Below, piece after piece: positions 1-64,000 of a DNA stretch of 64,000 bases. The notes under the pieces were generated by a model. That model made no database searches and was not told the origin of the DNA. It worked only from the letters and a program-made list of their open reading frames with translations. Within the stretch, counting starts at the first letter, position 1, and each line of letters starts with the position of its first letter. The DNA is taken from positions 248-64,247 of the forward strand of contig WHTH01000017.1 in the NCBI GenBank assembly GCA_009377865.1. The letters are read 5' to 3'. The stretch is from Pseudonocardiaceae bacterium. Its GTDB lineage: Bacteria > Actinomycetota > Actinomycetes > Mycobacteriales > Pseudonocardiaceae. The position numbers and the translations under genes are program-made.

Positions 1-1
1 G

Positions 2-391
2 CCCACATCCGGGCGACCGTGTGCTTACCATCTGCGGAAGCCCGGGCTGACCCGCCGCGCGAAACATCGAACACTCGCAGACCTGCTGCGCCGGCTCAAC
101 CCGGTGCTGCGGGGCTGGTGCAACTACTTCCATCACGGCGTGTCCGCGCGGACGTTCAGCTATGTCGATCACTTCGCCTTCTGGCGGATCATCGGCTGGC
201 TCCGCAAACGACACCTCGGGTTGAACATGCACACCCTGGTCCGACGCTTCCTGCCCGGCTGGCAGGTCCGCGCCGAAGGGATCGACATGTTCCGGCCACG
301 AGCGGTCGCCATCGTCCGCTACCGCTACCGGGGCACGAAGATCCCCACGCCATGGTCGAGGCCGCCCAGGACGCCTGCACCAGTGGCATGA
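2..391 (+). CDS. Group II intron reverse transcriptase/maturase, C-terminal part (partial, 5' end off-window)
   Basis: Frame 2 is open from the window edge. The translation ...LADLLRRLNPVLRGWCNYFHHGVSARTFSYVDHFAFWRIIGWLRKRH... carries the RGWxNYF maturase (domain X) signature. Stop is TGA at 389-391. Confidence 0.85.
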   Translation, partial: PTSGRPCAYHLRKPGLTRRAKHRTLADLLRRLNPVLRGWCNYFHHGVSARTFSYVDHFAFWRIIGWLRKRHLGLNMHTLVRRFLPGWQVRAEGIDMFRPRAVAIVRYRYRGTKIPTPWSRPPRTPAPVA

Positions 392-400
392 ACACGCGGA

Positions 401-434
401 GAGCCGGATGCGGTGGAAGCCGCACGTCCGGTTC
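401..434 (+). ncRNA. Group II intron domain V (catalytic hairpin)
   Basis: 34 nt, GAGCCGGAU-GCGGU-GGAA-GCCGC-AC-GUCCGGUUC. It has the AGC triad at positions 2-4, a 9-bp lower helix, a 2-nt AC bulge, a 5-bp upper helix and a GNRA loop. Confidence 0.85.
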
Positions 435-498
435 GGAGGGCGGGCCGCGGAAACCCACCAGCCGAGAGGCTGGCAGGGCGCCGCGGTCCGACCCCTAC

Positions 499-1006
499 AC
501 GCATTTCAGCGCCGCCCGCCGCGCGGCGGTCGCGATCCTCGACGTGGTCTCGCGCAAGTGGCTCACCACCCTGGTGTGTGCCGAGGAGACCTCGACCCAG
601 ATCGAGGTGGCCTTCACCGCCGCGCTGGCCGCCGAGGACCTGCTCGCCGCCGCCGATGCGCGGGCCACCGCGGCGCTGGTCGCGGCCCTCGAGTGTGGTG
701 ACCGCGACCGGGTCGCCTCGCTGACCGGGGGCGGGATCCTGGATCGAAAGCCTGTTCGGGCACGTCAAGGGCGACTGGCCACACCTGGAGCGCATCCGCG
801 ACCCCGGCGAACTCGACCGTGAGCTCGACCGGGCCCGCGACCAGTACAACACCGTGCGACTGCACGCCGGCATCGGCTACGTCACCCCCGACAACGAACA
901 CCACGGCCGCGGCGACGGCATCCGCGCCGCCCGCCGTGACAGCCTCGCCCACGCCCGGCCAGCCCGCATCACCTACCGTCGAACCACACCCGAGGACAAA
1001 CGATGA
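499..1006 (+). pseudogene. Integrase-core (DDE/rve) transposase remnant, frameshifted and internally deleted; apparent 3' exon of the intron
   Basis: One frame gives ...AILDVVSRKWLTTLVCAEETSTQIEVAFTAALAAEDLL.... From about 743 a second frame gives IESLFGHVKGDWPHLERIRDPGELDRELDRARDQYNTVRLHAGIGYVTPDNEHHGRG...*, with stop at 1004-1006. The central catalytic region is missing. Confidence 0.65.
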
Positions 1007-1164
1007 ACACCAGCCACCCGTGGATGGGTATTTCATCGCCCGACTGCTTCATTAACTCGGACACACCTCACCCGCCCCGCCACTGCATCCAGCAGCGCCG
1101 CGCCGCACCGGCCCGGGGCCGCGGCCACCCATCCCTCCTTCGTCCTCGATGACCCTGTCAATTG

Positions 1165-2451
1165 CTACAGTCCGTGCACGTTCGGGAGCCGCCGCGACCG
1201 CAGCGCCCCGTGGGCGTCTAGCGTCAGCCGAGCGGCCGGAAGTAACTCCGAGCCCACGTACTCGGCGTGCGGGGTGTGCAGCAGCACCAGGTCGGCGCTG
1301 GCCAGCAGGCTCCTGTCGAGGTCGGCGACCCGACTGCCCGGCGGGCCCTTGTCGACAGAGCCGAGCAGCGGATCGTGCCAGCGGATGTACGCACCCAGCT
1401 GGTGCAGGCGATCCATGATCGGAAATGCGGAGGACTCGCGGCTGTCTGCCACATCGGGCTTGTATCCGGCTCCGAGCAACACGATCCGGCTGCCCCGCAC
1501 GGGCATGCGTACCGAATTGAGCAGTCCGGTCACCCGGTCAACCACGTGGGTCGACATCCCGATGTTGATCAGCTCGGCCGTCTCCACCAGCCGGAGACAG
1601 CGGCCGCTGCGCCGAGTTTGCCGCGTCAGGTACATCGGATCGACGGGGATGCAGTGACCGCCGACCCCGGGGCCGGGGTGGAAGGGCAGGAACCCGAACG
1701 GCTTGGTAGCCGCGGCGTCGATCGCTTCGCGCAGGTCGATGCTGGTGCCGCTGTACATGGTTGCCAGCTCGTTGACCAGGGCGAGGTTGACGTGTCGGAA
1801 AGTGTTCTCCAGGATCTTTGCCAGCTCCGCCTCTGCGGCTCCAGACACCAGGTGCACCGTGTCGATGAAGGTCCCGTAAAACTCCGCGGCGAACTCACCG
1901 TCGGCCCTGGTCACCCCGCCGACCAACTTGGGGATCCGGGCCAGCGGGTACTCGCGGTTTCCCGGGTCGATCCGCTCGGGTGAGAACACCAGCCGCACGT
2001 CGGTGCCCGCGACCAGGGCCGTGCGTTCCCGCAGCCGGGGCGCGACCACCTCCTCGGTGGTGCCCGGCCAGGTGGTCGATTCCAGCACGACCAGATCGCC
2101 AGGCGCGAGCGTTTCGGCCACAGTGTCCACGGCCGCGAGCACCATGGACAGGTTGGGCACGCCGTCTCGCAGCGGAGTCGGCACGCAAACCAGGTAGACC
2201 TCGCAGGCGGCGAGGTCCCCGGGCTCGCCGGTCACCACGAGGTCACCCCGCTTCAGCGCGCGAGCGAGCGCGTCGTGGTCGAGATCCACCAGGCCGGTGC
2301 GGCCTGCCACGATGTCACACAGGCGGCCGGCGTCGACGTCGAACCCGGCCACGCGGTGCCCTGCCTCGCACATTGCGACCGCGAGGGGCAAGCCGACGTA
2401 GCCGAGGCCGAGCACGGCCACCTTGCGGCGCTTATCACTGCCGGGCAGCAT
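1165..2451 (-). CDS. Nucleotide-sugar 6-dehydrogenase (UDP-glucose/GDP-mannose dehydrogenase family; WecC/WbpA/TviB-like)
   Basis: ORF 1165-2640 was trimmed to the ATG at 2451 (MLPGSDKRRKVAVLGLGYVGLPLAVAM...). It has an N-terminal GxGxxG Rossmann motif and the GPGVGGHCIPVDP catalytic-Cys motif. Confidence 0.8.
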   Translation of the reverse strand: MLPGSDKRRKVAVLGLGYVGLPLAVAMCEAGHRVAGFDVDAGRLCDIVAGRTGLVDLDHDALARALKRGDLVVTGEPGDLAACEVYLVCVPTPLRDGVPNLSMVLAAVDTVAETLAPGDLVVLESTTWPGTTEEVVAPRLRERTALVAGTDVRLVFSPERIDPGNREYPLARIPKLVGGVTRADGEFAAEFYGTFIDTVHLVSGAAEAELAKILENTFRHVNLALVNELATMYSGTSIDLREAIDAAATKPFGFLPFHPGPGVGGHCIPVDPMYLTRQTRRSGRCLRLVETAELINIGMSTHVVDRVTGLLNSVRMPVRGSRIVLLGAGYKPDVADSRESSAFPIMDRLHQLGAYIRWHDPLLGSVDKGPPGSRVADLDRSLLASADLVLLHTPHAEYVGSELLPAARLTLDAHGALRSRRLPNVHGL

Positions 2452-2711
2452 TCGGCGTTCCTTCCCTCTCTGCGCGGGCGGGCGGAACGACACCCAACTC
2501 CGCGGCCAACCTCTCCAGTCCCGCCACCACCTCGGAGGCCAGGCCGAATCCCGCGAGCCGACGCCGACTGCCGGCACTTGTACTTCGGCGCACCCGGGTA
2601 GCGCACAGGACGCGACGGGTCGATCGGGGGCGACTCGCACAGGATGCTCAGCATCCCATCAAGATCGGCTCGAAACACCGCGGGGTCGCGGAACGCAACC
2701 GACGTCGATCA

Positions 2712-3233
2712 TCAGGAAGAAGTGGCCGATGTCGCCGTCGGCCCGCGAGCGAGGCCGCCCGTCCGCGGCATCCAGGCCTGCCCGGCGTCGGACAAGGTGC
2801 CGCACAGCACATCGGCCAGGATGGCCAGGCCGTAGCCCTTGTAGCCGCCCGTCTCCGGCGGGCCGCCGTCGGTCTCACCCTGGACGCACAGCCGGCTCAA
2901 CTCCCGGGCCTCGGCCAGCGTGGCGCTCATAGGCTTCTCCACGACGAACCTCCGGCAACCAAGGCGCACCGCTGCGGCCAAGACGGCGGCGTGGTCGGCC
3001 GGGCCCGGTGCAGACGTGCACCCTCGGCGCCCGGATCGCCTGCCGCGTCGGCCAACCGGTGGGACACGTGGACACCTCGCGGCAGCGTGGGATCCGCCGG
3101 GTCGACACGGATCCACCACGCGTATGTCCCCCGTGGCCAGGCCGAGTGCGACCAGGTCCGGCACGGCGGGCAGGTGGAACGAGCGGACTGCGTGCCCCAT
3201 GCCGACGACGACGTCGCGTGCGCGCACCATCAC
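2712..3233 (-). pseudogene. Chimeric remnant: Gfo/Idh/MocA N-terminal Rossmann part fused in frame to an Ldh_2-family C-terminal fragment
   Basis: The first ~105 aa (VVVGMGHAVRSFHLPAV...RLGCRRFVVEKPMSATLAEARELSRL) resemble the N-termini of the intact genes at 3658-4563 and 7507-9570. The tail, GGYKGYGLAILADVLCGTLSDAG, matches the GAYKGFGLGLMVEVLAALVSGAG motif of the Ldh_2 gene at 5079-6209. At 173 aa it is too short to be either enzyme. Confidence 0.6.
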
Positions 3234-3661
3234 CGCAGGTGTCCCGTCTCGGCGGACAGCGTGCCCTGTTGAAACTCAATCCGCCTGCCGACCGGCAGGG
3301 CGAGGTCGCCGGCGGTGACCAGGCGCTCGGCGCGGAGCACTATGTTGTAGTGGTTGGGAAAGTGGCAGGCGTCAAAACCGGCCACCACGCCGAGCCGGAC
3401 GTCACCGCAGGTGACGGTGTCGCCGACGTCAAGCACCCCCGCGTTGCAGACCTCGACGAACCCGAGGAAGCCGACTCGGTCCAGCCTGCTGCCCGCGGCC
3501 AGCCCGTCCTGGTCGGTGGTGAGCAGTTCATGTATCTCACCCGCGCGCACGCACCTGCTCTGCTCAGCGATGAGCGTCATGCCCCGGTCGGTTCGCTGGT
3601 GAAACAGCAGTTTCACCAGCGTGGCGTGCACGATCACCTTCGACAGGTCCACGCGGCTCAC
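3230..3661 (-). CDS. Hypothetical protein (~143 aa), family not recognised
   Basis: The GTG at 3661 overlaps the upstream stop (GTGA at 3658-3661). The stop at 3230 overlaps the next start. Amino-acid composition is protein-like (VIVHATLVKLLFHQRTDRGMTLIAEQ...), but no diagnostic motif was recognised. Confidence 0.45.
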   Translation of the reverse strand: MSRVDLSKVIVHATLVKLLFHQRTDRGMTLIAEQSRCVRAGEIHELLTTDQDGLAAGSRLDRVGFLGFVEVCNAGVLDVGDTVTCGDVRLGVVAGFDACHFPNHYNIVLRAERLVTAGDLALPVGRRIEFQQGTLSAETGHLR

Positions 3662-4563
3662 GCGGTCTTCCGCCCGGCACGGTAGGTCGCGGCCACCAGT
3701 TCGGTGACCATGCGCCCCGTGTCCTGCCGCCCCCGCCCGTGCAGCGCGGTCGCGACAAAATCGTCGACGACCCCGCGGTACTCGTGCCACAGCGAGGACT
3801 TGAACTGTGCGAAGCCGGCGAGCAGGTCGACACAGTCGCCCGGTCCGTCATCCCACTCAAGCCGGATCGCCTTGTCCTCGCCGTGGAAGGCCCAGTCCAG
3901 CGTGATCGCCGCCGTGCCGTGCGCCTCGGTGTCCAGCTCGATGATCGCCTGCTGGTCGGCCCCCGTGGCGGAGTACTCGAGCAACGCGGCCTGCAGCCGC
4001 AGCGGACCAAGCAGCCACAGCGCAAGGTCGAAGGCGTTGGAGCCGTTGTCGATGACGCAGCCTCCTCCGCAGCGCGCCGGGTCCAGGTACCACGCGTCGC
4101 TGTCGCAGTGCTCCTGGATGAGCTCGCGGTATGTCAGCTCGGCGCGCCGCGGCGGGACGCGGTGGCGGAGGCGGTCGGCCAGCGCGAGCGCATGGTGGTT
4201 GTAGCGGCGGTGGAACGCGGTGAACAGCGTCCGTCCTGTCGCAGCGGCGAGCTCGTCGAGCTCCGCTGCGTCCTCGGGGTCGACGGTCAGCGGCTTTTCG
4301 CAGCACACGTGCTTCCCCGCCAGGAGGGCGTCCCGGCACACGGCGTGGTGCAGGTCGTTGGGCAGGGTGACTACTATGGCGTCGACGTCGCGATCGGCGA
4401 GCACCAGGCGGAGATCCTCGACAAACACCACGCCGGGCGGCACCTGCCGGGCCTTGGCCGGGTCCCGGTCGCACACCACGGCCAGCTCGACCTCTGGATG
4501 CCACACCAGCGCGGGCAGGTAGTACCGCGCGATCGCCCCGACCCCAACGATTCCGACGCGCAT
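3658..4563 (-). CDS. Gfo/Idh/MocA-family NAD(P)-dependent oxidoreductase
   Basis: ORF 3658-5079 was trimmed to the ATG at 4563 (MRVGIVGVGAIARYYLPAL...), which is preceded by the RBS GAGGGAGGGG. It carries the EKP motif (CCEKPLTV), typical of inositol/sugar dehydrogenases. Confidence 0.8.
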   Translation of the reverse strand: MRVGIVGVGAIARYYLPALVWHPEVELAVVCDRDPAKARQVPPGVVFVEDLRLVLADRDVDAIVVTLPNDLHHAVCRDALLAGKHVCCEKPLTVDPEDAAELDELAAATGRTLFTAFHRRYNHHALALADRLRHRVPPRRAELTYRELIQEHCDSDAWYLDPARCGGGCVIDNGSNAFDLALWLLGPLRLQAALLEYSATGADQQAIIELDTEAHGTAAITLDWAFHGEDKAIRLEWDDGPGDCVDLLAGFAQFKSSLWHEYRGVVDDFVATALHGRGRQDTGRMVTELVAATYRAGRKTA

Positions 4564-5078
4564 CCTCGACAGCCCCTCCCTCAAGCGGTCACGTTGATCC
4601 GAGCGTCCCTCAGGGTCGATCACGGCGGCATCCGTCAGATGACGGGGGCGAGACGGCCGGCTGGCGCACAAGACGCACCTGTCGAGTGACGGGTTTCGCT
4701 TCCCCGCCATGACCGGTCCTGCTCGTCCGCTCGGTCTTCGACGCTGCACAGCCGTGCCGTCGAGTAAGTTGGTCTGCATAATCACACGCTCTTCCCCCGG
4801 CTCCCATTCGCTGGCCGACGGGTTTTTCCGAGGCGGCTTCCTCGTCGATGGCGGGCAAGCCAACCCGCCCAACTTCGCCGCAGACCCGCAGGCGTATCTG
4901 GTGCCGAGCCGCTTCGCCGGTGGCGCGGGAGCCTCGGCGCCGCCGGTGCTGCTCAACCTCCCGTTCCCACCCTGGCCGATCCTGCTGCTGATCGCCGAGG
5001 GGCGGGACGTCGGCGAGCGCCGCGAGGTGAGAGCGGGAGCCGGCGCCAGGCCCGACGTCCCGATTCGCAGTGGCGGCA

Positions 5079-6209
5079 TCAGTCCCCACCGATCGGGTCG
5101 GGAAACTCCAGCCCCAACGTGCCGGCGACGTCGCAGAGCTCCTGGTAGAGGGGTTCAGCGAGCGGCACACCGTCGCGGCGGTTGTAGTGTGCTCGCTCCG
5201 CTTCGTGCCAGCCGGGGTAAAGCACCGGTCCGTTGCCTCGGGAGGGGGGGCATGCGAGCAGCGTGTCGAACAGCGCATGCGCGTCGCGGTCGACATCCTC
5301 GGCCGGACGCAGGGCGCCGGGGGCGATCGCGGCAACCAGAAAGCCGATGTCGTCGTCGCGCCCGGATGAGGCACCGTCGCCGGCCAGCGCCTCCCGGCTC
5401 GGGCCCAGTCCTGCTCCGGACACCAGCGCCGCGAGCACCTCCACCATCAGGCCGAGGCCGAACCCCTTGTAAGCGCCCGAGCCGGAGCCGCTGCCTAGCC
5501 AGAGCAGATGTGCGTCACCGCGGTCGAAGGCCGCAGGATCGGTGACAGGATCGCCCCGGTCATCCGCCAACCATCCGTGCGGCGCCTGCCGCCCGGCACG
5601 GGCAGCCTCCCGCACGCGGCCCGCCGGCACCGCCGTCGTGCTCATGTCGAGAACGAACGGGTGGTGGCCTCCGGCAGGTGCGGCAACGCTCAGCGGATTG
5701 GTCCCGAGCATGGTGACCTGCCCGCCCGGCGGTCGCACGATGCGCTGCCTGCCACAGTTGGAGGCGACGATGCCCACCATGCCGCGTCGGACGGCCCGAA
5801 CGGCGTGGTGGCCGGCGCATCCGAAGTGGGTGGCAGCGCGCACCGAGATCATGCCGATGCCGTATGTGGCGGCGCGCTCCACGGCCATGTCCATGGCCTC
5901 GCTGGCGGCCCACAGGCCCAGCGCGCGGTGGGCGTCGACCAGCACGGCGGCTCCCCGGTCGGCGAGCACCTGTGGTTCGGCGCCCGGGTCGACCCGCGCG
6001 TCGTCGAACAACGGGAGGTACAACCCGGTGAGATTGGCCAGGCCATGCGTGCCCTGGCCGACCAGGTCGCTATAGCACAACGCCGTGGCCGCCATTCGGG
6101 CACGGTCGACCTGCATGCCGCGGTCGATGAAGACCGCCGCGACGAACGATAGGAGGTCGTCGTAGTCGACGCGGACATTCTGTTTCCCGGCCGGTCTCGC
6201 CTCCGTCAT
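5079..6209 (-). CDS. Ldh_2-family (malate/L-lactate/ureidoglycolate, Pyr2C/Pip2C reductase type) dehydrogenase
   Basis: Ldh_2-type motifs are present: ...GTHGLANL..., ATHFGCAGHH, MLGTNPLSVAAP, GAYKGFGLGLMVEVL. The start overlaps the upstream stop (ATGA at 6206-6209). Confidence 0.75.
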   Translation of the reverse strand: MTEARPAGKQNVRVDYDDLLSFVAAVFIDRGMQVDRARMAATALCYSDLVGQGTHGLANLTGLYLPLFDDARVDPGAEPQVLADRGAAVLVDAHRALGLWAASEAMDMAVERAATYGIGMISVRAATHFGCAGHHAVRAVRRGMVGIVASNCGRQRIVRPPGGQVTMLGTNPLSVAAPAGGHHPFVLDMSTTAVPAGRVREAARAGRQAPHGWLADDRGDPVTDPAAFDRGDAHLLWLGSGSGSGAYKGFGLGLMVEVLAALVSGAGLGPSREALAGDGASSGRDDDIGFLVAAIAPGALRPAEDVDRDAHALFDTLLACPPSRGNGPVLYPGWHEAERAHYNRRDGVPLAEPLYQELCDVAGTLGLEFPDPIGGD

Positions 6210-7510
6210 GGCGATGCCTTCGCGTGGCGCGCCCGACTGCGGCCAAAGCTGACGAGGAGTCTTGCAACCACGGCGGCGAAGCGCTCCAGCTCCGCCTTAT
6301 CGGCGAACTCCCCGGCAGCGTGCGCGTTGTTGGCGGCAAGGTCACCCGGGCCGCACACGGCAGTGAACACGTCAGGAACCCCGGCCATCCAGATGGCGTC
6401 GCAGGTAAAGGCGAGCTCGTCGTCCGGCCAGCGGGCGAGTCCGACCTCGCACTCCACCAGCCGTTCGCCCCACGGGTCGGCGCAGTTCAGGGTCGGAAGG
6501 CCGCGCTTGAGCCACTGCAGTCGAGTCACCGATGCCGCTTCCGCCGCGGTCAGCGCGAACTCCTGGATCCGGGCGAAGCGCCGGGAGAACTCGAATAGGC
6601 CCTCGCGCAATGCCGCCGCGAATGCGGACTCCAGCTGTCGCCCGGCTGCAGCCGAGGCGTATGACATGTTCACCAGTAGCTCCCCGGTCCCGTAGACCCG
6701 GTTGTGCAGTGGACCGGTGTGCAGCCCTGCGATGCACATCCGTCCGTCGGACACGGCTGGCGCGAGGGCCAGGCCGAGGTGCTGGGCGAGGAAGCCGAGT
6801 AACACGCTGGCGTTGTGGCCGCGTTCGGGCCGGTCGTCGATGGCGTCCTGGCCGTCGATGCGCACCCGGGCCGTCGTCGCGGCCGTCGCGCGGGGCAGGT
6901 ATCGCAGGCCGGTAGGCTCGCAGAAAAGGTTGAGGCGGCCCACGAATCCCCGCTCGACGAGCGGTCGAGTGCCGAACGTGCCCATGGCACCGCCTTCCTC
7001 TCCGGCTACTGCCTGGATGAGGACAGCGACGTCGGCTCCGATGGCTGGCTCGGTCTGGAGGGCGGCACGGACGCCGGCGAGGAGTGCGACGGCGGGTCCT
7101 TTTGCGTCGATCGCTCCGCGCCCGTGAAAACGGTCACCGTCGAAACGGGCCGGCTCCAGGCCTGCAACGGTGTCCAGGTGAACGTTGAACATGACCGTTG
7201 CGGCCCGCGGTAGTGGTGGTCCCAGCCGCAGAACAAGGCTTGGCTGGGTGTCCAGGAAGCTGGGGATCGTGGTGACAGCCCGACGAACGATCAGGGGGAC
7301 GTCGTCGCGTCGGAGCTCCTCCGGCTTCGCCGCGGCGTGGTGGACAGGGATGAACCCCAGATCGACTGCAGCCTCGCGGTAGGACCGCTGCGCTTCCCAC
7401 AGCTGCGCCGGCGGGTCGTCCGATCCGCTCTCCAATGGGCCCGCAGTGGGGGTGCGCAGCAGCTGCATCAGCAGGTCGCGGTCGGCATCCGACAGCTGGG
7501 CCGCGCTCAT
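6206..7510 (-). CDS. M20-family metallohydrolase (ArgE/DapE/amidohydrolase-like)
   Basis: Motifs NVHLDTV, GRGAIDAKG and VAGEEGG are present. The start was set at the ATG at 7510 (MSAAQLSD...), which forms an ATGA overlap with the upstream stop at 7507. The ORF track starts at 7543. Confidence 0.7.
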   Translation of the reverse strand: MSAAQLSDADRDLLMQLLRTPTAGPLESGSDDPPAQLWEAQRSYREAAVDLGFIPVHHAAAKPEELRRDDVPLIVRRAVTTIPSFLDTQPSLVLRLGPPLPRAATVMFNVHLDTVAGLEPARFDGDRFHGRGAIDAKGPAVALLAGVRAALQTEPAIGADVAVLIQAVAGEEGGAMGTFGTRPLVERGFVGRLNLFCEPTGLRYLPRATAATTARVRIDGQDAIDDRPERGHNASVLLGFLAQHLGLALAPAVSDGRMCIAGLHTGPLHNRVYGTGELLVNMSYASAAAGRQLESAFAAALREGLFEFSRRFARIQEFALTAAEAASVTRLQWLKRGLPTLNCADPWGERLVECEVGLARWPDDELAFTCDAIWMAGVPDVFTAVCGPGDLAANNAHAAGEFADKAELERFAAVVARLLVSFGRSRARHAKASP

Positions 7511-9570
7511 CGGCCGGTCCATTTGATCATCCCACCCTGACACATCGCCCAGCCCGGAAAGGTCGGGAGCACCTGTTCTCGCACGAGCCGTTCCAGCGCC
7601 TGGCCGCAGGCCACGAAGCTGTCGTGATTGCCCTGCCCGATGTTTGCTTCACCGTTTCCCCGCCTGAGGCGCCGGCCGGCCAGGTGCGGCTGCATAGCGA
7701 GGTGGGGTTCGATAGACCACGTGCCGGTATAGCCGCTGTCAAGCAGCAGCCGCAGACAGTCGGCCACGCGGGCCTGCCCCGCTCCTGGCAGCGTGTACGT
7801 CGGGTGAGCTGTGCTGCCTTCAGCATCTTTGACGTGCACGTGCGCCACGTAATCGACGATCTGTGTGAGCAGGTCGTAGGCCTCGTAGCTGTAAGCGATC
7901 CCGTTGCCGGTGTCGAAAAGGAGACGAAGGGCTGGACTGTCCACCCTGTCCAGCAGGTCGAGCATGCGTTCGGCCGCTGTCCCGGCCCACCCGGTGCAAT
8001 TCTCGTGCACGAGGACGAGCCCAGCCTGTTCGGCCTGGCCCGCCAGTCGACGCATCCGCTCGACGACCCGTCGGCCCCATTCCTGCTCAGTCAGACCGTG
8101 GTTGGGGTAGGACATGACGCGGATATAGCGCGTTCCCAGTGCGACGCATCGCCGCGCGAGGACACCCAGTTCATCCAGGTCCTTATCGAAGTCTCCGCTG
8201 ATCGGTCGCGCCCAGTTGCCGATTTGCGAGGCAACGCAGGCGACCGCCAGCCCCTGAGAATGCAGCGTGTCCGCGAGCCGGGCGAACGCCTCGTTGTCAA
8301 GGTCCGCGACCGCGGTGCCGTTCACCGTGCGCAACTCGATCGACGTCCAGCCCAACCTGGCCAGTGAACCCAATTGGTCTTGCAGGCCCACGCCAGCTTC
8401 GTCGCCGATGCCGGCGAACAGGACCGCCGGGGCGAGCGCCCCCCGGTCGGCGCGCACGACCGGTGCGGATCGAACCGCGGTTGCGCTCCCCCACCCGTTC
8501 GCACCGTGTCGGGTTCCTGCGTCCACGTCTCCTGCCGCTTGCCCACCTACGGCCAGTCGGCGAGGTGCGGCACATCCCCGACGTCGGCACCGGCGCTTCG
8601 CCTCGGCAAGCACCCTGACCACCTCGGCATCCAGCCTGGGATCATCCCCGCCCGACTCGGGTGCGGCGAAGCGTTCGTAGGTTTGCAGCAGGAAGGTGGT
8701 CAACGCGTTGTCGCGGAAGACAGCCCGCCTGCGACGACCGCCCACCGTCGCGCTCAGCTGAGCGGTGTCGTCGTCCTCACTGATGGCGTAGTGGCCGATC
8801 AGCGTGCCCTGATCCAACTTGAGCGTGATGCGCCGCTCGCGCGTCAGCGAGGTCAGGTCGGAGAACAGGTCCGTGCGCACCCCGGTGTCATGGTCGAGAC
8901 ACAGCGAGGCTGTGCCCATCCTCGGCACCACAACATCATCGACACGCATGTCGGACCAGGCGGCGTCGCGGACGCGGGCGCTGCCGGCCAAAGCCAGGGC
9001 CACCCCCACAGCGTGTGGCATCTCGACGTCAACCACAGAGGGGTGGCCAGTGTCCGCCAGCGACCGGGTGAAGCGCGGTTTGCGCTGCACCACCGAAATC
9101 GTTCGCAATGAACCCATCGCACCGCTGTCTAGGACCTCCTGCAAACGCCGGGTCAGCAGGCTGGCTCGCCACGGTGCCACCACCACCATGGTGAGGCCCC
9201 AACGTCGACGAAGCCGGGCGATGTCGGTCAGGTCGTGCTCGTCGACCGCCAGCGGCTTCTCCACCAGGATCTTCCGGAACCCCAACCGGGCGAGTTGTGT
9301 CAGCACCTCGACCCGCACGGTCGGCGGGGTGCACACGTGCACGACCGTGCTGCCAGGATCCGTCATATCGGCGGCCTGCGCCAACGAGCCGGCGCGGACC
9401 GCGCCGGGGGGCGCGGCGTCGGGGCCACCTGGGTCGAATGTGACCACCGGCCGGTCAGCGAACAAATGCCGGGAGGCCTCGATCGCGCGCGCTCGCAACA
9501 GCACCGGCAAATGAAGACCACTTCCCGAACGCCCCAAGCCGACGATGAGCGTCTGCACCATCACCATCAC
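7507..9570 (-). CDS. Apparent fusion protein: N-terminal Gfo/Idh/MocA oxidoreductase plus C-terminal xylose-isomerase-like TIM-barrel (sugar phosphate isomerase/epimerase, IolE/MocC-like)
   Basis: Single uninterrupted 687-aa ORF. Residues ~1-330 give LIVGLGRSGSGLHLP...ILVEKPLAV. Residues ~400-687 give ...GWTSIELR...YIRVMSY...LVHENCTGW...HVHVKDA...WSIEPH. An Arg/Ala-rich linker lies around residues 335-395. Confidence 0.7.
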   Translation of the reverse strand: MMVMVQTLIVGLGRSGSGLHLPVLLRARAIEASRHLFADRPVVTFDPGGPDAAPPGAVRAGSLAQAADMTDPGSTVVHVCTPPTVRVEVLTQLARLGFRKILVEKPLAVDEHDLTDIARLRRRWGLTMVVVAPWRASLLTRRLQEVLDSGAMGSLRTISVVQRKPRFTRSLADTGHPSVVDVEMPHAVGVALALAGSARVRDAAWSDMRVDDVVVPRMGTASLCLDHDTGVRTDLFSDLTSLTRERRITLKLDQGTLIGHYAISEDDDTAQLSATVGGRRRRAVFRDNALTTFLLQTYERFAAPESGGDDPRLDAEVVRVLAEAKRRCRRRGCAAPRRLAVGGQAAGDVDAGTRHGANGWGSATAVRSAPVVRADRGALAPAVLFAGIGDEAGVGLQDQLGSLARLGWTSIELRTVNGTAVADLDNEAFARLADTLHSQGLAVACVASQIGNWARPISGDFDKDLDELGVLARRCVALGTRYIRVMSYPNHGLTEQEWGRRVVERMRRLAGQAEQAGLVLVHENCTGWAGTAAERMLDLLDRVDSPALRLLFDTGNGIAYSYEAYDLLTQIVDYVAHVHVKDAEGSTAHPTYTLPGAGQARVADCLRLLLDSGYTGTWSIEPHLAMQPHLAGRRLRRGNGEANIGQGNHDSFVACGQALERLVREQVLPTFPGWAMCQGGMIKWTGR

Positions 9571-9624
9571 CCCAACGCCACATGAGCAACGAGCGAGCCG
9601 AGCGACCCACAGTCAAGTCGCATC

Positions 9625-10089
9625 TCATCCGGCCGAGAAGCTCTGGCCTGGCGCGACGTGTGAACCATACCCAGGCTTCACCGTCACCAAGGGCACGGCG
9701 CACCTGTCGTCGGCGTAAAGGACGATGTCGTCGTCCGTGAGGTTGACAATCAAATGCGCAAGCGGGGGCGCGTTGTTGCACCGATTTGGATCATTGAATG
9801 AAGTCAGCGGCGCGAGTTCGTGCTCGAAGATCACAAGCTGCCCGGTCATCGAAGGCGGAGCGGCTTCGCTGGCGGTAACGGATTTCGTAGTCACCTGCGA
9901 CCCACTCCCATTAGTGTCTTCCGCCGCGAAGACGGGAGTCCACGCCGAAGCGCCAGCGAGTGCCACAGTGCCGGCTGAGAGCAGTGCGCTGTATGCTATG
10001 CAGGCACCGAGCCGGTGACTTTTGTGTAGCGAGCGGATGCGGCCGGCTTGCCGCCGGATGGGATTCTGGGCCTTCTCGCGGCGAGTCAT
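9625..10089 (-). CDS. Small secreted protein of unknown function
   Basis: ATG at 10089 with RBS AAAGGGG. A basic N-region plus hydrophobic core (ACIAYSALLSAGTVALAGASA) suggests a signal peptide. The mature part has 2 Cys. Local GC is lower than the surroundings. Confidence 0.55.
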   Translation of the reverse strand: MTRREKAQNPIRRQAGRIRSLHKSHRLGACIAYSALLSAGTVALAGASAWTPVFAAEDTNGSGSQVTTKSVTASEAAPPSMTGQLVIFEHELAPLTSFNDPNRCNNAPPLAHLIVNLTDDDIVLYADDRCAVPLVTVKPGYGSHVAPGQSFSAG

Positions 10090-10249
10090 GGAGCTGCCCC
10101 TTTCGAGCGAGGTACATTGCGATATAGTATGGTGCGTGTCTGCATCGGACTGGAGTCCATCGGCACAGTGTGGTGTGTAGCCACGACTGTTGCCCGCTTC
10201 GGCTAGTATGCAGTTGTCCGAGCAGCGATCCTAGCGTTTGGAAAGGAAC

Positions 10250-11161
10250 ATGCCTCCTCCTTCCGACAGCAGTTCTGCGATCCCGCGCGGTGGTGTATCC
10301 TGCGTCCCGCTGTCAGCAGATGCAGCGCACAACAGTGCGTCCGTGGCCCCTGGCGGAACTGGATATGTATTCGACAACGACAGCTTCCATGCCCACGACC
10401 AGCATCGTTGTCTGGCCGAGATGCTCGACCCCATGACAATCAACCGGCTCTCCGAGACCGGCGTGGCAGACGGGTGGCGCTGCCTGGAGGTCGGCGCGGG
10501 TGGTGGAAGCGTGGCAGTGTGGCTGGCCCAGCAGGTGGCGCCGTCGGGCACGGTCCTTGCCACCGACGTCAAGCCCCGCCACATACCCCAGACCGCCGGG
10601 TTGGAGGTCACCCAACACGACATCGTGACCGACCCACTACCGCAAGCAGCATTCGACTTGATCCACGCGCGCCTCGTCTTGTTGCACCTGCCGGAGCGGC
10701 GGTCGGTTCTGCACCGGCTCGTCCGCGCCCTCCGGCCAGGCGGGTGGCTGCAACTCGACGAGTTCGACATCACATACGGTCCCGCGCTGCTTATGCCCGA
10801 CCAAGCAGCTCGAGAGCTGTACGAAAGGTTTCTTGCGGCGAAGGCCAGGATGTTCCGGGCTGCCGGGGCCGATGGAGCATGGGGGAAAAACGCACCGCAG
10901 GCCATGCACGATTTCGGTCTGATCGAAATCGACCCCGCAGTATCGCTGCAGACGTGGCGGGCGGAATCCGCGGGAGTGGGGCTACTGCTCCACCACACGT
11001 TCCATCTGCGCGACAAGCTCATCGCTGCGGGCATGACCGATCGGCAACTCGAAGACATTCGTAGGCTGCTGACCGATCCCTCCTTCATGGCCATTTCGTG
11101 CCCGATCTACTCGATTCAGGGTCGACGCCCGCCCTCAGGCGGTCACGTTCGCCTACGCTGA
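10250..11161 (+). CDS. Class I SAM-dependent methyltransferase
   Basis: SAM motif I CLEVGAGGGSVAVWLA, followed by VLATDV and DLIHARLVLLHLP...LRPGGWL. ATG at 10250 lies after GAAAGGA. It is the only plus-strand gene inside the island. Confidence 0.8.
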   Translation: MPPPSDSSSAIPRGGVSCVPLSADAAHNSASVAPGGTGYVFDNDSFHAHDQHRCLAEMLDPMTINRLSETGVADGWRCLEVGAGGGSVAVWLAQQVAPSGTVLATDVKPRHIPQTAGLEVTQHDIVTDPLPQAAFDLIHARLVLLHLPERRSVLHRLVRALRPGGWLQLDEFDITYGPALLMPDQAARELYERFLAAKARMFRAAGADGAWGKNAPQAMHDFGLIEIDPAVSLQTWRAESAGVGLLLHHTFHLRDKLIAAGMTDRQLEDIRRLLTDPSFMAISCPIYSIQGRRPPSGGHVRLR

Positions 11162-12806
11162 GCGCGGCAAGGCGTGCGAGGGTCTGCCTGCACACCTTGC
11201 CCGTCGGACCCAGCGGCAGCTCGGGCAGGACCACGAGCGACTCGGGCAGCTTTCGACGGTCCAAGCCGCGCTCGTTCTCCAGGAAAGCATTGATCGCGGC
11301 CAGCGTCAGAGTCGCCGTGCCCGGCTGCTGGGTGACGCAGGCGCAGAGGCGCTCGCCGAGCTCGGGGTCGGGCATGGCCAGGCACACCGCGTCGGCAACC
11401 ACCGGATGAATGTCGAGCTGCTGCTCGATCTCGGCCGGGCTGATGTTGTAGCCGCCACGGATGACGACTTGCTTGATGCGGTCGACCACCTGCAGCTGGC
11501 CCTCGGAGTCAATCAGGCCACAGTCTCCGGTGCGCACCCATCCGCCCGGCGGCCGGTAGCGTTCATCGAGCTCGACAGCGTTGAGGTAGCACAAGGGGGT
11601 CATCGGCCCCCGTGCCCAGATTTCGCCTTGTTGGCCGGCGGGCAGCGGGACGCCATCGTCACCGACGATGCGGATCTCGGCGACTTTCGGGTCGGGGCGA
11701 CCCACCCGTCCCAGTTCCGGCGGCGAGTCCTCGACCGCTGTGTGGCAGTTGATGCCGTCGGCTGAGCCGTAGACGTTGATGATGGGGCAACCGAACCGCT
11801 CCTGGCACGCCTCGATTGTGGTTGTATGCAGCGCCGCGCCACTGGCCACGAGGGCATGAAGCGACGAGGTGTCCTCGCCGGGGGTCGGGCGTTCCGCAGC
11901 CATTCGACGCAACATCGTGGGGACACCGAAGACATCTGTCGGGCGGTGCCGCGTGATCATCCGAAGCGCGGTCGCGGAATCGAACGTGTCAAGAAGCAAA
12001 AGGGTCCCACCGTGGCGAGCCACGGTAACCGAGGTGCCGCAGGAGCCAAAAGAGGAGAACAGCGGCACGAGGACCAGGTTGCGCATGGGCTGCCGACCGT
12101 CAGACAGCGCGGCGACGTAGTTGGCTCGCCCCCCGGCCATGGCATTGTGTGAATAGGCAACCATCTTCGGCTCGGCCTCCGAACCCGACGACACCAAGAT
12201 GCGGGCGGGCCCCTCGGGGTTGACCGGCGGCTGCGGGCGCCATTCACGGCCGACGGCATCGTCGAGCAACCATGGGTCCAGCGATCGGCACCCTGCGGGG
12301 GCTTCGCCGAAGACGAACACCGAGCCCAGGTCAGGCAGGCGAGGACGTAGGCCGGTTAGGTTCTCGGCCAGCGGCGTGTCGCCTGCGGTATCGGCGACGA
12401 TCATCGCACTGGCCCGGGAACGGCCGAGCAGGGTCACCGTGTCCCGCCACCCCCGGCCAGGGGGAAACGGCAAGGCGACTGCACCGATGGCTGCGACCGC
12501 CAACTCCGCGGCCACGGCCCGTCGATCGTTGGGTGCCTGGATGCCGATCACATCACGTTCGCCGTATCCCGCCTCCATCAAAGCTGTCGCGACCCGGCGA
12601 ACCGAGGCGTCCAGGGTGGCGTAGTCGGTGGTGCCTGCAGAGTCGACCACAGCGGTCCGACCGGGGTGCGTGCGGGCGGCTTCGCCGAACAGCGAGTAGA
12701 GATCTCGATCGGGACACCAGCCCTTGTCGACCCAGTCCCTGCGCAGCCGGGCGGGGACCAGATCGCGCAGCGTGATGCCGTTCGTGGACGTCCACGTCGC
12801 CATCAT
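11085..12806 (-). CDS. AMP-dependent synthetase/ligase (adenylate-forming enzyme)
   Basis: The phosphate-loop variant is SSGSEAEPK. Also present are ...YGSADG..., TGDCGLIDSEGQLQVVDRIKQVVIRGGYNISPAEIE, and a C-terminal ...GPTGKV. Confidence 0.8.
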   Translation of the reverse strand: MMATWTSTNGITLRDLVPARLRRDWVDKGWCPDRDLYSLFGEAARTHPGRTAVVDSAGTTDYATLDASVRRVATALMEAGYGERDVIGIQAPNDRRAVAAELAVAAIGAVALPFPPGRGWRDTVTLLGRSRASAMIVADTAGDTPLAENLTGLRPRLPDLGSVFVFGEAPAGCRSLDPWLLDDAVGREWRPQPPVNPEGPARILVSSGSEAEPKMVAYSHNAMAGGRANYVAALSDGRQPMRNLVLVPLFSSFGSCGTSVTVARHGGTLLLLDTFDSATALRMITRHRPTDVFGVPTMLRRMAAERPTPGEDTSSLHALVASGAALHTTTIEACQERFGCPIINVYGSADGINCHTAVEDSPPELGRVGRPDPKVAEIRIVGDDGVPLPAGQQGEIWARGPMTPLCYLNAVELDERYRPPGGWVRTGDCGLIDSEGQLQVVDRIKQVVIRGGYNISPAEIEQQLDIHPVVADAVCLAMPDPELGERLCACVTQQPGTATLTLAAINAFLENERGLDRRKLPESLVVLPELPLGPTGKVCRQTLARLAALSVGERDRLRAGVDPESSRSGTKWP

Positions 12807-12840
12807 GTGAAGAACCTCCGTGGGGCATGCCGAGCGGTGA

Positions 12841-13308
12841 TCAAGCTGGCGCCATCCGGTTGGATACCCCCAACCTGTTCCATGCGTTGATCGCTGCGAT
12901 GGTCCAGATCAGATGGGAGAGTTCAACTTCGTCGAACGTGCGCGCAGTTTCCTGGTACACCTCATCCGGCACTCCATCGCGATCCAGCACGGTCATCGAC
13001 TCCGTCAGGGCAAGGGCCGCCCGTTCCCGATCGGTGAACAAAGGCGCGCCCCGCCAGACCGGCAACACATCTAGACGTTGGTCGCGCTCGCCCGCCGACC
13101 GCGCTTGCTTGGTGTGCAGATCCGTGCAGAAGGCGCAGCCGTTCATCTGAGAGGCGCGAACCTTGATCAGGTAAGCGATGACGGGGTCAAGTCCGGCCGC
13201 GGCGGTTTGATCGAAAGCGACCATGGCCTCGTAGACGTCGGGGGTGATGGCCGGCGGTGTCACTCGGGCGTTGGACGAGGTGCCGACGTTTTGGTCGATC
13301 TTGGTCAT
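12841..13308 (-). CDS. Carboxymuconolactone decarboxylase / AhpD-like family protein
   Basis: Trimmed to the ATG at 13308 (MTKIDQNV...), which has RBS GGAGGAA. The AhpD-core CxxC motif lies in QMNGCAFCTDLH. Confidence 0.75.
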   Translation of the reverse strand: MTKIDQNVGTSSNARVTPPAITPDVYEAMVAFDQTAAAGLDPVIAYLIKVRASQMNGCAFCTDLHTKQARSAGERDQRLDVLPVWRGAPLFTDRERAALALTESMTVLDRDGVPDEVYQETARTFDEVELSHLIWTIAAINAWNRLGVSNRMAPA

Positions 13309-13372
13309 CCCATTCCTCCGTGGTAGTCGGTTAGCAAGCACAGCCAACGGGGGTAGCCGTCCGAAGTCACGG

Positions 13373-14968
13373 TCAGGTCCAACGGCCTGTGCCGTAGGTC
13401 GCGGAGAGGTCGGCGAGGCATTCCCGCAATTTCAGGCGTCGCACCTTGCCCGTCCCGGTGCGGGGCACCTGGTCCCAGGTGAACACGAGTGGTTCGTCCA
13501 GCTCCGGAAGGTCACGGACGGCCGCCTCCCATGCAGTCTTGTCAAGCGACCCGTCGCCTGTGACGACCACCGGTAGGGGTCGGCGCCCGGGCGTGCCCAA
13601 TACGACGCATTCGAGCACCTGGAGGATGCGGTCGTCGATGACATCCTCGAGCTCGACGCAGCTCATGGCAGGGATGTGGTCGACTTCCCGATCGACGAAA
13701 ACGACATTGCCCAGCCAGGTGCGGGTGCCGATGTCCCCCGTGTTGAACCATGACCCGTCCGCCTTTTCCTCCCAGCGATGCTGTTCCCCGATGTATCCCA
13801 GACAACAGGCTGCAGTCTTGGCCATGATCAGCCCAGGTGTGCTTGGCCTCACCGGAGCAAACGTCTCTGGATCAACGACCCGCAACCTGGTTTTCAGCGG
13901 AATCGGCCTACCTTGGTTTCGTGTCGTCGGATGCCGCTCTGCCGTCTTGGCCACTGATCTGCGGGTAAAGAACCGAAATGTCAGAGGACCCAGCTCGGTC
14001 TGACCCCAGCCCTGCGCCCACAGTGCGCCCCATCGCGTGGAGGCACCCAGGTATGTTCGTACCGTCGTGGGGTGGACCGCATCGTACGTTCCGACATACA
14101 GGCGGACATCGGTGAATGGATTGTCGTCCCTGGCGCTCATCGGCAGCCATTGGATGTACGTTGCCGGGAGGCCCTCGAGGACCGTCGGCGGATGCGCCCG
14201 AAAAAGCTCCTCGGCGGTATCCACATCGTGGTCGGCCACCACGACCACGCTTTGCGGCGCCAGCGAGTAGGTGACAGCGGTCCAACAGAAGGTCCGACCG
14301 TGCGTGAAGGAACTGGCGGTGGCAACAGTGTCGTCGGGTTTGGCGACTATCACCGGCCAGCGGTGGGCCTCGAATGACGCGAGGCGGCGGATGATCGTGT
14401 TTGTCGAGTGCAGCACGAGCTTGGGGACGCCGGTCGTGCCTGACGTGGGAACCACGATCAAGGGTTCGTCCTCGTGGCGGCGGTGCGGCGGTGGTGGCTC
14501 GTGGCCGCGCACGCTGTCGAGGGACAGTGCCCCCCTTGCGGTTCCGTCAATGGTGAGGATCCGTTCGGCGAGGGCTGTCAAGTCCGTGTGCGTGCTCCAT
14601 GCGGCGTCAAGGGTGCCTGCGGTTGTAACGAGCAGGGACGGCGTCAGCCGCTCAAGCATCAGCTGCTGCGTCTCAGCCGGAAGGTGATTGGGGATGAGGC
14701 TGGGTAGGGCGCCGACGCGTATGGCAGCGCAGGCGAGCAGGTCGATGTCCCAATGGTTGTCCTTGGCGATGGCGACGCGGTCGCCCGGGCCCACTCCTGC
14801 AGCCGCGAGCCATCCAGCTGCGCCTCGTACCAGGCTCGCCAATTGTTCGACGTCGTAGGTGGTGCCGTCCTGAGGGGCGATGTCAAACGGTCTACTGAGG
14901 TGAGTGACCGTGCGGGCTCCCGCCTCGGCGCGCTCTTCAAAGAAGGTGCCCATGTCGTGTGTCTTCAC
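13373..14968 (-). CDS. AMP-dependent synthetase/ligase (second adenylate-forming enzyme)
   Basis: Motifs PTSGTTGVPK, ...GWGQTE..., NTGDIG...VVFVDREVD and GTGKVRR. The GTG at 14968 overlaps the upstream stop (GTGA). An alternative ATG lies at 14953. Confidence 0.8.
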   Translation of the reverse strand: MKTHDMGTFFEERAEAGARTVTHLSRPFDIAPQDGTTYDVEQLASLVRGAAGWLAAAGVGPGDRVAIAKDNHWDIDLLACAAIRVGALPSLIPNHLPAETQQLMLERLTPSLLVTTAGTLDAAWSTHTDLTALAERILTIDGTARGALSLDSVRGHEPPPPHRRHEDEPLIVVPTSGTTGVPKLVLHSTNTIIRRLASFEAHRWPVIVAKPDDTVATASSFTHGRTFCWTAVTYSLAPQSVVVVADHDVDTAEELFRAHPPTVLEGLPATYIQWLPMSARDDNPFTDVRLYVGTYDAVHPTTVRTYLGASTRWGALWAQGWGQTELGPLTFRFFTRRSVAKTAERHPTTRNQGRPIPLKTRLRVVDPETFAPVRPSTPGLIMAKTAACCLGYIGEQHRWEEKADGSWFNTGDIGTRTWLGNVVFVDREVDHIPAMSCVELEDVIDDRILQVLECVVLGTPGRRPLPVVVTGDGSLDKTAWEAAVRDLPELDEPLVFTWDQVPRTGTGKVRRLKLRECLADLSATYGTGRWT

Positions 14969-16398
14969 GGTTGGCGCCTCTCTTCAAAAGATTCGAGGTA
15001 AAGCCCGCTTCCTCGCAATCGGCCGCCGGGGGTTATTCGCTTTGGCGTCCGTTGCTTCGAGGACGCGGAGTCTCCGGGCTCTGCACTGTGTGCCTGTATC
15101 CTTGCGGCAGCCAAATCAGCCGATCGAAAGGCACCCTCGCTGGCCGGCTGCAGCGCCACCCAGTCTCCTGCGTACTCGACCGCCCGGGTGGGTCGGCGCA
15201 GAAAGTCCGGCCGGAACCGCAACGCCGCGGGAGTGGCCTCCGGCAGCCCGTAGCGGAAGCGGTGGACAAAGTGCGTGTGCGCGGCCTGACCGAGGCCTGG
15301 CAAGTAACGCTCGGACTGCTCGGTCACGCGTTGCACTACCTCCTGGTCAGAAGCGTCAATTAGCTCGCGGGTGGCCACCGGCCGCGTGAACAACGACACG
15401 AGACCACGGCCCTCGGGCGCTCGGCCGGATGCCTTGTTGTGCTCGACGGCGATGCCGGATAAAAGGTCATCCTCCGCAGCGGGGATGAGCACTCCGTAGG
15501 CGCTCGGCGCGCCCTGGACGGCGAGCCGTCGCTGGAGGCCACAACTGACCCGGAGCATGGGAGTGTAAGTACACGCCCGCAGGTACGGACGCTCGTCCTC
15601 GGGCGCGTTTACATGCAGGTCCAGCGCGACCGGGGCCGGAACGCACAGCACCACAGACCGTGCGGTGAAGGCTCCCTCGCTCGTGACCAGGCGGGCGTTG
15701 TGGGAGGCGGAGGTGACCTCCTGGACCGCACACCGAGGGGTGATATGTACGACCTCTGCCAGCCGGCGTGCCAGCGTATCCATGCCCTCCCGGTACGTCC
15801 GCCAGGTCGCGGTGCTCCTGGTCGCAAGCAGTAGGCAGACCAAGGGCGCCGCAGCCGAGCGCTCCGCCTCCCAGCCGAACAAGCCGCCCACGAGGGGCTG
15901 GAAGACGTAGTCCGACACCTCACGGCAGTAACGTCCGGCCAGCTCGGCGACGGTCATGTCGCCCAGCGGCGTGCTCTCGGGATGGTCGGCTTGGAAGGCC
16001 CGTGCCCGTGACGTTACGAAGGCGTTGAACCGCACCATTTCGAGCCGCGCGCGCAGTGACAGGCCCGCCCCGGTAAACAAGCCGAGGGGGCGTCCGACAT
16101 TGGGATGCGCGCGCCCCTCGCGCCACAGTGCGACGGGGCTGGGAATACGGGGGACGTCCTCGTCGGACAGGCCGACCTGGCGGATCAGCTTCCAGGTAGT
16201 GGCATAGCCGTGAGTTCCGATCATGTCCGCACCCTGGTCGATGAGGTAGCCGTCATGTCGCAGCGTGCGCATGCGCCCCCCGACCTGCTCGGCGGACTCG
16301 AGCACGTCAACCGACCGGCCCGCTTGCTGCAACGCATACGCGACCGCCAGTCCGGACGCTCCCGCGCCGACGACGGCGACGTCGAGATCGCTGGTCAT
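14965..16398 (-). CDS. FAD-dependent oxidoreductase (protoporphyrinogen/amine oxidase-like fold)
   Basis: ORF 14965-16947 was trimmed to the ATG at 16398 (MTSDLDVAVVGAGASGLAVAYAL...VLESAEQVGGRM), which carries the dinucleotide-binding GxGxxG-x17-E motif. The start forms an ATGA overlap with the upstream stop. Confidence 0.75.
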   Translation of the reverse strand: MTSDLDVAVVGAGASGLAVAYALQQAGRSVDVLESAEQVGGRMRTLRHDGYLIDQGADMIGTHGYATTWKLIRQVGLSDEDVPRIPSPVALWREGRAHPNVGRPLGLFTGAGLSLRARLEMVRFNAFVTSRARAFQADHPESTPLGDMTVAELAGRYCREVSDYVFQPLVGGLFGWEAERSAAAPLVCLLLATRSTATWRTYREGMDTLARRLAEVVHITPRCAVQEVTSASHNARLVTSEGAFTARSVVLCVPAPVALDLHVNAPEDERPYLRACTYTPMLRVSCGLQRRLAVQGAPSAYGVLIPAAEDDLLSGIAVEHNKASGRAPEGRGLVSLFTRPVATRELIDASDQEVVQRVTEQSERYLPGLGQAAHTHFVHRFRYGLPEATPAALRFRPDFLRRPTRAVEYAGDWVALQPASEGAFRSADLAAARIQAHSAEPGDSASSKQRTPKRITPGGRLRGSGLYLESFEERRQP

Positions 16399-17372
16399 GA
16401 CACGCCTCCCCCGACCTGGGCATAGACCAGGTTGACGACGACCAACACCACGACGGCCGTCCGGTGCGTCGTGATGCCGAGCTTGCGGGCCACGAGGATG
16501 TCGTGACGGCGCACTCCGATGTCGAGCTGGCGGGCGCGCAGCGCGATGATCGGGAGCATGGCCAGCGGAAACCACCACGGCGCCACATTGACCAAGGGGG
16601 CGCCGACGATGAGCAGAACCTGGAGCAGGGAGACCACAGCGATGGTCACCGCGTTGCCGCGGGCAGAGAGCATGGTCGCTGCGGTCCACCGCCCGACCTT
16701 GGCGTCGCCGGTGACGTCGTTGGTGTTTGAGTAGACGCCGAAGAGTAGAGGCCCCATGCCGAAGACCAGCGCCTGGACGACGACGAAGCCGGGGGCGGCG
16801 CCGGTGATCAGCCCGTACGGTGCCAGCAGCCAGCCCACCCCGACGCCGGCGAGAATGGCCTCGTTGAAGCCGTGGTGGCTGAGCTTCAATCCCCACGACC
16901 ACTGCACGGCCGCTGCCAGGCACACTGCCGTTACGACGACCGCCCAAGTGGGGGGCGCCGGCGCGACGGCGATGGCCGCTGCCGACAGAAACACGGCGGT
17001 GGCCAGCGCGACCCAGCCGAACCGGGTTGCCTCGGCAGGGGTGAGCTCCTGCGTCAACAGCGGCTTTCGCGCCAGGCGACGGGCTGGGGCATCAGGCCCG
17101 TAGTTAACGGCGTCGCTGCCGTCGCGGTAACCGGTCACGTCGTCGAAGGAGACGGTTGCCGCCACGATGCTGATCTCGCTGAGCAGAAACAACGCCAATG
17201 TCGCCAGGACGCGACCGTCAAGGCGGGCCTCGGCGGGCAGCAGCGACCAGACGATGAGCAGGCCCAGGTAGTAGTCGAAGATGTCGAGCTTTGCCAGCCG
17301 CACGTAGGCGGGGGCTTTGCGCCTGAGTGGTGTCGGCACAAGCAGAGCAGGGCGGTAATGATTCTTGATCAC
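16395..17372 (-). CDS. UbiA-family integral-membrane prenyltransferase
   Basis: Trimmed to the GTG at 17372 (GTGA overlap with the upstream stop at 17369). It is very hydrophobic with multiple predicted TM segments. An Asp-rich loop reads SFDDVTGYRDGSDAVNY. Family assignment is by overall resemblance only. Confidence 0.6.
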   Translation of the reverse strand: MIKNHYRPALLVPTPLRRKAPAYVRLAKLDIFDYYLGLLIVWSLLPAEARLDGRVLATLALFLLSEISIVAATVSFDDVTGYRDGSDAVNYGPDAPARRLARKPLLTQELTPAEATRFGWVALATAVFLSAAAIAVAPAPPTWAVVVTAVCLAAAVQWSWGLKLSHHGFNEAILAGVGVGWLLAPYGLITGAAPGFVVVQALVFGMGPLLFGVYSNTNDVTGDAKVGRWTAATMLSARGNAVTIAVVSLLQVLLIVGAPLVNVAPWWFPLAMLPIIALRARQLDIGVRRHDILVARKLGITTHRTAVVVLVVVNLVYAQVGGGVS

Positions 17373-18499
17373 CGACTCTCGTTCCCTCCGGCGAAGTCGC
17401 AGACTGTGTCGGCGATGCGTTCCACCTGGGCGTCGGTCAGGTGGGGATACAGGGGGATGGCGAGGGTGCACCGGCTGGCGTACTCGGCGTGGGGCCATGT
17501 TTGGTCCGGCGCCGCGAATCCTTCGAAGGCGGGCTGTCTTGGCAGGGGCAGCGGGTAGTAGACGTGGCTTTCGATCCCCCTGGCGGCCAGCTGCTGTTGC
17601 AGCTCTTCTCGACGCTCGCTGAGCAGTGAGTAGACGTAGAAGCATCGACCGTTTCGGCCAGGAGGAGGAGCCGTCACGCTGTGCTTCGCGAGGGGCGCGA
17701 AGCGCTCGGTGTAATAGTCGGCGATCCGAGCACGCCGCTCGAGCCGGTCGGCAAGCCCCGGCAGCCGATGAAGCTGGAAGGCGGCGAGAATTTCGTCGAA
17801 GCGGCTGTTGGTGCCGATGCAGTGGTGAAGAAACCGCCGCTGCCCGTCCTGGCCGTGGTTGCGCAACATCCGGACAGTGCCGCCCAAGGCCGGATCGTCA
17901 GTGACCACGACCCCCCCTTCGCCGGCCGTGCCGAAGGTTTTGACCTGGACGAATGAGAAGACGCCTGCCTCTCCCCATCGGCCGGCGGGATGGTTGTCGA
18001 GCACTGCCCCTTGGGCCACCGCCGAGTCCTCCAGCAGCCGCAGCCGATGGCGCTCCGCGATCTGACGCATCCTCGGCATGTCGGCCATGACCGAGAAGAC
18101 GTGTGCAGGCATGATCGCCCGCGTGCGGGGGGTGATCAGGCTTTCGATCTGCTCCGGATCGGCCACCATGGTCCACGGATCGACGTCGGCGAACACCGGT
18201 GTGGCTCCCAGATTCACGACCGTGCTCGCAAGCGGCGCGCACCCGAAGGCCGGTATCACGACCTCGTCCTCGGCCCCGATCCCCATGGCGGTGAGGACGA
18301 GCGTCAGCGCCGTCGTACCGCTTCCGCATGCCACGACGTCGGCCGCCCCCAACCAGGCGCGCAACGCGTCTTCCAATCGGGCGGTGTGCTCGCCCAGTAT
18401 GAACCGCTGCGCCGGGGCGGTGCCGACCTCGTGCACGGTCTCGAGCAGGGCCTCCCGGTCATCCTCGAACACATCAGGAGGGAAGAAGGGAATCGTCAT
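17369..18499 (-). CDS. DegT/DnrJ/EryC1/StrS-family PLP aminotransferase
   Basis: Sequence reads MTIPFFPPDV..., GSGTTALTLVL, VIPAFGCAP, and FSFVQVKTFGTAGEGGVV, which contains the PLP lysine. The start forms an ATGA overlap with the upstream stop at 18496-18499. Confidence 0.85.
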   Translation of the reverse strand: MTIPFFPPDVFEDDREALLETVHEVGTAPAQRFILGEHTARLEDALRAWLGAADVVACGSGTTALTLVLTAMGIGAEDEVVIPAFGCAPLASTVVNLGATPVFADVDPWTMVADPEQIESLITPRTRAIMPAHVFSVMADMPRMRQIAERHRLRLLEDSAVAQGAVLDNHPAGRWGEAGVFSFVQVKTFGTAGEGGVVVTDDPALGGTVRMLRNHGQDGQRRFLHHCIGTNSRFDEILAAFQLHRLPGLADRLERRARIADYYTERFAPLAKHSVTAPPPGRNGRCFYVYSLLSERREELQQQLAARGIESHVYYPLPLPRQPAFEGFAAPDQTWPHAEYASRCTLAIPLYPHLTDAQVERIADTVCDFAGGNESR

Positions 18500-19694
18500 G
18501 GTGACGCCCCGGTGAAGAAGCTGGCGATCAGCTCACACACCCGTTCCAGGTCGTTCAACGACAGGTCGGGATACAGGGGCAGCGCAAGCGTTCGATCGCA
18601 GGCCGATTCTGCGCGTGGAAAGTCCCCTCGGGCGTACCCTAGGTCGGCAAAGCAGGGCTGCAAGTGCAGCGGCGTCGGATAATACGTCTCGGTCTCCACC
18701 CCCCGGTCGGCCAGGAAGGCGGCGAGCTCGTCGCGGTGTTCGACCTCGATGAGATAGACGTAGAAGACCGGGTTCGTCTCCACGTCCCGTGAGACGATCG
18801 TGGGGAGCCGTACCACGCCGGGTACATCGCGCAACCGTTCGGTGTAGGCATTGGCCAATTCAGCCCGGCGGGCGATGTCTTCGCCGAGACGCGTCAGCTT
18901 TGCAGTGAGCACAGCCGCCTGAATGTCGTCCATCTTGCTGTTGACGCCGGCCACGGACGTGCTGGTGGAGATGCGCCGGAAGTCATCCACCGTCGGACCG
19001 AACCGGCCGTGGTGACGGAGCGCCCTCGCCGTCTCCGCAACCTGCGGATCACTGGTGATGATCGCACCGGCGTCTCCGACGGCGCCCAGGGTCTTGCTGG
19101 GGAAGAACGACAGCACTCCCCCGGAACCCAGCAGCCCCGCATGGACCCCGTCCCAACGCATGCCCAGCGCCTCGGCGCTGTCCTCGACGATGTTCAGCCG
19201 GTGTCCCCGCGCCGTCTTCAGCACACCGTGCATGTCGGCCATCTGACAGAACAGGTGCACCGGCATGACCATCCGGGTTCGTTCGGTCACGACGTCCGAC
19301 ACCGACTTCGGGTCGATCCCGTAGGTGACTGGGTCGATGTCGGTGAATACCGGCCGCCCACGGGCAAGAACGACAGACGACGCCGACGCGATGAAGCTGA
19401 AGGCCGGCACGACCACCTCATCGCCCGGGCGCAGGCCGCACGCCCGCAACAACAGCACCAGTGCGTCGGTCCCTGAGTTCACACCCACCACGTGCGCGGC
19501 GCCGGTCCACTCGGCGAGTGCGGCCTCGAGCGCGGCCACCTTGCGCCCATGCGAGTACTTTCCCCGATCCATCACCTCCTTCAGGTGCGAGTGGATGAGC
19601 GGCCACAGCGCCTCGAACGTCGCCGCCTGGGTGAAGAACGGCACCAAATCCCGAGGCGAACGCCCGGATACCTGACCAGCCTGCAAGCCAGCCG
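18496..19694 (-). CDS. DegT/DnrJ/EryC1/StrS-family PLP aminotransferase (second copy)
   Basis: Motifs NSGTDALVLLL, VVPAFSFIA, and LSFFPSKTLGAVGDAGAI, which contains the PLP lysine. The start is uncertain: GTG at 19694 was chosen, GTG at 19641 (VPFFTQ...) is also possible, and the ORF track extends to 19776. Confidence 0.8.
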
Positions 19695-19735
19695 CCCTCC
19701 TCACGTTGCGCCTTGTCCGGATCGGCGGCCTAGTG

Positions 19736-20317
19736 CTAGAGCGGGATGACTTGGACCGTTCCGGTGAAGCCGCCATCTGTCAGGGGGCGCGTTGCGCCGC
19801 AGTTCCCGGTGACACCAGTCGGCACGGCCTCTTGGATAACCTCAGAGCCCTTGAGCGGCCCCTCTACGAACTTTGCCCTCACAGTCGGCACGGCCCCATA
19901 GGTCACAGTTTCCCAGCTGACGACTGACTTGTCGCCGTTGTCCCAAACCACGTCCACTGTTCCATGCGCCTCCATGACACCGGGGGCGGCGGTGCATCCC
20001 AGCACCCCGGTTCCCTCGATCTTGCCGGTCGCGCCCTGGTATGGGATTCCGGTCGCAGAAGTGCAAGGGGTTGACGGCGACAGTGCCGTCCCTACTTGCA
20101 GGATGCCCGATATGGTCTGGCGTTGAGGGGTAGACGTCAGGCCTGGCTCGAAGTGCAGAGTCGCCGCGTCGGGGCATTCGAGGTCGGCGCCCGTGGTCGG
20201 CTGACCTGAAGCTTGCTGTGGGACAGCCACGACTGCCAGCAGTAGAAGGAACACTGTTAATAGCAGCCACCTCCGGCGATGCAACAAGGCCTGCGGACGG
20301 ACGGTGTGTCGTGACAT
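19736..20317 (-). CDS. Secreted protein of unknown function
   Basis: ATG at 20317 with strong RBS AAAGGAG. The signal peptide reads RRRWLLLTVFLLLLAVVAVPQQASG. The mature part contains 5 Cys. No family was recognised. Confidence 0.6.
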   Translation of the reverse strand: MSRHTVRPQALLHRRRWLLLTVFLLLLAVVAVPQQASGQPTTGADLECPDAATLHFEPGLTSTPQRQTISGILQVGTALSPSTPCTSATGIPYQGATGKIEGTGVLGCTAAPGVMEAHGTVDVVWDNGDKSVVSWETVTYGAVPTVRAKFVEGPLKGSEVIQEAVPTGVTGNCGATRPLTDGGFTGTVQVIPL

Positions 20318-20426
20318 CCTATCTCCTTTCCGGTTCTATCGCGCTGACGGACCTCTAGCCAAGATGGGGACGTGGTCGCCAGGAATTCGTTGCTGGTCGG
20401 TTGATGCAAGCGGCGTCAGGATCTGC

Positions 20427-21104
20427 TTAGTAATCACCAATGCCAGTAACGCCGTCTTCGGACGCTTCCCTCTCAATCGTGTGCGCTTGTCCTGTGGCTT
20501 TCAGCGGGCCGTAAGCCTCGCTGTGGGTGTCGTCGCGGGTGACCATCGACGAGCTGTACGTTTGCCCGACGGGTGCGGTGGCTCCGCTAAATGCTGCACC
20601 TACGGGTGGTTTCGGCTGCTCGCTGGTGGGCGGAGCAACGAAGGTTGCCTCCGTGACCGTCGTGGGAAGCACGCCGTCGGCCCGGGAGGAGTTGGTCGTC
20701 CCCGTGGGATCCGAAGCGGAGTGTGTCTCGGAATCGCCGAGCAGGCCAAAGCCGACAATGCAGGCGCCGGTGACGCTCTGCGGGGAAAGGCTTCGAGTAT
20801 CACTGCTCGAAAGGACGGCGAGCCCTGGGATCCCGGCTTTCATATCGATGCCGGTGGACAGTTGGGCTGCCTGTGGTTGCATCAGGCAGGTGGCGACCCC
20901 AAGTGGAGTTCGGAATCCGGTATCGACACATGCCCCTGAGGCGCGTGCGGTCGGGGTGGCGGAGCCGTCGTCGCCCCCGGCAAACGCGGCCGGGCTGGTG
21001 GCCAAGAACCCGAACGAGGTCATCGCCAGGGCGGCCGCCCCGCGGGCGCCCTGGCTCGCCAAGGTGCTGGTCACAGCGGGCTTGGCATGCTTCGCCACAG
21101 TCAT
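20427..21104 (-). CDS. Secreted Ser/Thr/Ala-rich protein of unknown function
   Basis: ATG at 21104 with RBS GAGAGGA. The N-terminal signal-like segment reads AAALAMTSFGFLATSPAAFAGG. No family was recognised. Confidence 0.5.
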   Translation of the reverse strand: MTVAKHAKPAVTSTLASQGARGAAALAMTSFGFLATSPAAFAGGDDGSATPTARASGACVDTGFRTPLGVATCLMQPQAAQLSTGIDMKAGIPGLAVLSSSDTRSLSPQSVTGACIVGFGLLGDSETHSASDPTGTTNSSRADGVLPTTVTEATFVAPPTSEQPKPPVGAAFSGATAPVGQTYSSSMVTRDDTHSEAYGPLKATGQAHTIEREASEDGVTGIGDY

Positions 21105-21881
21105 AGGTCCTCTCTATCGTCACAGCAGATCCGGCCCCGGGACAGGGCGGATCGACCGGCCACCTACCAGCACCGCCCGGGCCCGGCAGAGGACCGACCA
21201 CCACCGACCATCTCGATCGTGACATCTCTATAACTTGTGACGCGTTGCGACGATATGGTCGCCGTCCGTCACCACACGATGGTGTGGAACCACGGCGCCA
21301 CGTGCAACCCACCTGAGTCCGACATAGACGGCATCCACGTCCATAACAGACATGACCGACCGCGGCACCGGTAATCGACCGACCACCGCGGACGTGGGCC
21401 ACCCGGGCACCGGTCACGGGACGCCGGTACCCGGATGGAGCTCCGAGGGGACAAGGACCGCCCGACGGCCGCAAGGCCGCGCAGGTCCCATGTCGGTCAC
21501 GATGCTGGCCCTGTAGTGGCGACCGCGTCTACGACAGGACGCCACATCATCCGGACGAGAGGGTGTGACCTCGGTCACCGGCCATGACCGAGACCAGTCC
21601 CTTGTGGGATCGCACCCGCGACACCGCAGCCGAACCCGTCGACCGCCCCGTCATGCCGCCCTACCTTTCAGGTGTGCTCCCGGTCGTCCGGAAAGATCGG
21701 GGGACGCAGGCGGGGCAGGGATGGCTGTCATGCCAGCTGCCTTTGATGGCTCGGGTGGCTTGGCCGCCTGCCCCGCTCCCTGGTTCTGACCGCTGATTAG
21801 GCACTGCGACCGATCGTTGTGTAGGGCGTTGACGGCGGAACGGGGACGCGCCACAGCGGCACCGAAGGAAGCGAGGGATCG

Positions 21882-22320
21882 ATGGCAGTTGCCGTAGGAA
21901 TCGACGTCGCCAAGGAGTTTCACTGGGTCGCGGTCGTGTCGGTCGAGTCCGGCAAGGTGCTGCTCTCGCAGAATCGACAACAACTCGAACGGCATCGACG
22001 TGCTCATCGACCACCTGCGTAAAGCCGCTGCCAAACATGGCGAGGTCACGGTGGGAGTCGATCTGATGGGCGGCGTGGCCAGCCTGCTCACCGCCATGTT
22101 GCTCGATGCCGGCATCCGCCTGGTCCACGTCCCGGGGCTGGTGGTCAACCGAGCCCACCGCGCCAACAAGGGCGGCTAGGCCAAGTCCGACCCGCGCGAC
22201 GCCAAGACCATCGCCGATCAACTGCGGCTGCGTGACTATTGGCGCGCGAACTGGTCGACGAGAACACGATCAGCCTGGACACCACCCTCCGGCCTTGGGT
22301 ATTCACCGCAGGCTTCTGAT
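21882..22320 (+). pseudogene. IS110-family transposase, N-terminal remnant with frameshift, internal stop and 3' truncation
   Basis: Begins MAVAVGIDVAKEFHWVAVVSVESGKVLLSQ. After a frameshift it continues NGIDVLIDHLRKAAAKHGEVTVGVDLMGGVASLL...HVPGLVVNRAHRANKGG*AKSDPRDAKTIADQLRLRD, with a TAG at about 22178. The C-terminal catalytic half is absent. Confidence 0.75.
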
Positions 22321-22420
22321 CATGGATTTGCGGGGTGTCGGAACAAGGAAAGGTGCTCCTGACCTGGGATAATACGGATTGCCTAGATCTGCATGGCCCC
22401 CAGGAAGGAGCACCTTTCCG

Positions 22421-23400
22421 GTGAAGACTACAACCACCCGTCGCCAGGGCGACGATCCCGCGCTGGCGTGGTCGCAAGGACTGCAGGTCGAGGTCGGCGG
22501 GACGGGGACCGTCGCGCAGGCGGGGGTGGTGCTGCCGTGGTTGCTGGCCGACCGGCTCGGGCTGACCACCGGCCTGGCCCAGGTGATGGCGCGGGCAGGG
22601 TTCTTTCCGCTGCGCCATCGCGGTCGGGCGCTGGTCGACACCACGTGTGCCTTGGCGGCCGGGGCGACGTGCCTGTCCGATGTGGAGGCCATGACCGCGC
22701 AGGAAGAGATCTTCGGGCCCGGCGGTGGGGCGTCGGACGCACACTGCTACGGGTACTCGATGAGCTCGGCGAGCGACTCGGCGCCGACGGGCTGCCCGGA
22801 CGCCGACTGGCCCGGGCCACCGCCGCGGCCCGAGCCCGGTCGTGGGCGGCCATCATCTCCCGGCACGGGCAGCTTCCCGCGGTGCGGGTCGCCGGCCAGG
22901 ACCTGACCCGACCAGGCATCCAGCCTGGTGACCCGGCGCGGCCGGTGCTGGTGATCCGGCTCGACGCCACGTTGATCGAGGCCGCCAGCCCGAAGGCCCA
23001 CGCCGCGGGCACCTACAAAGGTGGATTCGGGTTTCATCCCCTCACCGCCTGGTGCTCCAACATCGGCGACGCACTCGCGGTGATGCAGCGCCCGGGCAAC
23101 GCCGGCTCATTCACCGCCGCCGATCACCTCGCGGTCCTGGCCGCCGCGTTCACCCAGGTCCCGGCCGATCACCGCCGCGATGTACTGGTCAGCATCGACG
23201 GCGCAGGCGCCTCCCACGAGGTCATCGACTACCTCACCTCGTTGAACACCGCACCGACCCACGGGCGCCGCGGCCGCCGCGTGGAGTACACCATCGGCTG
23301 GCCGGTCGACGAACGAACCCTGGCCGGGATCGAGCACCTGCGCGAGAGCGACTGGGACACCGCGGTGGACACCGACGGCGACCTCGACCCCGCCTGTTAG
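22421..23400 (+). pseudogene. IS1380-family transposase, frameshifted near 22737 and C-terminally truncated
   Basis: Starting at the GTG at 22421, one frame gives ...VAQAGVVLPWLLADRLGLTTGLAQV...ALAAGATCLSDVEAM. A second frame gives TLLRVLDELGE...VIRLDATLIEAASPKAHAAGTYKGGFGFHPLTAW.... It ends at 23400, well short of a full-length protein. Confidence 0.7.
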
Positions 23401-23598
23401 CCGCCGTTCCTGATGACCATGGGGTGGTAGGTCGGCGTCAGCGGGTGTGTGCGGCGTGGTGAGCCGGCCCGGGGGTGGCGGTGGTGTTGGTGTGCGACGA
23501 CAACGTGACGATGTGCGGCGTCTGGTTGGAGGTGGGCCCTCCCGGTCGTCTTTTCCCGGAGCCGCCGGGAGGGCCACCTGAGCGCGCTCGGAGGCGCC

Positions 23599-24210
23599 GT
23601 GCTCACGGTAGGCAAAGACGTTTCGCAGGTCGAGCGGCGGCTGTCGGAGGGCCTGCTGGCGTGCCCGGACTGTTCGGGTCGGCTGGGTCCGTGGGGTCAT
23701 GCCCGGCCGCGGGCGCTGCGCGGGGGCGACGGGTCGCAGTGGTGGCGTCGGCCGCGGCGGGCGAGGTGCTCGGGATGCGCCCGGACCCATGTGTTGTTGC
23801 CGGTGCGCGCCCTGCTCCGGCGCGCGGACGTGGTCGAGGTGATCGGCGCCGCGCTGGGTCTCGCCGCGGCGGGCTGGGGGCATCGGCGGATCGCTGAGTC
23901 GCTGGGGCGCCCGGCCGCGACGGTGCGGGGCTGGCTGCGCCGGTTCCGTGGCCGGGTGGAGTCGCTGCGGTCGGGGTTCACACAGCTGCTGGTCGGGTTG
24001 GACCCGCTGGCGCTGCTCCCGCAGCCGGCCGCGTCGGCGCTGGGTGACGCGGTCGCCGCGATCCTCGCGGCGGCGGTGGCAGTGGTGCGCCGGTGGGGCG
24101 ACGCGGTGAGCGGGTTGTCGCCGTGGGAGCTGGCCGCCGCGGTCAGCTCGGGACGGCTGCTGGCCCCGGCCGGCACCCCGATGTCGATCAACACGAGCCG
24201 CCCCTGGTGA
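23599..24210 (+). CDS. DUF6431-like Zn-ribbon/HTH protein, an accessory gene of Mu/Tn-type elements in actinomycetes
   Basis: Contains LACPDCSGRLGPWGHARPRAL...RARCSGCARTHVLLPV and ...IAESLGRPAATVRGWLRRFRGR. The assignment is from remembered family features only. Confidence 0.5.
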   Translation: MLTVGKDVSQVERRLSEGLLACPDCSGRLGPWGHARPRALRGGDGSQWWRRPRRARCSGCARTHVLLPVRALLRRADVVEVIGAALGLAAAGWGHRRIAESLGRPAATVRGWLRRFRGRVESLRSGFTQLLVGLDPLALLPQPAASALGDAVAAILAAAVAVVRRWGDAVSGLSPWELAAAVSSGRLLAPAGTPMSINTSRPW

Positions 24211-24403
24211 CCGGCGCTGCGGGCCGCCAGGCTCCGCGCGGACGATCTTTCGACCGTGAGGAGTGCGAGTGACCGAGATCGATGAGCAGGCGCGGCGGCG
24301 GGCGGAGCGTGTTGCCCGACGCTCGTTCTGCACACGAACGACGCCACGATGATGACCACGAGCCGGCGGCCCGCGACCATGGACGTCGTCACCTTGGCGG
24401 CCT

Positions 24404-24643
24404 GATCGTCACGACGTCGACGAAGCCCACCTGCTCGACCACCCCCAGCTCGAAAGCATCCGGATGCTGACCAACCACGACATGGACTCCCGCAGCCCGT
24501 TCGCCGCGCTCCTGATCGGACAACCCACCCTCCGCCGCAAGATCAAACTCGGGGTGCTCGCCGCGCTCGACCAACGCATCGCCGTCCGCTACCACATGAC
24601 CGGCATGACCAGCGAGGAAACCGCCGTGAGCTTGGCCCCGTAG
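24404..24643 (+). pseudogene. C-terminal fragment of an ExeA/TniB-like AAA ATPase (transposition helper)
   Basis: The 80-codon fragment reads DVDEAHLLDHPQLESIRMLTNHDMDSRSPFAALLIGQPTLRRKIKLGVLAALDQRIAVRYHMTGMTSEETA. It has no N-terminal P-loop part. A 20-codon stub of another gene precedes it (24270-24330). Confidence 0.6.
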
Positions 24644-24971
24644 CACGGACACCTGACGTGAGGTGGCCTCGGCCACCAGGAAGGATGTCCCGGTGCCTGC
24701 ACCACACCCACCTGAGTGCAGCCGCGACATGGCCACCGACGTCGCCCTCGCCGTCGAGGACGACATGCGTGCGCTTCTCGAGCGCGAGACCCCGCACATC
24801 AGGTTCCTGGGCGAACGTGCCCCACCGTGGCCCGGCAACGCGATCCCCGCCCGGGCCGCGGCCCTGTCCAGGAGCCGTCCGATGGCGCGGCCTCGGTCGG
24901 GCCTGACGGGCGAACAGCAACGTGACGTCGCCGGAGCTGTGACCAGCCTCGAGACCCCATACACTTGGCGC

Positions 24972-25643
24972 ATGGCTGCGAGGGCGGTGGACGAAGCGGC
25001 GTCCAACGGTCCGGGTCCCCCCGATCGCTTGAGGCGCGGTCGGCCACCGCGCACGACGCGCGGGCGAATTGCGCACGTTGCCCTCGAGCTGTTCGCGCGC
25101 GAGGGCTTCGACGAGACCACTGTTGATGAGATTGCGGCTGCGGTAGGGATCGGGCGTCGCACGTTCTTCCGCTATTTTCCGTCGAAGAACGACGTCCTGT
25201 GGAGCGACCATGGCGCGCGTCTGGAACAGATGGGGGCGCACCTGCGCGCGTCCCCGCCGGACGAGCCGTTGCTCGACACGGTCCGTAGGGCCGTTGTGGC
25301 CAGTACCGATTTCAGTCGTGCCGAGCAACATGCCTTGCGTCTGCGCATCGAGCTGATCGAGGCCGTCCCCTCTCTTCAGGCGCACTCGGTGCTCGTGCAT
25401 GCCGCCTGGCGGCGGGTGATTGCAGAGTTCGTGGCGCAGCGGCTGGGTCTTGAGGCTGAGGATCTGCTGCCTCAAGCCATCGCGTATGCCAGTCTGGGTG
25501 TCACGATGGCGTCCACGCGATGGTGGGTACGGCGCGGAGGCACCAACTTGCAGGATCATCTCGATCTGGCATTGCGCCACCTTGCGACCGGGTTCGGACA
25601 GGTGGAGGCACTTGCAGATCAGTCGAGGCGGGCTCGTTGGTGA
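24972..25643 (+). CDS. TetR-family transcriptional regulator
   Basis: ORF 24663-25643 was trimmed to the ATG at 24972. The HTH region reads RIAHVALELFAREGFDETTVDEIAAAVGIGRRTFFRYFPSKNDVLW. Confidence 0.8.
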   Translation: MAARAVDEAASNGPGPPDRLRRGRPPRTTRGRIAHVALELFAREGFDETTVDEIAAAVGIGRRTFFRYFPSKNDVLWSDHGARLEQMGAHLRASPPDEPLLDTVRRAVVASTDFSRAEQHALRLRIELIEAVPSLQAHSVLVHAAWRRVIAEFVAQRLGLEAEDLLPQAIAYASLGVTMASTRWWVRRGGTNLQDHLDLALRHLATGFGQVEALADQSRRARW

Positions 25644-25685
25644 TCGTTGCAAGGCGGACTGGGCCAGGCAGGCTGGGCTGATCAG

Positions 25686-25706
25686 GACCCGCCGCCTGGG
25701 CGGGTT
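25686..25706 (+). terminator. Possible intrinsic terminator hairpin after the TetR gene (no U-tract)
   Basis: ACCCGCC-gccug-GGCGGGU, a 7-8 bp GC stem with a 5-nt loop, lies 43 nt after the stop. Confidence 0.35.
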
Positions 25707-26160
25707 CTGAACCGGTGTTCAGGGGGCAGCGCGGTGCGGATCACCGTGATGTGGTCGGCGTTGTGTGTTGGACACGGCGACGCCGGGCGCAGCGGCACCC
25801 GACAGCGGCTCCCCTTGCCGCCGGGCCTGATCGACGAAGACCGCGACGGGTGACGACCGAAGCCGCGCTCGACCGTCCTTGCCCGGGGGCGGTGACCATG
25901 AGGTGCTCTGCTCCTGGGCTGATCGGATGTGGACCTTCACAGTGACACATCCTTGCTGGTAAGAGCTGCCTTCAGCCTTCCCCCGCGCCCGCCCGAAGCG
26001 GCCCGTGAACGCACCGAGAGGGTTCCGGAGCCCCGTGGGCTCGTGCGCTGGGGCGCCTCATGACGCGGTCGCGACGGGGACATCCCGGGGGCACGTCGAC
26101 TCGGTGGTCGAGGTCGTCAGAGGGAACGCCATCACGGCTCAACTTGCACCGATCGGACGC

Positions 26161-26189
26161 TTGACAGCCTGTGTGACCCCTGGGATATT
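26161..26189 (+). promoter_or_regulatory. Candidate sigma-A-type promoter for the MetE-like gene pair
   Basis: TTGACA (26161-26166), a 17-nt spacer, then GATATT (26184-26189), about 90 nt upstream of the ATG at 26281. It is flanked by the short inverted repeat TGTGAC...GTCACA. Confidence 0.35.
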
Positions 26190-26280
26190 GTATTGGCACT
26201 GAGTGTCACAATGATTGGCATGGGGACATGGCACGCCGGTGCCAGTAAACATCGTCGATCGGGGAAAAGGTCGTGATCAC

Positions 26281-27429
26281 ATGGCCAGGCGGCACATGAG
26301 TGACATCGCAGGCAAGCTCTTCCCCAGTTCGTTCGTCGGCTCCTATCCGCGGCCGACGTGGTTCACTTATAACCTCGGCGGCAGGGACATCTTGCAGGCT
26401 TTCCGCGACGAGGACTTCGCACAAGCGTACAAGGACGGCACCCGTGCGATGATCGGGGATCAGGAAGAGGCGGGTATTGATGTCATCGCCGACGGCCATC
26501 TCTGGTATGACCGGCATCAGGGCTTCATCGCCTCATTTCTGCTCTACAATCTCGAGCGGATGCAGGGTATCGAGATCCAGCCCCAGGAGACGGCGAGCAA
26601 GCTCTTCGCCAGCGAGACGGCGGTTTCCGGAACCGACTTCTCGCAGACGATGGAGACGTCCTCTCTCGACGAGGTGATGGAAGCGATCAGTGGCGCCACG
26701 TTCAGCGTCACCCGAAAGGTCGGCCGGGGGCCGATGAGGCACGCGATGAACTGGTCCCTGGCCCAGCGGTGCACGACCAAGCCGGTGAAAGCGTTCTTCG
26801 CGATGGGACCGGTTGAGCTGTCGGCGACTGTGGTCGACATGCACTACAAGGATCGCAAGGCCTTGCTGCGCGACATGGCCGACATTTATCACGAGGAGAT
26901 GCTGGCCGCGGTCGCGGCCGGCGCGCGGATCGTGGAACTCGACGACCTCATTTTCCTGGCGCCCCCGGACGAATGGGAATTCGACATCGAGATCCTGAAC
27001 CGGGTCTTCGACGGCATCGACGCATACAAGATCTGGCACTGTTGCCACGGTGGCACCCCCGCGCCTGTCGGCATCGCACCATACAAAGCGATGTTCCCCT
27101 ACGCCAAGGAGCTGCAGGTCGACAGCTTCGACTGGAGCTTTGCGCAGACCGGGTTCCCCGAGGACGAACTGGCACTGTTTGCCACCCCCGGGTTCGACAA
27201 AGACCTCGGACTCGGGGTAATCAGCAACAAAAACTACCTCATCGAAACCCCTGAAGAAGTAGCCGAAGGAATTCGCAAAGCGGCGAAGCATGTTGATCCG
27301 GCACGAATCCACCTCACTTCGGACTGCGGCCTGTTCGCCTATTCGCGCAGCCTGGCGAAGGCCAAGCTCAGCTCCATGGTCAAGGGCGCGGCGATCGCGC
27401 GCGGTGAGCTGACCGCCGCCGCGTCCTGA
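26281..27429 (+). CDS. Cobalamin-independent methionine synthase C-terminal-domain-like (MetE-like/UROD superfamily) Zn alkyltransferase, paralog A
   Basis: Trimmed to the ATG at 26281 (RBS GGGGAAAAGG). The N-terminus reads SFVGSYPRPTWF. HxC-type Zn motif is IWHCCHGG, and the C-terminal Cys motif is TSDCGL. Confidence 0.75.
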   Translation: MARRHMSDIAGKLFPSSFVGSYPRPTWFTYNLGGRDILQAFRDEDFAQAYKDGTRAMIGDQEEAGIDVIADGHLWYDRHQGFIASFLLYNLERMQGIEIQPQETASKLFASETAVSGTDFSQTMETSSLDEVMEAISGATFSVTRKVGRGPMRHAMNWSLAQRCTTKPVKAFFAMGPVELSATVVDMHYKDRKALLRDMADIYHEEMLAAVAAGARIVELDDLIFLAPPDEWEFDIEILNRVFDGIDAYKIWHCCHGGTPAPVGIAPYKAMFPYAKELQVDSFDWSFAQTGFPEDELALFATPGFDKDLGLGVISNKNYLIETPEEVAEGIRKAAKHVDPARIHLTSDCGLFAYSRSLAKAKLSSMVKGAAIARGELTAAAS

Positions 27430-27523
27430 CCACCGCCGCTTTCGTGGCACGCCGCCCGCTAGGCATGGGCTCTGGGCGGGGGCCTCGGAGATACCACACA
27501 TCCACCGCCCGAGGAGGCTTGAC

Positions 27524-28675
27524 ATGAAGATCAGTACCGAGCGGATTCTCACGTCCCACACCGGCAGCCTGCCCCGTCCAGGAGATCTGGATCAAATGCT
27601 GTTCGACCGTGACCAGGGCAACGACGTCGGCGGGTTGGACCAGCGTGTCCGGGAGGTGGTGGCCGACATCGTGGCCGCCCAGGTCGACGCCGGGGTCGAT
27701 GTGCTCAACGACGGTGAGGTCGGCAAGATCGGCTACTCCACCTACGTCAAGGAGCGACTCACCGGCTTCGAGGGTGAGGGCGCGGCGATCGTGTCCAAAG
27801 AGATGATCGAGTATCCAGGCACGATAAAGCATCTTGCCGATAGCCCGGCCTTCCAGAACATGAGGCTGCCCGCGTGCAACGGGCCGGTGTCGTTGCGTGA
27901 TCCGGACGCCGTGCACCGCGACATCGACAACCTGCAGGCCGCGGTGGCCGGCATCAGCCCGCAGGACAGCCCGCAGGACGTGTTCCTCAGTGCGGCCTCG
28001 CCCGGGGTCATCGCGACCTTCCTGCCGAACCAGCACTACGGCTCACAGGAGGAGTACCTGTTTGCGCTGGCCGACGCCATGAAGCCCGAGTACGACGCCA
28101 TCGCCGGCTCGGGCATCGTTTTGCAGCTGGACTGCCCGGATCTCGCGATGACCCGGGTGATGGGAGCCAACGCCGAGCTGACCGACGACGAGTTCAGTGA
28201 CCAGATTCGGATGCACGTCCGGGTGCTCAACCACGCCGTGCGGGACATCGCGCCGGAGAACATGCGGTTGCACCTGTGCTGGGGAAACGCCGCGTTCCCG
28301 CACATCTACGACCCGGAGATGAAAGATGTCATCGACGTCGTGCTGTCCGCCCGGCCCGCGGCGATCTCGTTCGAGGCTGCCAACGCGCGCCACGAGCACG
28401 AATGGAACGTCTGGGAGGATGTGAAGCTGCCCGACGGCAAGGTCCTCATCCCCGGTGTGCTGGACTCCTGCACCAACTACGTGGAACACCCGGAGCTGGT
28501 CGCGCAGCGACTCGTCCGGCTCGCCAAGCTGGTCGGCCGGGAGAACGTCATCGCCGGCTCGGACTGCGGCTTCGGCACCTTCGCTGGGCTGTACACCGTC
28601 GACCCCCCGGTCACGTGGCTCAAGCTCAAGGCCATGGCCGACGGAGCGAGACTCGCGTCCGACCAACTCTGGTGA
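27524..28675 (+). CDS. MetE-like (cobalamin-independent methionine synthase II family) protein, paralog B
   Basis: Contains LTSHTGSLPRPGDL, the HxC motif RLHLCWGN and the C-terminal motif GSDCGFG. Confidence 0.8.
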   Translation: MKISTERILTSHTGSLPRPGDLDQMLFDRDQGNDVGGLDQRVREVVADIVAAQVDAGVDVLNDGEVGKIGYSTYVKERLTGFEGEGAAIVSKEMIEYPGTIKHLADSPAFQNMRLPACNGPVSLRDPDAVHRDIDNLQAAVAGISPQDSPQDVFLSAASPGVIATFLPNQHYGSQEEYLFALADAMKPEYDAIAGSGIVLQLDCPDLAMTRVMGANAELTDDEFSDQIRMHVRVLNHAVRDIAPENMRLHLCWGNAAFPHIYDPEMKDVIDVVLSARPAAISFEAANARHEHEWNVWEDVKLPDGKVLIPGVLDSCTNYVEHPELVAQRLVRLAKLVGRENVIAGSDCGFGTFAGLYTVDPPVTWLKLKAMADGARLASDQLW

Positions 28676-28708
28676 GGGAGGAGCGGCCAGGCAGCGGAAA
28701 GGGGCACC

Positions 28709-28751
28709 CCCAACGATCTGGCCTGAGCCCCTCGCTGCGGCGATCGTTGGG
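28709..28751 (+). terminator. Possible terminator hairpin after MetE-like paralog B
   Basis: CCCAACGAUC (28709-28718) pairs with GAUCGUUGGG (28742-28751), giving a 10-bp stem with a 23-nt loop. Confidence 0.3.
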
Positions 28752-28762
28752 AGGACCCCTTC

Positions 28763-29225
28763 GTGCCCGATGCGCGGCGTCGGCAATCCCTCGTCATCGG
28801 CATCCTGGCCACCTGCGGCATCTCCGTGGCGCTGACCCAGACCCTGATCATCCCGCTCCTGCCGATCTTTCCTCGTGAGCTGAACACGTCGGTCGGGAAC
28901 GCCTCATGGCTGGTTACCTCGTCGCTGGTCGCCGGTGCCGTCGGCGCCCCGGTTTTCGGGCGCCTCGGCGACATGCACGGCAAGCGCCAGTGGTTGCTGG
29001 TGGCGATCGGTCTGATGGCCGCGGGATCGGCGCTGGGAGCGTTGGCACCGGAGTTCACGGTCCTGGTGGTCGCCAGGGTGCTGCAAGGAGCAGCGCTGGG
29101 CGCCCTGCCGCTGGGTATCAGCCTGATGCGCGACGAGCTGCCGGAAGATCGCGTTGATTCCGGTGTCGCGCTGATGAGCGCGACGCTCGGCATCGGCGCA
29201 GCAGCAGGGCTGTCGTCGGTCGGTT
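28763..29225 (+). pseudogene. MFS transporter, N-terminal ~150 aa only (3' truncated by mobile-element debris)
   Basis: Contains LIIPLLPIFPRELN..., the MFS motif A GRLGDMHGKRQWLL, and ...VLVVARVLQGAALGALPLG.... The hydrophobic reading frame dissolves at about 29215-29225, where a minus-strand integrase fragment begins. Confidence 0.7.
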
Positions 29226-29470
29226 GCTGTTGTCGAGACGGCGTAGGTGCTTGTCGAGGCTGTCGATGACTCGCTCGTGGCGGGCGATCTCGGAGGTCCA
29301 GCCGCGGTCGGCGGCGTCGTCGCGGAGTTCGCGGACGTCGGCGATCTGCGCGGCGAGGGCGGGTAGGAACTCGGCTGCGGGCAGGAAGTTTCTCGCAGGT
29401 CTCGCAGATGTTGGCGTAGGGGCAGGCTTCGGCGGCGAGCTCGCGGGCGCAGTACCCGTGCGCGACGCGG
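29222..29470 (-). pseudogene. Tyrosine recombinase/integrase, C-terminal fragment (frameshifted)
   Basis: The minus-strand frames give ...GYCARELAAEACPYANICETCEK and FLPAAEFLPALAAQIADVRELRDDAADRGWTSEIARHERVIDSLDKHLRRL. This is the characteristic C-terminal tail of actinobacterial Tn-type integrases, assigned from memory. Confidence 0.5.
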
Positions 29471-29476
29471 GCCGGC

Positions 29477-29725
29477 TGGCTGTCCTGGGCGCGCCGCTCC
29501 CGGCTCCCGGAGTTCGTCGCTCTGGCCAAGACCATCACCCGGTTCCTGCCATTGATCCACAACACCCTCGACCACGGCCTGGGCAACGCCCTGTCCGAGG
29601 CGACCAACACCCACATCCGGCTGCTGTCCCGCCGCGCCTACGGCTACCACAGCCCCGACGCGCTCATCGCCATGGCCGACCTCACCCGAGGCGGCCTCTG
29701 CCCACCACTCCCCGGACGATCATGA
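29477..29725 (+). pseudogene. ISL3-family transposase, C-terminal fragment
   Basis: WLSWARRSRLPEFVALAKTITRFLPLIHNTLDHGLGNALSEATNTHIRLLSRRAYGYHSPDALIAMADLTRGGLCPPLPGRS*. It matches the ISL3 C-terminal pattern (...SNG.LEG.N.KI..I.R...G....). Nothing upstream belongs to the same protein. Confidence 0.65.
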
Positions 29726-30262
29726 AACCCAACCCACGGAAACAACAGGAGGCCCAGACTTAGTGCATGGACGGAGAGCCCTTCGACGAGAGCCCGTCGA
29801 GCCGCCCGGAGTGGTTGCTCGACCGGGAGCTGGACATCGCCGCCGAAGTCTACCGACCCGAGCCCATCGGCCCGCACACACCGCTGGAGGAGCTCAGCGA
29901 CGCAGAGCTGCTGGAGCGTTTCAGGAGCGTGAACGGTTTTGACCTCCGTTTCGAGTAGCGGCGCAGCGGCGAGGTCTCGGACCGCTTCCCGAGCTGGTGT
30001 TCAACCAGCCATGCCCGCAGCGCTGAAGCACGCCGCCTACCTCCAACACGACGGCGCTCGCCGCGCACGAACAGGGGCGTCCAGCCGCCATCAGTGGTGT
30101 AGACCACGGGGACTCTCCTGGCGACAAGCGGCCCGAGTGGCACACCACGTTGGTTCTGCACTCGGGAGCCGCCGCCGATCTCGCCGAGCCTGCGCAGCCC
30201 TTGGAGCAACGAGCGTTCTCGACGGCGCGTAGCATCTGGCGCTGTCCGCGCCGGACGCTATT

Positions 30263-30607
30263 GTGGCCGCCATGACCGCGGCTGAGCATCGCCACCCGAT
30301 TCCGGCCATCCCCCCACTGCCGGAGGGGGCTGGCCCGCGCGCGATCCGCGCCGCGCTGATCGCGGAGGAGCGGGAGGAGTTCGACCAGGCGTACCGGCGG
30401 GCGCTGGACGAGGCGGCCGACACGTTGGAGCTGGCGGTCGTGCTGGACACGCTGGAGCACTGGCGGCGCCGCGCGATCATCTCCGCCGACCCGCAGGAGT
30501 ACCGGCGGATGCTGCGCCGCGCGGCGCAGCTGCTGTCCGGTGACGACGTGCCGGAGGATGAGCCGCTCGCGCGGCTCAAGGAACGGCTTGCCCGGCTGGG
30601 CGTGTAG
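30263..30607 (+). CDS. DUF6247-like small helical protein (candidate antitoxin)
   Basis: 114 aa, acidic and helical: ...IRAALIAEEREEFDQAYRRALDEAADTLELAVVLDTLEHWRRRAI.... Its stop abuts the next start. Family assignment is from memory. Confidence 0.45.
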   Translation: MAAMTAAEHRHPIPAIPPLPEGAGPRAIRAALIAEEREEFDQAYRRALDEAADTLELAVVLDTLEHWRRRAIISADPQEYRRMLRRAAQLLSGDDVPEDEPLARLKERLARLGV

Positions 30608-30856
30608 GTGTACCGGGTTGTCGACGATGACCAGGTGCAGGAACAGGTCGCCGCGTTGCCGGCCGAGGCCTTGTCCGGCTACGCCGAGGCGCGGACGCTG
30701 CTGGAGGTTGCCCCGTGGTCTGGCAGCCCGTACCGCACGGAGAAACCGGACGGGTCGATGCGCACGCTCGCCGTCGGAAACTCCGGAGCGCTCGTGTACC
30801 TGAGCTTGGAGCAGGAACGGGTGGTCCACGTGCTGCTCGTGCAGTGGATCGGCTGA
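30608..30856 (+). CDS. Small RelE/ParE-sized protein (candidate toxin partner)
   Basis: 82 aa. The GTG at 30608 lies immediately after the upstream TAG (30605-30607). The sequence reads MYRVVDDDQVQEQVAALPAEALSGYAEARTLLEVAPWSG...VVHVLLVQWIG. Confidence 0.4.
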   Translation: MYRVVDDDQVQEQVAALPAEALSGYAEARTLLEVAPWSGSPYRTEKPDGSMRTLAVGNSGALVYLSLEQERVVHVLLVQWIG

Positions 30857-31289
30857 TCGCGGATTTTTCTCTGCGGCTCCACGGTGTGCCGAGTTGGCGA
30901 GCTCGTCGGCATCATAGGGAGGGAGGATCTTCCGTGAGGAGACCTCGCATCGCGGCGAGCGCCTACACGTGTTCGCGCTGCACCTCAGGCAGGAGATCGA
31001 ACTGACGCGGCGCCCTCCGGTGGCGGCCTCGACGAGCGTGGCGGTGAGCGATTGTTTGGTGGCGATCGTCTCTGCGGTGTCGCCGTTGCCGACCGCCAGG
31101 GTGAGCAGCTCGGCAGACCCGGGGTTTGCCCCGACCCAGACACACGTCGTGGGGCCGGAGAACACCGATATCCGCTGGACGAATCCTGCTGAGGTGGCCA
31201 TTGTTGTAGGCTCCCGTCCTATACCGGGTCGATCCGGACAGCGGCGATGATCGAGTCCGTGTCGGCGTGCGGTGGGCCCCGCTTCCGCG

Positions 31290-31386
31290 CGCTTTGCTTT
31301 GAGTCGCCCCGTGCATCAAACGCAGCTCACCACGCCAGACCATCAACCCCGGTCTGTTGATGCGCGGGGCGACTCAAAGCAAAGCG
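31290..31386. repeat. Long inverted repeat / hairpin with 30-bp arms and a 37-nt spacer
   Basis: The left arm 31290-31319 (cgctttgctttgagtcgccccgtgcatcaa) is the reverse complement of 31357-31386, apart from one position that still allows a G-U pair. The spacer holds a nested cagacc...ggtctg hairpin. Confidence 0.85.
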
Positions 31387-31498
31387 TCGGAGAGAAGTAG
31401 CCCGAACTCCATAGAACCACGGAGAGTGACCGAGAACCTCGTCCAATGCCTACGAGCGGTCGCTTGGCGTATCCGCAGCAGGGGCGAGCCGATCCGCG

Positions 31499-31861
31499 TC
31501 AGCGGCGAAGGCCGCGGCGGAGCACGTCGGCCAGCACTGGCCCGTTGCTGTGCTCCACGTGGCGGGCACCGACCACAAGAGTGAGCTGCCCCTCCCGGGC
31601 ACGCCGACGCAGCGCCGACAGCGCGTCACGCTGCCCGCGCAGCTCGTCGGCGTAGCGGCGCGCGAACTCGCCGAAGCGTTCGGGATCGTGACCGAACCAG
31701 CGGCGCAGCTCGTCGCTAGGAGCCAGCTCGCGCGCCCACTCGCCGAGCCGTGCAGTGTCCTTGGACACACCGCGCGGCCACATCCGGTCGACGAGCACCC
31801 GATAACCGTCGCATCGCTCCACCCCCTCGCGGGCCCGCTTGACCTGCACCTGCACGGTCAC
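31499..31861 (-). CDS. DUF488 (YeaO-like) family protein
   Basis: Contains VQVKRAREGVERCDGYRVLVDRMWPRGVSKDTARLGEWARELAPSDELRRWFGHDPERFGEF. The start was set at the GTG at 31861, after GAGG. The ORF track extends to 31978. Confidence 0.7.
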   Translation of the reverse strand: MTVQVQVKRAREGVERCDGYRVLVDRMWPRGVSKDTARLGEWARELAPSDELRRWFGHDPERFGEFARRYADELRGQRDALSALRRRAREGQLTLVVGARHVEHSNGPVLADVLRRGLRR

Positions 31862-32034
31862 AATCACCTCGATCCATCGAGTATCGCGGCCCAACCTGCC
31901 TCCGAGCCGGGCAACGGGTACCCGGAACGGCGAGCACGACACGTAGTCCAGGGCCGCGGCGTCCCGCGTAAACTGCACAGTCGGGTCCCCGGCGCGTCAC
32001 GAGGAGCGCCACGAGGTCGAGCGCCAGGAGGATC

Positions 32035-32730
32035 GTGCCCAGCAGCGCCGCCCCGTCCGGGTCAGGTACGGCCGCATCCCATGACCGCCGGAGCCGACTC
32101 CACCGGCCGCTGATCGCGCTCCTCGCGCTGGCGTTGCTCGCTGTGGCTGCGCTGGTCCTGCCCGTGCCGACCCCGTCCGAGATGCGCTCCTGGGCAGTCA
32201 CGGCCGGGCCGGCCGGGATCCTGCTCTTCGTACTGGCCAATGGGCTCATCACGGTCGCTCCGATCCCGCGAACCGTGTTCACCCTCGCCGCCGGTCTGCT
32301 GTTCGGGCCGGTCGGCGGCGTCGGTGTGGCACTCGCGGCGACGACGATCAGCGCCATGCTGGCGTTCGGGCTGATCCGGGCGCTCGGCCGGGACCTGGTC
32401 GCGCCGCTGCTCGACCGAGGCACGCTGCGCAGCATCGACGGGCGGTTGCGCCGCCGGGGCTGGCTCGCGGTCGCCTCGCTGCGGCTGATCCCGGTGGTGC
32501 CCTTCTCGATTCTCAACTACTGCAGCGCGCTGTCGGCCATCCGGTGGCGGCAATTCCTGGCCGGCACCGTCGGAGTGGTGCCCGGCACTATCGCAGTAGT
32601 GCTGCTCGGTGACGCGCTGACCGGCTCGACGTCGCCGACGCTGATCGCGGTCTCGGTACTGTGTGCGGCGGTCGGCGTAGTGGGGCTGTTCGTGGACGCC
32701 CGAACGCGGCTGCCCGCGCTGCCACACTGA
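32035..32730 (+). CDS. TVP38/TMEM64 (DedA-related, SNARE-associated) membrane protein
   Basis: Multi-TM protein. Contains ...PRTVFTLAAGLLFGPVGG... and LRLIPVVPFSILNYCSAL. Confidence 0.7.
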   Translation: MPSSAAPSGSGTAASHDRRSRLHRPLIALLALALLAVAALVLPVPTPSEMRSWAVTAGPAGILLFVLANGLITVAPIPRTVFTLAAGLLFGPVGGVGVALAATTISAMLAFGLIRALGRDLVAPLLDRGTLRSIDGRLRRRGWLAVASLRLIPVVPFSILNYCSALSAIRWRQFLAGTVGVVPGTIAVVLLGDALTGSTSPTLIAVSVLCAAVGVVGLFVDARTRLPALPH

Positions 32731-32735
32731 ACGCG

Positions 32736-33995
32736 TCAGCTCGACACCGCGGCCGCGACGGCCTTGCCCCACAGCGCCACACCCGCGTCGATCTGCTCCG
32801 TGTTCACGACCAGCGGCGGGATCATCCGCACCACGTTGCCGTGGGCGCCGCAGGTCAGCAGCAGCAGCCCGAGGTTGGCGGCCTGCTGCTGGGCGCGCGC
32901 TGCGCTAGCGGTGTCGGGCGTGCCGTCCGGGGCACAGAACTCGTTGGCGATCATCAGCCCGAGGCCACGCACATCGGCGATCACCGGGTGGTCGGCGGCG
33001 ACCTTGCGCAGCCCGTCGGCCAGCCGGCGACCCTGCTCGGCTGCGTTACCGACCAGATCCTCGTCGCGAATCACGTCGAGCGTGGCCAGCGCCGCGGCGC
33101 AGGAGACCGCGTTGCCGCCGTAGGTGCCGCCCTGCGACCCTGGCCAGGCCTTCTCCATGACCGCGGTGGGTGCCGCGATCGCCGACAGCGGAAAGCCGCT
33201 GGCCAACCCCTTCGCCGTGATGAGTACATCGGGCCGTACCCCGGCCGCATGCTCGTGACCCCAGAACCTGCCGGTACGCCCGAACCCGGTCTGCACCTCG
33301 TCGACGACCAGCAGGATGCCGTGCCGGTCGGCCCGCGCGCGCAACGCGGCTAGGAAGGCAGGCGGGGCCGGGACGTAGCCACCCTCCCCCAGCACCGGCT
33401 CGATGAAGATCGCGGCGGTATCGGCGGGTGCGCTGACGGTGGCCAGCAGATAGTCCAGCTCGCGCAGCGCGGACTCGACGGCCTGCTCCTCGCTACAGCC
33501 CTGCCGGAAGGCGTACGGGAACGGTGCGACCGCCACCCCGGGCATCAGCGGGCCGAGCCCGGCCCGGAACTTGGTTCCCGCCGTCGTCAGCGCCGCGGCG
33601 CCCATGGTGCGGCCGTGGAACGAACCGGAGAACACGATGGCGTTCTGCCGACCGGTGGCGTGCCGGGCCAGCCGCAGCGCCGCCTCGACCGCCTCACTGC
33701 CGGAGTTGGCGTAGAACAGCGAGTCCAGGCCCTCCGGCAGGACATCGCCGAGCCGCTCCGTCAGGTTCAGCAGTGGTTCGTGCATCACGGTTGTGTACTG
33801 CCCGTGGATCAGCGTGCCGACCTGCCGCTGGGCCGCCTCGACGACCCGCGGGTGGCAGTGGCCGGTGCTGGTGACGCCGATCCCCGCGGTGAAGTCGAGG
33901 TAGCGCCGGTCCTCGGCGTCGTAGAGGTAGACCCCCTCGCCGCGCGCGGCGAGGACCGGAGTGGCCTGCTTGAGGACCGGGGACAGCTGGGCCAT
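32736..33995 (-). CDS. Class III PLP aminotransferase (GabT-like omega-aminotransferase)
   Basis: Contains DFTAGIGVTSTGHCHP, SGSEAVEAALRLAR, VVDEVQTGFGRTG and ITAKGLASGFP, which carries the PLP lysine. Confidence 0.8.
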   Translation of the reverse strand: MAQLSPVLKQATPVLAARGEGVYLYDAEDRRYLDFTAGIGVTSTGHCHPRVVEAAQRQVGTLIHGQYTTVMHEPLLNLTERLGDVLPEGLDSLFYANSGSEAVEAALRLARHATGRQNAIVFSGSFHGRTMGAAALTTAGTKFRAGLGPLMPGVAVAPFPYAFRQGCSEEQAVESALRELDYLLATVSAPADTAAIFIEPVLGEGGYVPAPPAFLAALRARADRHGILLVVDEVQTGFGRTGRFWGHEHAAGVRPDVLITAKGLASGFPLSAIAAPTAVMEKAWPGSQGGTYGGNAVSCAAALATLDVIRDEDLVGNAAEQGRRLADGLRKVAADHPVIADVRGLGLMIANEFCAPDGTPDTASAARAQQQAANLGLLLLTCGAHGNVVRMIPPLVVNTEQIDAGVALWGKAVAAAVSS

Positions 33996-34036
33996 GACAC
34001 GCTCCCTTGTGACGGGTGCCGCTAGACGCCTGTAAG

Positions 34037-34054
34037 ATTGTCGACAATCCTACA
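34037..34054. promoter_or_regulatory. Candidate GntR/FadR-type operator, copy 1, in the divergent aminotransferase/gabD promoter region
   Basis: The sequence ATTGTCGACAATCCTACA contains the perfect 12-bp palindrome ATTGTC|GACAAT. The identical 18-mer recurs at 37029-37046. Confidence 0.6.
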
Positions 34055-34096
34055 GCGGCACCGGAGGCCCGGCCAACAGGGAAGAGGTCACACCAG

Positions 34097-35566
34097 ATGA
34101 GTTCCGCCGACCGCGAGCAGGCCGTCGTCGACGCCGTCCCCACCGAGCTGTTCATCGGTGGCCAGTGGCGGCCCGCCACCGGCGGCCAGACCTTCGACGT
34201 CGAGGATCCCTCGACCGAAAAAACACTGTGCTCGGTCGCCGACGCCTCGCCCGAGGACGGCATCGCGGCACTGGATGCCGCCATCGCCGCGCAGCGCAGC
34301 TGGGCTGCCCACCCGCCCCGCGAGCGCGGCGAGATCCTGCGCCGCGCCTACGAGGTGATGATGGACCGGCAGGACGACCTCGCACTGCTCATGACCCTGG
34401 AGATGGGTAAGCCGCTGGCCGAGTCCAAGGGCGAGATCGCCTACGCCGCGGAGTTCTTCCGCTGGTTCGCCGAGGAGTCGGTGCGGATCAGCGGTGGCTT
34501 CGCCACCTCGCCCAACGGCACGGGCCGGTTCCTGGTGATGCGCCAGCCGGTCGGGCCGTGCCTGCTGATCACGCCGTGGAACTTCCCCGCCGCGATGGGC
34601 AGTCGCAAGATCGGCCCGGCGGTCGCCGCGGGCTGCACGATGGTGATGAAACCGGCGGGTCTGACTCCGCTGTCGATGCTGGCACTGGCCGACATCCTCC
34701 GCGAGTGCGGACTGCCAGACGGGGTCCTCAACGTCGTGCCGACCTCAAGCTCCGGGCGCGTGATGGAGCCGATGATCCGCGACGGTCGTGCCCGCAAGCT
34801 GTCCTTCACCGGTTCCACCGAGGTGGGACGCAGGTTGCTCGAGCAGTGCTCGCAGCACATCATGCGGACCTCGATGGAGCTCGGCGGCAACGCGCCGTTC
34901 CTGGTGTTCGACGACGCCGACCTCGACGCGGCCGTCGAGGGGGCGATGACGGCCAAGATGCGCAACATCGGCGAGGCCTGCACCGCGGCCAACCGGTTCT
35001 ACGTGCACGCCGACGTCGCCGAGGAGTTCTCCAGCCGGCTGGCCGAGCGGATGGGGGCGCTGCGCATCGGCCGCGGCACCGAGGACGGCGTGCAGGTGGG
35101 CCCGCTCATCGAGACGAGGGCGCGCGAGAAGGTGCAGCAGCTCGTGGACAACGCTGTCGACGCGGGCGCCCGGGTGCTCGTCGGCGGCGACGCCGTGGAG
35201 GGCCCGGGTCACTTCTACCGTCCGACCGTGCTCACCGGCGTGCCCACCGACGCCGAGATGGCGCACACCGAGATCTTCGGCCCGGTGGCGCCGATCACCA
35301 CCTTCACCGACGAGGACGAGGCGCTCGCCGACGCCAACGACACCGAGTACGGGCTGGTCAGCTACCTCTACACTCGCGATCTGCAGCGCGCGCTGCGGGT
35401 GTCCGAGCGGCTCGAGTCCGGCATGGTCGGGCTCAACCAAGGCCTGGTGTCCAACCCGGCCGCCCCGTTCGGCGGGATCAAGCACTCCGGGTTGGGCCGC
35501 GAGGGCGGCTCCGTGGGCATCGACGAGTTCCTCGAGACCAAGTACGTGGCGGTCGCGACGAGCTGA
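34097..35566 (+). CDS. gabD: Succinate-semialdehyde dehydrogenase (NAD(P)+), aldehyde dehydrogenase family
   Basis: Trimmed to the ATG at 34097 (RBS GGGAAGAGG). Long stretches resemble E. coli GabD as remembered: LMTLEMGKPLAESKGEIAYAAEF, ITPWNFPAAM, KLSFTGSTEVGR, ELGGNAP and the catalytic-Cys region GEACTAANR. Confidence 0.75.
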   Translation: MSSADREQAVVDAVPTELFIGGQWRPATGGQTFDVEDPSTEKTLCSVADASPEDGIAALDAAIAAQRSWAAHPPRERGEILRRAYEVMMDRQDDLALLMTLEMGKPLAESKGEIAYAAEFFRWFAEESVRISGGFATSPNGTGRFLVMRQPVGPCLLITPWNFPAAMGSRKIGPAVAAGCTMVMKPAGLTPLSMLALADILRECGLPDGVLNVVPTSSSGRVMEPMIRDGRARKLSFTGSTEVGRRLLEQCSQHIMRTSMELGGNAPFLVFDDADLDAAVEGAMTAKMRNIGEACTAANRFYVHADVAEEFSSRLAERMGALRIGRGTEDGVQVGPLIETRAREKVQQLVDNAVDAGARVLVGGDAVEGPGHFYRPTVLTGVPTDAEMAHTEIFGPVAPITTFTDEDEALADANDTEYGLVSYLYTRDLQRALRVSERLESGMVGLNQGLVSNPAAPFGGIKHSGLGREGGSVGIDEFLETKYVAVATS

Positions 35567-35583
35567 TCCTGGCGAGTCGCCGG

Positions 35584-35626
35584 GAAGGGCACCTTCACTG
35601 CGTCGGAGGCCGTGCAGGTGCCCTTC
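35584..35626. repeat. GAAGGGCACCT...AGGTGCCCTTC hairpin element (copy a), between the convergent gabD and GntR genes
   Basis: An 11-bp stem (35584-35594 with 35616-35626) and a 21-nt loop. The whole ~47 nt is about 85% identical to the element at 54397-54443. Confidence 0.7.
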
Positions 35627-36287
35627 GCGGCGGCTCGATGTGGGCGACGGCGTCGTGCATGTGGTCTTCGAGCAGCGCCAGCAACCGCGATTGCGAACCG
35701 TCCCGCAGCGCGTCGAGCAGTGCCTGGTGCTCGGCGACGAGGTCTGCGGGGTCGGGGCTGGTGGCCTGCAGCGCGGCCAGGCACATGCGGGTCTCGGCGA
35801 GCAGCGTCTGGGCCATCCGCTGCAACCGCGGACTGTTCGACACCCGCACCAGCGTGGTGTGGAAGGCCTCGTCGGCGTCGGCCATCGCCGCCGGGTCCTG
35901 CGCCGAGGCCGCTGCCACGATGTCGCGCTGCGCGGCGGTCAATGCCGCTACCGCGCCGGCACGGTCGCCGCGCAGCACCCGCTGTGCGGCCGCCTGTTCC
36001 ACGGCCTGCCGGGCGATGTAGACGTCGTGCACGTCGTCGAGGCCGAGATCCACCACGAACAGGCCGCGGTGCCGCTCACTGCGCAGCAGCCCCTCCTGCA
36101 CCAGGCGTTGCATCGCCTCCCGCAGCGGGCCCCGGCTGACCCCGAGCCGAGCGGCGAGGTCGACCTCGCCGAGCTGCGACCCGGGCGGGAACGTCCCCCG
36201 CGTGATCGCAGACCGCAACCTGTCGGCGACGATTGCGGCGGTGGGCTCCCGGCTGATCGGCTCCAGTTCGCCGTCGAACCCGCTCAT
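35595..36287 (-). CDS. GntR-family (FadR/FCD subfamily) transcriptional regulator
   Basis: The winged HTH reads ...LGEVDLAARLGVSRGPLREAMQRLVQEGLL..., followed by an all-helical C-terminal domain. The start forms an ATGA overlap with the upstream gene (36284-36287). Confidence 0.8.
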   Translation of the reverse strand: MSGFDGELEPISREPTAAIVADRLRSAITRGTFPPGSQLGEVDLAARLGVSRGPLREAMQRLVQEGLLRSERHRGLFVVDLGLDDVHDVYIARQAVEQAAAQRVLRGDRAGAVAALTAAQRDIVAAASAQDPAAMADADEAFHTTLVRVSNSPRLQRMAQTLLAETRMCLAALQATSPDPADLVAEHQALLDALRDGSQSRLLALLEDHMHDAVAHIEPPRRAPARPPTQ

Positions 36288-37030
36288 CCGGCCTCCTGCA
36301 CGGCCGCACCCTCGAACAGCGTGCCGAGGCCGGGCCGTCGCAGCCCAGTGCCCGCCAGCCGCAGGCCCTGCCAGATGCTGACCTGGTTGGCGGTCAGCAC
36401 CGGTTTGCCGACCCGCAGTTCCAGGTCATCGAGCCAGCCGACGGTGTGCAACGCGGTGTCCGGCATCAGCACCACGTCGGCATCCGGGTGGTCGTTGGCC
36501 TCGGCGAAGTCGAGCACGTCGTCGCGTCCCAGCGTGCCGACCTCGGCCGCGGTGACGATGCCCCGGCTCGACAGCCGCACCACGTCGATGCCGGCATGGC
36601 CGAGGAACTCGACGAACCGTTCGGCGACGTCGCCCGGATAGGTAGCGGCGACCGCGACCCGCCGCGCTCCCAGCGCCGCCACGGCATCGGTGAAGGCGAA
36701 CGAGGTGCTCGACGCGGGGACCCCGGCGACCTTCGCCAGCGCCTCCACCTGCTGTGCTGCGCCCTGCCAGCCGAACACGAAGCTGCCGCTGGTACACGCC
36801 CACACCACCGAGTCCAGCTCACCGAGCCGAGCGACACCTTCGGCGAGCACCTCGTCGCTTCCGATGTCGAGCAGCGCGTCCACCCGGTGCGCGTCCTCGC
36901 GCATCTCGGTGTGGACCAGCGCGAGCCGGACGTCGGCACCGAGCAGCCGCTGCACGGTCGGGTAGTCGTCCTCGGCACTGTAGCCCGGGTACAGGAAGCC
37001 GGCAGTCGTCACACCAGTCGATGAACTCAT
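36284..37030 (-). CDS. Asp/Glu/hydantoin racemase superfamily protein (maleate cis-trans isomerase / arylmalonate decarboxylase / EutA-like)
   Basis: Contains ...VVWACTSGSF..., ...RVAVAATYP... and ...VVLMPDTALHT...LTANQV. ATG at 37030 is preferred over the TTG at 37039. Confidence 0.6.
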   Translation of the reverse strand: MSSSTGVTTAGFLYPGYSAEDDYPTVQRLLGADVRLALVHTEMREDAHRVDALLDIGSDEVLAEGVARLGELDSVVWACTSGSFVFGWQGAAQQVEALAKVAGVPASSTSFAFTDAVAALGARRVAVAATYPGDVAERFVEFLGHAGIDVVRLSSRGIVTAAEVGTLGRDDVLDFAEANDHPDADVVLMPDTALHTVGWLDDLELRVGKPVLTANQVSIWQGLRLAGTGLRRPGLGTLFEGAAVQEAG

Positions 37031-37046
37031 TGTCGACAATCCTACA
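37029..37046. promoter_or_regulatory. Candidate GntR operator, copy 2
   Basis: The 18-mer ATTGTCGACAATCCTACA is identical to copy 1. It overlaps the start codon of the isomerase-like gene, inside the 81-nt gap after the DUF3830 gene. Confidence 0.6.
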
Positions 37047-37111
37047 ACGTGCTCAGCCGGCAGCCGACCTGCTCGCCTCGACGAGCCGTCGCCGAGGCCA
37101 TCGGATCCTGG

Positions 37112-37606
37112 TCAGCCCGAGTGTCGCTGGTAGACCAACCGCTCACCCACGCTGCCGGAGCGCCACACGTCGTGGCAGGCCTCGGCCATCTCGTCGAGAC
37201 CCTCGACGATCGTCCCGTATACGTTGCCCGGCACCCAGCCGACATCGCCGTTGATCAGCAGGTTGTTGCGCCCGTAGAAGATCGCGAGATCGATGACCCC
37301 CGGCAGCTCGCCGACACCGACGTCCTCTTTGAACGAGCGATGCAGCATGCCGCCGGGAAAGTCGAAGAAGACCAGGTCACCCGGGATCGGCGTGACGGTG
37401 GGGTTCTCCTGGCCGACAGTGACCTCGGTGAAGCGCGGCACCATCGCGTAGACCTCGTTGCGTGCGTACTTGGCGTGCTGCGCCGGGCCGTCCTGCGGCA
37501 GCGCCTGCCACACCGCCTCGCACGTACGCGGTGCGTCCTTGTCGAGCAGCTCTGCCAGGCAGGTCACCCCGCGCTTGGCCAGCGTGATGCTCAGGTACCT
37601 GGACAT
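37112..37606 (-). CDS. DUF3830-like (cyclophilin-like fold) protein
   Basis: Begins MSRYLSITLAKRGVTCLAELLDKDAPRTCEAVWQALPQDGPAQHAKYARNEVY.... The family was recalled from memory. Confidence 0.55.
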   Translation of the reverse strand: MSRYLSITLAKRGVTCLAELLDKDAPRTCEAVWQALPQDGPAQHAKYARNEVYAMVPRFTEVTVGQENPTVTPIPGDLVFFDFPGGMLHRSFKEDVGVGELPGVIDLAIFYGRNNLLINGDVGWVPGNVYGTIVEGLDEMAEACHDVWRSGSVGERLVYQRHSG

Positions 37607-37672
37607 TCAGCAACCCTATGGGATCCCTCGACCCGGTTCGCAGTTCGTCGCGCGAAACTGCGAATGTCGCGG

Positions 37673-37689
37673 ATTGTTGACAATGCTAC
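37673..37689. promoter_or_regulatory. Candidate GntR operator, copy 3 (degenerate), in the divergent DUF3830 / 2-hydroxyacid dehydrogenase promoter region
   Basis: ATTGTTGACAATGCTAC has 2 mismatches to copies 1 and 2. It lies about 65 nt from both divergent start codons. Confidence 0.5.
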
Positions 37690-37752
37690 GAGGCGTTCCT
37701 AGCGTGTCAACTGCCCCTCCCCCGTCCAGCGCTACCACCGAGGTCGAATAGA

Positions 37753-38760
37753 TTGTCTCTTTCTCCAGTTCAGAGCGCTGGACCGGTCATCGTCGTACTG
37801 CACTCCGGCGATCTTCCCACTGACCTCGAGAAACTCACCGCAGGTGCTGCGCTACGCACCGTGACCGCTGACGAGTTGCCTTCAGCGTTGCCGGGAGCCG
37901 ACGTCGTGCTGGTGTGGGACTTCCTGTCCGATGCGCTGCGACCGGCGTGGCCCAGTGCGGACTCGCTGCGGTGGGTGCACACCGCCAGCGCGGGGGTCGA
38001 CCGCGTGGCATTCCCCGAGCTGCTGGCATCGGACGTGGTGCTCACCAACTCGCGGGGCGTATTCGACGTGCCGATGGCCGAGTACGTACTCGGGCTGGTG
38101 ACCGCCTTCGCCAAGGACCTGCCGGGAACGCTGCGCCGCCAGGACCAGCGGCAATGGGAGCACCGCGAGACCGAGCGGATCGGGGGGCGCACTGCGGTGG
38201 TCGTCGGCAGCGGCCCGATCGGGCGTGCCATCGGGCGGATGCTGACCGCCGCTGGGCTGCGGGTGCAACTCACCGGGCGCATCGAGCAGACCGGTGATCC
38301 CGAGTTCGACACCGTGCACTCCGCTGCTGCGCTGCGCGGGCTGCTCCCCGGAGCCGACTACCTGGTGCTCGCCGCGCCGCTGACCGACCAGACCCGGGGC
38401 CTGATCGACGCCGCAGCATTGGCCGCCATGAAACCCACCGCCCGGCTGATCAACGTGAGCCGCGGCCCGCTGGTGGTCACCGAGGATCTCGTCGCGGCGC
38501 TGCGTGACGGCCGGCTGGCAGGGGCCGCCCTCGACGTGTTCGAGACCGAGCCGCTGCCGGACAGCTCGCCGCTGTGGGACTCGCCTGGCGCGATCGTGTC
38601 CCCGCACATGTCGGGTGACGTGCTGGGTTGGCGAGACGAGCTGGCCGCGCTGTTCGCCGACAACCTCGACCGCTACCGCTCGGGCCGTCCGCTGCGCAAC
38701 GTGGTCGACAAGACGCGCGGCTACGTCACCACACCGTCGAACCTCGGGAGCAGCGCGTGA
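37753..38760 (+). CDS. D-isomer-specific 2-hydroxyacid dehydrogenase (NAD-binding)
   Basis: Contains GRTAVVVGSGPIGRAIG, ...INVSRGPLV..., AALDVFETEPLP and SPHMSG. The start is a TTG at 37753 and is uncertain. Confidence 0.75.
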   Translation: MSLSPVQSAGPVIVVLHSGDLPTDLEKLTAGAALRTVTADELPSALPGADVVLVWDFLSDALRPAWPSADSLRWVHTASAGVDRVAFPELLASDVVLTNSRGVFDVPMAEYVLGLVTAFAKDLPGTLRRQDQRQWEHRETERIGGRTAVVVGSGPIGRAIGRMLTAAGLRVQLTGRIEQTGDPEFDTVHSAAALRGLLPGADYLVLAAPLTDQTRGLIDAAALAAMKPTARLINVSRGPLVVTEDLVAALRDGRLAGAALDVFETEPLPDSSPLWDSPGAIVSPHMSGDVLGWRDELAALFADNLDRYRSGRPLRNVVDKTRGYVTTPSNLGSSA

Positions 38761-40166
38761 CTACCCCCGCCGACCTCACCGCGACCGAACTCGTCGCCGC
38801 GTACCGCGACGGCGAGCTGTCGCCGGTCGAGGCCACCCGCGACGTGCTCGAGCGGATCGAGCGGCTCGACCCAGAGGTCAACGCCTTCTGCCTGGTCGAC
38901 GCGGAGCGGGCGCTGGCATCGGCGTCGGAGTCCGAGCAGCGCTGGCAGGCCGGCGAGCCGACCGGCATCGTCGACGGAGTACCGACGTCGATCAAGGACA
39001 TCTTCCTGACCGCCGGCTGGCCGACACTGCGTGGCTCGAAGACGATCTCGCAGGACCAGGAGTGGCAGACCGACGGGCCACCGGTGGCGCGGTTGCGTGA
39101 GCAGGGGGCGGTACTGGTCGGCAAGACCACCACCCCCGAGCTGGCATGGAAGGGCGTGACCGACAGCCCGCTGACTGGCGTCACCGGCAATGCTTGGGAC
39201 CCCAGGCGCACCCCCGGCGGCTCCAGCGGGGGCAGCGCGACGGCGGTGGCGCTGGGGATGGGGCCGCTGTCGATCGGCACCGACGGCGGCGGCTCCGTGC
39301 GTATCCCCGCCTCGTTCACCGGCACGGTGGCGCTCAAGCCGACCTACGGCCGGATCCCGCACTGGCCGTCGAGCCCGTACGGCACCCTCGCCCACGCCGG
39401 ACCGATGGCCCGCACGGTGGCCGACACCGCGCTGCTGCTCGACGTGATGTCCGGGTTCGACAGCAGAGACTGGTCGGCGCTGGCGCCGCCCTCCGGTGCC
39501 TTTTCGGGCGCCGCGCTCCAGTCCGGCGTGCTCGGGCTGCGGATCGCGGTCAGCCCTACCCTCGGCTACGTCGATGTCGATCCCGACGTGCTCGCCGCAC
39601 TGGAGGCGGCGGCCGAGGTGTTTGCCGATCTCGGTGCCGAGGTGGAGCTCGCCGACCCCGGCTTCACCGACCCGGTCGACGACTTCGACGTGCTCTGGTA
39701 CTCCGGCGCGGCCAAGACCGTCGATCACCTCGACGCGCAGCCCCGGTCGCTGCTCGATCCCGGCCTGGCGAAGATCGTCGCGCAGGGCGAGAGGTACTCG
39801 GCGCTCGACTACCTCACCGCCACCGCGACCCGAATGGCGATTGGCACCACCATGGGGCACTTCCACGAGCGCTACGACCTGCTGCTCACCCCCACGATGC
39901 CCATCACCGCGTTCGAGGCGGGCGTCGAGGTGCCGCCCGGCTGGCACTCGCCGGACTGGACGAGCTGGGCGCAGTTCGGCTATCCGTTCAACATGACGCA
40001 GCAGCCCGCCGCGTCGGTTCCCTGCGGTATGACGATCTCCGGGCTACCGATCGGGCTGCAGGTGGTCGGCCCGCGGCATTCCGACTCCCGGGTGCTCGCA
40101 GCGTGCGCAGCCTACGAGCACGCCCGGCCGTGGGCCGACCGCCGCCCCCCGTTGCTATCGCGCTGA
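38757..40166 (+). CDS. Amidase-signature (GatA-like) amidase
   Basis: Trimmed to the GTG at 38757 (GTGA overlap with the upstream stop). Contains GVPTSIKD and the signature GGSSGGSATAVALGMGPLSIGTDGGGSVRIPA. Confidence 0.8.
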   Translation: MTTPADLTATELVAAYRDGELSPVEATRDVLERIERLDPEVNAFCLVDAERALASASESEQRWQAGEPTGIVDGVPTSIKDIFLTAGWPTLRGSKTISQDQEWQTDGPPVARLREQGAVLVGKTTTPELAWKGVTDSPLTGVTGNAWDPRRTPGGSSGGSATAVALGMGPLSIGTDGGGSVRIPASFTGTVALKPTYGRIPHWPSSPYGTLAHAGPMARTVADTALLLDVMSGFDSRDWSALAPPSGAFSGAALQSGVLGLRIAVSPTLGYVDVDPDVLAALEAAAEVFADLGAEVELADPGFTDPVDDFDVLWYSGAAKTVDHLDAQPRSLLDPGLAKIVAQGERYSALDYLTATATRMAIGTTMGHFHERYDLLLTPTMPITAFEAGVEVPPGWHSPDWTSWAQFGYPFNMTQQPAASVPCGMTISGLPIGLQVVGPRHSDSRVLAACAAYEHARPWADRRPPLLSR

Positions 40167-40191
40167 CCGTGCCGCGCCACCCTACGGCAGG

Positions 40192-40242
40192 CCACGAAGG
40201 TCCCCTTCGCCTCGGCAGATGAGGCGTAGGGCCCCTTCGTGG
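40192..40242. repeat. Long imperfect hairpin of the GAAGG...CCTTC type downstream of the amidase gene
   Basis: CCACGAAGG (40192-40200) pairs with CCTTCGTGG (40234-40242). An inner stem is formed by CGCCTC and GAGGCG. Confidence 0.6.
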
Positions 40243-40252
40243 CGCAGCGGGT

Positions 40253-40275
40253 ATCACGAAGGTCCCGTTCGTGAT
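40253..40275. repeat. Second palindrome of the same type
   Basis: ATCACGAA-ggtcccg-TTCGTGAT, with 8-bp arms. Confidence 0.6.
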
Positions 40276-40301
40276 GGAGCGCGCGTCTTGTCGCATACTT
40301 C

Positions 40302-40330
40302 TTGCAACAACGATCAGCCTGCACTACTCT
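40302..40330 (+). promoter_or_regulatory. Candidate promoter for the cbiM operon
   Basis: TTGCAA (40302-40307), a 17-nt spacer, then TACTCT (40325-40330), about 40 nt upstream of the ATG at 40371. Confidence 0.3.
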
Positions 40331-40370
40331 GACGGGTGACTCTGGCGATTACCGCGCGAGGAGGGCGGCG

Positions 40371-41096
40371 ATGAGCAGCAGCGTCGTCGCAATGCACATC
40401 AGTGACGGCATCATCAACGCCCCCACCTCGGCAGTCTTCGGGGTGGTCGCCGCGGGCGGACTCGCCTTCGCACTGGCGAAGTCCCGTGCGCAGCTCGACG
40501 AGCGCACTGCCCCGATGGCCGGGCTGGTCGCCGCGTTCGTCTTCGCCCTCCAACTGATCAACTTCCCGATCCTGCCCGGCGTCAGCGGGCACTTGCTCGG
40601 CGGGGCGCTGGCGGCGATCCTCGTCGGGCCCTGGCTCGGCAGCCTGTGTGTCGGAATCGTGCTGATCGTGCAGGCGCTGCTCTTCGCCGACGGCGGGCTG
40701 ACCGCGCTCGGTCTGAACATCACGAACATGGCCATCATCGGCACCGCCGTCGGGTTCGGCGTCGCGCTGGCGCTGCGCCCGCTGGCCACTCGTGGCCGGC
40801 AGTGGCTGATCGGGGTCGCCTTCATCTCGGCGTTCATGAACACCGTGATCACCTCCCTCGGCTTCGTGCTGCAGTACACGATCGGCGGCGCGGCGGGCGC
40901 CTCGCTCGGCGCGGTGTTGATCAGCATGATCGGACTCCATGCCCTGATCGGCATCGGTGAGGGGATCATCACCGCGCTCACCGTCGGTGCGGTCGCCTCC
41001 AGCAGGTCCGACCTGGTGTACCTGCTGCGCGGCGCTCCGCAACACACCCGCACCGCGGCCGCCGCGCAGATCACACCGCAGGGGAGCGCATCATGA
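40371..41096 (+). CDS. cbiM: ECF-type cobalt/nickel transporter substrate-capture subunit CbiM
   Basis: ATG at 40371 follows GAGGAGGGCGG. The sequence reads ...MHISDGII... and ...LQLINFPILPGVSGHLLGGALAAIL.... It is multi-TM. Confidence 0.8.
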   Translation: MSSSVVAMHISDGIINAPTSAVFGVVAAGGLAFALAKSRAQLDERTAPMAGLVAAFVFALQLINFPILPGVSGHLLGGALAAILVGPWLGSLCVGIVLIVQALLFADGGLTALGLNITNMAIIGTAVGFGVALALRPLATRGRQWLIGVAFISAFMNTVITSLGFVLQYTIGGAAGASLGAVLISMIGLHALIGIGEGIITALTVGAVASSRSDLVYLLRGAPQHTRTAAAAQITPQGSAS

Positions 41097-41458
41097 GCAC
41101 GCCGCCGCAGCGAGGCCGTTCGCTGGCCTTCTTCGCCGGGTTCGGCGTGGCCGCGCTGTTGATCGCCGGCGTGCTCTCGTACCTGGCCTACCCGCACCCG
41201 GACGGCCTCGACACGGTCACGCTGCAAGGTTGTAGCGAGGCTTCCGGCGGTGAGCAGCTCAGGGACGACTGCCTCGCGCAGAATGCCGATGACCACGCCC
41301 TCGCCGACAGCCCGCTGGCCGACTACACCGTCGGCGGTAACGCGGTCCTGCTAGGCCTGTCGGGAATCATCGGGGTGCTGGTCACGCTCGTCATCGGGGG
41401 TGGGTTGTTCTGGTTGCTGCGGCCCCGCCGGACCGAGAACCCCACTGACGAGCGTTGA
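41093..41458 (+). CDS. PDGLE-domain small membrane protein (CbiN-like partner of CbiM)
   Basis: The start forms an ATGA overlap with cbiM. It has an N-terminal TM segment, the motif YPHPDGLD and a C-terminal TM segment. Confidence 0.65.
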   Translation: MSTPPQRGRSLAFFAGFGVAALLIAGVLSYLAYPHPDGLDTVTLQGCSEASGGEQLRDDCLAQNADDHALADSPLADYTVGGNAVLLGLSGIIGVLVTLVIGGGLFWLLRPRRTENPTDER

Positions 41459-41467
41459 GCGATCGCG

Positions 41468-42232
41468 ATGGGTGCAGGCCACGCTCATCCGCTGCACCTG
41501 CCGGGGACATCGCCGGTGCACCGGCTGTCGCCGCAGGTAAAGGTGCTCGCTGCATTCATGGTCGTGTTCTGCGTAGTGGCCACACCCCGGGCAGCGTTCG
41601 CGACATACGGTGGTTACCTGGTGCTGCTGGCGGCGGTGTGGGTGATCGCCGCGATCCCGCCGGGATGGATCGGGCGCCGCGCGCTCATCGAGCTGCCCTT
41701 CGTCGTGCTCGCCGTGTTGCTGCCGTTCGCACAAGGTGGCGAGCGGGTCGACGTCGCGGGCCTGTCGCTGTCGGCCGACGGGCTGCTGGACGGCTGGAAC
41801 ATCATCATCAAAGGCACCCTCGGTGTGCTGACCTCGCTGACGCTGGCGGCAACCACGTCGCCGCGGGATCTGCTGCTCGGGCTGCAGCGGCTACGGATCC
41901 CCGCGACGATCACCACCATCGCGACGCTGATGCTGCGCTACGTCGAGGTCATCATCGGTGAGGCCCGGCGGATGCGAATCGCCCGGGTCTCCCGGGGCCA
42001 CGACCCGCGGCTGCTCTGGCAGGCCGGTGCCACCGCACGCAGCGTGGGCCGGCTGTTTCTCCGTTCCTACGAACGGGGTGAGCGAGTGCACCTTGCGATG
42101 GTTGCCCGCGGGTTCACCGGCGCGATGCCCGCGCTCGATGAGCGGCCCGTGCCGCGGCTCGAGTGGACACTAGGCATGCTCCCGGTCGCCGTCGCGCTGG
42201 CGCTGGTCGTCGGGGCCTGGGCGACGGCGTGA
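41468..42232 (+). CDS. cbiQ: ECF transporter transmembrane (T) component CbiQ/EcfT
   Basis: A hydrophobic 254-aa protein lying between cbiM/N and the ATPase. It contains an ...ARVSRG... type coupling-helix region. Confidence 0.7.
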   Translation: MGAGHAHPLHLPGTSPVHRLSPQVKVLAAFMVVFCVVATPRAAFATYGGYLVLLAAVWVIAAIPPGWIGRRALIELPFVVLAVLLPFAQGGERVDVAGLSLSADGLLDGWNIIIKGTLGVLTSLTLAATTSPRDLLLGLQRLRIPATITTIATLMLRYVEVIIGEARRMRIARVSRGHDPRLLWQAGATARSVGRLFLRSYERGERVHLAMVARGFTGAMPALDERPVPRLEWTLGMLPVAVALALVVGAWATA

Positions 42233-42969
42233 GCATCCCCGCGCTGCGGGTCTCGGAGTTGCGCTTCGACTACCCCGACGGCCACCGTGCACTCGACAGC
42301 ATCGACCTGGCCGTCGCGCCCGGCGAGCGGGTCGCGTTGCTCGGACCCAACGGCGCCGGCAAGACGACCCTGGTGCTGCAGCTCAACGGAGTGCTGCGCC
42401 CCTCCTCGGGCAGCGTCGAGGTGAGCGGGCTGCCGGTCCGCGCCGAGCACCTGCGCGAGATCCGCCGCCGGGTGGGCATCGTGTTCCAGGACCCCGACGA
42501 CCAGCTCTTCATGCCGACGGTGGCCGAAGACGTTGCGTTCGGGCCGGCCAACTTCGGGGTGCGGGGCCCGGAGCTCGACGCGCGGGTTCACGACGCACTC
42601 ACCGCGGTGGACATGGCCGGCCACGCCGGGCGCTCACCACTGCACCTGTCGGGCGGGCAGCGCAAACGGGTGGCGCTGGCCACCGTGCTCGCCTGCGATC
42701 CCGAGGTGCTGGTGATCGACGAGCCGTCCTCGAACCTCGACCCGGTCGCGCGCAGGGAACTCGCCGAGGTGCTGCTGCGGCTCGACCGCACGATGCTCAT
42801 GGTCACCCACGATCTGCCCTACGCGCTGCAGCTGTGTCCGCGCAGTGTCGTGCTCGACGACGGCAGAGTGGTCGCCGACGGGCCGACCCGAGAGCTGCTC
42901 GCCGACCCCGAGTTGCTGTCCCGGCACCGGCTGGAGCTTCCCTACGGCTTCACGCTCGCGGGGGGCTGA
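42229..42969 (+). CDS. cbiO: ECF transporter ATPase CbiO (ABC ATP-binding protein)
   Basis: The GTG at 42229 overlaps the cbiQ stop. Walker A is GPNGAGKTT, the ABC signature is LSGGQRKRVA and Walker B is VLVIDEP. Confidence 0.85.
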   Translation: MSIPALRVSELRFDYPDGHRALDSIDLAVAPGERVALLGPNGAGKTTLVLQLNGVLRPSSGSVEVSGLPVRAEHLREIRRRVGIVFQDPDDQLFMPTVAEDVAFGPANFGVRGPELDARVHDALTAVDMAGHAGRSPLHLSGGQRKRVALATVLACDPEVLVIDEPSSNLDPVARRELAEVLLRLDRTMLMVTHDLPYALQLCPRSVVLDDGRVVADGPTRELLADPELLSRHRLELPYGFTLAGG

Positions 42970-42971
42970 GC

Positions 42972-44273
42972 TCAGCCGTCGCGGCGCTGCTCCGGCTCGG
43001 CCGACGTCTCCAGATCGTCGGACCCTCCTGCTGTTCCGGTGGACGACCGCGGCTCCGGCGCTGGGGGCGGCTCCGGCGGTGCGGGCGTCGCCATGTCGCC
43101 GACCGCGGGACCGCGTTCGACGGCTGCCGGGCTGCCGGCGGAGATCGAGGGGCGGCCCCCGCTCATCGCGCTGGGGACTTCCTTGCGGGCCACCTCCTCG
43201 GCCGCGCGCACGGCCGCCGCGACCTCCGGGTTGGTGGAGGTGTCGAACCAGTCCGCGACGGATTCCTCGTACTCCTCGGGGCGGCTGTCGGGAACCCGCT
43301 CCTCGCTGGGCTCGAACCGGAATACTCCGTCGTCGCCCGGAGCGCCAAGCATCCGGGTGAAGCCCTCCAGGGCCTTGCCGAAGTCGCTGGGGACCATCCA
43401 CACCTTGTTCGCGTCGCCCTGCGCCATCTCCGGCAACGTCTGCAGGTACTGGTAGGCCAGCAGCTCCGGGGTCGGCCGTGCGGCCTTGATCGCGGCGAAG
43501 GTCTTCTCGATCGCCTTGGCCTCGCCCTGTGCCTGCAGGTAGCGCGCGGCACGCTCACCCTGGGCCCGCAGGATCTGGGACTGTCGCTCGGCCTCGGCGT
43601 CGAGGATCGCGGCCTGCTTGGACCCCTCGGCGGACAGGATCTTGGACTGCTTCTCGCCCTCGGCGGTCTTGATCGCCGACTCGCGCTGCCCCTCGGCCGA
43701 CAGGATCGTCGCGCGCTTCTCACGGTCGGCGCGCATCTGCTTCTCCATCGAGTCCTGGATCGACGGCGGCGGGTCGATCGCCTTGAGCTCGACCCGGGCG
43801 ACCCGGATGCCCCACCGCCCGGTGGTCTCGTCGAGCACCACGCGCAGCTGCGTGTTGATCGCGTCCCGGGAGGTCAGCGTCTCCTCCAGGCTCATCCCGC
43901 CGACGACATTGCGCAGCGTCGTGGTGGTGAGCTGCTCCGCGGCGTTGATGTAGCTGTTGATCTCGTAGACCGCATCGTGCGGATTGGTCACCTGGAAGTA
44001 GACGACCGTGTCGATGTTCACGGTGAGGTTGTCCTGGGTGATCACCGGCTGCGGCGGGAAGGACACCACCTGCTCGCGCAGGTCGATGCGGGCCCGGATC
44101 CGGTCGATGAACGGCACCAGGAAGTTCAGCCCGGGCGCGGCGGTGGTGCGGTAGCGGCCGAGCCGCTCGATCACCGCGGCGGTCGCCTGCGGTATCACAA
44201 CGACGGACTTGACGACCGTGATCACGATCGCCAGCAGCACGACCGCGATGACGACGAGAGTGACAGGATCCAT
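42972..44273 (-). CDS. SPFH/band-7 (stomatin-like) membrane protein with a long acidic/Pro-rich tail
   Basis: An N-terminal TM segment is followed by VVIPQATAAVIERLGRY..., ...TQDNLTVNIDTVVYFQV... and ...IRVARVELKAIDPP.... Confidence 0.8.
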   Translation of the reverse strand: MDPVTLVVIAVVLLAIVITVVKSVVVIPQATAAVIERLGRYRTTAAPGLNFLVPFIDRIRARIDLREQVVSFPPQPVITQDNLTVNIDTVVYFQVTNPHDAVYEINSYINAAEQLTTTTLRNVVGGMSLEETLTSRDAINTQLRVVLDETTGRWGIRVARVELKAIDPPPSIQDSMEKQMRADREKRATILSAEGQRESAIKTAEGEKQSKILSAEGSKQAAILDAEAERQSQILRAQGERAARYLQAQGEAKAIEKTFAAIKAARPTPELLAYQYLQTLPEMAQGDANKVWMVPSDFGKALEGFTRMLGAPGDDGVFRFEPSEERVPDSRPEEYEESVADWFDTSTNPEVAAAVRAAEEVARKEVPSAMSGGRPSISAGSPAAVERGPAVGDMATPAPPEPPPAPEPRSSTGTAGGSDDLETSAEPEQRRDG

Positions 44274-44701
44274 TACGGCTCCCCCAATACGACGGCTGTG
44301 GCACCTGCGATGTCCATGACGGTGACGGCGCGACCCGGCTCGAGCACCTCGCTCTCGTCGAACGCGCGGGCCGACCAGACCTCACCCTTGAGCTTGACCT
44401 GGCCACGGTGCGCATCGACCGTCTCGATGACGACACCCTGGCCCCCCAGCAGCGCCTCGGCGTTGGTCCGGCTGATCTCGACCGGTTGCAGCCGGCGTTT
44501 GAGCACCGGGCGGGCGAGTGTGACCAGGCCCAGCGACGTCACCGCGAACACCAGCACGTCGACCCAGACGGGCGCGGACAGCGCGGCCGAGCCTGCCGCC
44601 GCCAGCGCCGCGACACCGAGCATGACCAGGACGAACTCCCCCGAAAGCGCCTCGGCGGCGATCAGCAGGACTCCGACGATGAGCCACACCACTGCCACCA
44701 T
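44273..44701 (-). CDS. NfeD-family membrane protein
   Basis: Two TM segments and then an OB-fold tail (GQGVVIETVDAHRGQVKLKGEVWSAR). Its stop shares one nucleotide with the SPFH start (TAATG). Confidence 0.75.
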   Translation of the reverse strand: MVAVVWLIVGVLLIAAEALSGEFVLVMLGVAALAAAGSAALSAPVWVDVLVFAVTSLGLVTLARPVLKRRLQPVEISRTNAEALLGGQGVVIETVDAHRGQVKLKGEVWSARAFDESEVLEPGRAVTVMDIAGATAVVLGEP

Positions 44702-44803
44702 ATGTCCATTCTGTCAGAGCCCGGGCATCGGCTGGGGTGCCGATGTGCACGAACCCTCGCCCGAGATCTAACCTGTGCCCCCGTGCCACGTCCCAGCGCC
44801 ACC

Positions 44804-45577
44804 ATGACCGTGTGGGCCTCCGCCTGGCTGCACGGCTCCGCCGCCCCCGACGACGTCATCGACGCCCTGCACACCTGGGCGCAGCGCCACGAGGTCACCG
44901 CGGCCGACGACGACACCGCCCGGCAGCTCGAACTGCCGGGCCCGCATGACGTACCCACCTCGGTGGTGGGCCTGCTGGCTGCCGCCCGCCGAGCCGGCGC
45001 CCACGGCAGTCGGCTGTTGCTGCCGGTCTCCGGCGACGTGCGTGGCCTGCCGGCCGCCGAGGACCTCACGCCGGCCGCGCTTCACGCCGGCGAGGTCACG
45101 CTCCTGGCCGGCGCCGACCTGGCGGTCGTGCCCGAGCCGGTCGCCGACTGCGTATTACGCTGGACCGTGTTCCGCTCGGGCCCGCTGCCGCCCGCCGAGG
45201 AGCCACTGCTGGCCGAAGCCGAACACGGGCTGCGCGGCGCGGTCCGGCAGGCCGCGACCACCCTGGTGGACCTCGACGTCGCGCGGCACCGCCCCGGAGT
45301 GCGCGACGAGATCGCCGGACGGCTCGAGACGCGGATACGCCCGCCGTGGCCCGCGGGTATGCCGGGCCGGGCGCTGCGCGTCTTCGAGCAGGCCGACGAG
45401 GTCGAGGCGATCCTGGCGGCCGCCGACATCGACGACCCCGGTGGCGCGCTGTCGGCGCCGACTGCGGCCGCGCGGTCGGCGGCACTGCGACCGCTGGCGA
45501 CGATGGTGCGCGAGGCTCGCCGGGCAGCGGTGGCCGAGGCTGTCCGGGCACTCACCCAGGGCGTCGACCGGCACTGA
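44804..45577 (+). CDS. Conserved hypothetical protein, in the position equivalent to Rv1486c
   Basis: ORF 44408-45577 was trimmed to the ATG at 44804 ([23 protein letters not shown]...). No motif was recognised. Its 3' end overlaps convergent hemH by 26 nt. Confidence 0.5.
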
Positions 45578-46625
45578 TCCGTTCACAGCAGCCGGGGGCG
45601 CACGGCGCGCCGTCAGCCGCGCAGCCCGCGGCCGGGACCGTCGAGAGCCGGCGCTGCGGAACCCCTGCGGTGTGCTCCGAGACCAGCTCCGCCACCATCC
45701 GCGCGAAGCGCGGATCCGTGCCGGGGGTGGCAGCCCTGGCGAACCGCAGCCCCAACTCGGCGGCGCGCTGCGCGGCCTCGTGGTCGAGGTCCCACACGAC
45801 CTCGAGATGGTCGGAGACGAACCCGACCGGGACGAGCGCGACCCCGTCGACACCCGCGGCCGGCAGCGTCTCGAGGTGGTCGACGAGGTCGGGCTCGAGC
45901 CACGGCAGCTGCGGCGGGCCCGAGCGCGACTGCCACACCACGTCGTAGTCCTCGGTCCCGATCCCGGCTGCCACCAGCCGGGACGCCTCGGCGACCTGCC
46001 TCGAGTAGCGATGACCGCCCTGCTCGGGCAGGCCCGCCGCGGCATCAGCGGCCAGCGGCACGGAATGGGCGGTGAACACCAGGCGCGCGCCGGACCCCGC
46101 CTGGCGCCGTGCCTGCACGGCCGCGTCGGAATTGGCCGCGACGAACAGCGGGTGGTCGAAGAAGTGGCGCAGTTTGACCAGCTGCGGCGCCGTGGCGCCG
46201 ACGGCGAAACGAGCCCTGGCGATGTCCTCGTGGTACTGTCGGCACCCGGAGTAGCCGCCCCAGGCCGACGTGGCGAACACCAGCGCTCGGCGCACCCCGT
46301 CGCGCGCCATCGCCGCCACCGTGTCCTCGACCATCGGGTACCAGTTGCGGTTACCGAAGTAGACGGGCATCGCGGGCCCGGCGATCACCAGCTCCCGCTG
46401 GACGGCCGTGATGAGCTCCCGGTTGAGCCGATTGATCGGCGAGACGCCGCCGAACGCCAGGTAGTGCTCGGCGACCTCGTCGAGCCGCTCGGCGGGCACC
46501 CCACGGCCACGGGTGACGTTCTCGAGGAACGGTCGCACGTCATCGGGCCCCTCCGGCCCGCCGAACGAGAGCACCAGCAGGGCGTCGGCGTGTGACCCGG
46601 TGCCCTCGACCCCGGGGCTGGTCAC
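45552..46625 (-). CDS. hemH: Ferrochelatase (actinobacterial coproporphyrin ferrochelatase type)
   Basis: Contains [22 protein letters not shown], ...FTAHSVP... and ...[15 protein letters not shown].... The C-terminal Cys cluster [13 protein letters not shown] plus an internal GCRQY are consistent with a [2Fe-2S] site. Confidence 0.85.
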
Positions 46626-46628
46626 AGG

Positions 46629-47396
46629 TCAGACGCCGATGGCGTGAAAACCACCGTCCGCCCAGATCATCGAGCCGGTGGTGGCCGGTAGCCAGTCCGA
46701 CAGCACCGCGCAGCACGTCCGGGCCACCGGCGTCGGGTCGTCGATGTCCCAGCCCAGTGGCGCCCGCTTGTCCCAGGCGGCCTCGAACGCATCGAAGCCC
46801 GGGATGGACCGTGCGGCCATCGTGCGGACCGGCCCCGCCGCCACCAGGTTGACCCGGATGCCGTCGGGACCCAGATCACGGGCGAGATAGCGACACACCG
46901 ACTCGAGCGCCGATTTCGCCACCCCCATCCAGTCGTAGCCGGGCCAGGCCTGCCGGTTGTCGAAGTCCATCCCGACGATCGACGAGCCCCGGCCCAGCAG
47001 CGGGCGGCACGCCACCGCAAGAGACTTCAACGAGTACGCCGAGACCTGCATCGCGGTGGCGACGTCCTCCCACGGCGCGTTGAGGAACTCCCCGCCCAGG
47101 CAGGACTCCGGGGCGAAGCCGATCGAGTGCAACACCCCGTCCAGCCCGTCGACGTGTTCGCCCACCCGCTGTGCCAGCGAGTCCAGCTGCTCCTGGTTCT
47201 GCACGTCGAGCTCCAGCACCGGCGCCGGCTGCGGCAGCCGTCCCGCGATGCGCTCGACCAGGCTCAGCCGCCCGAACCCGGTCAGCACGACCTGCGCGCC
47301 CTGCTCCTGCGCGGCACGCGCCACGTGGAACGCGATGGACGCATCCGTGATCACACCGGTCACCAGCAGCCGCTTACCCTCGAGCAGTCCCGCCAC
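46629..47396 (-). CDS. inhA: NADH-dependent enoyl-ACP reductase (InhA type)
   Basis: Near-colinear with M. tuberculosis InhA as remembered: [41 protein letters not shown]..., [14 protein letters not shown] and [10 protein letters not shown]. Confidence 0.9.
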
Positions 47397-47472
47397 GACT
47401 CTTCCTCCTGTGTCAGATCCGGCCCCTGTATCGATTCGGCCCGAGCCCTGGTGGCTAACCGAAAGTTTGGGA

Positions 47473-48222
<750 letters not shown>

Positions 48223-48228
48223 CTACCG

Positions 48229-49209
48229 TCACGGCAGCCGCTGGCCGAATCCAAGGGCCACCCCGACAGCGGCCATCACGGTGATCGTGCCGAGGGCGTA
48301 CCAGGGCTTGCTCGCATCCTTGCGCTTGATCTCGTACCCGATCTGCTCGCTCAGTGTGGAGTACACCTCATCCAGCTCACCGGCAGTGGCCGCGTTGTAG
48401 AACTCACCGCCCGACAGCCTGGCGATCTCCCTCATCGACTCGTCGTCGACCTTGACGGGTATCCGCTCGCCCTGGATGTCGACCGCGCCGTACTCGGTTC
48501 CGAAGGAGATCGTCGAGATCGGGACCTTCGCCTCGGCTGCGGCCCGGGCGGCGGTGAACGCTCCCCGCTCGTCGTTCTGGTCCGGCGGGATGGTCTGCTT
48601 CCCGTCGGTGAGCAGGACGACGCGTGCCGGTGGCGGCCCCTGGGTGTCACCCACGATCTGGCCGAACGTGTCGATGGCCTGCAAGGCTGCGTAGACGGCC
48701 TCGCCGGTCGCCGTCGCCTCGGCGAGCGTGAGGTTCGCGATGGCCCCCTTGACCGGCGCCCGCTCGGTGGTCGGCGACACGAGCACCGTCGGCGAGCCCG
48801 CGAACGACACCAACCCGAGGTTGACGCCCGGTGTGAGGTCGTCGGCGAATGTCGACGCCGCCCGCTGCGCCGCCGTGAGCCTGCTGGGTGTGACGTCGGA
48901 CGCCTGCATCGACAGCGACACGTCGATTACCAGCATCACCGTCGCGCGGTTGCGTGGCACCTTCGCCTCGGCCGTCGGCCCGGCCAGTGCCACGGTGAAC
49001 ATCATCAGCGCGACGAGCAGCAGCGCGGCGGGGATGTGCCGCGGCCACCCGGGGCGGCGCGGCGCCACCCGCTCCAGCATCGCGAGGTTGGCGAACCGCA
49101 GCGTGTGCCGGCGCCGCCGCCGCTGCGACCAGCCATAGCCGACGACCAACGCTGCCACCACGGCGAACAGCACGAACCAGATCGGTGCGGTGAACTCCCC
49201 GAAACTCAT
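48229..49209 (-). CDS. VWA-domain membrane protein (BatA/Rv1481-like)
   Basis: Has N- and C-terminal TM segments and the MIDAS motif VIDVSLSM. Its start abuts the DUF58 stop. Confidence 0.8.
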   Translation of the reverse strand: MSFGEFTAPIWFVLFAVVAALVVGYGWSQRRRRRHTLRFANLAMLERVAPRRPGWPRHIPAALLLVALMMFTVALAGPTAEAKVPRNRATVMLVIDVSLSMQASDVTPSRLTAAQRAASTFADDLTPGVNLGLVSFAGSPTVLVSPTTERAPVKGAIANLTLAEATATGEAVYAALQAIDTFGQIVGDTQGPPPARVVLLTDGKQTIPPDQNDERGAFTAARAAAEAKVPISTISFGTEYGAVDIQGERIPVKVDDESMREIARLSGGEFYNAATAGELDEVYSTLSEQIGYEIKRKDASKPWYALGTITVMAAVGVALGFGQRLP

Positions 49210-50175
49210 TCACACCCCTCCAGACCAGCGGCGCTTGCGCGCGAGGACGAACCGCACAACATCGGCGACCCAGTCCGAATCGGTGCGCAGCACGAGATGC
49301 CCGGCGCCGGTGCGGCGCAAAGCCGCGGCGACCTCGTCACGATGTGCGGCGGCAGCGGCCGCGAACTCGCGGCGCAGCAACCGTGTGGTGGCGACCTCCT
49401 TCTGCCGGCCGGTCTCCGGGTCGGCGAGCACGACGGTGCCGACGTCGGGCAGCTCGAGGTCCCGCGGATCGAGCACCTCGACCGCGAGCAGGTCGTGGCG
49501 CGCCGACAGCGCCCGCAGCGGCCGCTCCCACTCGAACATCTCCCCGTCCCCGCCGGGGCCGAGGAAGTCCGAGACGACCGCGATCAGCCCCCGGCGTCGG
49601 GGCGGGCGTCGCAACTGCTCCAGCATTGCGGCCAGATCGCCACGGGTGCCCTCGGCGGCGCGCGGTAGCTCGGCGATGCGCCGGATCAGCCCGCGGGCGT
49701 GCGCCAGCCCCCCGCGCGCGGGCAGCCGCATGGTGTCGGCACCGGTGTTGACCACTGCCCCGACACGGTTGCCGCCGCCCCTGGTGAGGTGTGCGATCGC
49801 CGCCGACGCCGCCACTGCCAGCTCCCGCTTGTCGCACTCTGCGGTACCGAAGTCCAGGCTGGGCGATAGGTCGACGGCGAGCCAGGTCTCCAGCTCCCGG
49901 TCGGCGACTGTGTCGCGGATGTGTGGCCCGCCCATCCGCGCGGTGACCGCCCAGTCCATCCGCCGCACGTCATCGCCTGGTTCGTAGGGCCGTGCCTCCC
50001 CCGGCTCGGTGCCGGGACCCGGTACCAGCCCCAGGTGGTTGCCCTGCAGCAGCCCATCGAGCCGGCGGCGGACGGTCAGCTCTAGTGCTCGCAGCCCCGC
50101 CTCCATCCGACCGGTTCGCAGCGCCGGTGGTGCCCACGATGCCCGGGCTGCGCCGGTGCCCGCGGCCACTGTCAC
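49210..50175 (-). CDS. DUF58-domain protein (Rv1480-like)
   Basis: Trimmed to the GTG at 50175 (GTGA overlap with the moxR stop). The hallmark YEPGDDVRRMDW is present. Confidence 0.8.
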   Translation of the reverse strand: MTVAAGTGAARASWAPPALRTGRMEAGLRALELTVRRRLDGLLQGNHLGLVPGPGTEPGEARPYEPGDDVRRMDWAVTARMGGPHIRDTVADRELETWLAVDLSPSLDFGTAECDKRELAVAASAAIAHLTRGGGNRVGAVVNTGADTMRLPARGGLAHARGLIRRIAELPRAAEGTRGDLAAMLEQLRRPPRRRGLIAVVSDFLGPGGDGEMFEWERPLRALSARHDLLAVEVLDPRDLELPDVGTVVLADPETGRQKEVATTRLLRREFAAAAAAHRDEVAAALRRTGAGHLVLRTDSDWVADVVRFVLARKRRWSGGV

Positions 50176-51257
50176 GGCCGTCCGGTGACCCCGGCCGGCG
50201 CGTGCTCCCCGGACGGGCCTGGCTGCGGCCGTGCCGAGACCTGTGGCAACGGTACGGTCTGCAGTACTCGCGTCACGATGTGCTCGACCGGCACTCCGTC
50301 GGCCAGCGCGTCGTAGGAGAGCACCAGCCGGTGGCGCAGCACGTCGGACGCGACGTCGACCACGTCCTGCGGCAGCACGTAGTCGCGACCGCGCAGCAGG
50401 GCCAGCGCCCGGCCCGAGGCGATGATGCCCAGCGTCGCGCGCGGCGAGGCGCCGTAGGCCACCCAACCGGCCACATCGGACAGGCCGTGATCGCCGGGGG
50501 TGCGGGTGGCCGACACCAGCCGCACGGTGTAGTCGACCAGCGCGTGGTGGACGAACACCCGGGACGCGACATCCTGCAGCCGGGTCAGCTCTCCGGGATC
50601 GAGCACCCGGTGCGGCGTCGGCGGGGTGACGCCCATCCGGTAGACGATCTCCCGTTCCTCCTCGACGGTCGGGTACTCCACCGGGATCTTGAACAGGAAG
50701 CGGTCGCGCTGCGCCTCGGGCAGCGGGTAGACCCCCTCGTTCTCGATCGGGTTCTGGGTGGCCAGCACCAGGAACGGGTCGGGCATCGGATGGGTCTGCC
50801 CGCCGATCGAGACGTGCCGCTCGGCCATCACCTCGAGCAACGCGGACTGCACCTTCGCCGGCGCGCGGTTGATCTCGTCGGCGAGCACGAAGTTGGCGAC
50901 GACCGGGCCGAGCTCGACGTCGAAGCGCTCACTGCTCTGCCGATAGATCCGGGTGCCGAGGATGTCGGCGGGGACCAGGTCAGGAGTGAACTGCAGCCTG
51001 GCGAACGAGCCGCCGACCACCCGCGCGACGGTCTCCACCGCGAGCGTCTTCGCGACACCGGGGACGCCCTCGAGCAGCAGGTGACCCCGGGCGAGCAGTC
51101 CGACCAGCATCCGCTCGACCAGCCGGTCCTGCCCGACGATCACGCGCTTGACCTCGAAGACCGTCCGCTCCAGCAATTGAGCGTCACGGGCCGGCGTCGA
51201 CGGTGGTCCACCGCCGGCCTGCTGTGCATCGCCCTGCGCGGAGCCGGGTTCGGTCAC
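50172..51257 (-). CDS. moxR: MoxR-family AAA+ ATPase
   Basis: Trimmed to the GTG at 51257, preceded by GAGGAGGA. Walker A-like EGVPGVAKT, Walker B LADEINRAPAKVQSALLE, and ATQNP are present. Confidence 0.85.
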   Translation of the reverse strand: MTEPGSAQGDAQQAGGGPPSTPARDAQLLERTVFEVKRVIVGQDRLVERMLVGLLARGHLLLEGVPGVAKTLAVETVARVVGGSFARLQFTPDLVPADILGTRIYRQSSERFDVELGPVVANFVLADEINRAPAKVQSALLEVMAERHVSIGGQTHPMPDPFLVLATQNPIENEGVYPLPEAQRDRFLFKIPVEYPTVEEEREIVYRMGVTPPTPHRVLDPGELTRLQDVASRVFVHHALVDYTVRLVSATRTPGDHGLSDVAGWVAYGASPRATLGIIASGRALALLRGRDYVLPQDVVDVASDVLRHRLVLSYDALADGVPVEHIVTRVLQTVPLPQVSARPQPGPSGEHAPAGVTGRP

Positions 51258-51357
51258 GGGTCCTCCTCGTGCGTCGCGTCCTCTCGCGGGACGCCTGGCG
51301 GCGCCCGCACCGCCACGAGCGTAGGGGCCAGCCAACTCCGTCACCCGTGTGAGGCCC

Positions 51358-51375
51358 GTGAAGGTGCCCTGCCAC
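51358..51375. repeat. Partial, inverted copy of the GAAGGGCACCTTCAC element
   Basis: GTGAAGGTGCCCTGCCAC lies in the gap between the FG-GAP gene stop and the moxR start. Confidence 0.45.
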
Positions 51376-51392
51376 GCCCGAGCGACCGGTCG

Positions 51393-52554
51393 CTACCCGT
51401 GCAGTAGCACCGCTACCTTTCCCGACCGCAAGACCACAGCCACGTCGGTCTTGTCGTCTCCGTTGAGGTCGCCCACCGTGAACTCCCTGACCTGGTCCGG
51501 AGCCGTCTCGGCGCCCACCGGCGAGACCAGGAACGGTGAGTTCGGCGCGTGCTCGAACAGCCCGGTGGACGACCGGTCGCCGAGCAGGACGGCGATCCGC
51601 TGGGGGCCGCCCGCGGCTGCCGACGTCACCACCAGATCGGGGTGGTTGCGGGCCGACGCCTGCATGCTGCCCCTCATCTTGGCCGACCGGACGTACGCCG
51701 TCCGGGCGCCCTCGTCCGTGCCCGCCTGGTACGGAGATCCGGCCGCTTCAACGAAAGTGCCCCACGGCCGGTTGGCGAACACCGATATGCTCGGATCGGG
51801 CTGGGCCACACCCGTGTTCGCGGACGCGAAGTCCACGGTCTCGCTGTCATCGAAGTCGCCCAACGCCAGCGTGTGCGGGCGGGCCTTGTTCCCGCCGACG
51901 CCGAAGTTGTTCGCCCTGCCGGCATCGATCACCGTCGGCGCGCTCATCGTGCCCTCGCCGGTGCCGCGGAACATCAGGATCGGGCCGTTGTTGTTGCACG
52001 GAACCAGCAGGTCCGGTATGCCGTCACCGGTGAAGTCGTCGGCCGCCGGGAAGTGTGGCGAGTCACAGAACGGGTGACTGCCGACGTCGACCGTCTGGAC
52101 GAGTGCGAAGTTGCCGTTGCCGTCCCCGAGCAGCATCTGGACGGCGTCGGTGTTCTCGTTGTCGATGCCCATGTCAACGTTGCCGTCGCCGTTGAAGTCC
52201 GCTAGCCCCATCCCGAGCGGTCGCTGCCCCACCGGCATGATCTCGCGACTGAACACCGGATTCCCACTGCCGTCGACACCCCGGTTCAGGTACACGAGCA
52301 GCCAGCCAGGAACATTGTTTCCGGTCGGCGGTCCGGGTGGACTGCTCTGCGGCTGGCCCGCATCGAGGGCCAGCACGTCGTTCCGCCCGTCGTTCGGGTG
52401 CTCCCAGCAGGGGCGCGGGAGCAGCGTGGGTAGTCGCCATGCTGCTTACCATGGCGATGGCAGTGAACGCCGATACCACCGTAATAGTGCGCTTCAGGTT
52501 TCTTTTCCCTCGTTCATCTGGTGCTTTCCCACATCGACCCGGCTCGCGTCCCAA
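51393..52554 (-). pseudogene. FG-GAP/VCBS-repeat secreted protein, apparently frameshifted between the signal peptide and the repeat domain
   Basis: The frame of ORF 51393-52376 carries the repeats (DFNGDGNVD, DFTGDGIPD, GDFDDSETVD, GDLNGDDKTD). The signal-like segment KRTITVVSAFTAIAMVSSMATTHAAP is in the other frame (ORF 52174-52554). The two frames meet in a C-rich run around 52385-52420. Confidence 0.55.
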
Positions 52555-52792
52555 AACGAAGCCCTTCCCCGCGGCGACATGCGTGACCTGGCTTCGCCTT
52601 TCGCGCCGGAGCGGTCACAAAGTGCGTTGGGAACGCGACGTCCCTTCATGGGAAAATTGAGCGACCCGTTGGGCGGGCGCCCACCCTCAAACGGGCGCTC
52701 GGTGGCTGAAGCCTAGCCGACGATCGGTGCAGGTCAAGGCTTGGCTACGCGGCCGGTGGACGCGCTCACCACGGAGCCGGCCGCGGCTCTGC

Positions 52793-54112
52793 TCACAGCA
52801 GGCGCGTCGCGTAGGGCATGATGCCGCTGGTGCGGACCGGCGCGATCCGCACCTGCGACCCGGATTGCGGGGCCTCGATCATCTGGCCGTCGCCGATGTA
52901 AAGCGCCACGTGGTGAATCCGCCCACCGGTGGCCCAGAACAGCATATCGCCCGGCTGCTTCTGTGACAGCGGCACCTTGACACCGGAGTCGTACTGCGAG
53001 CCGCTGTAGTGCGGCAGCGAATACCCGATCTCCGGGGCGAAAGCGTAGATCATCAGGCCGGAGCAGTCGAAGCCGCTGTTGCGGTAGTCGCCGTAGGAGT
53101 CGGCGACGCCGCCGTCGCGGATCCCGAGTGTCGGGCCGTCCGAGTCCCCGCCGCCCCAGGAGTACCGCACCCCGAGCTGCGACATCGCCCGGTCGATGAC
53201 GTCGCCTACCGATCCACTCCCAGAATCCGAGGACCCCGCGTCCGAGTCCGAGGAGCTCGCCGCTGCCGCTTCCGCGGCGGCTACCGCTGCCGCGGCTTGC
53301 TCCCGCTCCCGCTGCGCCTGCCACTCCTCGTACCGCTGGCGCTGGCCCTCCAGTCCCCGGACGTCCTGCTGGGCCTCGTAGAGCTGGCGCTCCAGGTCGC
53401 CCTTGCGGGCCTCGAGCTGCGTGGTGCGCTCTGCCTGGGCCGACTCGGCGTCGATCGCGGTCTGATACGCGGTGTCGGCCGCGACCTTCGCTTGCTCGGC
53501 GAACTGCTGCTTGGCCTGCGCATCGTCGAGCGCGGCCCGCGCGGCCGAGTCCTTGTTGGCCTTGACGGTCCGGGCGCGCTGCATGTTCTCGAGCGCGTCG
53601 AGCTGTGAACCGCTGACCGCTTCCAGCAGCTCCGCGCGGGCGAGCAGGTCCTCGGGGTTCTCCGACCCGAGGAAGGCGGTTACCCCGCCGACCGTGCTGC
53701 CCTGCCGGTAGCTGCCCGCAGCGAACTCGTCGACGTGCTGCTGGGTGTCGCGGATCCGGGCACCGGCGGCGTCGGCTTCGGCCCGTGCCGCCGCGGCGGC
53801 GGCCTGTGCCGCGGCCGCCTCGTCCTGGGCGAAACTCAGCTCCATCAGCGCGCGATTGGTCTCCTCGCGCGCCAGCGCCACTTCGGCCTGCACTGCCTGC
53901 AGCTGCGCATCGGCTTCGGCGACTTGATTGGCGAGACTGCCGACGTTCCCCGCCCTGGCATCGACCTCGTCGCGACCGGTATCGAGCTCCTCGTCGCTCG
54001 GATTCGGCGGCGCCGGGGGAACCGCCACGCCGACGACCGGCGAGCCCGCGAGCGCGAGCACGGCGAGCAGCGCCACGAGCAGCATTCGGGCGACGGGGCG
54101 GCCGTTGTGCAC
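52793..54112 (-). CDS. RipA-like peptidoglycan endopeptidase: signal peptide, coiled coil and NlpC/P60 domain
   Basis: The GTG at 54112 is preceded by GGGGGAGGAGA. A long Ala/Gln/Glu-rich helical region follows. The C-terminal domain has NlpC/P60 motifs, with Cys in FDCSGLMIY and His in HHVALYIG. Confidence 0.8.
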   Translation of the reverse strand: MHNGRPVARMLLVALLAVLALAGSPVVGVAVPPAPPNPSDEELDTGRDEVDARAGNVGSLANQVAEADAQLQAVQAEVALAREETNRALMELSFAQDEAAAAQAAAAAARAEADAAGARIRDTQQHVDEFAAGSYRQGSTVGGVTAFLGSENPEDLLARAELLEAVSGSQLDALENMQRARTVKANKDSAARAALDDAQAKQQFAEQAKVAADTAYQTAIDAESAQAERTTQLEARKGDLERQLYEAQQDVRGLEGQRQRYEEWQAQREREQAAAAVAAAEAAAASSSDSDAGSSDSGSGSVGDVIDRAMSQLGVRYSWGGGDSDGPTLGIRDGGVADSYGDYRNSGFDCSGLMIYAFAPEIGYSLPHYSGSQYDSGVKVPLSQKQPGDMLFWATGGRIHHVALYIGDGQMIEAPQSGSQVRIAPVRTSGIMPYATRLL

Positions 54113-54354
54113 ACCGTCTCCTCCCCCGGCGGGACCGCCGGTTATCCCTCCGATACCAGGTCCACGGAGCGCAAACACGTGGACACGCCGATCACTGTGT
54201 CACTTCCACCCCAAAAGGCGCCACTTGTCACGTCAATAACAGCAAGCTATCAACGCAACTTCAGCCACATGAGTCACAGCTGAGGGAGATCGTCACGCTT
54301 CGTGTGCGCATACTGCGATCGCCCCCGGTGCACCCGCCGCGTCGTGTGTGCCGC

Positions 54355-54373
54355 GAAGGGCACCTTCACTGCA
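54355..54373. repeat. Extra half-copy of the GAAGGGCACCTTCACTGCA element
   Basis: This 19-mer is identical to 54397-54415. Confidence 0.7.
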
Positions 54374-54396
54374 CTGCCAGCGCTCTCGATCGCGGT

Positions 54397-54438
54397 GAAG
54401 GGCACCTTCACTGCATCCGGCGCCGTGGAGGTGCCCTT
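54397..54438. repeat. GAAGGGCACCT...AGGTGCCCTT hairpin element (copy b), just downstream of the acyl-CoA synthetase stop
   Basis: A 10-bp stem (54398-54407 with 54429-54438) and a 21-nt loop. The architecture and sequence match the copy at 35584-35626. Confidence 0.7.
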
Positions 54439-54472
54439 GACGGCACGACCCCGCCGGCTCGCCGGGCGCCGG

Positions 54473-56029
54473 TCAGTTCACCTTGCGGTCGCGGTCGGCC
54501 CAGTAGGCCTCGCGCAGCTTGAACTTCTGAATCTTGCCGGTCGCGGTGTGCGGTATCTCGTCGCGGAACTCCACCGAGGTCGGTGCCTTGTAGCCGGCGA
54601 GCCGCTGCTTGCAGTGCGTGATGATCTCGGCCTCGATCGCTGCGCCGGCCTCGACACCCTCGGCCGGTACGACCAGCGCCTTGATCGTCTCGCCCCACTT
54701 CTCCGAAGGAACGCCGATCACCGCCACCTCGGCGACCGCCGGGTGGCTGAACACGCAATCCTCGACCTCGATCGAAGATACGTTCTCGCCACCGCTGATG
54801 ATCACGTCCTTCTTGCGGTCGGAGATCGTCAGGTTGCCCTCGTGGTCGATCGACCCGCCGTCACCGGTGCGGAAGTAGCCGTCGATGAGCACCTCGTCGG
54901 TGGACTCCGGGTTGTTCCAGTACCCGTCCATGACGACGTTCGACCGGGCCAGCACCTCCCCCGACTCGGAGGTCCGAATCTGCACGCCCAGCGCGGGTGC
55001 CCCGGCGCGCGACACCTTTCGGGCCCGCTCCTCGGCCGGCAGCGAGTCGTCGGCGGCCCTGCTGCGGTTGAAGGTGAGCAGCGGCGAGGTCTCGGTGAGC
55101 CCATAGATCTGGTTGAACTCCCAGCCGAGCTCCTCGCCCACCCGCTGGATGGTCCTGGTGGGAGGCGCCGCACCGGCGCAGACCAGCCGGACGGTGCCGT
55201 TGCCCGGGAGCTCGCCCTCCCACTCCGCGGCGGCGTCGAGCACCGCGTTCCACACCGCGGGCGCACCGCACATCAGCGTCACGCCGTGCCCGGCCACCCG
55301 GCGGAGGATCTCGTGACCGTCGATCTTGCGGATCACCACGTGCTCGGCGCCGAGACCGACGAGCCCGTAGGGCATGCCCCAGCCGTTGCAGTGGAACATC
55401 GGCAGCGTGTGCAGGTAGACGTCGCGCTCCCAGGCGCGGGTGTGCATCGCGAACGTCACCGCGTTGATCCAGATGTTGCGATGGGTCAGCTGCACGCCCT
55501 TGGGTCGGGCCGTGGTGCCCGAGGTGTAGTTCAGCGTCGCGGTGGCGTCCTCGTCGGGCTGGGACCACGGTCGCGGCTCGATGTCGAACCGCATCAGCGC
55601 ATCCTCGGTCTCGTTGCCGAGCACGAAGCGCTGTGGCGCGTCGATCCCCTTGAGTGGCTCGTCGAGCTCCGGGTCGAGCAGCAGCACCGACGCACCGCTG
55701 TGATCGACGATGTAGTCCACCTCGTCGGAATGCAGCCGGAAGTTGACCGGCACGCAGATTCGGCCACTGGCGGGCACCGCGTGCAACAGCTCCATCAGCC
55801 TGGCCGAGTTGTGGCTCACCACGGCGACCCGCTCCCCCTCGCCCACACCCAACGCATCGAGCCCTGCCTGCCAGGCGCGGGCGCGGCGGGCCAGTTCGCC
55901 GTAACTCGTAGTCGGCACCGGCGGCGCCGGCTGGGTCGGCTCGTCGACGACCGCGGTCGAGTCCGCGAAGCCGGTCTCGGCGCGGTCGAGGAAGTCGGCG
56001 ACGGTCAGGGGCACCCGCATGGCTCGCAC
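54473..56029 (-). CDS. AMP-dependent acyl-CoA synthetase (FadD-type)
   Basis: Contains YTSGTTARPKGV, ...IYGLTET... and TGDGGSIDHEGNLTISDRKKDVIISGGENVSSIEVE. An alternative ATG lies at 56020. Confidence 0.85.
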   Translation of the reverse strand: MRAMRVPLTVADFLDRAETGFADSTAVVDEPTQPAPPVPTTSYGELARRARAWQAGLDALGVGEGERVAVVSHNSARLMELLHAVPASGRICVPVNFRLHSDEVDYIVDHSGASVLLLDPELDEPLKGIDAPQRFVLGNETEDALMRFDIEPRPWSQPDEDATATLNYTSGTTARPKGVQLTHRNIWINAVTFAMHTRAWERDVYLHTLPMFHCNGWGMPYGLVGLGAEHVVIRKIDGHEILRRVAGHGVTLMCGAPAVWNAVLDAAAEWEGELPGNGTVRLVCAGAAPPTRTIQRVGEELGWEFNQIYGLTETSPLLTFNRSRAADDSLPAEERARKVSRAGAPALGVQIRTSESGEVLARSNVVMDGYWNNPESTDEVLIDGYFRTGDGGSIDHEGNLTISDRKKDVIISGGENVSSIEVEDCVFSHPAVAEVAVIGVPSEKWGETIKALVVPAEGVEAGAAIEAEIITHCKQRLAGYKAPTSVEFRDEIPHTATGKIQKFKLREAYWADRDRKVN

Positions 56030-56255
56030 CTCCGGTGTAGGGCTCGACTCCGGTGTTGGATCGATATCGTGGCTGGCGCCGCAGCAAGCCTATGCCGTGA
56101 GCCACCGCCACAGGTGGAATCGTTTACCGGACATGCGTACGGTTTAGGTGGGAGGGTTGCGAACGCGGCATGACGTCGCGTGGTCCAGACTCGCCCGAAA
56201 GATGCGTCTCAGCTCAACGCGAGCTACCACGATCGCTGCCACCCAGGAGTTGCAC

Positions 56256-59192
56256 GTGACCTCTTCACAGAGCCCTGCAGGCAGCGCCGACAGCTTCGGC
56301 GCCCGCGGATCCTTCGCCGTCGGCGGCCCCTCCTACGAGGTGTTCCGGCTGGCGGCACTCGACGATGCCGTGGGGCCGGGCTGGCGCAGCCTTCCCTACA
56401 GCCTCAAGGTGCTGCTGGAGAACCTGCTGCGCACCGAGGATGGCACCAGCACGACCGTCGAACACATCCGGGCGCTCGCGCAGTGGGATCCTGCCGCCGA
56501 GCCGTCGACCGAGATCCAGTACACCCCGGCGCGGGTGATCATGCAGGACTTCACCGGGGTGCCCTGCATCGTCGACCTCGCCACCATGCGCGAGGCCGTC
56601 ATCGACCTCGGCGGTGACCCGCAGGCGGTCAACCCGCTGGCACCGGCCGAACTGGTCATCGACCACTCGGTGATCGCCGATGTGTCCGGGCGCCCGGATG
56701 CCTTCGAACGCAACGTCGACCTCGAGTACCGACGCAACCGCGAGCGCTACCAGTTCCTGCGCTGGGGACAGGGTGCCTTCGACGAGTTCAAGGTCGTGCC
56801 GCCCGGGACCGGGATCGTGCACCAGGTCAACATCGAGCACCTGGCACGAGTCGTGACGTCGCGTGACATACCGGCCGACGGCGGCCAGGTCCGCCAGGCC
56901 TACCCGGACACCCTCGTCGGCACCGACAGCCACACCACCATGGTCAATGGCCTCGGCGTGCTCGGCTGGGGCGTGGGCGGCATCGAGGCCGAGGCGGCGA
57001 TGCTCGGCCAGCCGGTGTCGATGCTCATCCCGCAGGTGCTCGGCTTCAAGCTCACCGGCGAGATACCACCCGGCGCCACCGCCACCGACGTCGTGCTCAC
57101 GATTACCGAGATGCTGCGCGAGCATGGTGTGGTCGGCAAATTCGTCGAGTTCTACGGCGAGGGCGTGGCCGCGGTGCCGCTGGCGAACCGGGCCACCATC
57201 GGCAACATGAGCCCGGAGTTCGGCTCCACCTGCGCGATCTTCCCGATCGACGAGGAGACGATCCGCTACCTGCGCTTCACCGGCCGCTCCGAGGAACAGG
57301 TCGCACTGGTCGAGGCCTACGCCAAGGAGCAGCGGCTCTGGCACGACCCGGCCGACCCGGCAACGTATTCGGAGTACCTCGAACTCGACCTGTCCACCGT
57401 GGTGCCGTCGATTGCGGGCCCGAAGCGACCGCAAGATCGCGTGGCGTTGTCCGACGCCAAGACCGCCTTCCGCGGCGTGCTCGGCGACTACGTGGCCGGC
57501 GGTGATACCGGCGGCGAGGACCGCAAGCTTGGGGTGCCACAGCAGGAGGAGCCGTTCGGGGTGCGCTCCGGCGTGGACGAGGCCTCCGCCGAGTCATTTC
57601 CCGCCAGCGACGCACCGTCCCATTCCCCGGGCAGCAACGGCGGTGGCGAGCCCCGCAAGGTCACCTCGGCCGCGGCGGGTTCCACCGGTCGCGCCAGCAA
57701 GCCCACCCCGGTCCGGTTCGCCGACGGCAGCGTGTGCGAGATCGACCACGGAGCCGTGGTGATCGCCTCGATCACGTCGTGCACCAACACGTCGAACCCG
57801 TCGGTGATGCTCGGTGCGGCGCTGCTGGCCCGCAACGCCGTCGACAAGGGGCTGGTGGTCAAGCCATGGGTCAAGACCTCGATGGCTCCTGGCTCTCAGG
57901 TGGTCAGCGACTACTATGACCGCGCCGGGCTGTGGCCCTACCTGGAGAAGCTCGGCTACCACCTGGTCGGCTACGGCTGCACCACGTGCATCGGCAACTC
58001 CGGTCCGCTGCCCGACGAGATCTCGCAGGCGGTGCACGAGGCCGACCTCACGGTCGCCAGTGTGCTGTCGGGCAACCGGAACTTCGAGGGCCGGATCAAC
58101 CCCGACGTGAAGATGAACTACCTGGCCAGCCCGCCGCTGGTGATCGCCTACGCGCTCGCGGGCACGATGGACTTCGACTTCGACACCGAGCCGCTGGGCA
58201 CCCGCAGCGACGGCACGCCGGTCTACCTCGCAGACATCTGGCCTCCACCGGAGGAGATCCAGCAGGTCATCGACACCGCGATCAACCAGGAGATGTTCAC
58301 CACGGGATACTCCGACGTATTCGCCGGCGACGAGCGATGGCACTCGCTGCCCACCCCCGAGGGTGAGATCTTCGAGTGGGACCCGGACTCCACCTACGTC
58401 CGCAAACCCCCCTACTTCGACGGGATGACCGCGACGCCGCAGCCGGTGTCCGACATCTCCGGTGCACGGGTGCTGGCACTTCTCGGCGACTCGGTGACCA
58501 CCGACCACATCTCCCCCGCCGGGGCGATCAAGGCCGACTCCCCCGCCGGGCGGTACCTCACCGAGCAGGGCGTGGAGCGCAAGGACTTCAACTCCTACGG
58601 CTCGCGCCGGGGCAACCACGAGGTGATGATCCGCGGCACGTTCGCCAACATCCGGCTGCGCAACCTGCTGCTCGACGCCATCTCGGACCACCCGAGCAGC
58701 GGCGGCCTCACCCGCAACTTCCTCGAGCCGGGCGCGCCGCAGACCACGATCTACGACGCCGCGCAGGCCTACGCCGCCGCCGCGGTGCCACTGGTCGTAC
58801 TCGGCGGCAAGGAGTACGGCTCCGGGTCGTCGCGGGACTGGGCCGCCAAGGGCACCTCACTGCTGGGGGTACGCGCGGTGATCGTGGAGTCGTTCGAGCG
58901 GATCCACCGCTCGAACCTGATCGGGATGGGGGTGCTGCCGCTGCAGTTGCCCGAGAACGAGTCGGCCTCGTCGCTGGGCCTCGACGGCACCGAGAGCTTC
59001 GACATCACCGGGGTGACCGCGCTCGACGACGGCGCGATTCCCCGCACAGTGCACGTGACGGCGCGCGCCGAAAGTGGCTCCCCGGTCGAGTTCGACGCGA
59101 CAGTACGCATCGACACCCCCGGTGAGGCGGACTACTACCGCCACGGCGGCATCCTGCAGTACGTCCTGCGCCAGATGGCTCGCACCTCGTGA
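56256..59192 (+). CDS. acn: Aconitate hydratase A
   Basis: Trimmed to the GTG at 56256 (after CAGGAG). Contains ...MQDFTGVP..., [23 protein letters not shown] and [12 protein letters not shown]. Confidence 0.9.
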
Positions 59193-59241
59193 GTGTTCTC
59201 GGTCGCTGGCGCTACCGAGAATACTCACGACCGGGGGCGCC

Positions 59242-59964
59242 GTGACCCTCGGCGCGTTGGCCGTCGCCGGGTTGATCGTCGCGGCGGGCGCTGCGGTGCA
59301 GGGCGCGGTCGGGATCGGCATGGCGCTGCTGGCCACACCCCTCCTTGCGCTGGTCGACCCCGCGCTGGTACCAGCTCCGATGATCATGCTGGCTACCGTG
59401 CACGCGGTTCTGGCAGTCGCGCGGGATGGCCGCCACGCGGACTGGCGCGGCGTCGGGTGGGCGATGCTCGGGCGGCTGCCGGGTACTGCACTCGGCGTGC
59501 TGGCCGTCGTCGTGCTCTCGCAGCGAGCGTTCGGCATGCTCGTCGGGCTGTGCGTACTCGCCTTCGCGGGGCTCTCACTATCCACATGGCGACCACGCCC
59601 CAAACCCGGTTCGCTCGTGGCCGCGGGCGTGGTCAGCGGGGCAGGCGCAACCGCAGCCGGTATCGGAGGACCGCCCATCGCACTGCTCTACCAGGATGTG
59701 TCGGGGGCGCGTGTGCGCGGCACGATCGCCAGCTACTTTGTACTCGGGTCGGTGGTCTCGATCGCGGCGCTCGCCAGCGTGGGGCAGGTCACGGCCGAAT
59801 CAATGGAAAGTGCAGCGCTGCTCACGCCCTTCTTGATCACCGGCTTCGTGCTCTCCGGGCCTGCGCGCCGGATTCTCGACGACGGCTGGACGCGGCCCGC
59901 CGTGCTCACCGTGGCAGCTACCAGCGCGGTGCTGCTGATCCTGCGCAGCGCACTGGGCTATTAG
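59242..59964 (+). CDS. TauE/SafE (TSUP) family membrane permease
   Basis: Multi-TM and glycine-rich (GAAVQGAVGIGMALLATPLL..., GAGATAAGIGGPPIALL). The start is uncertain. Confidence 0.6.
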   Translation: MTLGALAVAGLIVAAGAAVQGAVGIGMALLATPLLALVDPALVPAPMIMLATVHAVLAVARDGRHADWRGVGWAMLGRLPGTALGVLAVVVLSQRAFGMLVGLCVLAFAGLSLSTWRPRPKPGSLVAAGVVSGAGATAAGIGGPPIALLYQDVSGARVRGTIASYFVLGSVVSIAALASVGQVTAESMESAALLTPFLITGFVLSGPARRILDDGWTRPAVLTVAATSAVLLILRSALGY

Positions 59965-60015
59965 CGGCAGCCGCGCAGAGCTGCGGCATGGGCTCCACCA
60001 GTGTCTGCTCCCTCG

Positions 60016-60057
60016 GTTGAGCTGCCACGCTCAGGAGTTGAGCTGCCACGCTCAGGA
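60016..60057. repeat. Perfect 21-bp tandem direct repeat, two copies
   Basis: GTTGAGCTGCCACGCTCAGGA occurs at 60016-60036 and again at 60037-60057. It lies in the 268-nt intergenic region upstream of the E1-alpha gene. The second copy runs into a CAGGACGAA...TTCGTCCTG hairpin. Confidence 0.9.
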
Positions 60058-60232
60058 CGAACCTGGCGCCGCATTTCGTCCTGGCCGGTCGTGGCCCGGC
60101 CATACGCTGTCTTCCTACCGTCGGCGTGCGGTCCGCGCGGGCACGCTGGCTCGCTCGGGAACCGAGACGTTGCGTGAGACGTCCGAGACCTTCCCCCGCG
60201 AGCTGCTGTGACCACGGAAGGAAGGACGAAGG

Positions 60233-61231
60233 ATGCCCGGACCCGGGATGCTCTCCGAAGAGCGCGCCGCGTTGCAGCGCTACGAGCAGATGGTCTTCAT
60301 CCGGCTGTTCGAGGACAAGGTGGACGCGCTCTACCGCCAAGGCCAGGTCCGCGGACCGGCACACCTCGGTCAAGGCCAGGAAGCGATCGCGGTTGGCGTC
60401 GGTTCGGTCCTGCAGCCCGGCGACTACTCTATCGGCACGTACCGCGGCCACGCCCACGCCCTCGCGCGCGGCACCCCAGCCGGGGCGGTGTTACGCGAGC
60501 TCCTCGGCCGCAGCGGTGGAATCTGCGGCGGCAAGGGCGGCTCGATGCACATCACCAGCCTCGAGCATGGGTACATGGGTTCGTACGCGATCGTCGGGGC
60601 GCACCTCCCGATCGCCTGCGGACTCGCCTGGGCCAGCAAGATCAAAGGCACCGACCAGGTCACGGCCTGCTTCTTCGGGGACGGCACTACCAACATCGGC
60701 GCGTTCCACGAGGCGATCAACCTCGCCGCGATCTGGGGCCTTCCTGTGGTCTTCGTCTGCGAGAACAACAGTTACATGGAGTACACCCCGATCTCGCAGG
60801 TGACTTCGGTGCCGCAGCCGGCGGCGGACCGCGCACCGGCCTACGGGCTCCCGTCGGTCACAGTGGACGGAAACGACGTCGACGCCGTCCGCGAGGTTGT
60901 CGGCCACGCCATGGAGACGGCACGCGGCGGCGGCGGCCCGACACTGGTCGAGGCCACGACGTACCGACATGGCGGGCATTCCGCAGCAGACCCGGCGGAT
61001 TATCGCTCCGAAACCGAGGTCGCCTCTTGGAAGGAGCGCGACCCGCTGCTGCGTGCGCGAGCGGCGTTGGCCGCCGACGGGGTGAGCGAAGAAGACCTCG
61101 AGGTGGTCACCGCGCGAGCCAGTGCCGAAACACAGCAGATCGCCACCGCGGCACTCGAAGCACCAGCGCTGGACGTGGAGTCGGCGCTGGTCGGCATGTG
61201 GAGCGACGGGAGCGCACAGTGGCGCAATTGA
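60233..61231 (+). CDS. Thiamine-diphosphate-dependent 2-oxoacid/acetoin dehydrogenase E1 alpha subunit
   Basis: Strong RBS GGAAGGAAGGA. The TPP motif reads GDGTTNIGAFHEAINLAAIWGLPVVFVCENN, and ...YRHGGHS... is present. Confidence 0.8.
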   Translation: MPGPGMLSEERAALQRYEQMVFIRLFEDKVDALYRQGQVRGPAHLGQGQEAIAVGVGSVLQPGDYSIGTYRGHAHALARGTPAGAVLRELLGRSGGICGGKGGSMHITSLEHGYMGSYAIVGAHLPIACGLAWASKIKGTDQVTACFFGDGTTNIGAFHEAINLAAIWGLPVVFVCENNSYMEYTPISQVTSVPQPAADRAPAYGLPSVTVDGNDVDAVREVVGHAMETARGGGGPTLVEATTYRHGGHSAADPADYRSETEVASWKERDPLLRARAALAADGVSEEDLEVVTARASAETQQIATAALEAPALDVESALVGMWSDGSAQWRN

Positions 61232-62223
61232 CGTATCGGGCGGCGGTCGCAGCGACACTCGCACACGAGATGCGCCGTGACGAGAACGTCGTGCTCATCG
61301 GCGAGGACATCGGTGCCGGCGGCGTCTTCAAGACCACCAAGGGGCTCTTGGAGGAGTTCGGGCCGACGCGGGTGTGGGACACGCCGATCTCCGAGCAGGC
61401 GATCGTCGGCGCAGCGATGGGCGCGTCGATGGCAGGCCTGCGGCCCGTCGCCGAAATCATGTTCTCCGACTTCTACGCGACATGCTGGGACCAGGTGGCC
61501 AACGAGATCGCCAAGGTACACTACATGACCGGTGGCCAGCTGAGCTGCCCACTCGTGGTCCGCGGAGCCAACGGCGGCGGGCTGGGGTTCGGCGCCCAAC
61601 ACAGCCAGGCCGTCGAGAACTGGGCGATGTGCGTCCCCGGTATCAAGATCGCGTCTCCCTCGAGCGCAGCGGAGGCCGTTGGACTGCTGGCCGCGGCGAT
61701 CCGAGACGACGATCCGGTGCTCGTCTTCGAACACAAGGCTCTCTACGGTAGCCGCGAGGAGTGCCCTGACGGCGAGCACGTGGTCGCGCTGGGGCAGGCG
61801 GCGGTACTGCGGCCCGGCTCGGACGTCACCCTCGTCGGGCTGGCCGCCACCGTCGGGCTATGCAGGCAGGCGGCCGAGCAGCTCACTGGGGACAGCGTCG
61901 ACGCCGAGGTGATCGACCTGCGAACGCTCGTGCCACTCGACGCCGCGGGCGTTCTGGCCTCCGTGCGGCGCACCGGGCGTGTGGTGCTGGTGGAGGAGAA
62001 CCCGGGCCAGCTCGGCTGGGGGGCCGGAGTTGCCGCGATCCTTGCCGAGGAGGCGTTCCTCGACCTGCGGACCCCGGTGGCGCGCGTCTCCGGACGCAAC
62101 ATCCCGATCCCAGTGGCCAAAGGCCTCGAAGCTGCGGTGAACCCGTCGGTGGAGCGCGTCGTCGCGGCCGCCCGCTCCGCATGTGACACGGCCGGACCGG
62201 CCGCAGAAATGATTCGAAACTGA
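61219..62223 (+). CDS. 2-oxoacid/acetoin dehydrogenase E1 beta subunit
   Basis: The GTG at 61219 overlaps the alpha stop by 13 nt. Contains VVLIGEDIG..GGVFKTTKGLLEEFGP.RVWDTPISEQAIVG and ...DLRTLVPLD.... The long ORF 60208-62223 is only coding in this frame from about 61219. Confidence 0.8.
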   Translation: MAQLTYRAAVAATLAHEMRRDENVVLIGEDIGAGGVFKTTKGLLEEFGPTRVWDTPISEQAIVGAAMGASMAGLRPVAEIMFSDFYATCWDQVANEIAKVHYMTGGQLSCPLVVRGANGGGLGFGAQHSQAVENWAMCVPGIKIASPSSAAEAVGLLAAAIRDDDPVLVFEHKALYGSREECPDGEHVVALGQAAVLRPGSDVTLVGLAATVGLCRQAAEQLTGDSVDAEVIDLRTLVPLDAAGVLASVRRTGRVVLVEENPGQLGWGAGVAAILAEEAFLDLRTPVARVSGRNIPIPVAKGLEAAVNPSVERVVAAARSACDTAGPAAEMIRN

Positions 62224-62244
62224 CGATCCCAGGAGGGGATTTCC

Positions 62245-63351
62245 GTGCGAGTAGGCAACGACGACATCCTGCTGCCCACGACGATGGTGGGCAACTACCC
62301 CAACCCGCGCTGGTATGACGGGCAGGCCTTCTCCAAGCTGCCCGCCGGCAACCTGGTGTACGACTCGGTAACCCGGGAGGCGTTCGAGGACGCCGTGCTG
62401 GCTCTCGTGCACGACCAGGAGGTCGCCGGGCTCGACCTCATCTCCGACGGGCGCGTGCACGGCGGCGACAGCCCGTACGGCCAGGTCATCTACCACTACT
62501 ACGAGCGGATGCGCGGCTACGAACTCACCGGTCCGCAGATCGGGCTGCCGATCTACTCCACGCTGTACGCGCCGACCGTGGTGGGCGAGGTCTCCCGAAA
62601 GACCTCGTTCGCGATGGCCAACCTGCAGGCGGTCCGCAAGGCCACCAAGAAGCCCGTGAAGATCTCCTACCAGGGCATCCACGTGCTCACCGCAGCGTCG
62701 AACAACCAGCACTACAAGGAGACCGCGGACCTCGCCCGCGCCATCGCCCGCTGTTACAACGAGGACTTCAAGGAGCTCGCCGACGTCGGCGTCGACGTCA
62801 TCCAGCTCGACGAGTTCCTGTGGCCCTACGAGATGGACGACTGGCAGGTCGAGGTCTTCAACATGGCCGTCGAGGGTGTCTCCGGCGTGCAGTTCTGGGC
62901 GCACGCCTGCTGGGGCAACTACAGCGGTACGCCGGGCTACCTGCCCGACGACACCGCGCAGGAGTTCGACAGCTACGTGCTGGACCGGCGCGCGTCGGAT
63001 GCCCCGGCCCCGGACCGCGCGCGCACGATCTTCCCGAAGGTCAAGGACGTCAAGCTGGACGTGCTGAACTACGAGGTGGGCCGCACCGGGCCGGACGACC
63101 TCAAGCCGCTGGCCGACAACAACTGGGACAAGCCCTTCGTGGCCGGCGTCATCGACGTGAAGTCGACGGTCACCGAGACCTCCGCCGAGGTCGCCGACCG
63201 GATCCGGCAGGTGCTCGAGTACGTGCCGGCGGAGAAGCTCGGGCTCTCCACCGACTGCGGCCTCATCAACCTGCCGCGGCAGATCTCGGCGAACAAGCTG
63301 CGCGCGCTCGCGGACGGCGCTGCGATCGTGCGCGCCGAGCTGGGCGGCTGA
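62245..63351 (+). CDS. MetE-like (cobalamin-independent methionine synthase family) protein, paralog C
   Basis: RBS AGGAGGGG. Contains TTMVGNYPNPRW, the HxC motif WAHACWGN and the C-terminal motif STDCGL. Confidence 0.75.
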   Translation: MRVGNDDILLPTTMVGNYPNPRWYDGQAFSKLPAGNLVYDSVTREAFEDAVLALVHDQEVAGLDLISDGRVHGGDSPYGQVIYHYYERMRGYELTGPQIGLPIYSTLYAPTVVGEVSRKTSFAMANLQAVRKATKKPVKISYQGIHVLTAASNNQHYKETADLARAIARCYNEDFKELADVGVDVIQLDEFLWPYEMDDWQVEVFNMAVEGVSGVQFWAHACWGNYSGTPGYLPDDTAQEFDSYVLDRRASDAPAPDRARTIFPKVKDVKLDVLNYEVGRTGPDDLKPLADNNWDKPFVAGVIDVKSTVTETSAEVADRIRQVLEYVPAEKLGLSTDCGLINLPRQISANKLRALADGAAIVRAELGG

Positions 63352-63557
63352 GGGCTGGCATGGGCGGGCGCTTCCCGCGCCCGCCCATCGCCGTCGGTCG
63401 ACTTCTCGCCGCAGCGCAGCCCCGCAGATCCTGCCGGGAGCGGCAAAGGTAGGGCGCCAGCTTTTCCCGCGCGCACATGTGCGGGCCGGAACGCCTTTGG
63501 TTGCATGGCCTCACCGGTCATTGCGAAGGGCCCGCCCACCGTGCGAAGGAGTGCCGC

Positions 63558-64000
63558 ATGCGTTCCGCGATCCTCGACATCGACATCACCTATCCGGCCT
63601 CCGGGCTGATCCGCCCCGTCTCCGACGAGGAGCGCGCCGCGTACGAGCGGGATGGTGCCGCGATCGTGAAAGGGGTCATCCCGCAGGATTGGGTCGACTT
63701 CATGCGAGCCGGGGTGGCCCGCCTGATCGAGCAGTCCGATCCCTCCTCGCAGAACTACGCGGATGACGGCGATCCCCGGTTCTTCTCGCTGACCTTCCCG
63801 TGGATGTTCGACGACGCGTTCAAGGCGTGGGCGATCCACGGACCGTTGAAGCACGTCACCCGGCAGGTGCTGACCGACGTCACGGAGGTCATCTTCTTCT
63901 ACGACCAGATCTTCGCCAAGGAGCCCGGCGCCACCAAGCCCACCCCGTGGCACCAGGACCTGCCCTTCCTGCCGGTCAAGGGTGACCAGCAGATCCGGAT
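63558..64000 (+). CDS. Phytanoyl-CoA dioxygenase (PhyH) family Fe(II)/2-oxoglutarate oxygenase, N-terminal part (runs off the window)
   Basis: This ORF is not in the supplied track because it is open-ended. My translation from the ATG at 63558 (RBS GAAGGA) is MRSAILDIDITYP...ERDGAAIVKGVIP...KPTPWHQDLPFLPV..., with the WHQD iron-ligand motif. Confidence 0.65.
   Translation, partial: MRSAILDIDITYPASGLIRPVSDEERAAYERDGAAIVKGVIPQDWVDFMRAGVARLIEQSDPSSQNYADDGDPRFFSLTFPWMFDDAFKAWAIHGPLKHVTRQVLTDVTEVIFFYDQIFAKEPGATKPTPWHQDLPFLPVKGDQQIR

Follow-up and report, generated by a model that had tools for sequence, protein, structure and literature searches.

Which pathway, if any, is encoded by the ~20 kb island of 17 ORFs (1165–21104) in the 64,000-nt window, i.e., the whole stretch of DNA analyzed here? 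On balance, and with moderate confidence, we regard the region as a rearranged, mosaic copy of an uncharacterized cluster family widespread in actinomycetes, with a prenylated, N-acylated and methylated diamino sugar as its presumed product.

Borders and composition of the island

A single methyltransferase gene is on the plus strand; all other island ORFs are on the minus strand. Pfam agreed with every domain call that a sequence-only reading had made for them, including UbiA, DegT and the TIM barrel, and likewise returned no PKS, NRPS, carrier, glycosyltransferase or cyclase domain among the island ORFs. No acyltransferase, carrier protein or exporter was found within the window.

Pfam and Rfam also confirmed the proposed bracketing by mobile elements, with fragments on both flanks. 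On the left, a group II intron 3' remnant (2–498, plus strand) consists of a maturase C-terminal fragment (2–391; Pfam GIIM, 4.8e-19) and RNA domains V–VI (399–498; Rfam RF00029, 51.7 bits), followed by an integrase-core transposase fragment (725–1006, plus strand; Pfam rve_3, 9.9e-09). Debris of several elements lies on the right (21898–24643, plus strand), with fragments of IS110, DDE_Tnp_1_4, DUF6431/HTH_23 and AAA_22. The island is placed between decayed mobile elements, adjoining core chromosomal genes; no bracketing repeats were found around it. A distinct composition was seen for 7.5–21.1 kb, where GC is 0.66 versus 0.696 at 26–64 kb and the tetranucleotide distance 0.20–0.25 versus 0.10–0.14, but not for 1.1–7.5 kb, which resembles the host.

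At the right end, two ORFs with signal-like N termini (19736–20317 and 20427–21104, minus strand) probably lie outside the pathway, because they have neither a Pfam match nor a counterpart among related loci. A further small, putatively secreted protein (o154, 9625–10089, minus strand) with a signal-like N terminus has no Pfam match either; of 84 related loci, 30 contain a member of its family (c14).

A cluster family of two modules

UbiA relatives are encoded in 351 species genomes, and we analyzed 84 loci; the locus counts are based on the best 80 of the 351 hits and on gene calling done in this analysis. The cluster genes recur together across ~30 actinomycete genera and in conserved order: UbiA is present in all 84 loci, the flavoenzyme in 82, ligase B, which always adjoins UbiA, in 79, DegT in 72, the methyltransferase in 70, GfoA/TIM in 63, DUF6917 in 59, Ldh_2 and M20 in 58 each, GfoB and a family III CoA-transferase in 57 each, and ligase A in 55. 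Only 29 of the loci have the nucleotide-sugar 6-dehydrogenase (NDH) within 10 kb; the enzyme was found in type-i, type-ii and plasmid variants. With the genes being neighbors in 84 loci, chance juxtaposition is ruled out, and the island is not the unique tailoring-only set that had been suggested. The gene combination had, however, rightly been called undescribed: we found no literature description or curated family, and the family is an orphan cluster linked to no known molecule. A supposed likeness to the ebo cluster comes down to two shared Pfam families.

The family is made up of two modules. The portable one, module 1, combines NDH, GfoA, GfoB, a metal-dependent epimerase/isomerase with a TIM barrel, two DegT enzymes, M20, Ldh_2 and DUF6917. 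As a colinear nine-gene cassette it also exists without UbiA in Nocardia anaemiae, a JGI contig and Roseospira, where it adjoins other amide-forming ligases (ATP-grasp, PurC-like or PurA-like). Cassette enzymes are fused in relatives, i.e., GfoA–TIM, TIM–M20 and GfoA–Ldh_2, and NDH of the L084 cassette has overlapping stop and start codons. Module 2 comprises UbiA, a PPOX-like flavoenzyme, ligase B, the methyltransferase, the CoA-transferase, ligase A and an AhpD-like protein.

In the window, module 1 includes NDH (1165–2451; Pfam UDPG_MGDP_dh N-terminal, central and C-terminal domains; TIGR03026, 1.9e-107). NDH appears to be of the N-acetylhexosamine type, as NCBIfam models of UDP-ManNAc and UDP-GlcNAc dehydrogenases scored 1e-69 to 1e-57 versus 1e-39 or weaker for UDP-Glc dehydrogenases. 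The small, all-beta DUF6917 protein (3230–3661; Pfam, 2.9e-49) carries invariant Cys, His, Asp and Glu residues; its AF2 model (pLDDT 92.5) has no fold match in the PDB. This gene had been absent from the earlier gene list. GfoB (3658–4584; Pfam GFO_IDH_MocA, 1.4e-27, and a C3 domain) is an NAD-dependent sugar oxidoreductase of the Gfo/Idh/MocA type. To its right lie an Ldh_2-family dehydrogenase (5079–6209; 6.7e-99) and an ArgE/DapE-like M20 amidohydrolase (6206–7510; 1.6e-15), a probable N-deacylase for which all ArgE/DapE subfamily matches in NCBIfam stay below cutoff. GfoA is fused to a xylose-isomerase-like TIM barrel (7507–9567; AP_endonuc_2, 5e-28, and GFO_IDH_MocA, 7.5e-05). The TIM profile matched UlaE, D-tagatose 3-epimerase, IolI and IolE in the PDB, i.e., the keto-sugar epimerase/isomerase type. 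The sugar aminotransferases DegT-2 (17369–18499; 9.1e-94) and DegT-1 (18496–19686; 4e-106) lie at the far end. DegT-2 matched 7b0d, DesV, perosamine synthases and WbpE, and DegT-1 matched DesV (8e-73), WbpE (1e-61) and QdtB.

Module 2 lies in between. The class I SAM methyltransferase (10250–11161, plus strand; Pfam Methyltransf_11/12/23/25) has its best relative in Salinactinospora (68% identity). Ligase A (11085–12806; AMP-binding and C-terminal domain) is predicted to be an aryl-acid-type adenylating enzyme or amide bond synthetase, with McbA as best PDB match (6sq8/6h1b, 7e-49) and salicylate-AMP and DHB-AMP ligases next. An AhpD/CMD-family protein (12841–13308; CMD, 2.9e-18) contains the CxxC motif CAFC. 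Ligase B (13373–14968; AMP-binding, 1.9e-43) is a divergent adenylate-forming enzyme whose best PDB match, a long-chain fatty acyl-CoA synthetase, reached only 2.6e-19. The flavoprotein (14965–16398; Amino_oxidase, 4.9e-41) has the amine-oxidase fold and resembles PPOX, HpnE and CrtI; NCBIfam matches to PPOX and HpnE were below cutoff and the PDB match to PPOX was 1e-13. UbiA (16395–17372; Pfam, 5.9e-10) is a divergent member of the membrane prenyltransferase superfamily in which both Asp-rich motifs are invariant. Its best PDB profile match was UBIAD1 (E 0.18), and among NCBIfam models MenA reached 9e-4 only. By these comparisons, the clade is too distant from any characterized member for its acceptor to be deduced.

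Mosaic structure of this copy

In the window, a type-i cluster (5079–19686) is joined to an internally deleted remnant of a second, type-ii cassette (1165–4584). NDH is 64% identical to that of the N. anaemiae cassette versus 43–52% to type-i loci and belongs to the remnant; GfoB, 53% identical to locus L084 versus 41–49% to type-i loci, is likewise of type-ii origin. The DUF6917 protein shares 81% identity with one from a UbiA-less cassette, and Ldh_2 77% with locus L007. Identity breaks between Ldh_2 and GfoB, where a non-coding-looking spacer (4585–5078) marks the junction; it reads as a low-complexity N-terminal extension with no domain.

A third Gfo unit had been assigned to 2712–3233. 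Pfam fragments and tblastn searches with every member of the GfoA and Ldh_2 families identified a pseudogene instead (2784–3212, minus strand), a junction to which a second GfoA contributes its N-terminal ~120 residues and a second Ldh_2 residues ~231–265. From these fragments and the gene order of intact type-ii cassettes, the pseudogene is the scar of an internal deletion that removed DegT, DegT, TIM and M20 from the second cassette. The mosaic reading rests on this scar together with the identity breaks.

Is this copy still functional? Besides the fusion of GfoA with TIM, the methyltransferase is inverted compared with other loci and its 3' end runs 77 nt into ligase A. Genes for the CoA-transferase and the EF-hand protein, found in 57 and 53 of 84 loci, respectively, are missing. 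As it lacks these genes and depends on a different cassette for GfoB and DUF6917, the copy may be inactive. It is conceivable, if doubtful, that it is a decaying, non-functional relic of recombination and mobile-element activity in an otherwise real family; scar, gene losses, overlap, parts from different lineages and flanking elements that are fragments only would all fit. However, the alignment with relatives is almost full length for each of the 15 retained pathway ORFs, without any frameshift. Catalytic motifs are kept (UbiA Asp motifs and, as read off the sequence itself, DegT Lys, adenylation motifs and CxxC), and so is the codon-position GC bias. Moreover, several otherwise intact relatives also lack the CoA-transferase and ligase A, and the GfoA–TIM fusion recurs in P0241–P0247. 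A relic in this window is compatible with our best explanation for the family.

Proposed pathway and starting substrate

We propose a lipid-tailed, acylated diamino sugar as the most likely product. From a UDP-N-acetylhexosamine-type sugar, module 1 would make a diamino sugar, probably a uronic acid. For each amination, NAD-dependent oxidation would yield a ketone, the TIM barrel would epimerize next to it and PLP-dependent transamination would follow; M20 would take off an N-acyl group. In module 2, the free amines would be acylated directly from acyl adenylates, with an aryl-type acid by ligase A and a lipid-like acid by ligase B. Methylation and attachment of an isoprenoid chain via UbiA would give a membrane-associated amino-glycolipid or meroterpenoid. 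The logic of oxidation, two transaminations, N-acylation and prenylation, put forward in the sequence-only reading, gains from the conserved co-occurrence in 84 loci. Amide formation by stand-alone ligases is supported by the closeness of ligase A to McbA and to the salicylate-AMP and DHB-AMP ligases. An isoprenoid or lipid product is suggested by the retained UbiA motifs, by isoprenoid-supply genes in relatives, i.e., DXS, IspG, IspH and a polyprenyl synthase inside the S. antibioticus cluster and a polyprenyl synthase adjoining that of Actinokineospora, and by an MMPL transporter in a Streptomyces plasmid variant. To our knowledge, no UbiA enzyme prenylates a sugar.

The earlier model started from myo-inositol, with Gfo enzymes as inositol dehydrogenases and DegT enzymes as inosose aminotransferases, leading to a prenylated, N-acylated diaminocyclitol. 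Inositol pathways classically pair Gfo with a TIM barrel (IolG with IolE or IolI, MocA with MocC), and here the TIM profile matches IolI (2e-6) and IolE (9e-6), GfoB matches inositol 2-dehydrogenase models, and 7b0d, one top DegT match, is labeled Gln-scyllo-inositol transaminase. However, UlaE and tagatose epimerases outscore IolI and IolE, and for both DegT enzymes NDP-sugar aminotransferases (1e-60 to 1e-73) beat authentic 2-deoxy-scyllo-inosose aminotransferases (1e-37 to 1e-40) by 20–30 orders of magnitude in the PDB search. NDH is integral to the cassette and recurs in every architecture seen, the plasmid variant keeps both DegT genes, UbiA, ligase B and NDH without Gfo or TIM, and no locus contains an inositol-phosphate synthase, phosphatase or cyclase. 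Since NDH occurs in all architectures, N-acetylhexosamine-type models fit it best and DegT is closest to NDP-sugar aminotransferases, a nucleotide-sugar origin seems likelier, and we consider the inositol route unlikely. A cyclitol product is still conceivable, given the likeness of the TIM barrel to epimerases of keto-sugars and inososes. The closest solved structures belong to enzymes whose substrates are inososes and keto-sugars, either free or phosphorylated, and we know of no precedent for such a barrel on nucleotide sugars.

Could the product instead be a polyprenyl-phosphate-linked amino sugar for the cell envelope, made by a primary-metabolism-like pathway akin to Ara4N (arn) or decaprenyl-phospho-arabinose synthesis, with UbiA acting on polyprenyl phosphate like DPPR synthase? 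Dehydrogenase, DegT and deacylase correspond in kind to Ugd, ArnB and ArnD, decaprenyl-phosphate phosphoribosyltransferase belongs to the UbiA superfamily, and a FAD_binding_4/ALO gene (DprE1-like fold) adjoins the cluster in Saccharothrix and Actinosynnema; the MMPL transporter would also fit. Yet none of the DPPR-synthase models matches UbiA, a GT-C or other transferase for sugar delivery to a polymer is missing, and such pathways have no place for two adenylating ligases. Patchy spread over 351 species genomes, only scattered in Streptomyces, variable accessories (halogenase, extra methyltransferases, monooxygenases) and AfsA and SARP regulators in the plasmid variant also speak against an envelope role, which we regard as rather improbable.

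Finally, sugar and opine catabolism often involves enzymes of the Gfo, TIM barrel, M20 and Ldh_2 families, as weak NCBIfam matches reflect. A role of the island in moc/iol-type breakdown of an amino sugar, an aminocyclitol or an opine-like compound is nonetheless very hard to reconcile with the absence of a transporter, kinase and regulator, with a membrane prenyltransferase, a methyltransferase and two adenylating ligases, and with the isoprenoid-supply genes, halogenase and SARP and AfsA regulators of relatives.

Gene content and enzyme assignments

The window DNA is high-GC and actinomycete; its UbiA protein is recorded at NCBI under a Pseudonocardiaceae metagenome-assembled genome, and the contig recurs identically in a Logan assembly of SRR10173838. 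We checked the gene list of the island by ORF listing, codon-position GC and Pfam, and Pfam bore out nearly every item of the sequence-only reading, with three additions or corrections. As that reading had stated, no PKS, NRPS, carrier, glycosyltransferase or cyclase domains were found in the island. None of the island proteins reached an NCBIfam equivalog or curated cutoff. All genes lie on the minus strand, except that for the methyltransferase, and the assignments given here are from Pfam unless stated otherwise.

The leftmost gene encodes a nucleotide-sugar dehydrogenase (1165–2451), for which the best NCBIfam models were UDP-ManNAc and UDP-GlcNAc dehydrogenases, well above UDP-glucose dehydrogenases. 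A supposed third Gfo/Idh/MocA (Gfo) unit at 2712–3233 proved to be a pseudogene fragment. It is followed by DUF6917 (3230–3661), which had been missed before, the Gfo protein GfoB (3658–4584), an Ldh_2 protein (5079–6209), an M20 protein (6206–7510) and a Gfo N-terminal domain fused to a xylose-isomerase-like TIM barrel (GfoA–TIM, 7507–9567). Searching the PDB with the sequence of the entire fusion gave no match; a profile of the TIM domain matched UlaE, D-tagatose 3-epimerases, IolI, IolE and AsbF. Four residues of this domain, Glu, Asp, His and Glu, are invariant, and we take them to be the metal tetrad of keto-sugar epimerases. The DUF6917 model was all-beta (pLDDT 92.5), and a Foldseek search with it found no meaningful fold match in the PDB. 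In the DUF6917 sequences, Cys, His, Asp and Glu residues are invariant, which suggests a metal site.

The remaining genes start with one for a small secreted protein (9625–10089), also newly added and conserved in other loci, and the methyltransferase (10250–11161, plus strand). They continue with two AMP-binding ligases, A (11085–12806) and B (13373–14968), separated by an AhpD/CMD protein with a CAFC motif (12841–13308). Ligase A was closest to the amide bond synthetase McbA (6SQ8; 7e-49), followed by salicylate-AMP and DHB-AMP ligases. Ligase B was remote from all solved enzymes, with a long-chain fatty acyl-CoA synthetase as best match (3e-19). The amine-oxidase-fold flavoprotein (14965–16398) was closest to protoporphyrinogen oxidases and to the HpnE and CrtI models. 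Two DegT aminotransferases (17369–18499 and 18496–19686) keep the PLP lysine, as read from their sequences. In the PDB they were closest to DesV, WbpE, QdtB and perosamine synthases (1e-55 to 1e-73), compared with about 1e-37 to 1e-40 for 2-deoxy-scyllo-inosose (2-DOI) aminotransferases.

The UbiA protein (16395–17372) is very distant from characterized members of its superfamily. It scored 39.3 bits with PF01040 (cutoff 34.2) and passed the superfamily profile threshold. The Asp-rich Mg-diphosphate motifs, i.e., D77 D78 ... D84 ... D87 and N216 ... D219 ... D223, were invariant in 14 sequences, the first with an unusual spacing. The protein fell into none of the characterized subfamilies considered (MenA, UbiA/COQ2, heme O synthase, DGGGP synthase, DPPR synthase): its sole NCBIfam match was MenA (9e-4, 18 bits, cutoff 277), and a profile search of the PDB returned UBIAD1 with an E value of 0.18.

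Two further ORFs (19736–20317 and 20427–21104) have signal-peptide-like N-termini, no Pfam match and no counterpart in related loci. A GC-rich palindrome (21011–21058) lies inside the reading frame orf225.

Conservation of the cluster and a portable cassette

More than 120 homologues share 53–75% identity with the UbiA protein, and relatives turned up in 351 genomes when each species was represented by a single genome. The best 80 of these 351 relatives were fetched together with two loci from look-ups, and 84 loci were analyzed. Genes were called by a cumulative GC3–GC2 score and families clustered with relaxed thresholds. The same families recurred in conserved order in about 30 genera, among them Nocardiopsis, Streptomonospora, Saccharothrix, Actinosynnema, Actinokineospora, Lentzea, Saccharopolyspora, Actinomadura, Streptosporangium, Nonomuraea, Kitasatospora, Streptacidiphilus and some Streptomyces. 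The outcome that the earlier reading had named as pointing to chance juxtaposition, i.e., genes that are never neighbors in other genomes, is thus decisively contradicted. Usually, a block of dehydrogenase and EF-hand genes is followed by an operon of DUF6917, GfoB, Ldh_2, M20, TIM and GfoA, and by a divergent operon of DegT, DegT, UbiA, flavoenzyme, ligase B, methyltransferase, CoA-transferase, ligase A and AhpD. UbiA was present in all 84 loci, flavoenzyme in 82, ligase B in 79, DegT in 72, methyltransferase in 70 and GfoA/TIM in 63. Lower counts, taken like the others with 10 kb flanks whose ends truncated some clusters, were obtained for DUF6917 (59), Ldh_2 and M20 (58 each), GfoB and CoA-transferase (57 each), ligase A (55), EF-hand (53), AhpD (38), the small secreted protein (30) and the dehydrogenase (29).

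Some clusters carry additional genes. The Streptomyces antibioticus cluster itself contains genes for DXS, IspG, IspH and a polyprenyl synthase, and a polyprenyl synthase adjoins the Actinokineospora clusters. The closest Pseudonocardiaceae metagenome-assembled genomes (loci L005, L007, L008, L009 and L011 of the 84) have a flavin-dependent halogenase-like gene between flavoenzyme and ligase B, recognized by GWxWxIP and FxxPxxSG motifs and Pfam Trp_halogenase; the window lacks it. In L013, L014, L023–L025, L040, L059 and L074, the UbiA clusters directly adjoin genes for family-2 encapsulin shells that carry a cNMP-binding domain. These loci come from several unrelated genera, differ in arrangement and also encode a two-domain terpene synthase or a polyprenyl synthase; a tie to isoprenoid metabolism may be the reason, or merely a common neighborhood. 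Also, an FAD_binding_4/ALO oxidase with a gulonolactone-oxidase or DprE1-type fold lies at the cluster edge in Saccharothrix and Actinosynnema (L003, L017, L022, L053, L055, L065).

Part of the gene set occurs on its own. A JGI contig, Nocardia anaemiae and the alphaproteobacterium Roseospira share a colinear operon of GfoB, DUF6917, GfoA, DegT, DegT, TIM, M20 and Ldh_2 that lacks UbiA, flavoenzyme and ligase B. The nucleotide-sugar dehydrogenase directly follows Ldh_2 in both actinomycete operons; in Roseospira it lies a few kb off on the opposite strand. These operons adjoin either ATP-grasp ligases or SAICAR-synthase-like and adenylosuccinate-synthase-like ligases. Since the cassette stands beside differing ligases without UbiA, we conclude that it is a portable sub-pathway, the product of which is passed to differing amide-forming enzymes. 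Gene fusions tie the cassette enzymes together: seven further proteins besides that of the window are natural GfoA–TIM fusions, hence the window fusion is no assembly artefact, and TIM–M20 and GfoA–Ldh_2 fusions occur in other genomes (proteins P0251, P0255, P0274 and P0263).

The converse arrangement was found on a Streptomyces linear plasmid, where DegT, DegT, methyltransferase, UbiA (43% identity), ligase B (41%) and dehydrogenase (48%) occur without Gfo, TIM, M20, Ldh_2 and DUF6917. This variant has in addition an SDR, a monooxygenase, an MMPL transporter, AfsA homologues and a SARP regulator. The SDR could be resolved as neither a sugar 4,6-dehydratase nor a decarboxylase and therefore does not settle the substrate.

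Proposed pathway and comparison with known systems

From these assignments, the most likely product is an acylated, prenylated diamino sugar, made in five steps. A UDP-N-acetylhexosamine would be oxidized to the uronic acid, and two rounds of Gfo oxidation and DegT transamination would introduce two amines, with the TIM barrel epimerizing the position beside the ketone. M20 would then remove an N-acyl group, the ligases would acylate the amines from acyl adenylates, and the methyltransferase and UbiA would attach a methyl group and an isoprenoid chain, respectively. A role of the product as an envelope lipid is possible; a catabolic role of the gene set is unlikely.

Among known pathways, the one closest in logic is the WbpA/WbpB/WbpE route (WlbA/WlbC, GnnA/GnnB) to UDP-2-acetamido-3-amino-2,3-dideoxy-glucuronic acid. 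The enzyme families of its UDP-HexNAc 6-dehydrogenase, Gfo 3-dehydrogenase and DegT 3-aminotransferase are all represented in the cluster, a correspondence at family level only. The solved structures that match the two DegT proteins best include WbpE (1e-61 and 7e-55), and WbpB is among the GfoB matches. In contrast to the Wbp route, both the island and the conserved set lack a WbpD-type N-acetyltransferase, a WbpI 2-epimerase and glycosyltransferases, and the cluster product would not be passed on to a polysaccharide. The cluster also has a second Gfo/DegT pair, a TIM barrel, M20, Ldh_2 and DUF6917; compared with the Wbp logic, five families are added.

The main rival is an inositol-derived diaminocyclitol, akin to the aminocyclitol proposed in the sequence-only reading. 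The cluster resembles the entry to spectinomycin, streptomycin and hygromycin A and the rhizopine mos/moc pathways in repeated Gfo oxidation followed by DegT transamination, and the TIM barrel, of the IolE/IolI/MocC superfamily, keeps this explanation alive. A cyclitol origin is nevertheless less likely than one from a nucleotide sugar: the DegT proteins are much nearer to NDP-sugar aminotransferases than to 2-DOI aminotransferases, and a nucleotide-sugar dehydrogenase is integral to the cluster. Moreover, neither the window nor the conserved families of the 84 loci include an inositol-phosphate synthase or phosphatase, a sugar-phosphate cyclase or a glycosyltransferase, so that cyclitol-supplying enzymes are missing. 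GfoB scored 76 bits with the IolG model, the cutoff of which is 355.

A parallel to the ebo cluster, drawn earlier as well, did not hold. The ebo gene set, proposed to form a prenylated cyclitol or aromatic pathway, consists of eboA, TatD (EboB), UbiA (eboC), a DHQ-synthase-like cyclase (EboD), a TIM barrel (eboE) and EboF (PMC9235831). Only two Pfam families, UbiA and the xylose-isomerase-like TIM barrel, are common to both, whereas the island lacks EboA, TatD, the dehydroquinate-synthase-like cyclase and EboF; we therefore rejected an identity with ebo.

For the prenyl transfer, the UbiA enzymes PlaT3 and AtoD of the actinomycete terpenoid clusters for phenalinolactone and atolypene, which use a non-aromatic acceptor (PMC11317874), offer a parallel in gene context: a membrane UbiA with MEP genes, polyprenyl synthase and flavoenzyme in the cluster, as in the S. 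antibioticus locus. Unlike those clusters, ours have no terpene cyclase, and the partner genes are entirely different.

Like McbA, ligase A stands alone: the locus encodes neither a carrier protein nor a partner for condensation, which is consistent with McbA-like direct acylation; judged by its sequence, it may acylate the amine from the adenylate without CoA or a carrier. However, most relatives combine ligase A with a family III CoA-transferase, which suggests CoA chemistry rather than direct amide synthesis.

The earlier reading had recognized no described cluster, and our literature search agreed: the cluster, a combination of UbiA with DegT, the domain combination of the cassette and DUF6917 were not found described in it, and RefSeq names are generic. 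We regard it as an orphan biosynthetic gene cluster with an unusual set of genes, widespread and modular. With somewhat more doubt than confidence, we suggest that the nine-gene cassette may be a new mobile diamino sugar-acid pathway used in at least three to four cluster classes of Actinomycetota and Alphaproteobacteria, that DUF6917 may be a metalloenzyme with a fold new to the PDB, and that the UbiA clade may be the first in its superfamily to alkylate an amino sugar, together giving a new amino-glycolipid/meroterpenoid class. If the proposed pathway holds, several hundred actinomycete species would share an unassigned route to a lipid-tailed, acylated diamino sugar, with cultured carriers including Nocardiopsis, Saccharothrix, Actinomadura, Streptosporangium, Kitasatospora and Streptomyces. 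PKS/NRPS-centered genome mining would probably miss this chemotype. The separable cassette would supply a diamino sugar building block by a route that can be reused; it brings with it a DUF that lacks a structural relative, and the acceptor of the UbiA clade is probably non-aromatic. Because intact clusters are found in culturable type strains, direct testing is possible; intact type-i examples are those of Saccharothrix ecbatanensis (JACHMO010000001, 2.417–2.438 Mb), Streptomonospora litoralis (CP036455, 4.367–4.388 Mb) and Nocardiopsis alba DSM 43377.

The window copy as a mosaic

The window copy combines two cluster versions, one with UbiA (type i, 5079–19686) and one corresponding to the UbiA-less cassette (type ii, remnant 1165–4584). 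Ldh_2, M20, TIM, the DegT proteins, UbiA and the ligases have 65–79% identity to type-i Pseudonocardiaceae metagenome-assembled genomes. Dehydrogenase, GfoB and DUF6917 have 64, 53 and 59% identity to N. anaemiae, compared with 43–52, 41–49 and 48–60% to type-i loci. The reverse is true for Ldh_2 (36% versus up to 77%) and M20 (47% versus up to 78%). DUF6917 in particular shares 81% identity with the JGI-contig protein, about 60% with N. anaemiae and about 50–60% with the UbiA-cluster versions. Between DUF6917 and the dehydrogenase, a chimeric pseudogene (2784–3212) joins GfoA residues ~1–122 to Ldh_2 residues ~231–265. This scar is exactly the remnant expected of a second, type-ii cassette after deletion of DegT, DegT, TIM and M20. 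A spacer of about 490 bp (4585–5078) marks the junction of the two types. We consider the window copy a clear case of a cluster that evolved as two versions of one cassette recombined.

Both operons are colinear on one strand in the window. The methyltransferase, most similar to a Salinactinospora gene, is inverted and converges with ligase A, their 3′ ends overlapping by 77 nt (11085–11161); in all other loci it has the direction of the ligases. A search of the whole window found no CoA-transferase, EF-hand, polyprenyl synthase, encapsulin, halogenase or ALO genes. It is possible that this is a decayed local copy, as the chimeric pseudogene might indicate; all retained ORFs are full length.

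Mobile elements are indeed present at both borders, all as fragments: a maturase fragment, group II intron domains V–VI (Rfam) and an rve_3 fragment on the left, and IS110, DDE_Tnp_1_4, DUF6431/HTH_23 and AAA_22 on the right. The borders hold transposase fragments only and no intact integrase, an Rfam scan matched no tRNA, and a search for bracketing repeats gave chance matches only. The suggested composition comparison revealed a modest deviation limited to 7.5–22.5 kb, with a GC content of 0.66 (0.70 elsewhere) and a tetranucleotide distance of 0.20–0.25 (0.10–0.14). Beside the IS fragments lies an imperfect inverted repeat of 33 nt with a 7-nt spacer (22347–22419). The AAA_22 fragment (24417–24608) has 75–85% DNA identity to "AAA family ATPase" genes of large Rhodococcus plasmids, and was the sole match of the first 25 kb in a megablast search against plasmids. 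Directly after the mobile-element debris follows a TetR regulator with an MftR-type C-terminal domain (24663–25643). The region 26–64 kb encodes core functions, e.g., aconitase, ferrochelatase, MoxR and NlpC/P60. It includes three MetE-like ORFs with the Meth_synt_2 catalytic domain (26215–27429, 27413–28675 and 62224–63351), the first two of which are adjacent and lie in a stretch (25–30 kb) whose composition also deviates from that of the remaining window.
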